Source of the DNA: Phoronis australis
Lineage: Eukaryota; Animalia; Phoronida
Assembly (NCBI GenBank): GCA_002633005.1
Contig: NMRA01000062.1
Location: 209,638-271,834, forward strand
Reading direction: 5' to 3'
DNA length: 62,197 nucleotides
Part shown: in pieces, positions 1 through 62,197 of the stretch
Layout: every line of letters starts with the position of its first letter
Position numbering within the stretch: the stretch's first letter is position 1
Translations under genes and position numbers: made by a program
The notes under the pieces: model-generated
Database searches by the model: none
What the model saw: the letters and a program-made list of their open reading frames with translations, nothing else
Told to the model about the DNA's origin: nothing

Positions 1-565
1 GAACATATTGCACTCTGTTCACTGGCAATATGGGCTTTTTTGTATTGGGATAAGTTAGGATGTATGCAAATTGCATTTTTTGAGTTTAGAGGGCTGAAGT
101 AACCAACCTGTCAACATTAACAGGTCAAAAAATACCACCCATAATTAATGCATCACTTCTTACAGGAACGACCACCCATAATTTGAGTTTTTTTCTGAAG
201 ACCACCACCCATGAATTTTTATTTCTACTGCCGTTCCCCCTCCCACACAGATTTTACTGGAACAGCCCTTACATTCATGGTGTAAACATTTCCTTACAAA
301 AACTACGATAACTCATAATCTGACAACTATCCAGGGAAAGAAAGGTTTAAACATGACCGCTAATCACATGAAAATCACTTTTGTCACAAACAGAACAGCC
401 ATAAATCTTGGTTAATTTTTTTAAGCTTTTGAGTGATCAGTGTTACAGGTGACATTTGAGGATTTAGATATCATGTGACTAGTAAACACATGTACAAGCT
501 CAGGTAGTTCGCAACAAATGCGACATTGGATACATCATTTAGTGTAAAGAATATAATACACTCAC

Positions 566-2065
566 AGTCAATGCCTTGAACTGTCTGTATTTTGAACCCA
601 TAGTCCACACCCACAGTTGGTTGATAAGAGCTTGTGAACTGGAAGTAAACGTAAACATTTTTCATGCTCTAAACATCTCCTTTAAATAATATAAATGTGG
701 ACTTGGAGAAATTTTTTGAATTTCTCCAATGTTACGTGGTCCGCTGACATAACAATTTTTAATCTAATTGTCACATGCAAAAATTGTGAAAATTTGAGCC
801 TGCAGCGCTGATCCAAATTTTCAGTTGTGACAACCAAGCTGACAACTTCAATCCGTGTGCCATCAAGCCTTGGATGTGCTAAAGAATTTGCTGGATACTT
901 GATGGGGTGAACAGTGCATGCTTTCTCGTGCACTTGCATACAGATCTTGTTAGTGTAAGATTTGTCTTAAGTATGAACTTTTTTGTTTCAAGCTCCACAT
1001 GATATCAACAGATACTCCAAACTGTATCAGTTAAGCATCTGAGTGTTCTGCTTGATCCTCAACTCACTATATGAATGATCATTGCATGGATCCGTATACC
1101 AGTATTAAAAAAATCTCAACCCGTCATGAGAACTTTCTAAATATGCCATTCAGAGTTGATTTATTACTCTTTTGTTCTGATTACATACCATTGACCTGGA
1201 CTGTTAAAACCAAGAAATTTCCAACATCACGATCCGATTTGATTAAACTTGACAAACAAGCTTAATGTGTTGGTACAAAATCTGTGGTAGTAAGTGGGTC
1301 AGAGCTTAATTACAGTCACACGAAGGATCAGCAGTTGGAAATTTCTCTGAAAATTAATTGTTTTTCTCTACTCAATCTTTTGGTGATAGTATTTGACAAA
1401 AAACAGTACGTCACCTTCTTCACAACATTTGTTGATTGTTGTTTGGAAATAAATATCGGTTAGCATCAGGCATGCAACAGTTAACAAGATAATTGGCAGA
1501 TTAGGTGAGCTTATCAGATGCAGGCAGACAATGAGAGAGCTGGACTATACAAAACATAATGATTTGCCAACTTTCTCCCCTTACTATCACCGTCAATGTG
1601 AAACATGACAACACGGCTGTATCTTGAGTTCAAAATCGGGAAACTCATGCACCCCCACAGCGCGCCGGACCTTACGGTAACGCCCGCTGAAGTAACTGAC
1701 TTCAGTTTTGATGTAAGATTGGTCTCAACTTCCAAACTTCCACATCCGTCAAATTAGTCAAAATTAAGACAAAACTTAAGTCAAACTTAAGCAAGATCTC
1801 TTTCTTGAAACAGACAAACTGACTGAAATTTAAGATTTGTCTTAGCTAAGTTAGCTTTTTGGAACGGGTCCACGATCTATAATAACGCAAATTTGACTTG
1901 CATCATTAGGCTACTCCACGTGGTGACTACCTTGCTTTCACAGAAGTGCTTTATCAAGCATGTCTTCCCAGTTCCTGGATTGCCAAGCCCAATCACTTTG
2001 ACCCATACCAAGCTACCAGCAACGTCCTTGACACTTCGCGTCAGCTCGCCTGGTTTTCTGTCCAT
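566..2065 (-). CDS. DNAJC27: RJL-family Ras-like GTPase (DNAJC27/Rbj-like), first two coding exons; gene continues beyond the left edge
   Basis: Exon 1 is 2065-1931 (MDRK...VKVIGLGNPGTGKTCLIKHFCESK, donor gtagtc). Exon 2 is 638-566 (FTSSYQPTVGVDYGFKIQTVQGID, ttccag acceptor, gtgagt donor). The G1 P-loop GxxxxGKT and G2 TVGVDYG resemble the Rbj/RJL N-terminus. No J domain is visible in the window, so the symbol is tentative. Confidence 0.7.
1028..1085 (+). mobile_element. Possible degenerate L2/CR1 LINE ORF2 fragment
   Basis: VKHLSVLLDPQLT(frameshift)MNDH resembles the 'VKNLGVxLDxxLsmxxH' motif found C-terminal to LINE reverse transcriptases. The match is very short. Confidence 0.3.
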
Positions 2066-2570
2066 TTTGTCCCGTTACACAGAGTCTCACCTTTTCACAT
2101 TTTATGATTTTTAACACTAAAATACAACCACAATCTAATTAGGCTTACTGCTAATGTTCAAAGATAAAAGGTGACCCGCGAGCAGTTGACATGGCATTCC
2201 CTAACAAATGATGCATTATGGGAAGGGGTTTCCCCAAGCTGAAAATAATACATCCGGTTTATTATCTGTGCAATGTTTCATAGATTCTGAGCAAAATGCT
2301 ATTTAAAAGAATTAAAATAACGAAATTGTCATTAATTATAGATTGAAATGTGTATTGTGAGCTTCACTAATTCATTCATTTGGGATTTTTCTGCTGTTTT
2401 GTTAAGGGTGTTTGTACACGTTGCACTGCGCATGCGTATATGACGCGGATTTCCCTCCAGTTTCGATATTTCCAAGAGGATAGCTAACTTGAAGGAGGGA
2501 GGTAGCCTAGGACTACTAAAGGATATTCAGCGTACACCACACTTTCGATTTTTAACTCAGCATCACGAAA
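2066..2570. promoter_or_regulatory. Bidirectional promoter region between RJL/DNAJC27-like and DNAJC22
   Basis: The divergent start codons are about 505 bp apart. A ZNF143/Staf-type motif (TTCCCATAATGCAT on - strand) lies at 2211-2224 and an NRF1-like TGCGCATGCG at 2427-2436. Confidence 0.55.
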
Positions 2571-5500
2571 ATGGGAAAGAGTACGTGTCTTGCTTATTTA
2601 CTCTGGCTGATCGGCGGATGGTTCGGGTTACACCATTTTTATTTGAAAAGAGACAGACAAGCTTTCGTCTGGTTTGCCACATGGGGTGGCCTGGGTGGGT
2701 TGGGGTGGTTTCGTGACTTATGGAGAATTCCGGAATATGTATCTGACGCGAATGATGACCCAGATTTTATTGAAGATTTGACCTACAAGATGCGCCGGAA
2801 CAAAACACCACCGTTTAACATAGTGAGATTTTCTGGACAATTAATTATGGGGTGGACATTTGGTTACCTACTGAAGTACGCATTACCCACGGAGTTTATT
2901 GAAGAATGGCAAGTCACAGCTGAGTGGATTGGTTACTTTGGAGTTGCAGTTGGTAAGATAAAGAATTTTTCTTTTTGTTGCGTCTGTTGTGAGAATCAGT
3001 GGCAATAATCCAAATTGGTTTTGTCGTTTTGGAATCTGACACCGGACTGGTAATGCCAAGACAGTTTGGACTGGGCTATTCACTGATCCATAGGGGGTAA
3101 TAAAACAATTATCTTCTCAGCCAGGACCACAAACCCATTGTTAAGCTGTGTTTACTTACACAAACCAACCAGTACACTTGTATGACTAAGAGCAGGGTTC
3201 ACAAAGAACTGCTTTCATTACAGTGAGATCTTGTTTCAAGTTTCTAATGCTCTGTACCTCTTGCCAGGCGTCCTAATGAGTCAACTAAAGAGAAATTTCC
3301 CATAGGCGAGTGTTTAGAGAAGTTTTTATATTACTACACTCACCCGCGGATTCACCACATCACTGACCAGTGCATGTCAATTTCAAAAGGCTTATTGTGT
3401 GTGAAGGTCACACATGATTTACAATATCCGAAAAATTCTGAGTCAGTATGTGGACTCGCCCAAATTGGGCAAGATCAAGCAGAATTCAGATACTTGGCTA
3501 TATATGGTTACAAGTGGCGTTTCAAGCATTCGTTGTGTTGAATCTTGCTTAAAGGCTGCTGCTCTTTTTGAACCTAGATCCCTATTCCTTATTGTCCTTG
3601 ATGTTCAAGGATAATGTTAATTTTCCTTTCTCTCTTCTCCTTCCAGAATGCATTGTTTTTCATAAACCAAGAAAATTTATTGGTAACTTTCATCCAAAGT
3701 TGGATATAAATCAATAATTTGGAAATGGAAAATCAGTTATTTTAATTTACTTGGCACAGGTTTTCATTGTTACAGTAACTTCTTGTGGCTGCCACATGTA
3801 AACAATTTGTTGTGGAAATAAGCAGACTGAATAGAAACTTTGATCACTCAGACAGCAGGTTTGTATCTCCTATATTTTCTTATGAAATTCCCAGAGGAGT
3901 CGCCATTCTCTTCTAGTGCACAACTCAGCTTCCAATTAGTAAGCATACTTGCCGGAAGTAAAACGCGCATCACACCAGGTGCTGCTAGTGAATAGTGTCG
4001 ACACAACCAATAGTGTTGGTCGCGGCTTGTGTGCAAGTTCACAGACCTTGTGCTTTGATAATACACACAGTTGGCAGTCCATGTTCTATGGTCTGTGATT
4101 TAATATTTTTGTCTTGTCCAAGTATTTTAATTACAACATATTGCTATGGAGTGCGGACATCATAGAACAGTTGAATTACTTCTCTAATTAATTTGTTTTG
4201 ATGTGTATTGTCGCGAAATTGAAATTGATTTAAATAGCTAATCCTTTTTGTAACATATTTTGTTCTGGTAAGCAGACTGTTTGGGCCCTTCACAAGTATC
4301 CATAAGTTTGTTCTATTTTAAATTGTATGAGTCTGTCAGTGAATAAAGTGTATAACTGATCACTGCTATCAGAAAAACATTTATGGTACACATCAATGCA
4401 GTACAAAGAGAATGGCCAAGATATGTCCATTAAAGCAATTTTATTTAGGCAGCATAATCGAGTTTGTGCATCCTGTTGACTGGAATGTATAACATCGTGA
4501 CTATTAAGGAAAATACCATTCAGTTACCTTGTCCAACTTAAATGAGCACAGCCCAACACTTTTTATGGCTTTCTGATGCTGGTGCTCTTATTGTGCACTG
4601 AAATTTATCTGTAGTGTGTGCAGAATGAAAGTGACTTAATATGTCTAACCACTGTTGTCATTTTTCACTTGGACTTATTGTTCAATTTAATTAAATTTCA
4701 ATTATCATGGTAGTTAAGCATCCTATGTGGGTATCTTAATTGCTATTAAATGGCCTGTTGTCCTTATCTCTGCTGTGAACTCCTCACCTGCAACAGGGAG
4801 ACATCTGTTGGTACACATGTGAAATTGATAACCATTAGTATGGTCAAGGCTTTGTTTCAAAATCTTGGCATAATCTCAAGGCATGTGATACTACTTGTGT
4901 GGCATAAAATGTAGGAGTGATGATTTAATATCTCATGTTCACTACACTGTTGTAATTCATTTTTCATCGTGCTGAGCGACACTTTATTGATTTTGATGTC
5001 CCATTGAAACAATTAGTTTCGTTTTTCTCTTGCTGAGGAAAATAGTACATAATACAGTGAAAAGGTCATTTTTTATAGCCTCGCGGCAAATAATGGAAAT
5101 GTTGCCACATGCTGTATTGTGACCAACCAAGCGGATTACATAAGTTATATTTTTTATCCTACTTTACAGTAATTTGTTGAGAAATTTGACAACTGAATTT
5201 CACTTGACGGCCATATTGTGTGTTAAATAATAGTGAAGAAGTACGAGTTCCGCGATCAGTGCGAAATGTGCGGCTCAATAAGTTGAGTATACTTTTCTGG
5301 TCTCTAACCAGTTAATCCTCAGTTGCATGGGAGATAACTGCAGTTTAACAGTTCATAAACATAGCTGACAACAGGAATAGAATTTTACCAAATGGCAAAT
5401 GAAAGTGTAATTTTCTGACTTCTATCACAATTTTTGAAGACATTTTGGTAGATCATTAACTTGTTCAATTGAAATTGATCCAATGGCCTTTTAACTACCC

Positions 5501-7323
5501 ATGGCCAAGGTTTAATTGACTCAAATTCAAAACGATTCTGATTCAGGATCCAAGTTAGAAATGTCAGATGTGAGATGAGGTATGTACTGGTTAACCAGGG
5601 CGGAAGGGTATGAATTTCAACTAAAACCATTCATTGACTGATGATAGTGTTTTTGCACCTGAAATCTTGAATACAGAAGGGTACTTGGTGAATATCTGCT
5701 TCAAGGTATTGTGTTGTACTTTCAGAGTATCATAAACAATGTATGCGTGTGCATCTTTACCCTAAGTTTCATAACAATCCACCCGTAAATAGCAGCAATT
5801 TTAGGGTATTGGTATTAATTGCACCCTATGATATACATATCCTCAAATTTATTTGGCAGTGAGAAATGTAGTTCCACAAAAACTTGGTTTTGCAAGAGTT
5901 AATGCAAAGCAATATATCACAGTCTGCACTCCATCAGTTTAAAACAAATTCCATTTAAAATGTTGATGAATTTGCAAGTTTGCTCAAATGGAACCTGTTG
6001 AACAAAGGGATGATATGAAGAATATGTCAAGGTGTAAGCGAAGATACCTTGAGTTAAAAAATAAATTGACGTTGTTTACTACAGGTGTACACATGGTCGG
6101 CAACATAGGGCGAGAGCAGTGCTCCTTTAAAGTTGCCTGGATGGGCGCTCAGTTCACCATGGTACTGTTATTCTTTGGGAAGCCAATCACAGACAAGGAC
6201 TATGTAGGTCATGCGGCTATAATCTCAGCGCTCATAGTTCACAGTTACGGCAAGGAGTGGCGCCGAACCCCGGAGACGATTGGTATGTGTAAGCGGATGG
6301 GACGATTCTCAGTATGGGTGACGATATATCTAACACTATGGGGTTCTACACTGTATTTTAATGCGACGATTACAACCAAATATGGAGAGGAGGTCAAACT
6401 TAGGGATGCCATTCACAACTTCTTTAAATCTCCCATGTGGGCGGAGACTAAGCAGACGATGCAACAGTTGTATGACTATTGTAAACATCATGGATTCTGG
6501 AAGGTGTGGGATGAAATTAAGGCAGCCCTGGATCCGGAAGGAGAAACTAATGCATACAGGGTGAGTCTGCTCAAAAAAACTGTTTATTTAATGGCAAAAG
6601 TCTATTTAATGTTGATGACCTCTATGTGGACATACAGGAGCAAGTCAAGACAACCCTTCGTTTGAAATTACTCTTCTCTGGCAGTCCAGTTTTGTAATTC
6701 TTGAAATGCTTTGATTTGTAACGGATGTTTTCCGTATTTTGACTGTGTTGTAAAAAAGTAAGATGTTTGTGATTGGTTGCAGGAGTTGGGTGATCCGTTT
6801 ATTTATGGTAGAATTTTTTTCAGACACAAAAGATGAAGTTTAATTAACACAGTGGCCATATCAGCTCATCGTACATAGCTGTCTATATTTTACTTCATGT
6901 AATTATTTCCTACTGGGTCCACTTGAAAATGAGTGTATTCATTGAAGCGGTCACCCAGTCTTTTAAAGAAGTTTAAATAAATAAATAAATCGGCTCATAA
7001 CTGAGCTACTATGACATTATGAATATCCAAAGTTAGGCAATGTTCAAATAAAACTTTCGTATCTAGTAAAAGAACCACATTGTGTTTCTTCCTCACAACA
7101 TTGTCTTTCTCTCCATATCCAGGTATTGGGACTCGACTCAGACGCATCACAGGAGGAGATAAAGGCAAGTTACAAGAAACTAGCAAGACAATGGCACCCG
7201 GACAAGGTTAAAGAGCCAGCCAAGAAAAAGGAAGCCAGCGACAAATTCATGGAGATTCAAGAGGCGTACGAGCTGTTGTCAAATATAAAGAACCGCAGAG
7301 CTAGGCAGAGTCAGAGGAACTAG
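2571..7323 (+). CDS. DNAJC22: DnaJ homolog subfamily C member 22 (wurst): TM2 domain, multi-pass membrane region, C-terminal J domain, ~352 aa
   Basis: Exons 2571-2952, 6085-6560 and 7123-7323 have GT-AG introns in consistent phases (1, 0). The N-terminal TM2 motif reads AYLLWLIGGWFGLHHFYL. The J domain carries HPD (YKKLARQWHPDK...FMEIQEAYELL). Confidence 0.93.
3945..4098. repeat. Dispersed repeat, homologous to ~40615-40743
   Basis: Shared blocks tacttgccggaa, gctagtgaata, cggcttgtg and gtccatg...tctgtgat occur in the same order. Confidence 0.55.
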
Positions 7324-9338
7324 AGCTGTGAGGTTATGGTATCATTCTCTGAGTCTTAAAATCCTTTGAACGGTGTCCTGTTGAATTCTTGAGAAACAGG
7401 TCTTATATGGTGTTTTTTCTCAGATCACATGTGCCTGTTCGGGTTCAATCCCTTGTAGAGCGATTAAACTGTGAACAGGACGTGAGCGGTAATAGACCAC
7501 TGGCATTGAAACAAATTTCCAAGGTTTTGCATTTACCGATTGGTTGATTTAGGTAAGTGCATCGCACCTGCATGGAAGAGTCTATTCAAACATAGGAGGG
7601 GAGTATGGGTATTTTCGGGCTCGAATAAGTGAAAAGTAAGTAAGTTTTGTAAGTTATAACTGGCGTGAGACAGGTGTTTATAAAGACATGAGAGTTTTCG
7701 TGGTAAGCTTGATGGTATAATCTGGGGATGGGTAATGAGTTAAACATGGGCGTTTATTCAAATGGGTACGTTAATCTTTGGGCCGTTTTCATCTATGTGT
7801 AATTTATGTTTATTGTTTTTCATATATTTCGTTTTCAAAAATCCGTGACTGGCCTCGTAAAAGCATTCCTAAGTATCTCTACACTGTGAATAATACTACC
7901 TGGGTACAAGTTATCCTGTGATAAGTAGAGATAATCATTTTATTACTTGGTGAAATGAAATTTCCCCAAATCACGACCTTAGTTTTTTTTGTTTGTTTAC
8001 ACACATGCTACAGGTTGCATTTTTCATCTGGTCGACATGAAATTCACTCAAAACATCTCGATTAAAAATCTCGAGGGAGAGAAATTGTATTGTGTTGTGG
8101 TGGCCATTTTTCAAATTTTCTGCATTCCTTTGGAGGATTCTTTTGAGACTTGTTATAGATAGATCACTTCAAGGGCTATCTGTTTTTTTTTCCATTTCTC
8201 GCTACGGCCTATCATTGTCCAATTATTTGAGATTTTCCGATGTCTAATTATCTGTTATGTATGTTTTTTACTTGCCGTGCTGTAATTCCAGCGTCCTTTG
8301 AAAAATCTGTCTAAAATTAGGTATGTGAATATATCTCATCGCGTACTAAATATTCTACGGAAAGTTTTTCGCTCTGACTTACCTTTCGCGAGCTATTCGG
8401 GATTTAATGGTGACTAAGGTCCGCCACTGACTGGATTCTCAGGCTTCAGTGCAAGTATACATCTCAGGGCTCAAAAACAACATAAGCTCCATGTGCTTAC
8501 TGGTATTTGCATGACCAGTCAACATGAACACAACAGGTAACTTAACAATAGTTTGATGCCTTCTGCCTTTGGTCGAAATTGAACACTACATGGCTCTTTG
8601 ATATCCATTTTGCTATTTTTTCAATTTGCAGAGTTTGATTCTTTTGTGGGATTCTCTAATTTGGTATGTCCATACATCTCGTCAAATGCTATCCGCGATG
8701 TGCCAACTGGTTCTCATTACCACTTACCATTCACAAGATGTTTGTGGATACTGATGCCTAAGGTGCAACGCTGGCACGTTGTCCGGCATGCAGTAGTTGT
8801 CTTAGGGTTGAAGAACAACATGGGTTCTTGACCCAACTATCTTATTTTGTGTTCGATTGAGGTGACATTTGCACACAATATGTGATTTCGTATTATTTCA
8901 ACAATGGCTACATTTTATTTGGATCGGTGATGCTCTGATGGCAATTGTTTCAATTTTTTATAAACTGATGAAGTGTCCTGGGCATCTTGGAACGATCAGC
9001 ATCAGTGGTACTGTCGTCTTTGACATTATCCATAGAGCTCGAAACTCCGTTGTTGAGACTGTGTAACACTATAAAATTGATGATTTTTATAGCCAGTAGT
9101 GATAGAAAGGGTTGTATTTTTTAATTTTATCTGAGGGTGCATGGTTTCAGCAAAAAAATTATCATACGGTAATTAATTTGAAATTTTCTGTGCTATGCTT
9201 CTCTCCAAGACTGGGAACAGTGTCGCTGCGGTTTACGTATTAGAAACAGAATAACACCAATGGTTGGTAATGGGTCTATGTCTCACAGTGTATTAAGAGT
9301 GTCTATTAAAGGTACTGTGGTAAAAAAAAAAAACAGTG

Positions 9339-9414
9339 CAGGTGGTCTGATTTCATTTGCGGTGCATCAGACGTGCGCAGGCCTCATGGTTGGGCCCATT
9401 GCACAAAACACCTG
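9339..9414. repeat. Dispersed structured repeat (three-way-junction motif), similar to 26650-26720
   Basis: Stems CAGGTG/CACCTG, GTCTGAT/ATCAGAC and GTGC/GCAC are shared between copies, while the loops differ. Confidence 0.65.
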
Positions 9415-10603
9415 AACAAAAGCACGAGAGCCCAATTATGGCTCCTCGTGAAGAAAGTTTTCAAATCTGCCAGTCTCCTTTAGGAAAATGGACAGACGTT
9501 CTGTGATGGAAAGGGTTGAATTTTATTTGAAAATGCCTTTATAGTTTTTATATTTCTCTTTTATGATTAGGAATGTGAGCTGCTGGTTTCTGTTTTATCT
9601 TTTGGTGAAGTTAAGATTTTTTAAGATCAAAATCAAAATTGTCACTCGCTTCCTTAAGCCGAGTCAAACAAGTTCCAGTAAAATCTCACAAATTTTGGAC
9701 AAAAATAATCACCAAAATTGCATTTTTTATTATTTTCAAGGGTGTTGTGAAAGCCCACAATTTTTCAAAAATGTTGTCTATTGGTAGCTATTCCATACAG
9801 AACTTGAATATGACAAAGCGTCACATTGGTTCTATGGGTCGTTTATGAAAAAATGTGAAAGTAAAATTTCATATGATCACCATATTTTGTCCTACATTTG
9901 TGAGGTTTGACTGGAGTGCAAGTTAGTATTGATCATGTGACTTCCTGTCCATTGAAAGGTGCCTTGATGGAGTAACACAGTTTTGCTAAAACAGGGTTAA
10001 ATACTGCCTGTCATATGTTAACCAGTGATCAAAAGGATATTAATTTGTTTTTTGAATTTAAACGAAAGTGAGGACCATCGTTCACCTAGATAGTACTTTA
10101 GATTATTTTACAGCAAGCTTCAATGCTTTAAGGAAAATTTACTGAACTATTGTAACACTGCCATGTCACTAACAGGGATCTTGGATTTTGAGAACCAGTT
10201 TGATGCCCATTATTCAATGGAGGAAACTGGTTCTCTAAATGTGGAACCCCTGTAAGTATTACTGTTACAAGGGCAGCATTGTATGTTTGTTGTAACAGCT
10301 CTGTATGTGTTATGTAATACTTAGGTTGATGAATACTTGTTGTAAAAACGATGACATAGATTTTTAATGTTATTTTTATTTTGTGTGTAATGTGTGGGTT
10401 TTTTGGTTATTTAGTGTTTCTGTACCCAGGAGGTGTATGGGTGACTTTATATGCAATTTTAACTTGTTCTAACGCTCACTTTAAGAAGACATTTGTCTTT
10501 TTAAAATCAGCTTACAGTATAACGTTTGTGCTGAAAAGTTTTATTACAAAAATCCCACCGTCTTATATGTGTTTCTGTTCATAGACTTAGATAGTTGTTT
10601 TAA

Positions 10604-10950
10604 AAGGATACTAAACCCTGTTTTGGTGATTTCGACCAACCCTCGTTCTGTCACCTGTTAATGCATAACTGGCTTCCCACTTTTGTGGTAAAAGCAGGAT
10701 TCAACTAGAAACTCTTACTCTCTTTGTCGCAGATGGGGCATTGTGGTGTTTGGTGCCTGGTCTTTCCCCATTGTTGTCAGGTAGCTCCATAAAATATTCG
10801 TCTGGCTTGCTGTGTAACATACTTTGATAGGAGTTGCTCCAAACTTTTAAGGTTGTCCAGGGTTACAGAGCGTTAGTTTGTTTCAGAGCACTGGATGGGA
10901 AAGTGGTTTTTAATATGTGTTAATAGGTGAAAACAAGGATTGGTATCCTT
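10604..10950. mobile_element. Non-autonomous DNA transposon, Kolobok-like (TTAA flanks), copy 1
   Basis: Termini are TTAA-AAGGATAC...GTATCCTT-(T)TTAA. Internal blocks (gttctgtcacctg, ggatgggaaagt) are shared with 23277-23600. Confidence 0.6.
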
Positions 10951-11700
10951 TTTAAAGTCAAGAAAATGATGGTATGATTTTCTAACCTACCGTGTTGAAC
11001 ATAGATCGTTTTGATGTTGAGATTACAGGTGTTACTTCTGAGTAATTGTTCTGTTGGTCTTCAGTCAACAGTTATTTTAATTGGATTTCTTTTTTATTGT
11101 CATACTGTCTATGAAATATGTCATTTAATTTTGTAATTAAATCTTCTTGAAACCTTTCCGCGAGTCGTTGGTGGCTGGTTATTTGAATTGGTGTAGTTAA
11201 ATTAACGTTTTAGTGATTGATTGAAACGAACACCTTTCCTTGTTTTGAATATAAATTAGGGGACACCTGTCATGCGAGAGAAGCGACCTTCCCGAAAACC
11301 ATGCATACGCCTGGTCAAAATCAACATAAATTAAAACAACCCTGAGTTTGTTTCATCGAATATGATGGCACAATCAATAAATCAATCCCACTCCTTCCAT
11401 AATGTGTTGAAACATCAGAATAGTCACGATTTTAGAGGTAGCGCAACCTGTATCTGAGTCTTGTCGGCTCCGCAGATTCCACTGTTTCAGTGGAAATTAG
11501 ATCTGTGATTTTGGTGAAAGTTTATGTGATCATGTATTCGCCTCATTTGCTTTTTTTTTCTTTTACAAAGAAAAGTGTTATTTTGAAGTGTCTAGCATTC
11601 CAAATTAGAACTTGTTTTGTGTGTATTTTATCAGTTAATGAAATTTTACTAACCCCTGAAATGAAATTGATGGTATTGAATCCTTCCATCAGGGCTTTTC

Positions 11701-11856
11701 CATGGGCGGCGCACCATAGGGGGCTGGGGGGCTATAGCCCCCCCCTCCCACTTTTTCCAGTGCCACACTGCACATGGTCTATAGGCGATGCACCACAGGG
11801 GGGCTCAGGGGGCCTTAGCCCCCCCATTTTTTTCAGTGTTGCGCCGCCCACTCATG
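11701..11856. mobile_element. GC-rich MITE-like element
   Basis: Terminal inverted repeat CATGGGCGGCGCA...TGCGCCGCCCA(ctcatg) with internal G/C runs. Confidence 0.5.
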
Positions 11857-13930
11857 TTTCCTCTTTTAAGAGATTCCTTTTTTGGTTTCGATTTCCTCTT
11901 ATTTGATTTCCAGTTTTCTCTTTTTACCTCATTTTTCATTATTTTGACTTTATTCAGCAAAACCGTATATCTCATTTCAATTTTACATCACAAAAAACAT
12001 TTATGTCACCTATGCCTATGTATTTGTGTAAAGATACGTCACCTGGAAAAATTTCCTTTTTTGTCATTGGTCATTCAAAGCCCTGTACCATGATATATTT
12101 CACGGATGTCCTCCAACTCAGCATAACTGCCGTCAGTTTATTCAAAGTGGTAACTGCAAGACCGTTTTTGAAATTTAATCATTGAAGTTTGTCTGTCGTT
12201 TACGGTATTTGAAATTATCGTCAGTGCGTTTGAAATGATGCGCAGGTATGATTTTATCAGAGTTGGCGTGCGATATTACTGCATGCATGTTGACAACCGA
12301 CCAGTCTTACAGCACTTTTGAACTAATTGCCCTTATAGAACTCCCATACTCATGTCAACACGGTACGCAAACGTTGGTGATCACCATGTATTTAATTTAG
12401 TTTGCTCGTTTCCATTTGATTTAATGTGAATTTAATTACATTTCCAATGTTCCTTGCTGAGATCAGTTGTTGCCGCGCAAGGAACTTACACGCGCTCTGC
12501 TTGATTATCATGGCGTTACTGAGGTCAAACGCGCACTGGTACGCCAGCTCTGTCTCTCGTGTGACAAAAGCATGCTCTACTTTCAACACACGGACAAACG
12601 TATGAAAACGAAATGAATGCACGAAAGAGCAGCTACATTCAAAATAAAGTTTATTGCGCTGGCAGTGTCAAGTCTCACAATATTTGACAAGACAAATGAT
12701 GCGCTGAAGAGAGATTCATTTGATGTAAAAGTAATAAATTTAAACTTCAAGTTCCACTGCATGTTTGAGAGTGCTCAATTCAGTTCTCGCTGGTTGCCTT
12801 CGTGCCTGGTCAGCACGCAGTAGCACGCGCTTATGATTGGTTGGTGTAACCTCGGCAGTCATTGGTTAGCTTTACAACAACGTGAAAAAAATGGCGGACT
12901 ATGAACGATTTTTAGCTCGTCATGCAAGTAGCGTGGCAGCAACTATTTCGTTTCTGCATTAATGTTTAATAGCCGCGTGCTTGAAGCACATACATTTACA
13001 AAAAAAACGTGACATCTGGCCGATTTAAGCGGTGCGGTGTTATTCATACTCTGAAAACAGGACAGTATCGTAAACAAAAGTCATCGACAGTAGAAAGATG
13101 CACTCCGAAAAGGCGCAACTACAATTTCTGGGATTCAGATTTCCTGAACATAAATTTTGAAGCACCGATTTGTCTGTACAACAGATTACATTTTATACTT
13201 GCTCCATCAGTCATGCCAGTTTGTTTGCGTAAAGCCCTACCTGTTGAGAATTTGACCAGCTAATCAGAAACGGCGGTATAAAAAAATTTCTCGAGGAAAA
13301 TTAAGTGATACCTGCGTGCTGGCGACCACCTAGCGGCACGCAGGGAACCAGTGAGAATTCAGTTCAGTTCTACGTCAACAGTTTAGCTTTGATACACACC
13401 GGAAGTAAGTCATACGTTAAAAATAAATTTAGTCATGGACCCGGCTTTTCATGCAACGCCGCTAATATTTAAGAACTTGTTCGCTTTTTATTTTCATTGA
13501 AATAATGGCCTACTTTTCCTATGAATAGAAAAATCTGCTAAAAATTTAAGGAACATAGCCGAGTCGCTATAGGCCTGGGTCCGGGAAATAAAGTAGCCTT
13601 GATATCGAATTAAGTCCGTGAAGTTTTAATTGGGCATTAGACAACACTGAAGATTACATAAATGAAGAAACAAAAGTCCACAAAATATTTGGTTGACCGT
13701 ATGTTCGTTCACGTGGCATTATTTGACCACGTGTTTATAATGCGATGTTCAATTTTGTATGCATTGTAGCATGATTTGCCTTTGTAGGCAAGCGATAACA
13801 GTTTTATAAGTTCTGGCGACATAGTGACATTTTTAAGAACATCTTACGAAAATTTTGGATCAATGTAATAAAAATAAACGTTCTTATGATTCGTTGTTCT
13901 TTGGTATTGTTACTTGCTAACACTTTTCTT

Positions 13931-14189
13931 CATGGGCGCACCCAGGGTTGGCTCAAACGAGCCCCCCAATTTGACGAATTGGGCAAAAAGGTCCGCCTCA
14001 GTGAAACAAAAAGTCCGAGTAAATGAGACTAAAGTCCACAAAATCCATGAGAAGACGGCGCGGATGCACAACTCATGGGCCTGAATCTAGTGGCCTCGTT
14101 TTTTTTTAGTCCTCGTTGATTTTTTTCAGTAAAAGGTCCGCATGTCGAAAAATTTGAGCCGCCCTTATTTTAGGCTGATTGCGCGCATA
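13931..14189. mobile_element. MITE family 1, copy 1
   Basis: Termini CATGGGCGCACCCAGG...GCGCGCAT. The internal gcaaaaaggtccgcctcag..aaaaagtccg is shared with 20768-21012 and, inverted, with 52339-52585. Confidence 0.7.
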
Positions 14190-14406
14190 TTACTAATGCG
14201 CCCAGTTCAGCAGTTATGTTTTTCGCAAGGTTGGCGCCAAAGTATAGTGTTATAAACTGTATTATTATAAACAATTGACGATTGAATTCAATTTGGAAAG
14301 TACCTAAGTGTAAATGTAACCCGTGCACACATTATGGCCATGACACATTTTCGCTGTTCAAGTCACAAATTTTTAATTGAAGTAGACGGACATTTAAATA
14401 TTGACC

Positions 14407-17400
14407 TCATTTCACATCTGCCATGTCTTTCATCTCCGAAGGGGTGACTTTGTTGCGCCATACCATGTGATCTACTAATGCCAAAATAAGGCAAATTGAC
14501 ACAACCACGCCACAGAAGCCGCCAGTTACGACCCAGAAGTTAACATCATCACCGTTGAGAAGAAAGCTCCACGCCATTGTTGCCGCGTTGACGTCTTTCC
14601 TGGCACAAATGTCCACTAGTTGCCGAAGTCTCTCGTACGTTTCCGGAGAAATTCGGATGGCTTCCTCCAAGAAACAAGCTTGGATATTTTGATCTACGCC
14701 CTGCCAAGAAAAATAATAAACCAGCGCAAACTGTCATAGTTTGATAAGATACTCAAAAAAAACAGTGTTTACAAGTTAACTGCAAATATGTTGTGACAAC
14801 ATTATTTCAAATAATTGGAATTTTTACAGAATGAACGAATGTTTTGCAAAACTTTCACTATCTTCTAAAAGCGGGGCGGAACAACTGATACAGGAATACC
14901 ACAAACTTTGACGATCATCAGGTAAAGAACTCGTGGTCTTCAAACACCGTATCATCTTTCGGTTTCCAGAACGTCTTTTGGTGCTCTATACTAGTAATGC
15001 AAACAATACTAAATGACTGAACCGCTAAATCCAGTAGCAGGACCGAAAACCCAAAACATGACTGTTAAATCCAAAATCCGGACCAACAAATTCTATGTCT
15101 TCTGTCTGCACAAGCAAATCCTATGGCCGCACCATGCGAACCCGATCGAATAGCCTGGATTACGATCTGTCGGCCGGCTGGCGCACCTGTGAGATGCCAC
15201 CATTGGAATACACCATAGCGAAAGTGCATAATTGTTTCCACAATTGTTTTCCAAGTTTTAAGTAATCGCCAAAAGTCCACCGTATCACCTTCAGCACTGA
15301 ACGTAACTTACGGTGACTAGGCAGTCAAATGCCAAAAGGTGGTTGGCTGCGCCCCACTACAGCACTGCTTGAATAAGTACAAAAATAAAAGCATAAGATA
15401 TGGAAGAAAACAAACAAACCTTTACTAGAATTCCGTGATTCACTGGAACATTCGACTTCCAAGCTACATCGTAATCCTCCGTTATAAATCTCCTATTCAC
15501 CTCTTCGCCATCATTCTTCGTGCTGGTTTGGAAGGCTGCAGCGTATTGGTCCAGTAGAATACCGTCTATAGATTCGTTGTTCAGAGCATTCGTCAAACAA
15601 GCCCTCGTGTCGCACACTGGGAGGAAACGGACAACAAGGTTTAAAAAGATAGGAAGCTTGTTGAACACACGAGCACAAGCATGGCACACACGAACACACT
15701 CACAAATGGTATATGACGTAGACCGGAGGGGTCATTAAGGTTTTCCAAACTACCATAAACTCGCGGGTTAACGTCCACGACCGGGTAATCGCCCACCCCC
15801 NAAAGGATACAATAAACATATATATACGAACTCTAATGCAATATCATAAGTCCAATTTGCGCTTTCTGGGCTTACTTCTTATTATACATTGTATGTTGTG
15901 TAATAAACATTAAAAAAGTTTAGAACTACAGATCCAGCCTCTGACATTCCCAGACATCCGGGACATCTTCTAATCACAATTGGCTACATATGACAACTTT
16001 TATGACAACTGTGACGCACAACAAATGATGATATCGATGATCATTAACGCGCTGTAGCTTATTTCTAAAACATGTCTGCGGTTACCCTTTAATCCCTCCC
16101 ATGTGGTCACTTTGAACGTTACCCACACTGCCAAACTAGTAGGACTCCTCAAGTCTGTTTTATCGAAAGTCGTACTTGGAATGCTACGGCTAAAACTGTA
16201 GCCAGTCACGTTCAAACACGCGCATTTTATGAGCGCAAAAACGTTGCAACTTGCGTTAAGTTGATAATTTTTTTCATATTCAAACCGCCCTCACGAGCCA
16301 CGTAAATAAACGGTGTGTAAATTAAAATCGAAGTTATCACCGTCTTAGCCAAGTTCCTTACTCAGATCATAGATTATAGACCTTGACAACTTGTTCTCAA
16401 GCAATAACAAACTGGCAGTTTTTTCGAATCCTGGAAATCCAATTTTACTAATGAGTAATTTGATAATACTTTCAAACGATAGTTGCGTAAATCAAAATTT
16501 TGCGTTTGTAATGGAAGGCGGGCTTAGAGCGGTTTTAAAATAACACTCAGTGATTTGCCCGGGTAGAGTTCAGTCACAATAGGACCTCGCTAAATTACGT
16601 GAGATAGTGCCGTGTATTTTAAAGATGTATTTGCATGCTCCTAACTATGCGAATGTACAACAAGAACTAAAACGCAATGGTATTTGAACATCATCTACGG
16701 TAAACAAAGCGCAGTGATATTCATTGACAACTTGTAAATGTGAAAACAAAAAATTCTGCAAATAGGTGACCTTTGCACTAATGACGTACTTTGGGGACTC
16801 ACATAGCCCGCATCATGCATTGCTATTCCTCAACACCACGTCACGATACTTACTGGACAAGGTTGAGTGATTTACAGCGGATCATTTTCTACGCAAAACT
16901 CGTTCTTAAAAACATTTAGCAAATTGTCAACGTACTTCATATTTACATCGTCGCTGTATGTTGTGTTTCTAGCGAAAATCCTAGCATTACTGAAGTCTAC
17001 CCAGGTGTCTCTTTGTTGAACGAATGTCGGAGCAAACTGGGAGGTGTTTTATCTCAAACGACAATCCGCCTGATACTTTTGAGATCGAAAAGTGTCGTGC
17101 CTGAGCACCTGTTTTCAATATTCTTATGCGACAGTATGTATATGTATATACGAAAATCGTATACAACAATCGAAATGCGTAAAAGCCTGCGCAGTATACC
17201 TATTTACACAGGAAGTTCTGTACTTACAAGTAATTGTTGCACCGTTTCCCAGTGCAGTCACGTAGTCGTATGTTCCAGCTATCACAGCGACCTAGGGATG
17301 AGATTTCAGCAAACTATAATTGCCGAGACAAGAACTTAGTAGCGAAGGTTAGTTAACCAAAGCTAGTTCAATGATTGACAGCGTTCACTATAATGAGCCT

Positions 17401-20400
17401 TACTTTCTGAAGGAATATTATTGGTGTTACGACTGAAAAATCTATTTTGGGGATTCTCAACGGATGGGATAGACTTCTTGAAGTTATTGGCTTTGACCAG
17501 AGCTATAAACCAATAAAATGTGCCTGTTTTTATTTTTGATTGTATTACAAATCTCCAATTCTCGGCGGTTGTCCGAGTCAGACATTCGCTAAAATCAAGG
17601 AGGGAGGGTTGTAAGGAGGGAGGGCGGCTCATTGAGCTAGGGAGTCCCACATCCCTCTCTCCCCTTCTTTCTGTCACTCACTCTGCCTCTAACTGTCCCC
17701 GCGAATCACCGTGAGTAGACAATTATTCATTCGACCTCAACCATTTACTGTTTAAAATGGTAGAAAATTTTCAACAGTTCTACTAGACGGCCCAATCCAA
17801 ATTTCCAACGCAGTTCAAGGCCTGTTGTGTCCTACCTTCTTAAATGTTATGCTATCCACGTGGTGTTTAGTCGAGGTCAGTGCTGCGGTGACCACGCTCA
17901 TAAATGTCCCCATCAGGCAGATTCCGAACAGGATCCACAAGATTCCGAACACCCGACCGAAGAACGAGGTGGGGGTCTTGTCACCGTACCTGGGTAAGCA
18001 ACACGAACGAAAGTCACGGAACCTGTCACAGGCCCAGCTTTCACTATTAAAAACGTCTATTTTTCATTTGAGCCAATAACTTATATAAAATTGGTCTCAA
18101 ATTGTTCTTTACTCTGGCCAGAAATGATTTTTTTGCTTGAAATAAGCTGAGTGGTCGTTGTTGCTTGAGGTCATGCTGAGCACATAAAATGACTCGCCGT
18201 GTCACGCCAATTTATTGAGCTGACGCAATAACGAAGGGTCACATGAACTCTACACAAGACCAGAAAACACGTAAAGTCCCAGGAAGGAGCAATTTTATGA
18301 CGGTAAGTGGTCCAAGTCAAAAATTATTTTTGACAGAAGGCGGGGCTTGTACCAGTTTTTGCCATACATTAGCATATCCAGGTGGTGTTCGGCAATAGCA
18401 AAGCGAATAAAATCCACCAGCTCAAGAGTTTATTTCAACAACTGGAAAAACATGGAGTTTTAACTTCATAAATTTCAAATGACTTGAATAATGATGCATA
18501 GTGCAAAATTTTATAAAATGAGGCTCACGTGAAATAGGAGTGTTTTTTATTTGTTTTTTTTTTTGCTTTTCCCGGGCGCAATAAGACCCCGCCTCTCTCA
18601 TTACATTACACGTTTGAAGCAGCATGTCTCCGTTTCTCTCATATCATATTATATCATATTACACAATTCAAGCACTAATACTACACCTCGCTCTTCGTAT
18701 TACACAATTCAAGCAATAAGACCCCGCATCTCTCATAGTATTACACAATTCAAGCTATCCTTTGTTTTTCGGTGGCTCGTCACAAAATAGCCTCCGAAGT
18801 AAATTCCTTAGACGCTTGGAAGAAATGTTATTAACATAATTAACACAGTTGCAATTTACAAATTAGCGGACACAAAGGAACTTGTATTTTCAGCCTTTAG
18901 TTTCGAGTTTTCATTTCCAATCAAAGCAAAAATCTGTTACACTGTTGTATTTTTATCACCCTTCGCTGTGAAAAGGATGTCTTCTTACCCAACAGTGGTC
19001 ATGGTAACGAACGCCCACCAGACGCCCTCGAAAAACCCGGTTTGAAAAGATCTTGAAAAATGCACGCTATTCACATTACGATCCTGCAAAAAGTCACAAC
19101 AAACCAATTCTTACTTAACAACGCCAGGCTTCAAAGAAAAATGAAGACGTAACAAAATATTTTTTTCTAAGCACGTTAGACTGCAAAATAATAACAGAAC
19201 AATTCTTAGAGAATGCGTCAGATTTCAAGTTGAGTCAAATACGTTTGGCCGTAAAACAAAGGCATAATAAAACAGTGCTTACTGACCACGCCAGGCCGAA
19301 AAATAAAGCCACATAACAAACTAATTCTTAATAAAATATAACTACTCTCGCAAATAAGCTTTTTTGTGTGAAAAGCGTTTGGTGTATAAAAATAGCGAAA
19401 TTTATTTTCTCGGAAACATAGTCACAAATAATCATCGTTAATTTTAGAACTGTGTGTATCCGAAAAACAAAGAACGAATAACTAGGGAATGTATCAGGAT
19501 TTATAGAATATTGGAGTCTAGTGTACATCTTTTCAAAACATGTTGGCAAAATAAAACAATTAAAATATTGCGAAAACGTTACATCATGAATTTGTAAAAG
19601 TCATGAAATTTATAGACAAACCATTCTTAAACATTTCTATGCGAATGACTTCTGTTTTCTTTCATTCTAAACGCTGAAATTGGTTTTGAACCAATTATGA
19701 TTCATTTATTACAAATTCAAGTTTCACAAAGCTGCAACCCACAGCTTTTCAAAAAAGATCATAGAGTCGATCCTCTTAACACAAAATGTCTTGAAGTTGC
19801 TTTAAACTTACGTTAGTCAAAGAAATGGACTTCCGGTTTAGACCGCTTGCAGTTAAATTCTTCATTTAGACGAAGAATAGTATCTGGGCTTTGAAACAAT
19901 TGTCATAGTTATATATTGCTTGTGATCATGCTTGGCACATAGAATAACCCGCCGTGGGCAAGCCAATGTGTTGACCCTGACCAGGTCTTAAGTCCAGGAC
20001 TGAGTCACAGTCCGAGGGTCTCAATTCGGGAGCCTCGACCCGAGGGTGCTAACCCGGGGATCACAAGCAATAATGAACTAAGTTTTGTCTACCAGTTATT
20101 TCGAGACCCAGAAATCAACGAGTTGAAACTACTGTGTTGACCGCAAGCAGTCTAAATCAAAAGCATTTTATGGAAGGCGGGTTTAGTACAGATGTACTCA
20201 CCAGGGCCCAAATAACAACACCAGCTAGGACACTGGCAGACATGATGATAACTAGCAGAGGCCACGCTCCCCACAGCACTCCCAAAATTTTCGATCCTCT
20301 CGCTCGTTTTATCACGTAGAAGGAACCTTAAAATATCCACCTCGTTCGAGTTTCATTGAAAAAATCATTTTGGTTAGTGAGAACTGCAAGAGAGAAAAAT

Positions 20401-22454
20401 TCTGTTGCAGTACCCACTAAACAACCAAACGTAGGAAGAAAGTTCCACAGACCGTTTTTTTGCGAAAAGAGGAAGATCTCGCAAGACATCGGAAAATCAC
20501 GCGAGTGAAAAGCAAGTGTTTTGCCAGTATGCTCTTCAGCTTAAAAGCCTAGACTAGCTCCTAGCAGAGACCACAAGGCTCCAATCTATTCTGACTTCCT
20601 TCCATGCATACCAAGCAAACTTTTTCTTCCTATCTACTATTTTACTCTGAAATCGACTCCCACAGGACGCCATCTCACCAGAAACAATAGAGATGTTCAC
20701 GAGTCCCATCTCGAACACCAACCTTATTCGGTAAAGAATACAACTTGTTTTATCCTGGCACTTTTTTCATGCGCGCACCCAGGGTGTCTCGGGGGGCTCG
20801 AACGAGCCCCCATTTGGCGAAGTGAGCAAAAAGGACCGCCTCAGAGAGACAAAAAGTCCGAAAAAATGAGGCATAAGTCCATTAAACATGCGCAAACGCG
20901 CAATCCACAGTGGTGCTCCCGTTTTTTTTTAGTCCTCCCGCTTTTTTGTTACCAAAAGGTCCACAAAGTCAGGAATTCGAGTCCCCCATATTGAAGGCTG
21001 GGTACACGCATGTTTTTGTTGTTATTTTCACAGTTATGCACAGTTCAGTTTACAATTAACATGCGCCAACATATAAGGATCGGTATTTCGATCGTTTGAT
21101 GAAAATGGAAGAAGAAGAGAATATTTGGAAAGTGAGCTTATAAAGGAGGTGCCGTGACAAGGCGGACATCAACGTGGCAATAAAACCACGAAATAATTAT
21201 CGTGCATAGGGGAACAATCTGTGCCCCGTGTTGGGAGGGCCAGCATTCATTGCTAAGTTTCTCGACGTCATTTTAAGGACGTGATTTGGCTTGGTCTTGC
21301 ACGATCTCTCTTTTCGCACAAGAAATCCGGTCTACAAAACGCTCCCCTGGCTTAACTGGCGAAGTAAACCAAGTGCAACTAAAACAAGTTTTAGAGCTTT
21401 TAACATCAGAGAAAAATCCAAGGTTACATCTCCAGTGTTGGCCTAACCGCCCAGATTGGACATATAGCCAAAAACGACATATAGCCAAAAACACTGGATT
21501 TAGAAACAGACGATTAATTGCAACTGAATTACGTCTCAAAGTGTTGGTCTGTGCCTTTCACAAATAAAAAATCTTTGCTGATAAGAATTTACGAATCTTT
21601 AGGGCTGAGAACTGAATTAAATAGGTTGGAATTCAAATTGAATAATGGTATCATTTGCTGCGCAAAAGCAATATTGACTGTAAGTCCATGAACGAACTTT
21701 GTATCGAACGTGCTACACCGTAGCGCTAAAATCTTACGTATGTTACGTACTTGTTACATTTTTGATCGAAGTTGACAATAAATAATTGCGGTTTAACTTT
21801 TGCTGGCTTTCTCTTTTGTCGAAATAATCTCAGATTTGCTGGAAAATTTCCTTAGGTTCGTCACTCACCTGACTCACGTACATTAACGAGATTTACGAAA
21901 TCTTGCTATTAAGTTTGTGACATATTCCTCCATTTGAACAATCAATGTTTTGACTCGTTTCATCAGTGCTACGGTTTGCTCTGCCTTTTGTTATGAAAAT
22001 TGCTATGGTAAGCGCAAAAATGATTAACATGTATGGTTTATGCACTTTTCTTAAAAGATAATTTCCTTGTAAAATCATTCTATTACCTACCGGGAGAGAG
22101 AGGACCTGGAACAAACGCATGGCTCGGGACGGGTCCTCTAAACTGATGATCGTGGACACTAAGACTATAGGGAAACATAAACGTGTCATTACTTGTACTC
22201 CGAGTCATGTCGAACATATTTTTCCATCGCTTGCGAAATCTCACGTGCGTCCTGTTCTTGCAGCACGTTGCCACTATATCTAGCACGAAGTTGTGGAGAA
22301 CGCTGTTGCAGTGGTTACTAACGGCGTACGGTGGAAACTCCCACCATGATGCTGTGTACTCCTCCGCGCAGTTGAGGGGTAGTTGACGATAGTTATGACC
22401 CAGCTCTTGGCCAGTCGACAGCCCGAAGAGTAAGGCAAGCACGGCAACGTACAT
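14407..22454 (-). CDS. Paralogue A: GluR0-like ligand-gated K+ channel (SP-S1-M1-P[TTVGYGD]-M2-S2-TM), ~430 aa, 7 exons
   Basis: Exons are 22454-22091, 20326-20202, 19083-18989, 17989-17836, 17291-17228, 15616-15420 and 14700-14407, all GT-AG, and they join into one open frame. Motifs: signal peptide, WWEFPPY, M1 WPLLVIIMSASVLAGVVIWAL, pore EGVWWAFVTMTTVG|YGDKTP, M2 GILWILFGICLM, KKVAVIAGT, DGILLDQY, NHGILVK and a C-terminal TM. Confidence 0.88.
15285..15368. repeat. Dispersed repeat, homologous to ~35545-35642
   Basis: tatcacctt.agcactgaacgtaac...caaatgccaaaaggtggttggctgcgcc...ctacagcactgc occurs at both sites. Confidence 0.65.
20768..21012. mobile_element. MITE family 1, copy 2
   Basis: TIR CATGCGCGCACCCAG / CTGGGTACACGCATG, with ttttt on both flanks. 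Confidence 0.75.
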
Positions 22455-23276
22455 TTGCTATTTTGCTTCCAAGCGTTATAGTTTACTTCTCTACAGCTGT
22501 AAATCCCAACCACGTTACACGACGATCCGATTTCTATCTGCTGTTCGTCGCCGTTCACGAGATTCCTACTGCTGCGATTTTCAGTTGTTTATAACAAGTG
22601 CTTGGTATGAAAGACGTTTACATACCTTTGATAATGGAACACACTCCGCTTTTCTAGCTTATAAAAGTAAAGTTTCCCGCTGATCAATGTGTGATACCTA
22701 ATCCAATCCCCATACCGCAAGCAAACGCGACGCACTTTTTCGTGTCATCAATTAATTGTGCACGTTCTATGCGCTAATTACCGGCTGTTTATTTTATTCG
22801 ATACTAAAACTTTTCTTAATTGGCCTCAGTAGAATTTTTACACGTTTCTTCATTTGATGCATTTTACACCGCCATTTTGGTTGATGTGAATTCATATCAC
22901 GCTGATGATCATCATTCTGAAACAAAACTACTTTGTATTATTTATCGTTATACAATAAGTTATCATCATAAATTATCTCGACTGATGATAAGTCTTGCAT
23001 GAAATATAATGCCAACCGTTCAGTTAAATATGAATTCTTATGAATAACTTATATCATATAATCATTTATATGAATAGGAATAATCAATATGAATTGATAT
23101 TAGAAAGATTGTAGTGAATTACGTTCGGCCAAAATTACCTGTTTACCAGTATGATTCTTTTGTTAATGAATCTTCCAGCAGCGCAAATGGGAATGTAAAC
23201 TGTAGGTGAATGTTTATAACAAAATGTGAGAGAAGCCAAAGAACTGGAGTTGGCTTCATAATACTGACTGCTTTAA

Positions 23277-23600
23277 AAGATACTGAATCCCCGTTCTGTC
23301 ACCTGCTACTGCATCATTGCCGTCAATATTCCAGGAATGAACTAAAAAACCATACTCCCTACGTCACAGATTGAACATTATGATCCTTGGTCAGTGGTCT
23401 TTTCTCACAGTTGCCGTGTAATTTGCTAAAAGCGTAGGTCACGCGTGCCCGTTTAGCAGACTTAGAAAGGAGTTTTAAAATTTTCCTGCACACTTTCGAG
23501 GGTTGTCGAGTGTTACGTAGCATTATTTTGTTTCATAGAACTGGATGGGAAAGTCGTTTTCAGAATCTTTTAATTGGCCAAAACCGGGTTTGGTATCCTT
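23277..23600. mobile_element. Non-autonomous DNA transposon, Kolobok-like, copy 2
   Basis: Termini are TTAA-AAGATAC...GGTATCCTT-TTAA. Homologous to 10604-10950. Confidence 0.6.
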
Positions 23601-25897
23601 TTAAAAAACGCGATGAGCTCATGTTTTAACAGTGGGAACCGGACAAGAAGTGTATAACTACGGTAGCTCAAGGATGACATCGTGCGTTTCTTTTTTAATT
23701 ATCTCAAGATCTCGATTAAGTCGGAATCTCGAGATCCCGAGATAATTATGTCGGGATCTCGATATCCTGAGATAAGTAAAATAGAAACGGGCGATGTAAT
23801 CTTCGGGTCATCGTTGCCCTAATTCGAGGTAAATCAAGTTTTTGTTTTGCATGACATGCGCACATTTCTCGTCAGCGCCAAAACACGTCCATCGCAAGTT
23901 GATTAGTGTTTGATGGAAAATATCTTTCAACAAATAAATGCAAAGTTCAGCTTTCCCAGTTAACCATGTTTATTATATTCCCAACGTGACAACAAGTTAT
24001 GTCACTAAAAGCTTTATTAGTCTACAGGGACCAGTTGCACAAAGTTATTCGCCGTATAGCAACAATGACGTCGCATTATCACGCGCCACGTTGTTATTGT
24101 TGAACAATGCACCTGACGTCATGCAACAATCAAACTTATCCAGCGGATAACTTTTGAAGCTTTATGCAACTCAGCACTAATAGGAAAAAGTAACCATCAT
24201 TTTCCTAGGTCTAGAATGTTAAGTCCATGTCACACCAGACTCTTAGAACATCCGACTTCGTCTTAGCCTCTTGATGGCCGGTACCATGGCCGAACTGTCA
24301 ACTTTGGCTAAAAAATGCCTCGTGTGTTGCACTGTTCACGTGAGTCTTACTCAGATTGTACAACACTTGGTCGGTTTCCCATTGGCTTTTCCGGCGCTTT
24401 TGAGATCAAACTGAAAATTTATTTATGGCACAAGGCATTAGTGACTACCGCAGAGAATATGAAGGAGTCTGCGTTGAAATGTAGATGTCCAATAGGACCA
24501 GCTTCTCAAACACCTGGGCCTAGAAAAATTTGTAAATATGAGACACTATTCGTAAAACCATTCACTCTAATACCATTGTACAGGGTGTTTCAAAGTGGTG
24601 GTACACATTTTAAATAAAATAACCTGAAAAGAAATGATGTGTGTAAACGCTTCTTGCAGGCAGCAAAACCAAAGCGAGATGATTTCATTTAACAGGGATT
24701 TAAAATGATAAATACAGCAAATTAGTCCTCAAGCGCTGGAACCATCCATTTGAAGAACGCAATTTTCTTGCCAACCGCTACGTAAGTAAAAACTTCCACA
24801 CTTTGGATGTGCGCTAGCTGCGTTTAGTTGCATCATCTGTTTTTCGATCTGTTTTCATTTAAAACGTGTTCTATCATTTTGAGACCCCGTAGAAGTCGAG
24901 AAACAGCAATGATGCTATGTTACGAGTAATCTCTCGCATACACGTTAGCATATTGAAAGGGACCGAAATAAAACAACCTAAACTATGATAGTGATTGTTA
25001 AAATACAGTGTTGGAACTTGTCTAATCTTACGAGGCATTAAACATCGGTCCGCAGTCAAGTTTTTCCTACTTATAAAATAACTTGGGGACACTACCGCCA
25101 CAAAAATGGTTACTTTGTTACTACTATCGGAAATGAAAAATAACAGTTTGCTTGCACCAATTATGGCTAGACCCCGTATTATGAAAATAACCACGTACAC
25201 ACGTTGAATAAAAAGTCTTTAAAAGATACTCGTTCCTTTACATTCAACAATTCAGAACACGTGACGAGTTTCGTCAGTCGAAAGGTGTCATTAAAAATAA
25301 AAAATATCGTAAAATTCAGCCCAGTCTGTGTATACCCTTTCACTATTAATTTTTAAAAGCCTTTCTAAAATGGGCTGGGTTTCCGCGGAAACCTCATAAT
25401 ACATAAAGCGGCAGTTTAGTGAGTACCCATAATGCATTTGTCAGCTGTAATTCACCGTTTCAGGTTGTGGTGCACCACTAAAAATAAAAATTAAACTTAA
25501 TAAATCAAGTTTGAAAATATTTGTAATTGTGTTGAATGGTCATTATTTGGGCTTAAGTTTCGACTGAACTAACTTGGGTTAAAATCTGTTTTATAAAGTT
25601 TTAAACTGAAGTGGTGCGAAAAGACCATCTTGAAAATGTCTGGTGTCCCATTGCAAACCCGGATGCTGGAGGGAAATTTTGTAGAGATGGAAAGCTGCTG
25701 AGAATAGGTCTTGCATGTGGAGTGAAATCATCAGCACTCTAATCAAAGTCTCAGTCGAGAGGCATGGACTTCCAGCAGTAGATTTGTTTATCACATACGC
25801 AGTGACACTGTGCTTCGCGCTGCCCGTCCAGACATAGTCTGCTTAAAAACCTTTATTGTTTTAAGTTCTTTTCCTACATTTACTTTTCTCACGTACA

Positions 25898-25963
25898 TGT
25901 CGTGCATTGTCACTAAGTGTTCGCTTGTATTACAAGTGACTTTGCGTTCCATGTACTGGCGGC
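25898..25963. repeat. 66-bp direct repeat, copy 1 (left flank of CLASP-containing insertion)
   Basis: tgtcgtgcattgtcactaagtg...catgtactggcggc is identical to 27011-27076. Confidence 0.9.
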
Positions 25964-26027
25964 ATAGTGTGTCCTAAACTGCTGCTTTTCCAACTTATTG
26001 ATTTGTTTCCCGTTTGGGTGGTTGTAG

Positions 26028-26277
26028 ACAAACTGGTCGGGATGAGACAGAAAACATGAACCCTGAGGACATCTACGACTCGATACGCAAAGCCTCCGCG
26101 GATATCCAGAACTTGAGCTTCAACAGTAAATATGACCACCCACCGGAGGAGGGTAAGAAAGAGAGAGACAGCACGTCTCAGGACAGCGGGATACAGAGCT
26201 CCCTGCCAGACGTCAGGGTGGACAGTCCAGACGGCAGAGTGAAGCAGACGTACAACCCATCACAGTACCAGGATGAG
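26028..26277 (+). pseudogene. CLASP1: Orphan internal exon of a CLASP (CLIP-associating protein) gene
   Basis: Translation DETENMNPEDIYDSIRKASADIQNLSFNS resembles the CLASP motif DTENMNSEDIYSSLRGVTEAIQNFSFRS (recalled). The ttgtag acceptor and gtgggt donor are retained. No other CLASP exons were found in the window. Confidence 0.7.
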
Positions 26278-26639
26278 GTGGGTGTGGCAGACAGGCCGGC
26301 AGGGGATTGGATGATGTTCGCATAATTTGTAAGAGCTGGAATTTTGATATAATCATGAAAAGTTGGAAGGTGATTGGCTATTCGAATCATTTAGAAGAGT
26401 TATTTTTAAGATGAAAAACTGGATGGGTGGCTGATTGGTTACATTATTTGGAAGATCTAGGAACACATTTACACTTTTGTGGCAGATTGCCAACTTTATC
26501 GTGCACATTTCAAAGTAATGTCTAAATTGTCTTGGGATACTTAAGCTGGAAGTTAACATTAACAAGTTGAGAAAACTGCACTCTTGCTTTGACTGAACAA
26601 AAAAGGGTTCGGACCATCTTCTACATGTTGTAAAATAGT

Positions 26640-26880
26640 GCCATTAGTGCAGGTGGTCTGATACGCGTCGCATCAGACGTGTGCAGGCCGCTCAGCCGAG
26701 CCCATTGCACCAAACACCTGAAACTTATTGATGTACACATAACACATATAGACAATACACAAATTAAGAGTTGAGGAGCTAGAGACCCGACTCAGGGGTC
26801 TAGCAGTGAGCTGAAGAGGGATTCAAACCTACGACCTTGTGAACATGAGCCAGACACTCAACCCACTAGGCCACACTGCC
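26640..26880 (-). mobile_element. tRNA-derived SINE
   Basis: The minus-strand head GGCAGTGTGGCCTAGTGG...GGTTTGAATCC has Pol III A and B boxes, but its cloverleaf stems do not pair. The downstream part recurs at 9339-9414. Confidence 0.6.
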
Positions 26881-27010
26881 TCTTCTTGCTTTAATTGAAC
26901 TGGGTTTGTTGTTGTTATTATTGTTATTATTATTTGACATGAAGTGTTGATGATGGGTATGATGTGATAACTGCTTCAAAATGAGGTCAAATGTACTTTC
27001 GTATGAACTG

Positions 27011-27076
27011 TGTCGTGCATTGTCACTAAGTGTTCGCTTGTATTACAAGTGACTTTGCGTTCCATGTACTGGCGGC
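27011..27076. repeat. 66-bp direct repeat, copy 2 (right flank of CLASP-containing insertion)
   Basis: Identical to 25898-25963. Confidence 0.9.
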
Positions 27077-27156
27077 GAATACAGATGAACTGTTGGCTGC
27101 AATCTGTCCTGATCGACAGGAAACAATCTCTTAAAGCAGGAGATAAGAATTCTGTT

Positions 27157-30100
27157 TTAGGCATGGATGGAAACTGCGCTTTTATTGCGATTGATCAAGT
27201 AATCCACAAGTGCCATAATTAGGCAGATCACAATGACTGAAGCAAAGGACACGCCGGTGCCAATCCAGAATGTGAAGTCGTCTCCATTCGTCAGATACTC
27301 AGACGCAATCACACCCGCTTTCAACTTGCTCATTTTTCGTTTTCCAGCAGTCATAAGATGGCGCAACCTGTCAAACGTTTTAAGCGACATCTTGTTCGCC
27401 GCGTCCGAGAAACAGTGCAGAAGACTTTGATCCACACCCTGTCAATATGTAAAGTGTAAATGACTTGTAAGTACATAGTGGTGATAGTGACGACACAACA
27501 ACAACAGAATTAATAATGTGAAGCATGAAACAGGGGCGGATCCAAGATTTTGAGTTGGGGGGGCAGGGCACAGGAATAACCAGAATTTCTCTACACGCGC
27601 GCGCCCAGCCTAAAATGTAGGGATGCAGGGTCTCGAACTTTTGGGTTTGCGTACCTTATTACTAAAAAAAAGTAAGCGGGCTTTGTTCATTCGTTGTGCA
27701 TTCGCCCCCCGAGCCCCCTGTGTGCGCGATGGGTGCCAAATGGTACCTGGGAGAATTTTAGGGGGGCCATGGCTCCCTTGGACCCCTTTAAATCCACCAC
27801 TGTGTACCGAGTGTTAGTCAAGGGAGAAATCAACGATTTATTGGACTTCAAAACCCCATTTCCCCGGACTTCAAAACCAGATGAATGGACTGCAAAACCC
27901 AGTGGCCGGTGTTCTAACTTGGTGGTCGGACTTCAAAACACGATGCCCGGTACCTCAAAACCAGATGGCGGCACCCCAAAAATGGTTGGCAGGACCTAAA
28001 ACGTGTTGGCTGGTGCTCAAACACAATGGTCGAACAAATCACCGGCCAACTGGTTATAGCACCGGTCATTGTGTTTTGGGACCAGCCGACTAGTTTTTTG
28101 GGGTGAGGCCATCTGGTTTTGAGGAACCGGACATCGTGTTTTGAAGTCCGACCACCAAGTTAGAACACCGGCCATCGCGTTTTGAAGTCCGGATAACACA
28201 TTTGATCACCGGCCATTTGGTTTTGCAGTCCATCCGACTGGATTTGAAGTCCGGGCAAGTGGTTTTGAAGTCCAACCAATTGTTGATTGCCCTCTTGTTA
28301 ATGTAGACTTATAGTCTTAATGCTCAGAATGCCCCCTTGTGGTGGCAAATCCTAGCCTGAATGTGAGCACTATTTTACCAACCTTCAACGTTTTATAAAG
28401 TGCACGAACTGTGGATAAGAAACGAAATTTCAAACAAACCGTGACAAGAATTCCATGATTGACTGGAAGGTTTGATTTCCAGGCGACTTCCATGTCTTCC
28501 AGAAACTCCCCTTTTCGTAGAGACGTCTTGTCATTTTCATCCAAATTATGTTTATAGACGGCTGCGTACTGGTCAAGCAGTATGCCGTCAAGAGGGCGAT
28601 TTTCGTCGAGCAACCTACGCTTCAAACATCCCCTGTTTTCACACACTGAAACGGAGCGCAGATTACTGGGTAAAATGCGACGACCACAAGATGGCAATAA
28701 CGATCCTGTTAAAACTGCATTTCCTTCTACAAAGAAATGCGAAAACCAAAATCATAACTAAATCGCCCCAGTAACCCAATAAACTCGGTCTCATTATGCT
28801 TTTCACATCCTCCCCTTACAAAAATTTGGCAGCCTTGACCCAGTCGCAAGAATTTTTTTCTCAACGCCAAACAATTGACGTAACCGATGCTATCACAGGA
28901 ATAACCTATGATGGACTTAATTCGGAAATTTTTAAGTAAGTGAAAAGGACGTGACACTTAAACTTTAATGAGCAACAAACTCAACCTCTTCCACAAAATG
29001 TCAAATTAGAGGTGATATATTGACTTGTAAAGAACAAAAATTTGTCTTGCGTTTCATCACTGCTTGAAACCTGGCTCTACAAGTGAAGGTCAATTTTATA
29101 GCAGTAAGTCGAATAAACCGTAAAGTAGTTTCCTTGAAGGATCGCCGGTTTATATCCTTTTTAAGTGTAATGAGACGGATAATGATGATCATGACGGTGA
29201 CGACGATGGGACGGTGACAACAAAGATGAAGAGGACGGTGATCATGGTGACGGTGACGATGATGATGAAGAGGACGGTGATGATGATGAGCAGAACTCGA
29301 AGACAACCTTCGTGGAAGATGTATGTGTATTCCGTGTTAACCATGCGGAGACTGGTTCTGTTGGAGTGGTACGGGGTGGTACGGAAAGAAGTGCGGTTGA
29401 GCGAGCTGTCATGGCTGCTGTAATATCGTTAACGTCCGGTAGGACACTATAAAAATATCCAAATTTGGCAGACTTCGGAACATCATATATCAGAGATGGC
29501 TGATCAGATTCATATGAAACGTTCACATACTATGTTTGATGCAATGTTCTGAAAACGCTGTTGTGAACTGTTTTTGAAATGTTTCGCTTGCATGAGGGGC
29601 TATCACAAAGATTCATGATTTTCAGGCAAATTATTTAAAGTTGTGTAAAAAGAAAACGAAGTTCGAAAACTGCAACAATATTTTTGATATCTCATCTTGA
29701 ACACTCACATCAAATAAAATTCGATCATTTTACTGATACCTTTGCTTTGCTATCCATGTACTTTTCTTGCTGGATTTTACTAAAAAGACACGGTCACGTG
29801 AGCCAATTGATAACAGATTGGTAAAAAGTCAAAAATCAACTTATACAGGCCTTTTTCTTTCATATTTTCTACATATTTTACTAAATGCACAGAGATGTCG
29901 ACAAGGTTCTATGTAATCTTAAAACTGCCTGTCGCCCTGATAAGTCGGCTAAAAAAGAAATTAAATTAGACCTTTTGCTCATACAAAATTGGTCTCATAA
30001 CATTCTTTACCGTGTTAAGAATCTAGTTCCGTTGCTAACAAGAACATCTAAACCACCTGCCACTCACAAAAATGCTTTGGGATTTATTGAGGTTGGTCAA

Positions 30101-33100
30101 CCCTAAAATTGGGAATTCGAAAATGACGCGTGTACATATTACCTATTGCTGACTCATTAGGCAACAATTCAAGATCGAATGAGAGTCGTTTCTAGACCAC
30201 AAAGCACTCAATTCTAATAAGAATTCAACATTGGCAGCTGAACAACGGCAAAAAAGTAAGTGTTGTAAATGTTTTACAAACAACGTCATCAAGTTTTAGA
30301 AATTCACGCTGCTAAGTTTTAAAGTCCTTGTTGCAAACTGCCCATGTGGTTCTAGTATCCGAAAATACTTACTACATAAAATCTTATTTTCGACACCCTT
30401 TCTTTACATTCTTTTCGCCTTTCTTGACAAAAGCGATTTTTCAACCGTATTTGACCCTTTTCTCTGAGCGTATGATTACCGGTTGTCATCGGTTATTTCC
30501 GTACCCACATTTCCGGCTCATCAGTTCAGGAACTTGTCCTGAACGCCGCCATTTTTTCCTTGTAACTGAATGTGCTATGGCTTNNNNNNNNNNNNNNNNN
30601 NNNNNNNNNNNNNNNNNNNNNNNNNNNNNNNNNNNNNNNNNNNNNNNNNNNNNNNNNNNNNNNNNNNNNNNNNNNNNNNNNNNNNNNNNNNNNNNNNNNN
30701 NNNNNNNNNNNNNNNNNNNNNNNNNNNNNNNNNNNNNNNNNNNNNNNNNNNNNNNNNNNNNNNNNNNNNNNNNNNNNNNNNNNNNNNNNNNNNNNNNNNN
30801 NNNNNNNNNNNNNNNNNNNNNNNNNNNNNNNNNNNNNNNNNNNNNNNNNNNNNNNNNNNNNNNNNNNNNNNNNNNNNNNNNNNNNNNNNNNNNNNNNNNN
30901 NNNNNNNNNNNNNNNNNNNNNNNNNNNNNNNNNNNNNNNNNNNNNNNNNNNNNNNNNNNNNNNNNNNNNNNNNNNNNNNNNNNNNNNNNNNNNNNNNNNN
31001 NNNNNNNNNNNNNNNNNNNNNNNNNNNNNNNNNNNNNATGAATTGTACTTCCGGGTTCGCGGCAAGTTCAAAATGGCGGTGTTTCTTCGGGTGCGAATCG
31101 TGAGTGGCGCGTTCATTTAAACTGTTTTCAAGTACGGATCGTGTATTAGTTATGGGGTAGGTACTTCTTGGATCCTTATAACATCTTCTAACCATGTAAT
31201 AAGGGTTAACAACGCGTGAGACCAGGTCTTTAAAATATGATGTTACTTACGAAAGATGTCAGCGCTGTCCCCCAGAGCTATTACGTAATCATAGGTTCCG
31301 TTTATGACTCCCACCTGTAAAAACAACAATGTTCAAGGTGTTCCATGGAAATTGAAATGCCGTGTAAAACAGATATCCCGGAGTCGAAAACAGACTCCCA
31401 GACCAAAACATCATCCCTAGTGCTGTAAAATGCTTTGTGTTCATACCACACGTATCAATTTCACTTTTTGGTGAAAAATAAATCTTGTTTTTTTAAGTTG
31501 TGGTTCTGATATGTTGTTTTACTGCATGATAGTTTTAGACAACTGACCAATTGGCGTTCTACCGCTATTCTACTACAAAAGTTACGCGATCTTTTGCGTC
31601 GGCATTCGGCGCCATGAAATATTACGCCACCTATTGGCCAGTTCCTTTTTCGCAAATTCTTCAATCAACTGTTCCTTCTTCCATGAGGTTGCGTACTTGT
31701 CACAACAAATTATCGGAATAGGTTCCGTTTCGTTACAAGTTTTTAGTGTTTTAATTCCTGCAAACCGAATTTCAGAACAAATTTTGCAGCAGTGATCCGC
31801 CAAAAAGAGTGAATGCGTTGAGTTCAGAAATTCCAATTCCAAATTCCCGGCGTTTTAATGATCGATGAGGAGCTGAAACACACTTTTTTGAAAATGGTGA
31901 CGGTGTAGGTCTTTTGCGTGAAAAATTCTCGCGGTCCATTTCAAAACCCGGAAAATGATTGTGCCTAAAACAATGTACTGGCTAAAAGTAAATCGACGAA
32001 CCCTAAAATGCAGCCAATTGTAAATATATTTAAAGGAATTAACCATCAACGGCACTCGAAAGTCGAAATAATATTTATGTTTTTTATTTTTGAAATATTC
32101 TTGGTGAATCTATTGAATAATCTGAAATTAACTAAACATTCACCGAGATAACAGCATGTGGTGAGTATATGCTGTGTTGAAATTCGCGCACAGACAAGTT
32201 GCGCCATAGATTATAGAAAATTTGGAACCGCCTAAAGAGCCATAAGCTTGCCCAATTAAGTTAAAAATGCACCATTCTTGCTCGTCTCAGAAACACTTTT
32301 TTTGAAAAAGCGGACAACTAAAAACACAGCATCAATTTTCGAAAAAACATAACCAACTTTGCTTTTTTATTTATGAATGTTACACCTCGGTTGAAGTTTG
32401 ACCTTTATGTTAGCTCACCCCAGACGATCGAACCAGGACAGCATTCTATAGACTTAAACCACTCGCGAGAAAGGCTGGCGTGATCACGTGCTTTGCTTGG
32501 AATGCATGAAGATGTCACACGAAGTCTTCCGCGATTTTGCGTTTTTGCATGTTTCTTGTGTTCACAGAAGCAGGTCTCACCGCTAGTGGACACGCAGGGA
32601 ACCAGCGAGGGAAGCAAGTCAGTTCAGCACAGCATACTGTGCGATCACGAAATGAGTGCGAGTTCGTAAGAAACCTTTCCCTTTATTTTCATTATGTTAG
32701 AACACAAAAAGAATTTCAACAGTCAAGAGAAAAAGAAACATCACGCAAGTTATTGCCTTGTATGTATTTGCGTATTTCTCTGGCAATTATTAAAAAAGTG
32801 AAGTTCAATGCCATTCCATTACGGCAGCCATTTTGTTTGTGCACAATCAAAAACATTTTGCGAATTCCATACTTAATTCTGGTTATTTTGAGAACATTTG
32901 GTTAGTCGTTGAAGAGATTATCTAGGAAAAAATTTAAACTAGATCGGTTTGCAGAAAAATTTCGTATCGTAAAGGTCAAATTAATACGCTATTCATACTG
33001 AGCGCTGTTGTCGATATTGACAAGCAGTGTTGGCCTTTAGACTTGTAGTAGACTAATTCAACCATTGTTTGACGGTTGAGCTGTCTATAATTTATTCTAT

Positions 33101-36100
33101 TGTTGTTCATACTATTCAATAATTGTGTTAGCCAACCTTTTTGAATATTATATTATCCACTTCGTTCTTCTTCGTCGTTAACGCCGCAGATATTACACTG
33201 ATGAAGACACTCATCAGACACACACCGAACAGTATCCATAGTATTCCAAATAAACGCGCCAGAAACGAAGTGGGAGTCTTGTCACCGTATCTGAAAATGA
33301 AACGTTCATATCTGTAGTAATGGGTGAGCAGCTGAAAATGAAACGTTCATATCTGTAGTAATGGGTGAGCAGCGAACACATTCATGAAGTTAGATAATCG
33401 CAAGGGTAAACTTCGGAATAGAAATACACGTACATTAAAATGACGAAAAGGAAGGAAGTTGTAGAGGTCATTTGCGCATGCTTATACGAGCGCACTTGGA
33501 TTTTAAGTGAAACAGGAACGTGTTCCATATGGCGTGACCAAATCATTCGTTGTTTCACCTAAATGGGAAATTTGACGCAATTAAGCTAAAGCGGCATTAA
33601 ACTGGTGACGTCTGTCAAAAATCGTATTTTGATTTAGGCCACTCACTGTTGTAATACTGGCGTGCGTTCAGTAGACGCTAGGACCTACGCTAGGACCTAG
33701 CTAAAACATAGTAAAGTCACGTGTACTCATTAAAAATACACGGCAGTATCTCACGTAAAGTCTTGCTTTTTAGCGAGGTCCTAGCGTTACTGAACGGGAG
33801 GCTGATCTTGTTCCTTGCTCAGTTAAAGGGGATTTCTGGACTGGGAAAAATCAGGCCTCTCGATTTGTCTTTAGATCGCGCTCATAAAATTTGGAGAAAG
33901 AACGGGCTGCACTTCTTTTCACGACCTGAAATCACTTTACAATCTAAGTAAATAACAAGTAGCAAGAGACCACTTTTATATTTTGTATTGCCCATGCCAA
34001 ATGACGTCGTATGTAGCTCGCAAGGTATTGTATAACTTGCGACATCCATGCGACGGGGTTAATCGCGTCGCATGGTTATCGCCTATGGGAAACTATCGTT
34101 GTTTTCCTTTGATGCGTCTTAGTTGGATAATACAGGTCGCTTGGATATCGTACCTTGAGCGCACGCACATCAGTTGGTAACAAAGAAAACCAAAGTGAAC
34201 AATGGATACGCCAACCTACCGATTTCTATGCGACCAGCTTGCGACCTAGTTTCCGATAATGGTCGGATATAACGTGCCCGAATTGTGAGAACCAGTTTTC
34301 ATCACTGAATAACGGGCATTAAACTGGTTCTCAAAATCTGGGCACGTTACATCTGACTGTTGCCTAGATTTCTTCCTCTTCAGCTGTTTTAAACATATAC
34401 CACTGCTAATCCGCTCTGAAAAATCCCCCTATTACGACAGTAGGTGATTTCTGTTGTCACAAAGGACTTTCAGAGAACATTGATTTTTCAAAAAAGCTTC
34501 TGGAAATTATAGGGCTAATTAGCCCATTTTACAAATTCACTTCAATTGTAGGTTATTTCTGAGTGATGAAATTTATGGTATTATGACGAGGAAGTTTTTC
34601 AGTCAAATTTGTTTTTATGCTTCATTAAATAGAAAAACATAATTAAACATTCTACGTGAATTGCTTTCTAAAGAACTCTTGATGACTTACCCCACGGTTG
34701 TCATGGAGACGACAGCCCACCAGACGCCTTCAAAAAATCCTGTTTTGAAGGATTCCGAGAAATGGTCGGCATTTTTGTGACGATCCTGTGAAGAACAAAT
34801 GTATGTTATTGCGCAGTGTATGTGGTTCGCAGAATGAAAGGAAATGCCTTTTTATTTAACTGTGAGTGTTGTTTTATTTTAAACACAGACTACACAATAT
34901 TCACAGGTTCGATATATAGCAATGATTAACGTGCTGGTAATGGAGACCAGCCGCGGTGAACCGTTGAGGCATGCAAATTTAATCCCTATCAACTGTGCCA
35001 TTGGTTTTTACCCGCTGCGGCAGAGGTATGTAGTTACCAGTCACCAGAGTATCAGAGTAAATGAACCATTCAGTGCATCTCTGCAGTCACGTGCCGTACT
35101 CAAATGTCCTGATTCCCTGGTGATTTAATTTGCATTGGTTTATGTATTAAAAATGGCGCATCCAGACCGAGAATGCTATCGAAGATACAGAATCGTCGGT
35201 AGATATTATGAACGTACTACCATTTCACGGTTGACATCACACACTATGTATTTTGGTTCATAGGACACTGCGACAATTATTGAATGCACCGTTTTAGATG
35301 TGCTAAACGTAGGCCAAAATATGGTTCACCAGTTGTCGCCCTTTTATCCTAGGCTGTATCTGCCTGCACTGTGACACTTCTACATATAAATATTTACTGA
35401 TTCGCGTGGAACTCAGAAACCTTGTAGGCGTTTTACACAGGAACGTTACCCTTGGCAGTTGCGATCTCCAGTGAAGCAAAACATTACGCATGTACAGTGG
35501 TGTAGTGGTAAAATTAGAGGTACGTAGGAGTCTAAAGCCTATCATATCACCTTGAGCACTGAACGTAACGTAGGCGCTACGTTCAAATGCCAAAAGGTGG
35601 TTGGCTGCGCCTACGTGCACCTATGCCCCTCTACAGCACTGCGCATGTGCATTTCTGTCTGAAATGGGTCGATTCGCGAAGTCTTCTCGCAGTATTTACC
35701 CACAGTTCTATATTTACAACAATACTCGCCCGTTGCGCCATTTTCGGTTCATGAGACCTCTAAGCAAGCACACTCGAGATTTGGCTGCGGGAACTCATCG
35801 AGTGTCTCAGTGATTGAAATAGCTGAACAAAACTAATCTGCAAACTCTGCATTGTTCGATGTCGATTTTTAGATGTGGGACTGGAAATCTGAGTGAGGGA
35901 CAGGTGTATGGAACTGAGGATGTTATAATTCATTAAGTTTCTTAACTACACAGACAATGTGAAACAATGCAAATTTCAATAAAAACATTTGAATACCAAA
36001 AGTGACCCAGTATGTGCACGGAGTGTGTTCTGACTGAGTACGAGGATGTTCATTCAACTAGGCCTACATAGAGACCGAGCAATGCTTCATTAGATATCTT

Positions 36101-37435
36101 TACACCAGCACAAATATTTTGTAGAAGAATTTTACGGGTGCACGCAATTTTGGATGAGTTTGCAACACTTGAGGAGCTACTTAGGATTTTTCCAGGCTAA
36201 CGCTCTTTGCTAACAAGCTGCCAGGGGGATGCAACGGAAATAAAACCGAGGGAAATAGGAAACAACTTCTTGCGCGCAATTTCAGTGAAATGTAGACGAA
36301 TATAACTGACCAGAACCCAAATGATCGCACCAGCCAAGAGGCTGCCTGACACAATGATTACAAATAAAGGCCAGGCGCCTTTCAGAATCTCCATCAGCTC
36401 GTACTCATTATCTTCCTTTATCAAATAGAACGATCCTGGAAAATAAAGTAAAATAGTCGTTAATCATAAGATTTCCCTAGTCTAATGTCTTGGGGATGGG
36501 AACGACTCCACGACCGTTCGTTGGATGGCTAGATTGCAACTTCGATCCCTTTAACTCCACCGGACCAGAAAACACGAAACCTGTTGTATAAATTCTACAC
36601 CGGCGTCCCCATTTTGAGCTTAGAATTTTGTGGATGCGTGATAATCATAGGTGTCGCCCACACACAATAGGCCTTTTGAAACTGACATGCAAGGTCAGAG
36701 AAAGCACTTTTTGTGAGCCCAAATGGATTATGTAACTAAAAAACAGCTCAACAAAGGGTTTACGGTTGAGAACATATTTTTATTGCCTCTTGATTATGAG
36801 TAACCCACCCCGGAATGCTAAACTCCACGCACGCACCAAAAATACTACATACTAGGTAACCAAACTCCATATCCTGGGACGAAGCTCCAGTCCGAGACAG
36901 TGCCTTGTTCGAGAACACAAGGACATGATTGCAGCAACCAAGTATTGGATCCGCCACCTTGTGGTTGAGAGCATCACACTCATACAAGCTCTAATGATAT
37001 ACAGATGTAACCGGCCGGCTTATCTTCGACTCAACACAGGTTTATAATAATTAGTTACTTACCTGGAGAAAGAAGCCCCGGTAAAATGGTTTGTCCGGAA
37101 GTTGGCTCTCTGATCTGACGATCGAAAACACTTATACTGTAGGGAAATTTAAACGTATCATCATCATCATCACTGGCAACCATGTCGAACATGTTGGCCC
37201 ATCGTCTGCTAAACTTCACGTGCGTTTTGTTCGTACAGCAGCTCGATACCACGTCTTTCACCAAGCTGTGCAAAAGACTGGTGTTTTCGTGTCTACATGC
37301 GTATGGCGCGAACATCCACCACGATGCTTTAAAAACTCTCGGGCAGTCGAACGGTGGTTTTTTGTTCGCGTGTGTCCCGTCTCCATCACACAGGAGAACA
37401 GACGACATGATGGTCGCTGCCGTCAAAAGATGCAT
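27157..37435 (-). CDS. Paralogue B: GluR0-like ligand-gated K+ channel, ~432 aa, 7 exons
   Basis: Exons are 37435-37063, 36435-36311, 34785-34691, 33290-33137, 31314-31251, 28645-28440 and 27438-27157. Exons 2-5 are 125/95/154/64 nt, identical to A and C. Pore reads EGVWWAVVSMTTVG|YGDKTPTSFLARLFGILW. Intron 5 spans the N-gap, but the exon set is complete. Confidence 0.88.
27531..27802. mobile_element. MITE family 2, copy 1
   Basis: Termini CAGGGGCGGATCC...AATCCACCACTG. The 5' block and ctgggagaattttagggggg-ccatggc are shared with 44757-44894. Confidence 0.7.
27819..28297. mobile_element. Foldback-type element with long inverted arms built from ~21-bp subrepeats
   Basis: The left arm (ggacttcaaaac repeats, gttctaacttggtggtcggac) is the reverse complement of the right arm (gtccgaccaccaagttagaac, gttttgaagtcc). 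The ORF track shows near-identical spurious peptides on both strands. Confidence 0.75.
29178..29290. repeat. Degenerate (GAT/GAC)n trinucleotide repeat
   Basis: Runs of gatgatgatgaagaggacggtgatc produce the spurious His/Met/Ser-rich ORFs here. Confidence 0.75.
33291..33372. repeat. 41-bp perfect tandem duplication containing the exon-4 acceptor of paralogue B
   Basis: ctgaaaatgaaacgttcatatctgtagtaatgggtgagcag occurs twice in tandem. Confidence 0.9.
34262..34357. repeat. Palindromic mini-element; related copy at ~10172-10253
   Basis: Hairpin gtcggatataacgtgccc..gagaaccagttt / aaactggttctc..gggcacgttacatctgac. The gagaaccagttt...aaactggttctc core is shared with 10172-10253. Confidence 0.6.
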
Positions 37436-40400
37436 TCCACAACGGTAAGTTGTTATAGGTCAATAAAATGTTTGTATCAAAAAGAAAAACATCAAAAAAT
37501 GACGAAGCTCAGTAAGTTACAGTCCGCATACATATCAAACGTCATGCAAGGAGATAAAAATCGATAGAACTACTATTAGTTTACTATTTAAATGCTATTC
37601 GATATTCATCCACGTGATTCAGTGTCGCCGGCGACATCGGGGTCAATTTTGTGGAACAATAAGCGCGCATAATAACGCCTCATCTAACATGTACAACTGG
37701 ATAGATATAGATGGATTAAAACACAACGGTGTCGCATAACTTTAGGATATAATCTCGTTTGGATTTAGATAAACGAAGCTGTATTAGTAATATACCTGGT
37801 CGTGCAATTTGCAAACCCTCGTCCACGTTGCAGGCCAACAGTATGATATGGGGGAGACGTTACAATGATCATGGTACACTTTCGGTTATCACATAGCAAT
37901 TTATAACGCTATGTACAATGCTTTCAGTTCCTAACACCCGTAGTGAAAGCTCTGCACGAGAGATCTAAACATCGTTACAATTCTCTTGACCAAATTCCCC
38001 AACGTTTCATCTGCATAGGACGAACAAGGAATAAACCAACATCTTTCGCCTATTTATCCTCATGACTGGGCCAAAAGAAGAAATTTTTATACAAAACTTT
38101 TCTATAGACTAAGCAACGTTTTTTAATATGGACTCATAAAAAACATCACAACCAGGGGTAGCCTATACGCACGAGCATTGCATCTTACGCTCGAACCACC
38201 TAAGAACGTATGAATCATGCATACTAACACAAAAATCACGCGCATACAAACAATAATCATGCGCACGAATCACAAAAATCATACACACAAACACAAAATC
38301 ATACATACGAGCATGGAATCACACGCACGAATATTTTATTGTGCGTATGGTTTGCGTTCGTATGTGTGAATTTTGTGGTTCTAAATATGGCAAACGTGAA
38401 CTCTGTGGCAACTATTCTCCGATTTCTCTAATGATGAAAAATGATATATCTTCTCTCTTTTTATCCTTCCCAAACCAAAATTGAGATTGCAAAATATTCA
38501 GGGTCATATTACGGCTTTTCACTGGGGCCTCTAAGGTTTACGAATACTTTGGTACCATGGTAATTCGAACTGCTCGGCGCCGATCGCTACGATTCACCCT
38601 AATTGTAGTCGTTACCATTTCCATCCCCGACATTTGTCACCTAAACATCACCTACCTGTCATCACTAGCCCCTCCCCCCCTCCCCCCGGGTTAAGACATT
38701 TCCCGTCCCATCGGCTGGCCCAAGGCTTTGCCGAGCACCTCACCCGACCCCAACCCTCGGTCACCGCAAGGTTTCGCGGTTAACGCCGCTCAAGGTTATG
38801 GGGTAGGACCTCTCGTGGTTTGCGAGGGTCCTAAGCTCTAGAGTAATGCGACACTGGAAATACGGACGTAATCAAACTTCGGAAAGCAGTGAACTGTTGT
38901 TGCGTTATTTTTGAGTTGGCTCTCAGAAAACGACTTATGAATTTATATGCAGTTTGCACTGAACTGATTATTAAGTTAGTTTTAGCTACAATGCTCCATG
39001 ATAAGATAACCATTATCCTCTGGTAAGCTAAACGGGTTAGACCGCTATCAGGTAGAACGATATGCCTCTCACTGCACGGTCAGTACTTTTAGGTTGACCA
39101 ACATATCTATCATGCTTACGAAGGGAATAGTCTTCTTCTACAAGAAGATTCTCCCGGAAAAAAAATCTGCTTCACATAGGGACCAAAAACTTTACATGAA
39201 CCTGCACAATCTTATTGCGAAAAAATGCTTTACGTCTTTTATCTGCGTCTTTAGGCAGTGTGTCAAATTTGCTCTCGGAGGAGGAAGTCCATAGTAGAGC
39301 GCGTTTTTTTAATATGAAAAGGGGTATCGAGTTGCGCTTAGATGCTGATGGGGGACATTTCCAGCACCTACTGTGACAGTACTTCAATTCTCAGTTATAA
39401 GACTTTGTCTCAAGTAGACATCTTGTCAGCTCAACAAGGCAATCTTTTATAAATATTATTTTACGCCCGGCCCCCTCCTACTTCATTGGACTAATGAAAC
39501 GAGCGGCAGGAAAAACCGCAGGGACGCCGCCAAAAAAGTTAGTATTCAAAATCAACATGAGTTCAATACATGAAATTGAAAGTCTACAAAGTTGAAGTTC
39601 GTGCCTCTGGTGAAACGAATTATGCGGAAGTAAGAAATTGTTTACATCCGCTGAGTTGGAACTTTTCATCGTATGTCGATCACTCGTTTGGTAAGTCGGC
39701 TCCCAGTATTTTACATTTAAAAAACACCATTTTACAAAGCATGAGAGCCAAGTAAGTATGAGCGCAGCACGATCAACAAACAATTTATAGAAATTATTCC
39801 AGTTACAAGCAATTAAGTGTATGTTCTCAGAGACCTTGCATTTTTGCTGAAATGAGATTTAATTATTTTTCAAAAGTAATTGTGTGGAGCGCAAGAGCAA
39901 ATTTCTGACTCAAATCTTCAGTCACGTTTCATGTAACAGACCCCAGGTGGCGCAGAGGTAAAAGTCGAGGTTTGGAAAATGAGAAATTGAAATTATTTTT
40001 TACCCTTTTCCTCCTGCTTTGATATGAACTCAGGATAGTGTCTATTATTCTGCAGTCAAGTTCATTATGGTTTATGCAGATGCGTTTTTAGTCCAGTTAG
40101 CACTTGATGTCGCGCCCAGTTAACAAATTTCTGAAAACGGTTTAGTTAAGTAATTATTAGGACATTACATTCTAGAAGTAACTTATAGAAATCACCACTG
40201 TGACCCTCAGTTATGTAGAGATCTTTAGAGGCTTCGCACATTTTCTCAGGTGAAATTTATGTAGTTTTCAGAAATCGTTATGTGGAGCGTAAGATCAAAT
40301 TTCTGACAGTCTTAATCACTTTTCATGAAACCATATATTATAGACAATGTTCAGATTCGCAACTCCGACATCTTCTTGCGTAGTATCCTAGAGGAGGCGC

Positions 40401-42344
40401 CACTCTCCTAAATTATCGGTTTCAGTTTCCGGTTAGTGTATTGTGATGGGAAATTCTCGCATCTATTTTACTGTCCAGTACAACAAAGAAAAAATCGGCA
40501 TTAATGAAACGCTGTTTAAAGTCTTCCAATAGTAGAACTGTTGGTATCGTGAGTACTTTAAGCAATGCTACAACCACCCGACCACACATCAGCTGACCAT
40601 GATTAGCAGACGTCGTACTTGCCGGAAATAAATCTGGCCAGGTGTCGCTAGTGAATAATGACGTAACGGCTTGTGCGTAAGATCACAGATTTCGTCCATT
40701 GCAAATATACGTAGTTGGTGGTCCATGTACTATAGTCTATGATGAAACAAACCCTAGGTTCGAAACTCGATGAAGCAACTTTAAGAAAAAATACCAAACG
40801 TTATACCATAGTAGCGGTGAATATTGCAATTTGTTGACTTCAAAATATGTCAAATCAAATAACTATCTCGTGTCATTCCATCGCGGCCGGGTAATGGTCA
40901 TGTTGTCCTTTTCGTGTCAACCGTGTGCATTGCGACTGCTTTTTGCCACATGTCAAATTACAAAGTTTTCAGTAATACTATCCACTTCTTGACTTCTGAC
41001 TGGATGATTTATTACTGACCTAAATATTTATTGCTGTTCTATAAATTCATTTATGTCATTCCTGGTTTCTGAAGAATTATTACTGTGTGCATAATTCGGG
41101 AACCGTTGACCGTGATATATCGGACATATATCGCACCCGGCCAACGGTAGCCAGTTTGTTATTACTCGACTCAAGTTGGCTTGCCACCGCCGGTTATTAT
41201 GCGCAGAGCACAGTCTCGACAAATGACGGACTTTCGGTTTGTTATTGCTAGACTCAAGTTGGCTTGTCACCACTGGTTATTATGGGCCGAGTCACAGTCT
41301 CGAGCAATAACGCTGAGACTCGTAGTTTTTTTCCAAGCCCAAACATTACTTTGCATCTGAATTAGGAATAAGTTGAGTGCTGTCTTATAACGGTAATAGA
41401 CTAGTTGCCCAAGCTCAAGTTCACCGTTACATTTGCTTTATATCAATTCTCCCCGTTGCGTAGCAACACTAAAATTTTCTGTCATTTGTTCGTGTACAGA
41501 CGTGTTTGATTAGTGAATAAAACAACTTGAAATATTTACACTGTCTGTCATACCTTCCATGAATATACTTCTTTATCCAACTTTTCGAGGAAGTGGTCGA
41601 TATTTCAATGCTAACGTTATAATCCTGTCACCAGTGACAGTAGAATATCATGTGGCCTGCTTTCAACCAAACTACTGACGTGACGCAATTTTAATGGTCA
41701 TTATAAAAATTTGATGAGTTCGTCCCTCTACCATGGTAACACGTTTTGTTCGTGCGAGCATTTCGAGATATCAATGGTGTTCGCGCTTGTTACGTTTATT
41801 GCATTTGCAGGATCTTTCAAAAGTACGGGTTTTTGCTCGACTTTTCGGAAGCGCTGACGCTGGTGGTGATAATTTCGATCATTGGCAGAGGTAGCGTTAT
41901 CCTTCAAACGTTATTGATCAATTATAGTAAGTTCTTTCAAATGCACCAACTTAACATTTCGTTGGAAATTGTCAATATTAACTTTGTAATCTAATTTAAA
42001 CGACATATCAGTGACGTGTTTGGTTCTCTTTTGTGAAACGTGATCGGTAACCGGAAACTAAGTAATCACGGTGCGACAGTTGAAAGGTATCGATTTGCAA
42101 CGCTCGAAACATTGTTCAGAGGCACTTACAGAAAATCAAAAGGGTTTAAAAGGTTGCAGGAAAGACCAAGCACACTTGGAGTCATTTTGCCACAAACAAG
42201 AACTGACGATGAACTACGTTAATAATTTGCATGGTTTAACTGGATAAAGTAAAGACTTTAGTAGTCACTTTCGGAACAACAGAGGAATTAAAGTCGACAG
42301 AAAACACGTTTACCTATCTCTGCAAATCGAGAAAAAGGAGAACA

Positions 42345-42401
42345 CCAACAACGTCAACAACAGGAGCAGCAACAACAATAACAACAACAACAGCAACAAC
42401 A
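42345..42401. repeat. (AAC)n microsatellite upstream of paralogue C
   Basis: aacaacaataacaacaacaacagcaacaac. Confidence 0.7.
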
Positions 42402-42583
42402 GGAAATCAATGAAGTTCAATAGAAAATCTTGGACCGAGAAGTTTCCAGATTAAATCTGTGCCTGTTGTAATCAACAAAGATTAAAGTCGCCAAAAGTGA
42501 GCTAAAACTTTCAAAAAGTGTTTCGGAGTACCATAAACACAGTAAACCGTTATTGAACTTCCAACGGAAAAATATCCGCTAAA

Positions 42584-45500
42584 ATGATTGTCTATTATTG
42601 TTTGGTAATAGCTTCGACAATTATGATGGGACAAGGAAACAAACAAGCGCCAGGTAAAGCGAATGGTGCTCCTTTGCCTCCCGCAAATGGGAGAACTTTA
42701 TCACTGGATGGGTGCCAGCCTGTCTTCAAAGCATCGTGGTGGGACTTTCCACCATATGCAACGCAAGCTGGTGTCGATAACAGCAATAGAAGTACCACTA
42801 ACAGCGTAATAAGTCCGTTACACCGCCTTGTAGTGTCAATTGTCGACCACTGTTGTGGTTCCGGAAGTCGTGTTGAGTTCAATCAAAGTTGGTCCAATAT
42901 GTTCGAAATGACAGAGGGAGCTGACGACGACACGTTCAAGTTTCCCTACAGTTTGAGCGGCCCCGAAAAACAGTTCGTACACCTAGGCGACAATGTAGTG
43001 CTGAATGGAATCTTATCTCCCGGTAATTCGTTTTTTACTAATACTTACTTGTGGATGTAAATTTTAAATTTTTCGTTGCATATTACAAACTGACAACACC
43101 TACAAGCCCAGAAACCGCAGGGTAGCATACTCGGGTTTGAATAAACAATATGTAGCATCTTACTGGCACTTTCGTAATAGTCTTGAACTGAACTCTCTTC
43201 TTTCGTGGGGTAGAAAAATGCACTTCCCGTTTGACTTTCTTTGTAAAATGTCAACCCTATTCCAGTGTTGATTAGAAAGGGAAGCACGTGCAGTACTTAC
43301 ATTTAACTTTTTGCCAGGATTTGTCACGTTAGAAGCTTTAATAGAAGCTAAGCGTTTGCAGTTTGCAGGCAACCATTTTTGATATCATCGGTATCAATGA
43401 AAAAGCGTGATAGAATTCCCTTCAACAGCCTACTAAAACATGACAACCGCAAGCCTAGACAGTGACCACCGTCTCTAGTTGAACTACAGTCGTTCAACTA
43501 GAGACTGTGGTCACTGTCTACCGTAGGCCATGAATACGTGATTATGTCTACCGAAACATCTTCAGTTCACACGGCAATACGAACTACGTTTAGAGTTCAA
43601 AGTTTAGCAGACACGTTTTCACTGTACAAAAGTGAACGACAAACACGCAGCCTGCCTTTTCAAGAACGATGGTAGTTGATAGGAGTACGTTATCCATCGA
43701 TTTGAAGGCGTTTGATCGTAATCTTTTTGCATTGAAAGTTAGCGTATTTGCAATCACACAAACAATGTTAAATATTGAGGTGTTTTTAGAAGAAAGGACA
43801 TTTGGCCACAACATTAATCGATAAAAAGCACTAGGCCCCTGTACGCAATTTTTGCCACTAGGCCTATTAGCAAAGTCTAGTGACGCAGCAGGATTCAATA
43901 CAATTTGCCAAAAAGCCGTAAAGTGGTTATTGTTTTATGACATTTTCTCTTATTTCATACAACAAATTATTCAATTTAAAAACTATTGATTTTGCATTGA
44001 GTTTTGCTATTATGGCGTTCAATAATAGCGCTGGACATATTTATCAATAATGTCATAGGGTACTAAACAATAGGCAATCCTATGTGTAGACATTAGGTGT
44101 AACGTAATAATGTTTGAATATATTAAATGTGAAACTTCACGTCTTAAATTATTTACATCAACCTATAAGTTATTTCCCAGTCCCAACACTACAAACCGAA
44201 AAATAGAGGTCATACCGTTAAAATATAAAACTGACATCATGCAACGAAATCAATCCGTTTTCTGGAGGACTTCAATCATTAATTTAATTAGAAGTGAATT
44301 CAGTAACCCATGCAAATTTCAGTTTTTGCTTGATACGCCTCTGCTTTGGTGACTGTAACGCAAAGCGAATGAAAACCCGCCATATTTTTTGCAGACTTGT
44401 CGAATGTGGACCAAAATAAATAATTAAAAAATACTGCACATATAAAGTAAAATTGTGTCGATTCCCTGTACATAATTCTTTATTCAAGGTGCGTTTTACT
44501 TGGTGCCAAAGTTGAATAAGTCACCTCTGATAGGCGTCCTGGAATCAGCTTGGCCCCTTTTGGTCATCATCGTAGCCGCAAGTCTCCTGGCAGGGACAGT
44601 CATATGGGCTCTCGTAAGTAGACGGATCACAACAAATAACATATGGCTTCTCGCAAGTCGCTGGATAACATCAAATATCATACGGGCTCTCGCAAGCCGC
44701 TGGATACCAGCGAATAACATAGGGGCACTCGTAAGTCGTTGGATAACAGCAAATAACAGGGGCGGATCCAGGATTTTGAGTTGGGGGGGGCAGGACAGAG
44801 TATTAGCAAGGATTTTGCCCGTCAGACATTCGCACCCCCGTACTGCCAAATGGAATCTGGGAGAATTTTAGGGGGGGCCATGGCCCCCTTGGCCAAAAAG
44901 TGGGCGGGTTGGAATTCTTCGCCAAATTCGTCTTAATTCCACTAGACATGCTTCATTGAGGACATGTGTAGAACCAGAAAGGATGGCGGAAGAAAATAAA
45001 CGCGTTTTTAACTGACAAAATTAATTGTAAAATAGATTTTTGAAGAGGTCAAAACTTCTTACTTGGTGACCGGATTTGGACTACCGGCCGTTTATAATAC
45101 ACGGGATGAAGTACAGAAAGTGATGGGGAGTATTGTAGCCCCTGTATAGCCAGTCGAGGGGCTACGTGTTGCCTACGTGCGTTAGAAATAGACAAAAAAA
45201 AATTTAATGGTAAACTCTGTACAGGAAGATGGAGTCGAGTTCTTATAATAAAACTTGCAATTCTGAGGAGAATTGGTCGTATATGCCGGAAAGGAAAAAA
45301 TCGAATTTTAATGTTTCGGCTTTGCCTATAAAGTGGAATTGAATTCAATCGATGTTTCCGTTCCTCAAGAGAACATTTTTCACTGCAAGTGTAAACTAGT
45401 TTTAAGTGGCAAGACCAACACAAGTCTCCGCGAGATACCGCATTGCACGCGACTGCACTTAGCTTCACTTGTGAGTGCCTGGCGTTACGGAAAGGCCCCC

Positions 45501-48500
45501 CGGGATAGACAGGTCAGCCCTCGATTACATTTTGTTGGTTTTAGATGACTACATCCGATTAAAGAATCTAATCAACAATATCTACCGGTTGACTGGTCTT
45601 GGTGGAGCGTGTTAGTGGCTTCAAATTGGCTGGTCGTTTCCACGGAGTCGATAGCGGCGTATTTTCGGTAGCTGTTTGCACGTTTTGAAAATCTGATGGG
45701 TTGTTCTAAAATACGTAGGCCTATGTGATATGTTTTGACGTAAAATTTTGTATATTTTGGATAGGCTATATATTCTGGGATAGCAATTTCACTCAAACGA
45801 CTATCATTTAAAGAGATATTGGGTGACTTTGTTGTCGACTAACCGTATTAGCGCAGTATGAAGGTTGATTTTAACTCATCTGTTTGCTGAATGCGAAATA
45901 AGAATGAACGAATAAACTTGTTACTAATGAGAAACAACTACATACATTATAAAGGACGCCAGTTTATTATAAAGCTTCACAACTATAATGGTGGTTTAAC
46001 AAAACTTCACGAAAATGTTTGTTGCATACGCTAATGAACTTTTTTGCACTGATTCTTTGTGAGTACACACCAAGGTCTATAAACATTTACAGAGGTGCTG
46101 TTCACTTTTACGTTCTTTAATAACAGTCTTGAGTGAATAACTAATTATAATTATTTGCTTTAAAACTGCATCTACTATTTGACACAGTTTCCGAAAATAC
46201 GCCCAACGTTTCTAAAAATACACCCGGGCGTATATTCGGCTTCGTTTGAAGTTTTTGAAAAGTCGTTTTTCGAATATCCGCCCATGGGCCTATTTTCAGA
46301 AATTCTTGGTACGGCCATCGGTTTTACAAGCATTAAACAATTCTATTTGTGTTCAAACGTAATTGAATACACGAGACACCAGTTCGATTTAGAACGTCTT
46401 TTTGTAGGAACGCCGTCAAAATAATGAACAGTTTCCGAAAGTGTTTAAGACAGGGATTATCGAAGGAGTTTGGTGGGCTTTCGTTTCCATGACTACAGTA
46501 GGGTAAGTTTAATTTCGCACTACTGTTTTCAACGCACACGAGCCCTGGTTATGTGCACAAAAATGGATGTGGCAAACTCATCGTAGAGTGCCGACAGATA
46601 ATGATGATGACCATGGCCATGACGCCAACGTGGAAAACTGCCACCTATTGGCGGTAAAATGTACAACATAAAGTAGTCATCGATGACAAGAAACACATCA
46701 AAACCCAGGTTACTGACGCATACACAAAATCAAAACCCAGCGTATGGACAAATGCCAAAACACCACAAAGAACTAAGTGACTGCGATTACGTCATGGTAG
46801 TAGAAGAATATGGCGGCGACAAATATGCTTAGTAAGGTGAAAGACTTTGTTGGCCACAGCATCCATAACTGCCGGCGACGACGGAAAATTGCAGCACTCG
46901 CGGCAAAGATTACGGCACCGACTAGCGCAACTCAAATCAATATTTTCGCTTTGTAAGCACTTCGGATTTTTTATTTCAGGTACGGCGACAAGACACCCAC
47001 TTCATTTCTTGCTCGACTCTTCGGAATTCTATGGATCCTATTTGGTGTTTGCATTATGAGCGTGTTTACGAGTATTATCACCACGGCTCTCTCTAGCTCC
47101 CAAAACACGGTGAATCATATCACCTACAAAAAGGCAAGCGTGGCTGTTTGATATCAGTTGAAGTATACTTCTAAACAGTTTGTTTAAACATTTTAGCGTG
47201 AGGGAACACTTATAGCAGTTTATACGGAATAGCGAGAGTGGAGATTAATTTGTAATGGTTTCGACGAAGAACATAACTCTGCTGTTGGCAACTAATAGAT
47301 GTATGTGACCACTCACGCCTTTTTTCTCTTGTTACAAGATTTGTTGCAAAGTTCTCTGTTAGACGAATGATTTCATAGTAAGCCATTTTTCCGACAGGTA
47401 GCAGTCTTGGACAAAACGTTCGACTTTGTAGTTGCATTGGGCGAGAGCTCCATCATTACCGGTAGGTGGGGCTTGCTTCAAAAGAAATGCATCGTCCAGA
47501 GAGGATAATCATGAACTCTCTAATTTGTATGCAATGTTTTCACAAGTATTGAAAAAGGTCAAATTGAGTAACTAATCGCTTTTATTACAATTTCCACTGA
47601 TCGGCTTTTCGAATACTGAGTAACGTGTTTGCTGTAAAAATGCCAAAGCCCAACTAAAGCAGACCCAAGCGATGAAATAGGGGATGAGATGCACGGCAAA
47701 ATGTATAAATTGATAGGACTGTCTAGTTCATCGAGATCATGTTGATGAAAACACAGTGAAAAAGAATTGGGAAGGGACTCGCGAAGTGTCTTAGGATTTG
47801 AGAATTCGTACAGGTGTGGGCACCTTTTGGAGATAGTTGGCATTTTTTCCTTTAAATTGGTACATATAGTTATTAATTCGAGCAGTTGTTTAGACTATAA
47901 TGTCAAAGCAGACTGACGTTGACTAAGGTAGTTTATGCAAACCCTTTTTAAAAAGATTTAAGAAGGTCCGCTGGACGCGTTTTATTATCAATCGCTATTG
48001 TCTGGATGTGGGTGTGCTGCGTATCTGTCTGCCAGGATATTGATAGGGCAATATTCGTAGCAAGCAACAGGCAAATTTGTCTGGTCCATTGACAAGAAGT
48101 TTTAAAAAAGCGGAGAGGGCTTGACGATATGCCAAGTCAATGGCCAGAACTACATTACCGAGAATTCTTTAGTTATTAATACCACAATATCATTGTTATG
48201 AAGGATAATATGATTTCAACTTAACCATTTGGCCTCGAAGCCGACAGAAGTTGGCTACGAGTTTGCCTCCTAAACAGCAAAGCACGCACGTTCATGTGGA
48301 GGGTTGCGCAATTGGCGAGGACCAGGAAGGGGATTGAAGGGGTGGCGATAGGGAGGAATCTGACTTTGGGACAACAGGGACAAAAGTTTGGCGAATTCGA
48401 ATTAGTTGATAATCCCCTCCCTACAAATGTCTACCTTCTTACGAGCTTGCTAAAACGAACAAAGCGCCGGGAAGAGGTGTAACTGGTGACAACGGGGGAG

Positions 48501-50993
48501 GGGTGCAGTTGGGGATAAAACGGTTGTTGGCTATGGCTGGAGGGAAATAAAAATGATGTTACTGTGGGTCGAAACGGGATGGTGGCGGAGGTGAAATTGG
48601 AGTTGACGGGAGGGGGTAGATTTTGCACAGTCACGCATTTGTTAGCCCCCCCCCACTAAAAGGCAACCTTCCCAGTCAGTTTTTTCAACATGTGGCATTT
48701 GCGTCTCTGTTTTGGGTAATTCAAAGTTTTAGAAGGAATCTGCATCGCTCAACATCAGTTGCTATGATAATTGCCTGAATAATGAATATCTTCTGTCGTG
48801 GCCTCTGTGATCCACCGCGACACCTTTAAGCCTGATCACGAAACTGAGTTTACACGTTCAGTAATATTAAAAAAAAAATCGTTCTTTACAGCGTGCAAAG
48901 ATCGTAACTGCTTGAAGAGCGCGCTGCTCCAGGACGACTTAGATGGTATTTTGTTAGACCAGTACGCTGCAGCCTTTCAAAAGTCGGGTAGTCCTAACTT
49001 TCTTCAAGACTTCGATGTTGCTTGGAAATCTAATGTTTTCGTCAACCACGGCGTCCTGGTAACGGTAAGAAATATAGATTCACGAGGTAGCTACCTGTTA
49101 CAAGTCTTGAACATTGATGGCATTGACATTCGCATGAAAAGAAGCTAGGTGAATTTCATTTTTCTGACTCATAACTTAGGCCGCCTGTTATGTGGCCATG
49201 AGTATAAATTTGAAAAAAATTACAGCTACAACGGAAAATGACTGTTTTTGTTGAAACGATTTTCACTCGAGTATTTTTATGATGGAAGCCAGCGATGAAA
49301 AGAAGTCCTGGCAGACCTGATATATTACGAACTGATTCCCTTGCTAAAACTCTGTCAACATGTCGGGTCATACTGTACAAATAAATTTCTATCCTATTTC
49401 CAAGGAAATCCTGAAGTTGTTTAATTTAAGGTGAAAGTGTTTGATTTTCAGCATCGACGCATAAGTGAGATTACGCGCCAGCAATTGACCTTTTACAGAT
49501 AGAAAAAATCGATCGGTACACATCACTGAGCACAAATTCGTTGGATACAAGCCCTCTTAATCCAGAATACAGAAAGTAAGGCAGGCGATCGTCTGCTAGG
49601 TAATCTGAGGTTGATTTTAAATAGATACTAGTAGCTCGCTAGAAAAGCAAGATATCGCGAGATTGCGCGACAATTTACCGTATAATTTCTATGAGAACAC
49701 GTGATTTTGGCTGGATTATTCTCCGGCCGCGTGACATCACAGCTATGGAACCCTACCGTGTTTGCTCGTATCTGTAATTAACTGGAGTTTCCATCTGTTT
49801 GAAATGCTACTTAGTGCCGGAAATCTACACAGACCCTTATATTACTTCGTTTCCTAGTAGGCATACACACGGGATTATAGGTATCCCACAATCCTTCATG
49901 ACTATGACATTTATCGCTACCCGTCAAGGTTAACTGAAGCCTCCCAAACTTGATGGATTGGGTTGGTTTCCCTGACAAAATTACTGGGGTTCTGGTTGTA
50001 TTTGTTCACATGCCAATGCCCTGAATGGTGTGTTACGGTTTAGTGCTTTATCTTGCCTCACAATTGGGGAGCAGTGAGCAAGGGGAAAATGTATAAAACA
50101 ATAGCAATAAAACTAAACTAAAGAATAAGCCGAAAACTCTTAATGGTCAAAAATCAAATTTGCTTGATGAATACAACTTATTAGGAATAATTATTAGTCT
50201 TCATATACGCCATATGTTAGCCACATAACGTGACCTGAAATTAAGTTCGGAAGGACCTCTAGTCCGACTAAGGTTTGAACTTGGAACTTTCTGCTAACCG
50301 TGCACGGTTACAAGGAACCACATCTAATTTGACAAAGGAGCAACTTGAGATCAATTTATTTCTTAACGGCAAGTGGTCTGAATGAAAGTGTAGCGGAGGG
50401 TCACATCCGCTTTAAAATTCCACTTGGTTCCTTATAACGGCGTTACTGACGTTTCTCACTAGTTTTAGTGCTAAGCATAACCCTCCTCATGCTCAATATA
50501 CAGGGTTGCTTGCAAGATCAGTTAACTACGAAAAGAGAGTGCTCTCCTGACATACCAGAGGTTCATCATTGGTCATTACAGCATAGTTTTCCGAAACGTA
50601 CTGTCAGGAACATGCCTCGACAGAAATGCGAGTAGTCCAAGTGTATTGTAGCAGTTCTTGTTCTCTTCTCGTTGGCAGCAAGCTCCAACTGAGCTCAAGA
50701 AGTGCTTCTCTGTACATGCTGCTAAACAGTCTCCGGCATTGTTCAAAAAGTTGATGGCGTCTTTGTATGTTCCTGCAAAGTCAAGCACAGGAGCAGCAAG
50801 TGTTGCGTCTGATCTCTTAACCAATGGAAATGGTACCATCTTTTGGATTGGGACGGGGCTATTTTGTTTGATCGTACTCGTTATTTGCATCTCATTGGCC
50901 GTCATAGAGAAAGTGATGTGGCGACAGAAAGTCGAACACTTTGTTAAAGTTCAAGAAGTCCGCACAAAGGGTCTAAGTGAGCGTAAGTTCTAG
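42584..50993 (+). CDS. Paralogue C: GluR0-like ligand-gated K+ channel, ~454 aa, 7 exons (intron 4 GC-AG)
   Basis: Exons are 42584-43022, 44489-44613, 46408-46502, 46980-47133, 47398-47461, 48892-49064 and 50679-50993. Pore region reads ERRQNNEQFPKVFKTGIIEGVWWAFVSMTTVG|YGDKTPTSFLARLFGILW, followed by VAVLDKT, DGILLDQY and NHGVLVT. The C-terminal TM is FWIGTGLFCLIVLVICISLAVI. Confidence 0.88.
43456..43520. repeat. Near-perfect 29-bp-stem hairpin (mini-MITE-like) in intron 1 of paralogue C
   Basis: Arms tagacagtgaccaccgtctctagttgaac / gttcaactagagactgtggtcactgtcta have one mismatch and a 7-nt loop, with TA at both ends. Confidence 0.8.
44601..44756 (+). repeat. 39-bp tandem repeat x4 containing the exon-2 donor of paralogue C
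   Basis: Units start at 44601, 44640, 44679 and 44718 (cata.gg..ctcg(t/c)aag...ggat...aaataa). Confidence 0.9.
44757..44894. mobile_element. MITE family 2, copy 2 (truncated)
   Basis: caggggcggatccaggattttgagttggggggg...gggggccatggcccccttgg matches 27531-27802. Confidence 0.65.
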
Positions 50994-52338
50994 TCAGGTT
51001 TAAATTCACGCTTCCGCTCGTTTGTTTTCTGATAACTGTTCAAAACTTCGTTTGTGTATTATATATAAGCAGTGCCTGTGGTCAATCTATTCGGAACTTA
51101 AAAAAATGAAGTAGTCAGTGTATGTGCGGGGTCTCTCTTAATTTGGTGAAGGAGAGCTTAGGCTATTTTACAATGTATCCTAAAAATTCACGGAGAACAT
51201 TATAGGGGTAGGAATAGGTGTAGTTCACTTTCCACTACTAGTGCGTGCAAGAGATGAGAATGACTTGTCGTCATGGAAACTCAAACCGAACACGCTGCAG
51301 ACAGTTGAAGTAGCAAGGTTTCTCATTCTTTGACCGAGGGAATGCTTACGTCATCATGACGACCAGTTAGGGTCAAGATTTATTTGAGCCATTTGTGGCC
51401 ACTTCTGTCCGCATAGTTATGACTGGTAGCATGGATCGCACGAACCGACACACAGTGCAACGCCTTTAGCAATGGATGCGATGCAGACTCAACTGTAAAC
51501 TCATTGTTGTCTGTTTTCACCACGTATGTATAATAAAACTGTGCAATCTTGTATTTGTGTCTGATGAACATCCAAACCAATACTTAAATCTTAACTTTTT
51601 TTAATTGCATTCATGATATTTTTTGTGCATAATATTATAGATTATCCTTCTGCTTTTCTTCGTATATTCTGATGTTTTGATTTCCTATACATCTTGGTTA
51701 GAAATAAGTTCTAATAATATTTTTAGTTTCAGAATGTATCAGTAGTTGACTATTACATGATGTAAAATGTAAACAGAGTCACCAAATATAGCGTGACAAT
51801 AGTGGCATGTATCTGCATATATTCGGAGAAATAATACAGGATTTCGAGATGATATTTTTTGTTATTAAATCACACGGATGCCACAACGTCTCATTGTGAC
51901 CAGTCATGATTGCTTCTCGAGTCTGCCACGTTGTGCGTAAAGGACATGATTGATAAAAATGCACGACGATAGCAGAGACACGAAGTCGTGTTAATGATTG
52001 GCTTACAAATAAACCTTCAATGTCGTTATCTGTTGCTCACGACTGAGCGAAAGTATAAGTACGGAAGCAACAAATTTCTCTAAACAAACTGCAAGCGGGG
52101 GGGGGGACTCAGACCGCAGGGCAGATCACGGGCAACCGTGTTCCCGTTTTTTTTTTAGTCCACCGATAGCCTTTGCGAACAGGAAGTGCACATCCTTGGC
52201 TCCCGCAACTTTCGGGCCGCTTGTGCGTACAATCGCGCTTTACCCAATTCCCCGAGGTAACATATGTTGCCCCCCCCCCTTAGGTTATCCTAGATCCGCC
52301 AATGTAATTTCATTGCTTCATTTTCATTTTGTTATTAT

Positions 52339-52585
52339 CATGCACACACCCAGCATTTAATATCTGGCGATGTGGACCTTTTTCTGACAATAAAGCGGCA
52401 GGACTAAAAAATAAAACAACGGGGTACCACCTTCAGAACTATGACCTATGAGTCTGCGCCTTTTTAGTGGAATTTTGTCTCGTTTTCTCGGACTTTACTT
52501 TTTGTTTCTCTGAGGCGGACTTCTTTGCCCACTTCACCAAATGGGGGGGGGGGCTCGCTCGACCTCCCCCTTGGGTGCGCGCAAG
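52339..52585. mobile_element. MITE family 1, copy 3 (inverted)
   Basis: Termini CATGCACACACCCAG...TTGGGTGCGCGCAAG, with attat directly repeated on both flanks. Confidence 0.7.
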
Positions 52586-52946
52586 ATTATCTTTCATCAG
52601 GCGATAAGGTACTGTTCCATAGAATCAGCGATTTCTAGGCAAAATTAGCCAACAAACCCGACACTTACACTGGTCATTCTTTAATTAAAGCATTGACCTG
52701 TGGCCATGGCCGGTGGATGCCTCAGTAATATTTGGACTCTCGTATTTTTCTAGCTCGTGGTAGAATCACTTTCGACAAACTATCACACTACATGCCAGGA
52801 GTGTTTCACCAAGACATTTTGGGTGTTAAAATCACTTGTAAGAGTTACTAACGGAAGGAAGTTGCATTTGGCCTTAGTAAGCTCAGGCCCTAAAACCAGG
52901 TGTTAACGTTACTTAGTCGAAAAATTACTCATCATGGATAAACTAA

Positions 52947-52972
52947 GTGTGTGTGTGTGTGTGTGTGTGTGT
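52947..52972. repeat. (GT)n microsatellite running into an assembly gap
   Basis: gtgtgt... continues into the Ns at 52973. Confidence 0.9.
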
Positions 52973-55736
52973 NNNNNNNNNNNNNNNNNNNNNNNNNNNN
53001 NNNNNNNNNNNNNNNNNNNNNNNNNNNNNNNNNNNNNNNNNNNNNNNNNNNNNNNNNNNNNNNNNNGGTGGGTGGGTGTGCGTATATTTAAATGTATGTG
53101 TAAATACATAGGTTCATCTGTATATACTGATACGTGTGCATGTTGGGAGTGTGCGTAATATTTTGACGCCCCGATGTAATGCTTTTCAACGCTACTTGGG
53201 CTGAACTCTTATTATTGTACATTGTATTTTTCCAAATAATAAGTTTGTTTGTGGAAATGTATTCGCAAACATATATAAATCTGATCAGCACGCCACCTGT
53301 TTTGTATTTTAATAAAATTGTTGACTGATTGTAGTAACATATAGAACAGATTGGAGTGACAGTGGGTCCAAACTGGCTAAACAGTTCAATGAATCAGAAA
53401 AAACGCTTAGTTAACGGACTTTTGGAAACCGAGTGGAACGAGGGAAGTGGTATGGTCGTCCGAGGAGATGAGATCACAAAATAGCTTTATAAAGGTATTT
53501 TTGAGAGCGACATATGATCTCCATGAGGAGAATTTCTCTCTTACACTGGTCACCGCTCAGATTCCCTTAGCCCCAAACGACTTTGATCATGCCTTTTCAG
53601 CACACCCTTTGTATTGATGTAGATCTGAGCTAATGAAGTGGAACGGTAACAGGTAGCGCTACTGTCTCAACAATGGTGGTTGTTATTACACCCAAATTGG
53701 TTTTCTCTGGCATTTGCCGGTAGTTTTAACTTGGTACATTTTAAACATTAGAAAAAGATTAAGAAGTTTATTTGTGTTTATCTTGACAAAGGGACACTTC
53801 CTAAAGGAAGGATGGCTTTAAATGTTTCATACCGGTGTTTGTTATTCCGTTCTTAATATTCCTGTCTACTTTTCCTTAACTGGAACGGGTTGGTATCTTT
53901 TTATTTTATTTTTAAACTTGAGGTACCAAAACGATGGTAGATTTTCATCACCAGCAAAACCCATCCCTGAACTTTCCAGATTACTCCTACATCAAACATT
54001 TCACAGCAAACAAAACTACACATGTCACTAGTTCAAGTTTTATCTTTTGAGAACTCAAATCATAAAATGTAATATACAAAGGTGCAAATATGGTGGTGGC
54101 CAAACTGATGATTTGGATGTAGACAATTTCGGTTTCACTGATTAACCATTCTAGCTTGATGTCAGTCATAAAAAATGAACAGTGGACACAAGTTAAGTAC
54201 AACTGTTTTCCTAATAAAAAAATCTGCTTAAACGAGATGGAAAGAATATTTAAAGAATGATGCATGTGATATCGTTGACTCTGATCGGCGCTTGTAAAAC
54301 GAGTACGTCAATACGCACCGAATGTTTTTAATTTATTAGTTCGATTTTTAAAAATCGAAATCCATACCAGGTTCTTTTTTCCAGTTGAATACCGCCGTGG
54401 TGTTCGTTTTTGATGAAAATTATTGGTTAATACATTTTGAAAATTCGCCAATATGTACAGGCAGAGATGCTTACTTCGGTTTATTATGGTGGGGGTAATT
54501 ACTAACTGGGCCTTGCTCGCACCGGACCATGCGGTCATCACAACTGTATCCGACTCCAGCGCCGCGCTCCCTTTGATCCTGGTAAATTTTCACGGCATGC
54601 TATAAATCTTTGCTTAAATATTGCCATTTACGCTTCTGGTTGCTACTTCCAGGGGAGTGGGGTGGGGAGGAGGTCCAATTGCTCCCAAACAGCCAACTTC
54701 GCACACCTATAGCAGGAGAAGGGTGACCAACGTTATAGCACTAAGTGTAACGTGGAAATTGGAACTGCAGAGAGGCATGTTTGGTGAGGTCCAACTAGCA
54801 GGTCCCTCCATATTTTTTTATCTTGCTATTGGACATAGAAACCAGGGACAAATTCTGTAGAAAAATTCAAAAAATACCACAATAGGTAAAAACCGTAGTG
54901 TCACAACAAACAGGGAACTCTTATGCTATGGCGGACGCCGAACTAAGCTTCAAAATTAGACACATTCCCACCCATGAGGACGTCTTTTTGTCAACTGTGC
55001 ATCTATGATAAATATGCAACTACTTGATCACAATTGTGGGTTGTCATATCTGCACCAACTCGATAATTTGTAAGCAGATCTATCCCCAAGCTTCAGCATA
55101 GTTTAGACTAGCCCGCCAGGAACATAGAATCCAACACCTCAGTCCAAGTAAGGGCATCAGGACAGCAGAGGGCGCACTTAGCCAGTTTTACACCATGGCA
55201 GGCATCAAGGTTTGTGTGAACCCTGTTAAATAAATCAACATTCAAATCTTTTGCCTTTATTTGCGGAAATCAGAAACAAATACATGGGACAAAGAAACAA
55301 ACAAACAAACATATTACAAATAAAATAGATATATATGTATACATGTACATGAATTAATAGAGTGCTGGTGATGCGAGATTTTAAAAAGTTCTTTTAAAAA
55401 CAAATGTCAGAAACTGAGGCAGACAGAAACATCAAAATATTCTTCATTTTTAAAATCAAGAAGAGAAAAGGTGCACTTGGAAATATCTGTAAATAAATGG
55501 TCCTAAGAGTGCAATACAACTTTTGTACAGACTAACAAAACTGAACAGGGGTAACTTTTTCAAGTATTTTCCTACAACTCAGCTCTGCAGTAAAAATATA
55601 TGCCAACTTTGAAAACATGTCCTTTTAAGGATATTTAGAAACATTCTTAATTTACAATTTATAATAAATAACAAAAATATAGTTATTGCATTAAACAGCA
55701 GATGGCAGCATTGCAAACAGGCATGGTAGTGTTTCT

Positions 55737-58700
55737 TCACTGAATGGACGGTAGTTTAATCCAGCCTACGTCAGGGGTCAAGTTGGATACGTCACTTCCT
55801 GTGACTTTTGTCCCAGTGGTATCGGGTGGCTGGTGAGACAGTCTAGGTGACAACTTTTTTACGTTTGTCTGCAACGAAAGAAAATCAATAATTAGAATGA
55901 TGGTCTTTTATTGGAGACAAATTTTGCAAACAAAACAAGGTGCCTATTTTGTATTGGGTCATGTACAACACACACTGCACTGCGTGACACAGTAGGTCTG
56001 CACATGACAAAGTAGGTCTGCACATGACAAAGTAGCTCTGCACGTGACACAGTAGGTCTGTTATAGCTTACTGACTAAAAGCTTTTAGAAACATCAGTAC
56101 ACTTCTAGTACCAGACGGAACAATTTGCCTAAGAACAGATCTAGAATACAGTAAATTTAAATTCTAAAAACATTCCAATAAAGATAAACACACTTCTGTA
56201 TCATTTCATCATTATGCGGTGAATGAAAATGTAATTCTCTCGACACAACTGGAAAAGTATACGAGCTGTCTTGTCCTCCAACGATACAGGACAAGGCACA
56301 TAATGTAACTGTGAGTATGGATGGACAACAAACCAACACAGTTCTTCAATGACAGACCAACACACGGGACATGCAATGAGACGGAGACTTTCAAGCTGCT
56401 AGAAAAACGCAAAGAAACCGAGTTTCAATTTCATGCACCACAACTTGCTCCTGCACTGACAAGACAAGGAGACGATTTGTTGAAATGTGTTAGGTGCCAT
56501 GCATACAGTGACTCAGAGACAAGCTAACAGTTGAACTGCCAGTTCCTTCCAAGACAAGAAACCACCTCAGAGGCCGAACAATCAAGACCAATTTGATACT
56601 GATCAGTGGTTTAAATTAAGTAAATTCTTTTGCTGAAAGTATAGTTGATTCTGGTCAGAGTTTTTTTTCTGAAAAATCTCATTGGTGGTGCAGTATTTTT
56701 TATGTGCTCACTCATAAAAATGCATTTTTTGCATAAAGATTAACCTATGGGTGCCTCCCAGGGTGTAAATCGACCCAACCCCCACAGTCATGCCACTGCC
56801 GCTGCCCAAAGATACGTATGTGAATTTTTTAAAGGTATGTTAATTTTAACAGATAACCAGTGACTTTGAATCAAAGTGAAATTTGATGAATCCAGTTTTT
56901 ATAGTTTTCACGTCTATCAAGGTCAGGGAAAAAATGTTAGTGACCTTGAAAATGATGCCAAGGTCACCAAAATTTGATTAATGTCTGGACATGACCCACC
57001 AACAACTTACTGCAAAATACAATGCTTGCTTCTTAAGGCATCGCGCCAACATTTTCCAAAAAAAATGATTTTCCTGTTGTGACTTGACGTGAAGGACAAT
57101 ATTGCCAAAACTGATTAGCACCTAGCAACGTCCTATCTGTACTTCGGTAAAAAATTGAACAAAATCTAAAATCTCCTTAAGATATCGCCCCACCAACTTT
57201 TCTAGGTAAAAATTTAGATTTCTCCCAGTGACCTTGAAAATGATATCAAGGTCACCACAAAGTCACAGGCACCTGGACATACTCCACCTACAACATGTTT
57301 CAAAATAAGAACAAAACCTAAAGCTTCCTCCTTGATATATTGCGTGAACAACATTGTGAGACCTAAAGATGCTTTATGCACGGTGTGTACCTGAGATGAG
57401 CAAAAATAAAAAATAAGCCAAGGAATGAATTTTTTAATTCATCACTTGCTAAAACATGACATTTCAAACCTTGCATAAGTGGGAGATTTTTAGTTAGTGA
57501 GCGCAGGTCTCATGAATAGTTAGTGTGAAGAGCAGAATAAACTATGCTTTTTCGGCCTCTAACAGCCTCAAGAGTTCTTGTGAATCAAACAACGTAAACA
57601 GAGCAGCCAATGCAAAACCAGCATGTGCCATCAAAGGACAGGAAAGGGAAAGAAGCAAGCCAATCAGCACACACAAGACTACAATGACAGGCCAATCAGC
57701 ACACACAAGACTACAACAACAGGCCAATCAGCACACAGGACAGAGGTTACCTGCACTGAGAGCCCTACGGGACATTTTGTTGGCAATAGCAACATTACGA
57801 AGGTATCTTGAGATCTACAAATTATGAGCAAGCAACAATTCAACGCAAAAGCTAAGTGCTGTGTTAAATCTATCAGCAACAACAGATAGGCTGGAAGTCA
57901 TTCTACACAATGTAGCAGCTGTGGTAAACAGAAAATTGACAGTTCCCTCTTGATTGAAATCTGGAAAATTTAAGAAACCGTCAACTTTCAAAAGATTTAT
58001 CAACCTTTTCATGAAAGTGGATCCTACAATCACTGGTGTCAACAATCCTTTCAACTTTTTAAAACGTTCCTCCTTTTCATTTGATTTTGTTCATTCAAAT
58101 AACCAGAACTTCCACAAAATTAGAGAACTGTGAAAGAATAGAAAAGAAATGGGTGGCACTGACATGCACTGTCTGAACAGGTTTAGATAATTTTGAACCT
58201 GAAAACCACATTACCTAAGGTAAAACTACCAAACAGTTTCAAAAATTACATATTTATAATCAGTTATTATATGTAGAACTACTTGAAGCCAGTCTGTGCA
58301 ACAGTGCTGTAACACACAGTGAGGACTACAGCTAGTCTATAGGGTAATGTGCGGACACACAGAGCGCTATAGCTAGTGTGCTCAATGGTCTACTAACACG
58401 CTTCAATTCGGCGACGACCAGTCCACATAGATCTTGCTAAAGCAACATTAGACAAGAACCTAGAGATCTGCAAACAATGCAAACTGTTGTAAACATTGGT
58501 TGAAATGACAATTCTATCCAACAGAGCCCAATCACCACACAGGAGACTGAAACATGAGCACCTTCTATATAATTAGACATTTAAGGGACTATTGCTTATA
58601 GGTAGACAAGAATGTTTTAAGGGTCACAATTACAATGTGGAGACAAAATGGTAAAAATTATAGAGAATCAACAGATGAAAGTCATGTCATTCTCAATTTT

Positions 58701-61395
58701 GGTAAATGACTTTAAGATGACCTTAAGTGAAGAGTATATTTTACATATTATATACAGTAAAACTGAATCCAGGGGGAGGGCGTTTCTAGGTCTGCCGTTG
58801 GGAGCCTGTGTCTGGCAGCTGGACAATAATAACGTGAAATCCATAAGTTACGGCTTTAGCTGTATGTTTAAGATAGAGGTAAAAACCTTAAAACATCCAT
58901 CAACCATAAGCATTTGTGAACATCCCTTAACACCACCCACTGAGGGCTGCTAACATTCTGTTAGCATCTCCAAAGACCCCCCCCACCAAGGATAAACATC
59001 TGTTAACAACCCCATGAACCGTCCATCGAGGTGAAAAATTTGTGAACGTCCCTAAAACACCCAAAAATCACCCACCGAAGAAAAATATTAACCCCCTAAC
59101 CACCATCCACCAAGGAGAAAACATTTGTTAACATCCCTAAAGACCACCCACCGAGGGTAATCATTTGTTAACCTCCCTAAAGACCACCCACGGAGGTTAT
59201 TAACGTCCCTAAAGACCACCCACCAAAGTTATTAATGGCCCTAAAGACCACCCACCAAGGAAAAACAGTTAACATCCCGAAAGACCACCCACTGATGGTA
59301 AACATTTGTTAACGTCCCTAAAGACCACCCACCAAGGGCAAACATTTGTTAACATCCCTAAAGACCACCCACCGAAACATGTTCATGCATCTTCTTCCTC
59401 GCCAAACGGTAGTAGTCGCAGTACTTGTCATGTCCACCAGGGGGCAGTACAGGGAATGTTGTGGTACGTCGGTGTTGAGGTGTATTCAGTGCCGTCTCCA
59501 TGGCTTCAGCAATCAGTGGATGGACGCCCAGGCTGGGGATGTCGTCCCACTCATAGAAGGGCGGGGCCTCACCGTTGAGGGGCGTGGCCTCAGTGTCTGA
59601 GTGACGTGTAGCGGCTGCCAGTGATCCAGGTTGAGACACAGCTGCGGCTAGTTGACGCTCGTGTTCTTTCAATTTGGGCAGGAAATGAGCAGCTATTTGA
59701 CGGAGCCTCCTGTGAATATAGAGGGAGCCACATGTCAACAACCATCGAGGAATCTGGCAACTCTGGCTGAAGATAGTGGTCTGAGTATGTACATCCTCAT
59801 TTTATACTGTGCACAGGAAGTGAGCGGCCATTTAATGCAGCCTCCTGTGTGTCTAAAGACAGATACATGTCGACTCCAGACAAGTCAAGAGACACTGCAT
59901 GAAAACAAGAGGCTGTTTAGTGTGCTCTTATACCATATTCAGGCGTATAGGTTTAGTAGGTCAGCATTAAATAATACAGCCCAGTAACTGAGTTATTGAC
60001 CAAAATGCCTGAAGCCACTGCAGGAAACACTTGCTGTTATGCTTATAATTTGCCAAATGCAAATAGTAGACTTATGAATACTTTTGGCCAAGATATGATC
60101 ACCACTTTATACCTTAAGCTACTGGGTATAAACTATACTGAGTCAAACCTGGATTCGCACAGCTAGGGTTTCCAAAAGTACGAGGTAAAATTGTAACAAA
60201 CGTCTAGCAACAATATAAAGTGACTCACTCTTGTATTGAATTATTAACCCATGTTCCAGGTTGACATTTTCAGGCATTAAAAGTAGGGCATCAAATGACA
60301 ATAAAACAAAGAAAATTTTTTTAATAGTTTTGCGCATCGCTCGAAACGTGGAGAATATTTTAATACATTTTAGTACCGACGCTCATCATTTTAGTTTTAC
60401 TAATTCTACTATTTTATAATCTAAATATTCACTATGTCACTATATTCACTATTCACTAGGTCAAAAAGTAAGGGTGGTATCCGATTCTTATCAGACCATA
60501 TTTAAATAGAAGACTTGAAAGCATCCAGTCTTTATTTTCCATTTTTTTAACACGAACACCAATGGAAACCATATAATCTAAATAGGAGTGACAATTAGAC
60601 TATGTGGGTTCTTGGAATTTTCAAAACAGGTCAAGTAAATGAGAGTGATTTTGTCATCAAAATCAAGGCCATGAGCTACTCAGTGTAAAGTAGTTCCCAC
60701 CATGGCTTAACTATCAGCTAATTACACTGCACCACTGACTTACAGTAGAAGCTGTGCCTGAAAGAATGTGGACAAAACCAGTTGCGCTGAAGGAATCTTG
60801 TTTAAAGAGCATGCTCATAACATAACCATGCTGAAATGATCATCATTAATGTAAAAGCCTCTTTTGATAGTTTACGAATGATTGATGATAATTATAACAT
60901 GTATATGTTCTGAGGATAAATGAGAATCATTGCATGAGCAATTATATCGATCGTTAAACTGTTTAACTTTTATCAATATATCACAATAACATTTACATAA
61001 ATTCATAGAAATGGCTAATGATCAATTATGATTGACCAAAATGGCCAGTGTCCATCAATTAAAAGCAAATTTTGACCCCTTTAATTTACATATTACTACC
61101 GACTAAGCGCATGTATGGTCAGTGTCATACCACTAGTCCGTTTTTAAGAATTTGGACATAAATTCTGCAGAGATTATATAATTACTCTTTAGATCTTTTC
61201 CCGTTCTTCTCAATTCTCCCAAGAGTTGCTGATCGTGGCGAAACAGCGCGTGTACGCGGGCTTCCTCCACGAACGCTCGTCAAATGCGAAGGCTCTCGAC
61301 TGGTGCCACCAAGAGGTCTCGAGTCAGAATCAAAAGGAGGCGCTCTGTTCGACCACTTCATCTGTAGAAGGCCAAAATGGGACGTACCATCATCT
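55737..61395 (-). CDS. 3' exons of an unidentified gene continuing beyond the right edge
   Basis: Exon 59709-59373 reads RLRQIAAHFLPKLKEHERQ...YEWDDIPSLGVHPLIAEAME...DYYRLARKKMHEHVS (cacag acceptor, gtgggt donor). Terminal exon 55868-55737 reads TNVKKLSP...GWIKLPSIQ* (ttgcag acceptor, phase 0). A possible upstream exon at 61395-61186 is phase-compatible, but its strand is ambiguous. Confidence 0.5.
55984..56060. repeat. 20-bp minisatellite, ~4 copies
   Basis: Repeated units cacatgacaaagtaggtctg / cacgtgacacagtaggtctg. Confidence 0.75.
57659..57736. repeat. Short tandem repeat (~32 bp, 2.5 copies)
   Basis: Repeated units gccaatcagcacacacaagactacaa(t/c). Confidence 0.7.
58900..59385. repeat. 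~35-40-bp minisatellite abutting a splice donor
   Basis: The unit tttgttaacatccctaaagaccacccacc is repeated many times and degrades leftwards. Confidence 0.85.
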
Positions 61396-62197
61396 CTGAA
61401 AAAGTTGACAAACTTATTGAGTGTAGTGTACCATTATAATTCACTCATCGTCATTAGGAGAATTAACAACAACATACGCAAGTATTGAGAAGCTTATTAA
61501 CATATAAAGCACACAATAATTAGCTTTCGTTTCAGCGCCAATTCATTTGTTTTCTTAAGCATATCTCATAATTTTGTCTCTTTTTGTTTTGCCTTACTAA
61601 CTTTTTCCTAACAATTTTTCCACTTCTATTTATTTATTTTTGTACACGGACCTTCTTATTAGCAGTCAAAAACTTTTAGAAGGCCTCCTAATTTAAATCG
61701 CATTATCGTATTATGTCAAATGTAAATAAAAGTGTTTCTCTCTCTGAAATAACGAAACAAAACAAAACAAAAATAGATGGGGCGTCTCTTTTCTCGAATG
61801 GAATCTCTTTTGCAAAGATTTCCGAGTCAGAAGTAACAGACTGTGTATTATGACTTAGCAGCAGTAATGGTCACGTGATACAGACATACCACTAAGACTA
61901 TTGTAGCCACTTTACAATGCACCACACATGCAGTTGACTGCTAAGAAAAACATAACATAAAATCTCAATTGTCCATAAAATGATTACGAATGAAACCAAA
62001 TCATACAAGAGCAACACGGAGCGTTGAAATGCGCCCACAATTGCACCGCATAAGGTATCCTTCTAGGGTTGTTTATTGGTACCATAAAGTGGCCAGTAGA
62101 GGGCATACTTTGCAAAATGGAAAGGCATGGTCATTGTCTCCTCAATAGGCTAGGGGCAAAATGTGAGTAATCTTCATAATACAAGCACATCCTATAC

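Follow-up and report, generated by a model that had tools for sequence, protein, structure and literature searches.

Channels that combine a ligand-binding domain with a K+ filter were found only in bacteria in the survey by Ger et al. (2010; PMC2950845). Among them GluR0, which is K+ selective (PMC12332018), and its relatives of prokaryotic group 1 have a signal peptide, a class II binding-protein clamshell split into S1 and S2, an inverted M1-P-M2 pore with the filter TXVGYG, and no amino-terminal domain. In animals, the literature consulted distinguishes four iGluR clades (AKDF, NMDA, Epsilon and Lambda) and names only one receptor with a K+ signature, AvGluR1 of the bdelloid rotifer Adineta vaga. 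This receptor has the full eukaryotic architecture (PMC12332018) and passes Na+ in spite of its TXVGYG motif (PMC3483616). Here we describe three genes, A, B and C, within 62,197 nucleotides of the phoronid Phoronis australis (the window), whose products are likely (with a probability of roughly 0.55) to be subunits of tetrameric K+ channels that open when a small molecule, probably one other than glutamate, binds from outside the cell.

Gene A (minus strand, 22454-14407) encodes 430 aa, gene B (minus strand, 37435-27157) 432 aa and gene C (plus strand, 42584-50993) 454 aa. As the first-pass annotation had proposed, splicing and translation of seven exons yield in each case an open frame without internal stops. 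The three genes have identical intron phases (1,0,2,0,1,0), their exons 2-5 invariably measure 125, 95, 154 and 64 nt, and 17 of their 18 introns have GT-AG borders, the exception being intron 4 of gene C (GC-AG). The proteins are 54% (A/B), 48% (A/C) and 46% (B/C) identical, and three hydrophobic segments in each correspond to M1, M2 and a terminal helix, again as first annotated. In the spliced models, exon 1 (A, 22091-22454; B, 37063-37435; C, 42584-43022) encodes a signal peptide, predicted from N-terminal hydropathy alone, and S1, or most of it in gene A, where the end of S1 and the pre-M1 segment fall in exon 2. Exon 2 (A, 20202-20326; B, 36311-36435; C, 44489-44613) carries M1 and exon 3 (A, 18989-19083; B, 34691-34785; C, 46408-46502) the pore helix, with the first half of the filter in gene A; intron 3 interrupts TTVGYGD in all three genes. 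The remainder of the filter and M2 lie in exon 4 (A, 17836-17989, which includes the linker; B, 33137-33290; C, 46980-47133, followed by the GC donor), and S2 begins in exon 5 (A, 17228-17291; B, 31251-31314; C, 47398-47461). It continues through exon 6 (A, 15420-15616, where the family alignment places a conserved Asp; B, 28440-28645; C, 48892-49064) and ends in exon 7 (A, 14407-14700, with a short tail; B, 27157-27438; C, 50679-50993), which also encodes the terminal helix, M4, and the stop codon. A Pfam scan of 37 other open reading frames in the window returned no matches.

Genes B and C are transcribed. In RNA run X3, introns 1-5 of gene C are removed exactly at the predicted sites in 5, 9, 4, 4 and 3 spliced reads, the four reads across intron 4 skipping the 264 nt behind the GC donor; runs X1 and X2 contain no spliced reads for these five introns. 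Intron 6 of gene C is absent among the joints listed, and X3 read depth on its exon 7 is low. The joint between exons 6 and 7 of gene B appears in 15 spliced reads of X3 and 3 of X2, among the 15 of 44 joints listed; exons 1-3 of this gene lie outside the stretch to which the reads were aligned. The splice sites first annotated are thus matched by RNA at five of six junctions in gene C and at one in gene B, and at none in gene A among the same 15 of 44 joints. Codon positions 1, 2 and 3 are 0.58-0.67, 0.69-0.73 and 0.36-0.40 identical between the paralogues, and 8 of the 12 exonic read variants listed are synonymous. Open spliced frames, RNA joints and the codon-position pattern rule out a pseudogene, a chance frame or a bacterial contaminant.

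An exhaustive HMMER search retrieved full-length relatives of the trio, about 26-32% identical, from hexacorals, octocorals, medusozoans, annelids and hemichordates, all of them labelled in databases as uncharacterised or by a generic domain name; word-indexed protein searches with alignments of exons 1 and 4 found no relatives, and a metagenome scan produced three loci that were chance matches only. The S1 halves of the window proteins score 53-55 bits (55 for gene A) against the family S1 profile and their S2 halves 39-48 bits against that of S2, and a CC motif, M4 and an S2 Cys are conserved across the family, some sub-families of which carry additional CUB+Ig, FN3 or EGF modules. Judged by these comparisons, A, B and C belong to a family common to cnidarians, annelids and hemichordates. 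The uncharacterised invertebrate relatives that the first-pass annotation had anticipated therefore exist, and the local expansion it had seen is real in that the trio forms one lineage-specific expansion, within a wider family. A search of the main texts of the open-access literature found no description of this family.

Of 120 aligned members, 118 share the filter TTVGYGD with A, B and C, and the remaining two have STVGYGD. A K+ filter is thus kept in 120/120, a count that is partly by construction because members were retrieved via the pore exon. A WW pair in the pore helix is invariant or nearly so among the same 120 members, the helix as a whole aligns with that of Shaker and KvAP, and Ion_trans_2 matches exon 4 of all three genes (E 9e-9, 6e-8 and 1e-7 in A, B and C). 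This half of the expected Pfam signature is thus present; the other, SBP_bac_3, matches neither the window S1/S2 exons that were scanned nor any of 21 homologues. A comparison restricted to the pore scores bacterial sequences as high as the trio and was set aside.

Evidence for the clamshell comes mainly from homologues, to which the window S1 and S2 are tied through the family HMM profiles. For a Saccoglossus member about 30% identical to the window proteins, the AlphaFold model has a pLDDT of 88, and its top VIA match is the ligand core of GluR0, 1ii5 (Z 21.9, rmsd 2.6 Å, 212 aligned residues). Glutamine-binding proteins score within 1 Z of 1ii5, so the match is not specific to GluR0. With Foldseek the top matches of the same model are AMPA and NMDA receptor LBD-TMD structures, which align along its whole length (E about 5e-13, about 430 columns), and an independent Atlas model matches a cluster of cyanobacterial GIC-family channels (TM 0.61/0.74 over 325 residues). 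At the profile level, family S2 aligns with bacterial GluR0-type S2 with a probability of 97.8 (E 9e-13), while for S1 the match is weak (E 4e-4, probability 35) and no better than an S2-versus-S1 control (E 9e-4); the trio alone reaches E 0.0014 for S2 and no significance for S1. The S1 half of gene B, folded alone (pLDDT 77), has no Foldseek match at E<=0.001, its weak hits being mostly binding proteins, and an Atlas assignment of exon 1 to Lig_chan-Glu_bd at 0.80 is a lead only. S1 and S2 of the window proteins are predicted to form together a binding-protein clamshell of class II, as the first-pass annotation implied and the Saccoglossus model supports.

The GluR0-like S1-M1-P-M2-S2 layout first proposed is supported as far as filter and clamshell are concerned, but the terminal helix is M4-like and has no counterpart in GluR0: besides A, B and C, 110 of the 114 members that are long enough have it, while 0/69 bacterial proteins reach that far. 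With group 1 the family shares a predicted signal peptide, the split clamshell, an inverted M1-P-M2 pore with the TXVGYG filter, the lack of an amino-terminal domain and an S2 Asp, and differs in its M4 and cytoplasmic tail, its conserved extracellular cysteines, the lack of a conserved S1 Arg, and genes that are animal and contain introns. AvGluR1, compared by description only, is likewise an animal receptor with an iGluR-type ligand domain, M4 and a K+ signature, but the family has no iGluR-type amino-terminal domain. Canonical animal iGluRs have the same LBD-TMD fold with M4 (a helix whose likeness may reflect convergence as well as homology), but also an amino-terminal domain, a Q/R/N site instead of a K+ filter and a conserved Arg, and are only 13-17% identical. 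As had been noted from the translations, SYTANLAAF is absent as well: the best identity is 2-3/9 in the trio and <=3/9 in 98 of 120 members, the criterion for animal iGluRs being at least 4/9 (Ramos-Vicente et al.). An amino-terminal LIVBP-like domain is likewise absent: in A, B and C, S1 starts about 30-45 residues past the start codon, and the RNA-supported exon chain leaves no room for such a domain downstream of the gene C ATG. Finally, pore helix and filter resemble those of Kv/KcsA-type channels, which is why database names of family members are misleading; gene models and the Saccoglossus model have a single TM helix ahead of the pore and hence no S1-S4 voltage sensor, and the family differs from these channels also in its extracellular clamshell and its pore, predicted to be inverted as in iGluRs because the putative signal peptide would direct S1 and S2 to the extracellular side.

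If the mechanics of GluR0 and iGluRs apply, a ligand would close the clamshell, which would pull on the M2-S2 linker and open the M2 gate, and K+ would leave the cell and hyperpolarize it. What the ligand may be is suggested by the pocket. The S2 site for the α-amino group is Asp in 84% and Glu in 11% of members (95% together, n=117), including Asp in A, B and C, the S1 Pro is conserved in 100% and the PY motif in about 90%. The carboxylate-binding Arg of S1 is reported to be invariant both in groups 1 and 2 of the prokaryotic receptors (PMC2950845) and in those animal iGluRs that were tested (PMC13648236), but at +6 to +8 from the conserved Pro it occurs in only 14 of 113 family rows, against 60 of 69 bacterial proteins. 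Its position is Asp, Asp and Glu in A, B and C. Glutamate gating is therefore doubtful: the ligand is probably not glutamate and, given the conserved Pro and Asp and the acidic residue at the Arg site, would most likely bear an amine and lack, or not need, an α-carboxylate. The register is ambiguous by one residue, and the His (A), Arg (B) or Lys (C) found one position later, at +8, might stand in for the missing Arg.

Were these +8 residues to bind an α-carboxylate, A, B and C would be amino-acid-gated K+ channels like GluR0. The D/E-[HRK]-Q of the trio does align with bacterial E-R-E if a one-residue insertion is allowed, the gene B model places its Arg in a short helix (with low confidence), the closest folds are glutamate- and glutamine-binding domains, and the S2 Asp is retained. 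However, across the 113 rows the loop ranges from 20 to 33 residues and differs in sequence, and the Saccoglossus model shows no helix at this place, which, with the strict conservation of the Arg elsewhere, makes this reading doubtful. Loss of the Arg and of recognition by SBP_bac_3 could mean that the clamshell has given up the binding of small ligands, and that the proteins are leak or modulated K+ channels under the control of pH, ions or contacts with proteins, or else silent subunits. The CUB+Ig, FN3 and EGF modules of some sub-families would suit protein contacts, and some animal iGluRs are constitutively active (PMC13648236); this is unlikely, however, in view of the conserved pocket and a predicted clamshell that is complete. 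A non-selective and thus excitatory channel has its precedent in AvGluR1, but filter and pore-helix residues that are near-invariant from cnidarians to bilaterians and match Kv argue for maintained K+ selectivity, as does the selectivity of GluR0, and we regard this as quite unlikely.

A last alternative concerns origin, namely that the trio was acquired recently from bacteria by horizontal transfer, separately from an old animal family. In trees without canonical iGluR or AvGluR1 sequences, the trio is placed beside sequences from annelids and hemichordates, with SH-aLRT values of 98 and 96. Its long stem branch might point to such an event, and AU tests do not reject a tree with the trio next to bacteria (p 0.535), which is 2.2 log units better than a quick free tree; nor do they reject one that joins the trio to cnidarians (p 0.50). 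Over S1 to M4, however, a trio profile gives animal homologues up to 203 bits and bacteria at most 96, the CC motif, M4 and S2 Cys are common to the trio and the animal family, and exon matches derived from genomes have introns 3 and 4 in the same positions as the trio, one of these matches being identical to a protein of a coral cluster. A separate bacterial acquisition is thus very improbable.

Taking the preferred reading of ligand-gated K+ channels further, we tentatively propose, at somewhat less than even odds, that the family is an undescribed branch of the iGluR superfamily that already existed in the common ancestor of cnidarians and bilaterians and later expanded in the former, made of true ligand-gated K+ channels with the plan of GluR0 plus M4, without an amino-terminal domain, and responding to a signal other than glutamate. 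If so, the branch would retain a form that has been predicted to link the glutamate receptors of bacteria to those of eukaryotes, and would bear on whether M4 or the amino-terminal domain arose first. It would also represent a fast inhibitory or chemosensory mechanism in animals that is independent of chloride channels and GPCRs, with a bearing on inhibition and chemosensation in early nervous systems. Model cnidarians (Nematostella, Hydra, Clytia and Hydractinia), annelids and hemichordates would offer a further class of putative K+ channels under direct control of a ligand, and a natural eukaryotic channel of this kind would serve as a chemogenetic silencer.

All-frame against all-frame comparison of the translated window revealed three sets of paralogous exons, whose borders were placed at splice sites taken from the DNA. 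Once spliced, genes A (minus strand, 22454-14407), B (minus strand, 37435-27157) and C (plus strand, 42584-50993) are open over 430, 432 and 454 aa, respectively. Each has seven exons, exons 2-5 are equal in length and all six intron phases are equal across the three genes, and 17 of the 18 introns are GT-AG (the other is GC-AG), which confirms the three uninterrupted frames proposed in the first-pass annotation. A and B form a minus-strand tandem pair, C diverges from B across a gap of ~5.1 kb, and a search of the window for a fourth paralogue found none. The GC-AG intron, at 47134-47397 (+) in C, is GT-AG in A and B and has four supporting reads. Assembly gaps lie at ~30580-31040 and ~52980-53070 (549 N in total), the former within B intron 5, but the phase at the exon 5/exon 6 junction of B equals that of A and C, so no exon seems to be concealed there.

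Transcription was assessed with three raw RNA runs carrying the same species label (X1, X2 and X3, ~18-19% of each used) and one contig set. X3 reads span C introns 1-5 at the predicted sites and on the expected strand, GC donor included, and B intron 6, between the S2 and M4 exons, is crossed by 15 X3 reads and 3 X2 reads. The predicted junctions were thus supported in part: C intron 6 is not among the junctions listed, X1 and X2 hold no C-junction reads, no A junction is found among the 15 of 44 junctions listed, and read depth is below ~1 over most A exons. Between paralogues, codon position 3 is far more diverged than positions 1 and 2. Of the 12 exonic read variants displayed, eight are synonymous and four group together within one variable loop of the B protein. 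Most RNA reads aligned to the window are drawn by dispersed repeats (44757-44894 and 33657-33804); B intron 6 also contains a 41-nt tandem and inverted repeat element (27856-28290). Elsewhere in the window, a spliced plus-strand gene (2556-7323) combining Pfam TM2 (E 2.5e-13) with DnaJ (E 4.9e-20), the architecture of DNAJC22, is an ordinary eukaryotic neighbour. Between A and B, an exon-like 107-aa frame without Pfam match at cut-off (26002-26325, +) lies in a bin where single-strand depth is 26-37 in X1 and X2, just downstream of a 66-nt stretch (25898-25963) exactly repeated at 27011-27076; it may be the final exon of a separate gene or else a captured fragment. Minus-strand exon-like frames without Pfam match at 57815-58090, 59358-59801 and 61182-61433 (within 57815-61433) are probably part of another gene.

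The trio are real genes of an animal family. Searched exhaustively by HMMER, exon 4 had 628 matches at E<=0.001; among the 150 listed, the longer ones align to the trio over the whole S1-M4 span, with scores of up to 203 bits, and the genera named are Nematostella, Exaiptasia, Actinostola, Montipora, Stylophora, Saccoglossus, Glandiceps, Ptychodera and Sanderia. With a profile built from 16 relatives, 7992 candidates were scored and 141 of them reached E<=1e-20; the 120 listed added further anthozoans (Actinia, Acropora, Porites, Oculina, Desmophyllum, Dendronephthya, Paramuricea, Xenia), Hydra, Clytia, Hydractinia and Rhopilema, together with two annelids, Owenia and Dimorphilus. Nine bacterial-type proteins follow the animal rows listed, with much lower scores. 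No sponge, ctenophore, placozoan, arthropod, mollusc, echinoderm or chordate appears among the named rows listed, many rows being nameless and the search non-exhaustive. The suspicion that relatives exist in other invertebrates was therefore borne out: they are ~26-32% identical to the trio over 330-410 residues (best relatives), and are labelled uncharacterised, hypothetical or generic. In cnidarian sub-families (P0201-P0222, P0244 and P0045), CUB+Ig, FN3 or EGF modules occupy the N terminus instead of an iGluR amino-terminal domain, and Atlas contains an FN3-bearing cluster with 181 members. For protein P0144, Atlas retrieves (feature scores 0.91-0.94) green-algal and diatom clusters of short GLR-like proteins (430-520 aa) and a Nucleocytoviricota SBP_bac_3/Lig_chan-Glu_bd cluster, all possible outgroups.

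In two quick trees (95 rows under LG+G4, 49 rows under a mixture model), built without canonical iGluRs and AvGluR1, the trio is a single clade (support 100), bacteria split from non-bacterial rows (99), and annelid and hemichordate sequences group with the trio (98 and 96). Because other placements of the trio survive AU tests, the firm result is a lineage-specific triplication only. Short matches are nearer to the animal than to the bacterial profile (127 of 128), and 121 of them begin where window intron 3 splits the filter. Of the 83 long enough to reach the S2 strand, only 8 do so, as against 97 of the 117 full-length proteins, and this points to an intron at the site of window intron 4 too; one such short exon has the identical sequence to a segment of a protein clustering with Montipora sequences. 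We infer a single origin of the family, predating the cnidarian/bilaterian split.

How far the resemblance to GluR0 extends was addressed by sequence and structure. The anticipated Pfam profile was found in part, exon 4 matching Ion_trans_2 above cut-off and Lig_chan below it, while the S1 and S2 exons scanned matched neither SBP_bac_3 nor Lig_chan-Glu_bd. A pore-motif scan of prokaryotic genomes gave 120 loci; all seven scanned combine SBP_bac_3, Lig_chan and Ion_trans_2, and the top PDB match of one is the Nostoc GluR0 ligand core. Starting at M1 and extending into S2, these proteins are collinear with the trio, and they score <=96 bits with the trio profile, but having been chosen by pore motif they provide independent evidence through S1/S2 similarity only; by sequence, the match between family and bacteria is strong in S2 and weak in S1. 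Structure prediction, run on a Saccoglossus member with 117 family sequences rather than on the joined window proteins, yielded a model (pLDDT 88, pTM 0.76) in which an alpha/beta domain precedes M1, the pore helix and M2, and a further alpha/beta part is followed by the terminal helix. Foldseek ranked AMPA and NMDA LBD-TMD top (E ~5e-13, ~430 columns, TM 0.37-0.49); after realignment of the top 1000 chains, the GluR0 ligand core 1ii5 led (212 residues, rmsd 2.6, Z 21.9), in a tie to within 1 Z with glutamine-binding proteins and the Nostoc core. Atlas's own model matched cnidarian clusters and, after these, a GIC-family cluster of cyanobacterial origin (TM 0.61/0.74). The proposed clamshell is thus supported by the model of the homologue; S1 of gene B folded alone gave a beta-alpha-beta-alpha-beta model (pLDDT 77) with no significant Foldseek match.

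The pore helix and filter are near-invariant across the family and Kv-like, so that K+ selectivity is likely; a K+ signature by itself is no proof of it, as AvGluR1 shows (PMC3483616, available text). Of 114 testable members, 110 have M4, and C-terminal tails are 11-29 aa in the trio versus a family median of 86. At the pocket positions named in the available text of PMC13648236 and PMC2950845, the family retains the Pro and the S2 Asp but does not conserve the Arg, where the trio has an acidic residue with a basic one adjacent. This pattern favours a non-glutamate ligand bearing an amine, for which gating by an amino acid is the first rival. B and C, arranged head to head, are both transcribed in X3, which is compatible with putative heteromers but no proof of them. 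In iGluRs and GluR0 the clamshell pulls on the gate, and by analogy its closure would pull the gate open here.

The family most plausibly works like GluR0, but defining features separate it from GluR0, AvGluR1 and canonical iGluRs. A binding domain combined with a K+ filter was stated to occur only in bacteria (PMC2950845), and the animal family goes unmentioned in the available text of that paper and of PMC12226733, PMC13648236, PMC6307864, PMC3483616, PMC12332018, PMC12551409, PMC11479355, PMC9897584 and bioRxiv 2021.01.27.428399. No description was found in the mainly open-access literature, supplements aside, and the family is apparently without prior description. Sequences with fewer than four SYTANLAAF matches were excluded in one survey (PMC6307864, available text), and 98 of the 120 aligned members, trio included, fall below that bar, so the family may have been overlooked for this reason. 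Its members were already in public databases; what is new is the recognition of the family and its architecture.
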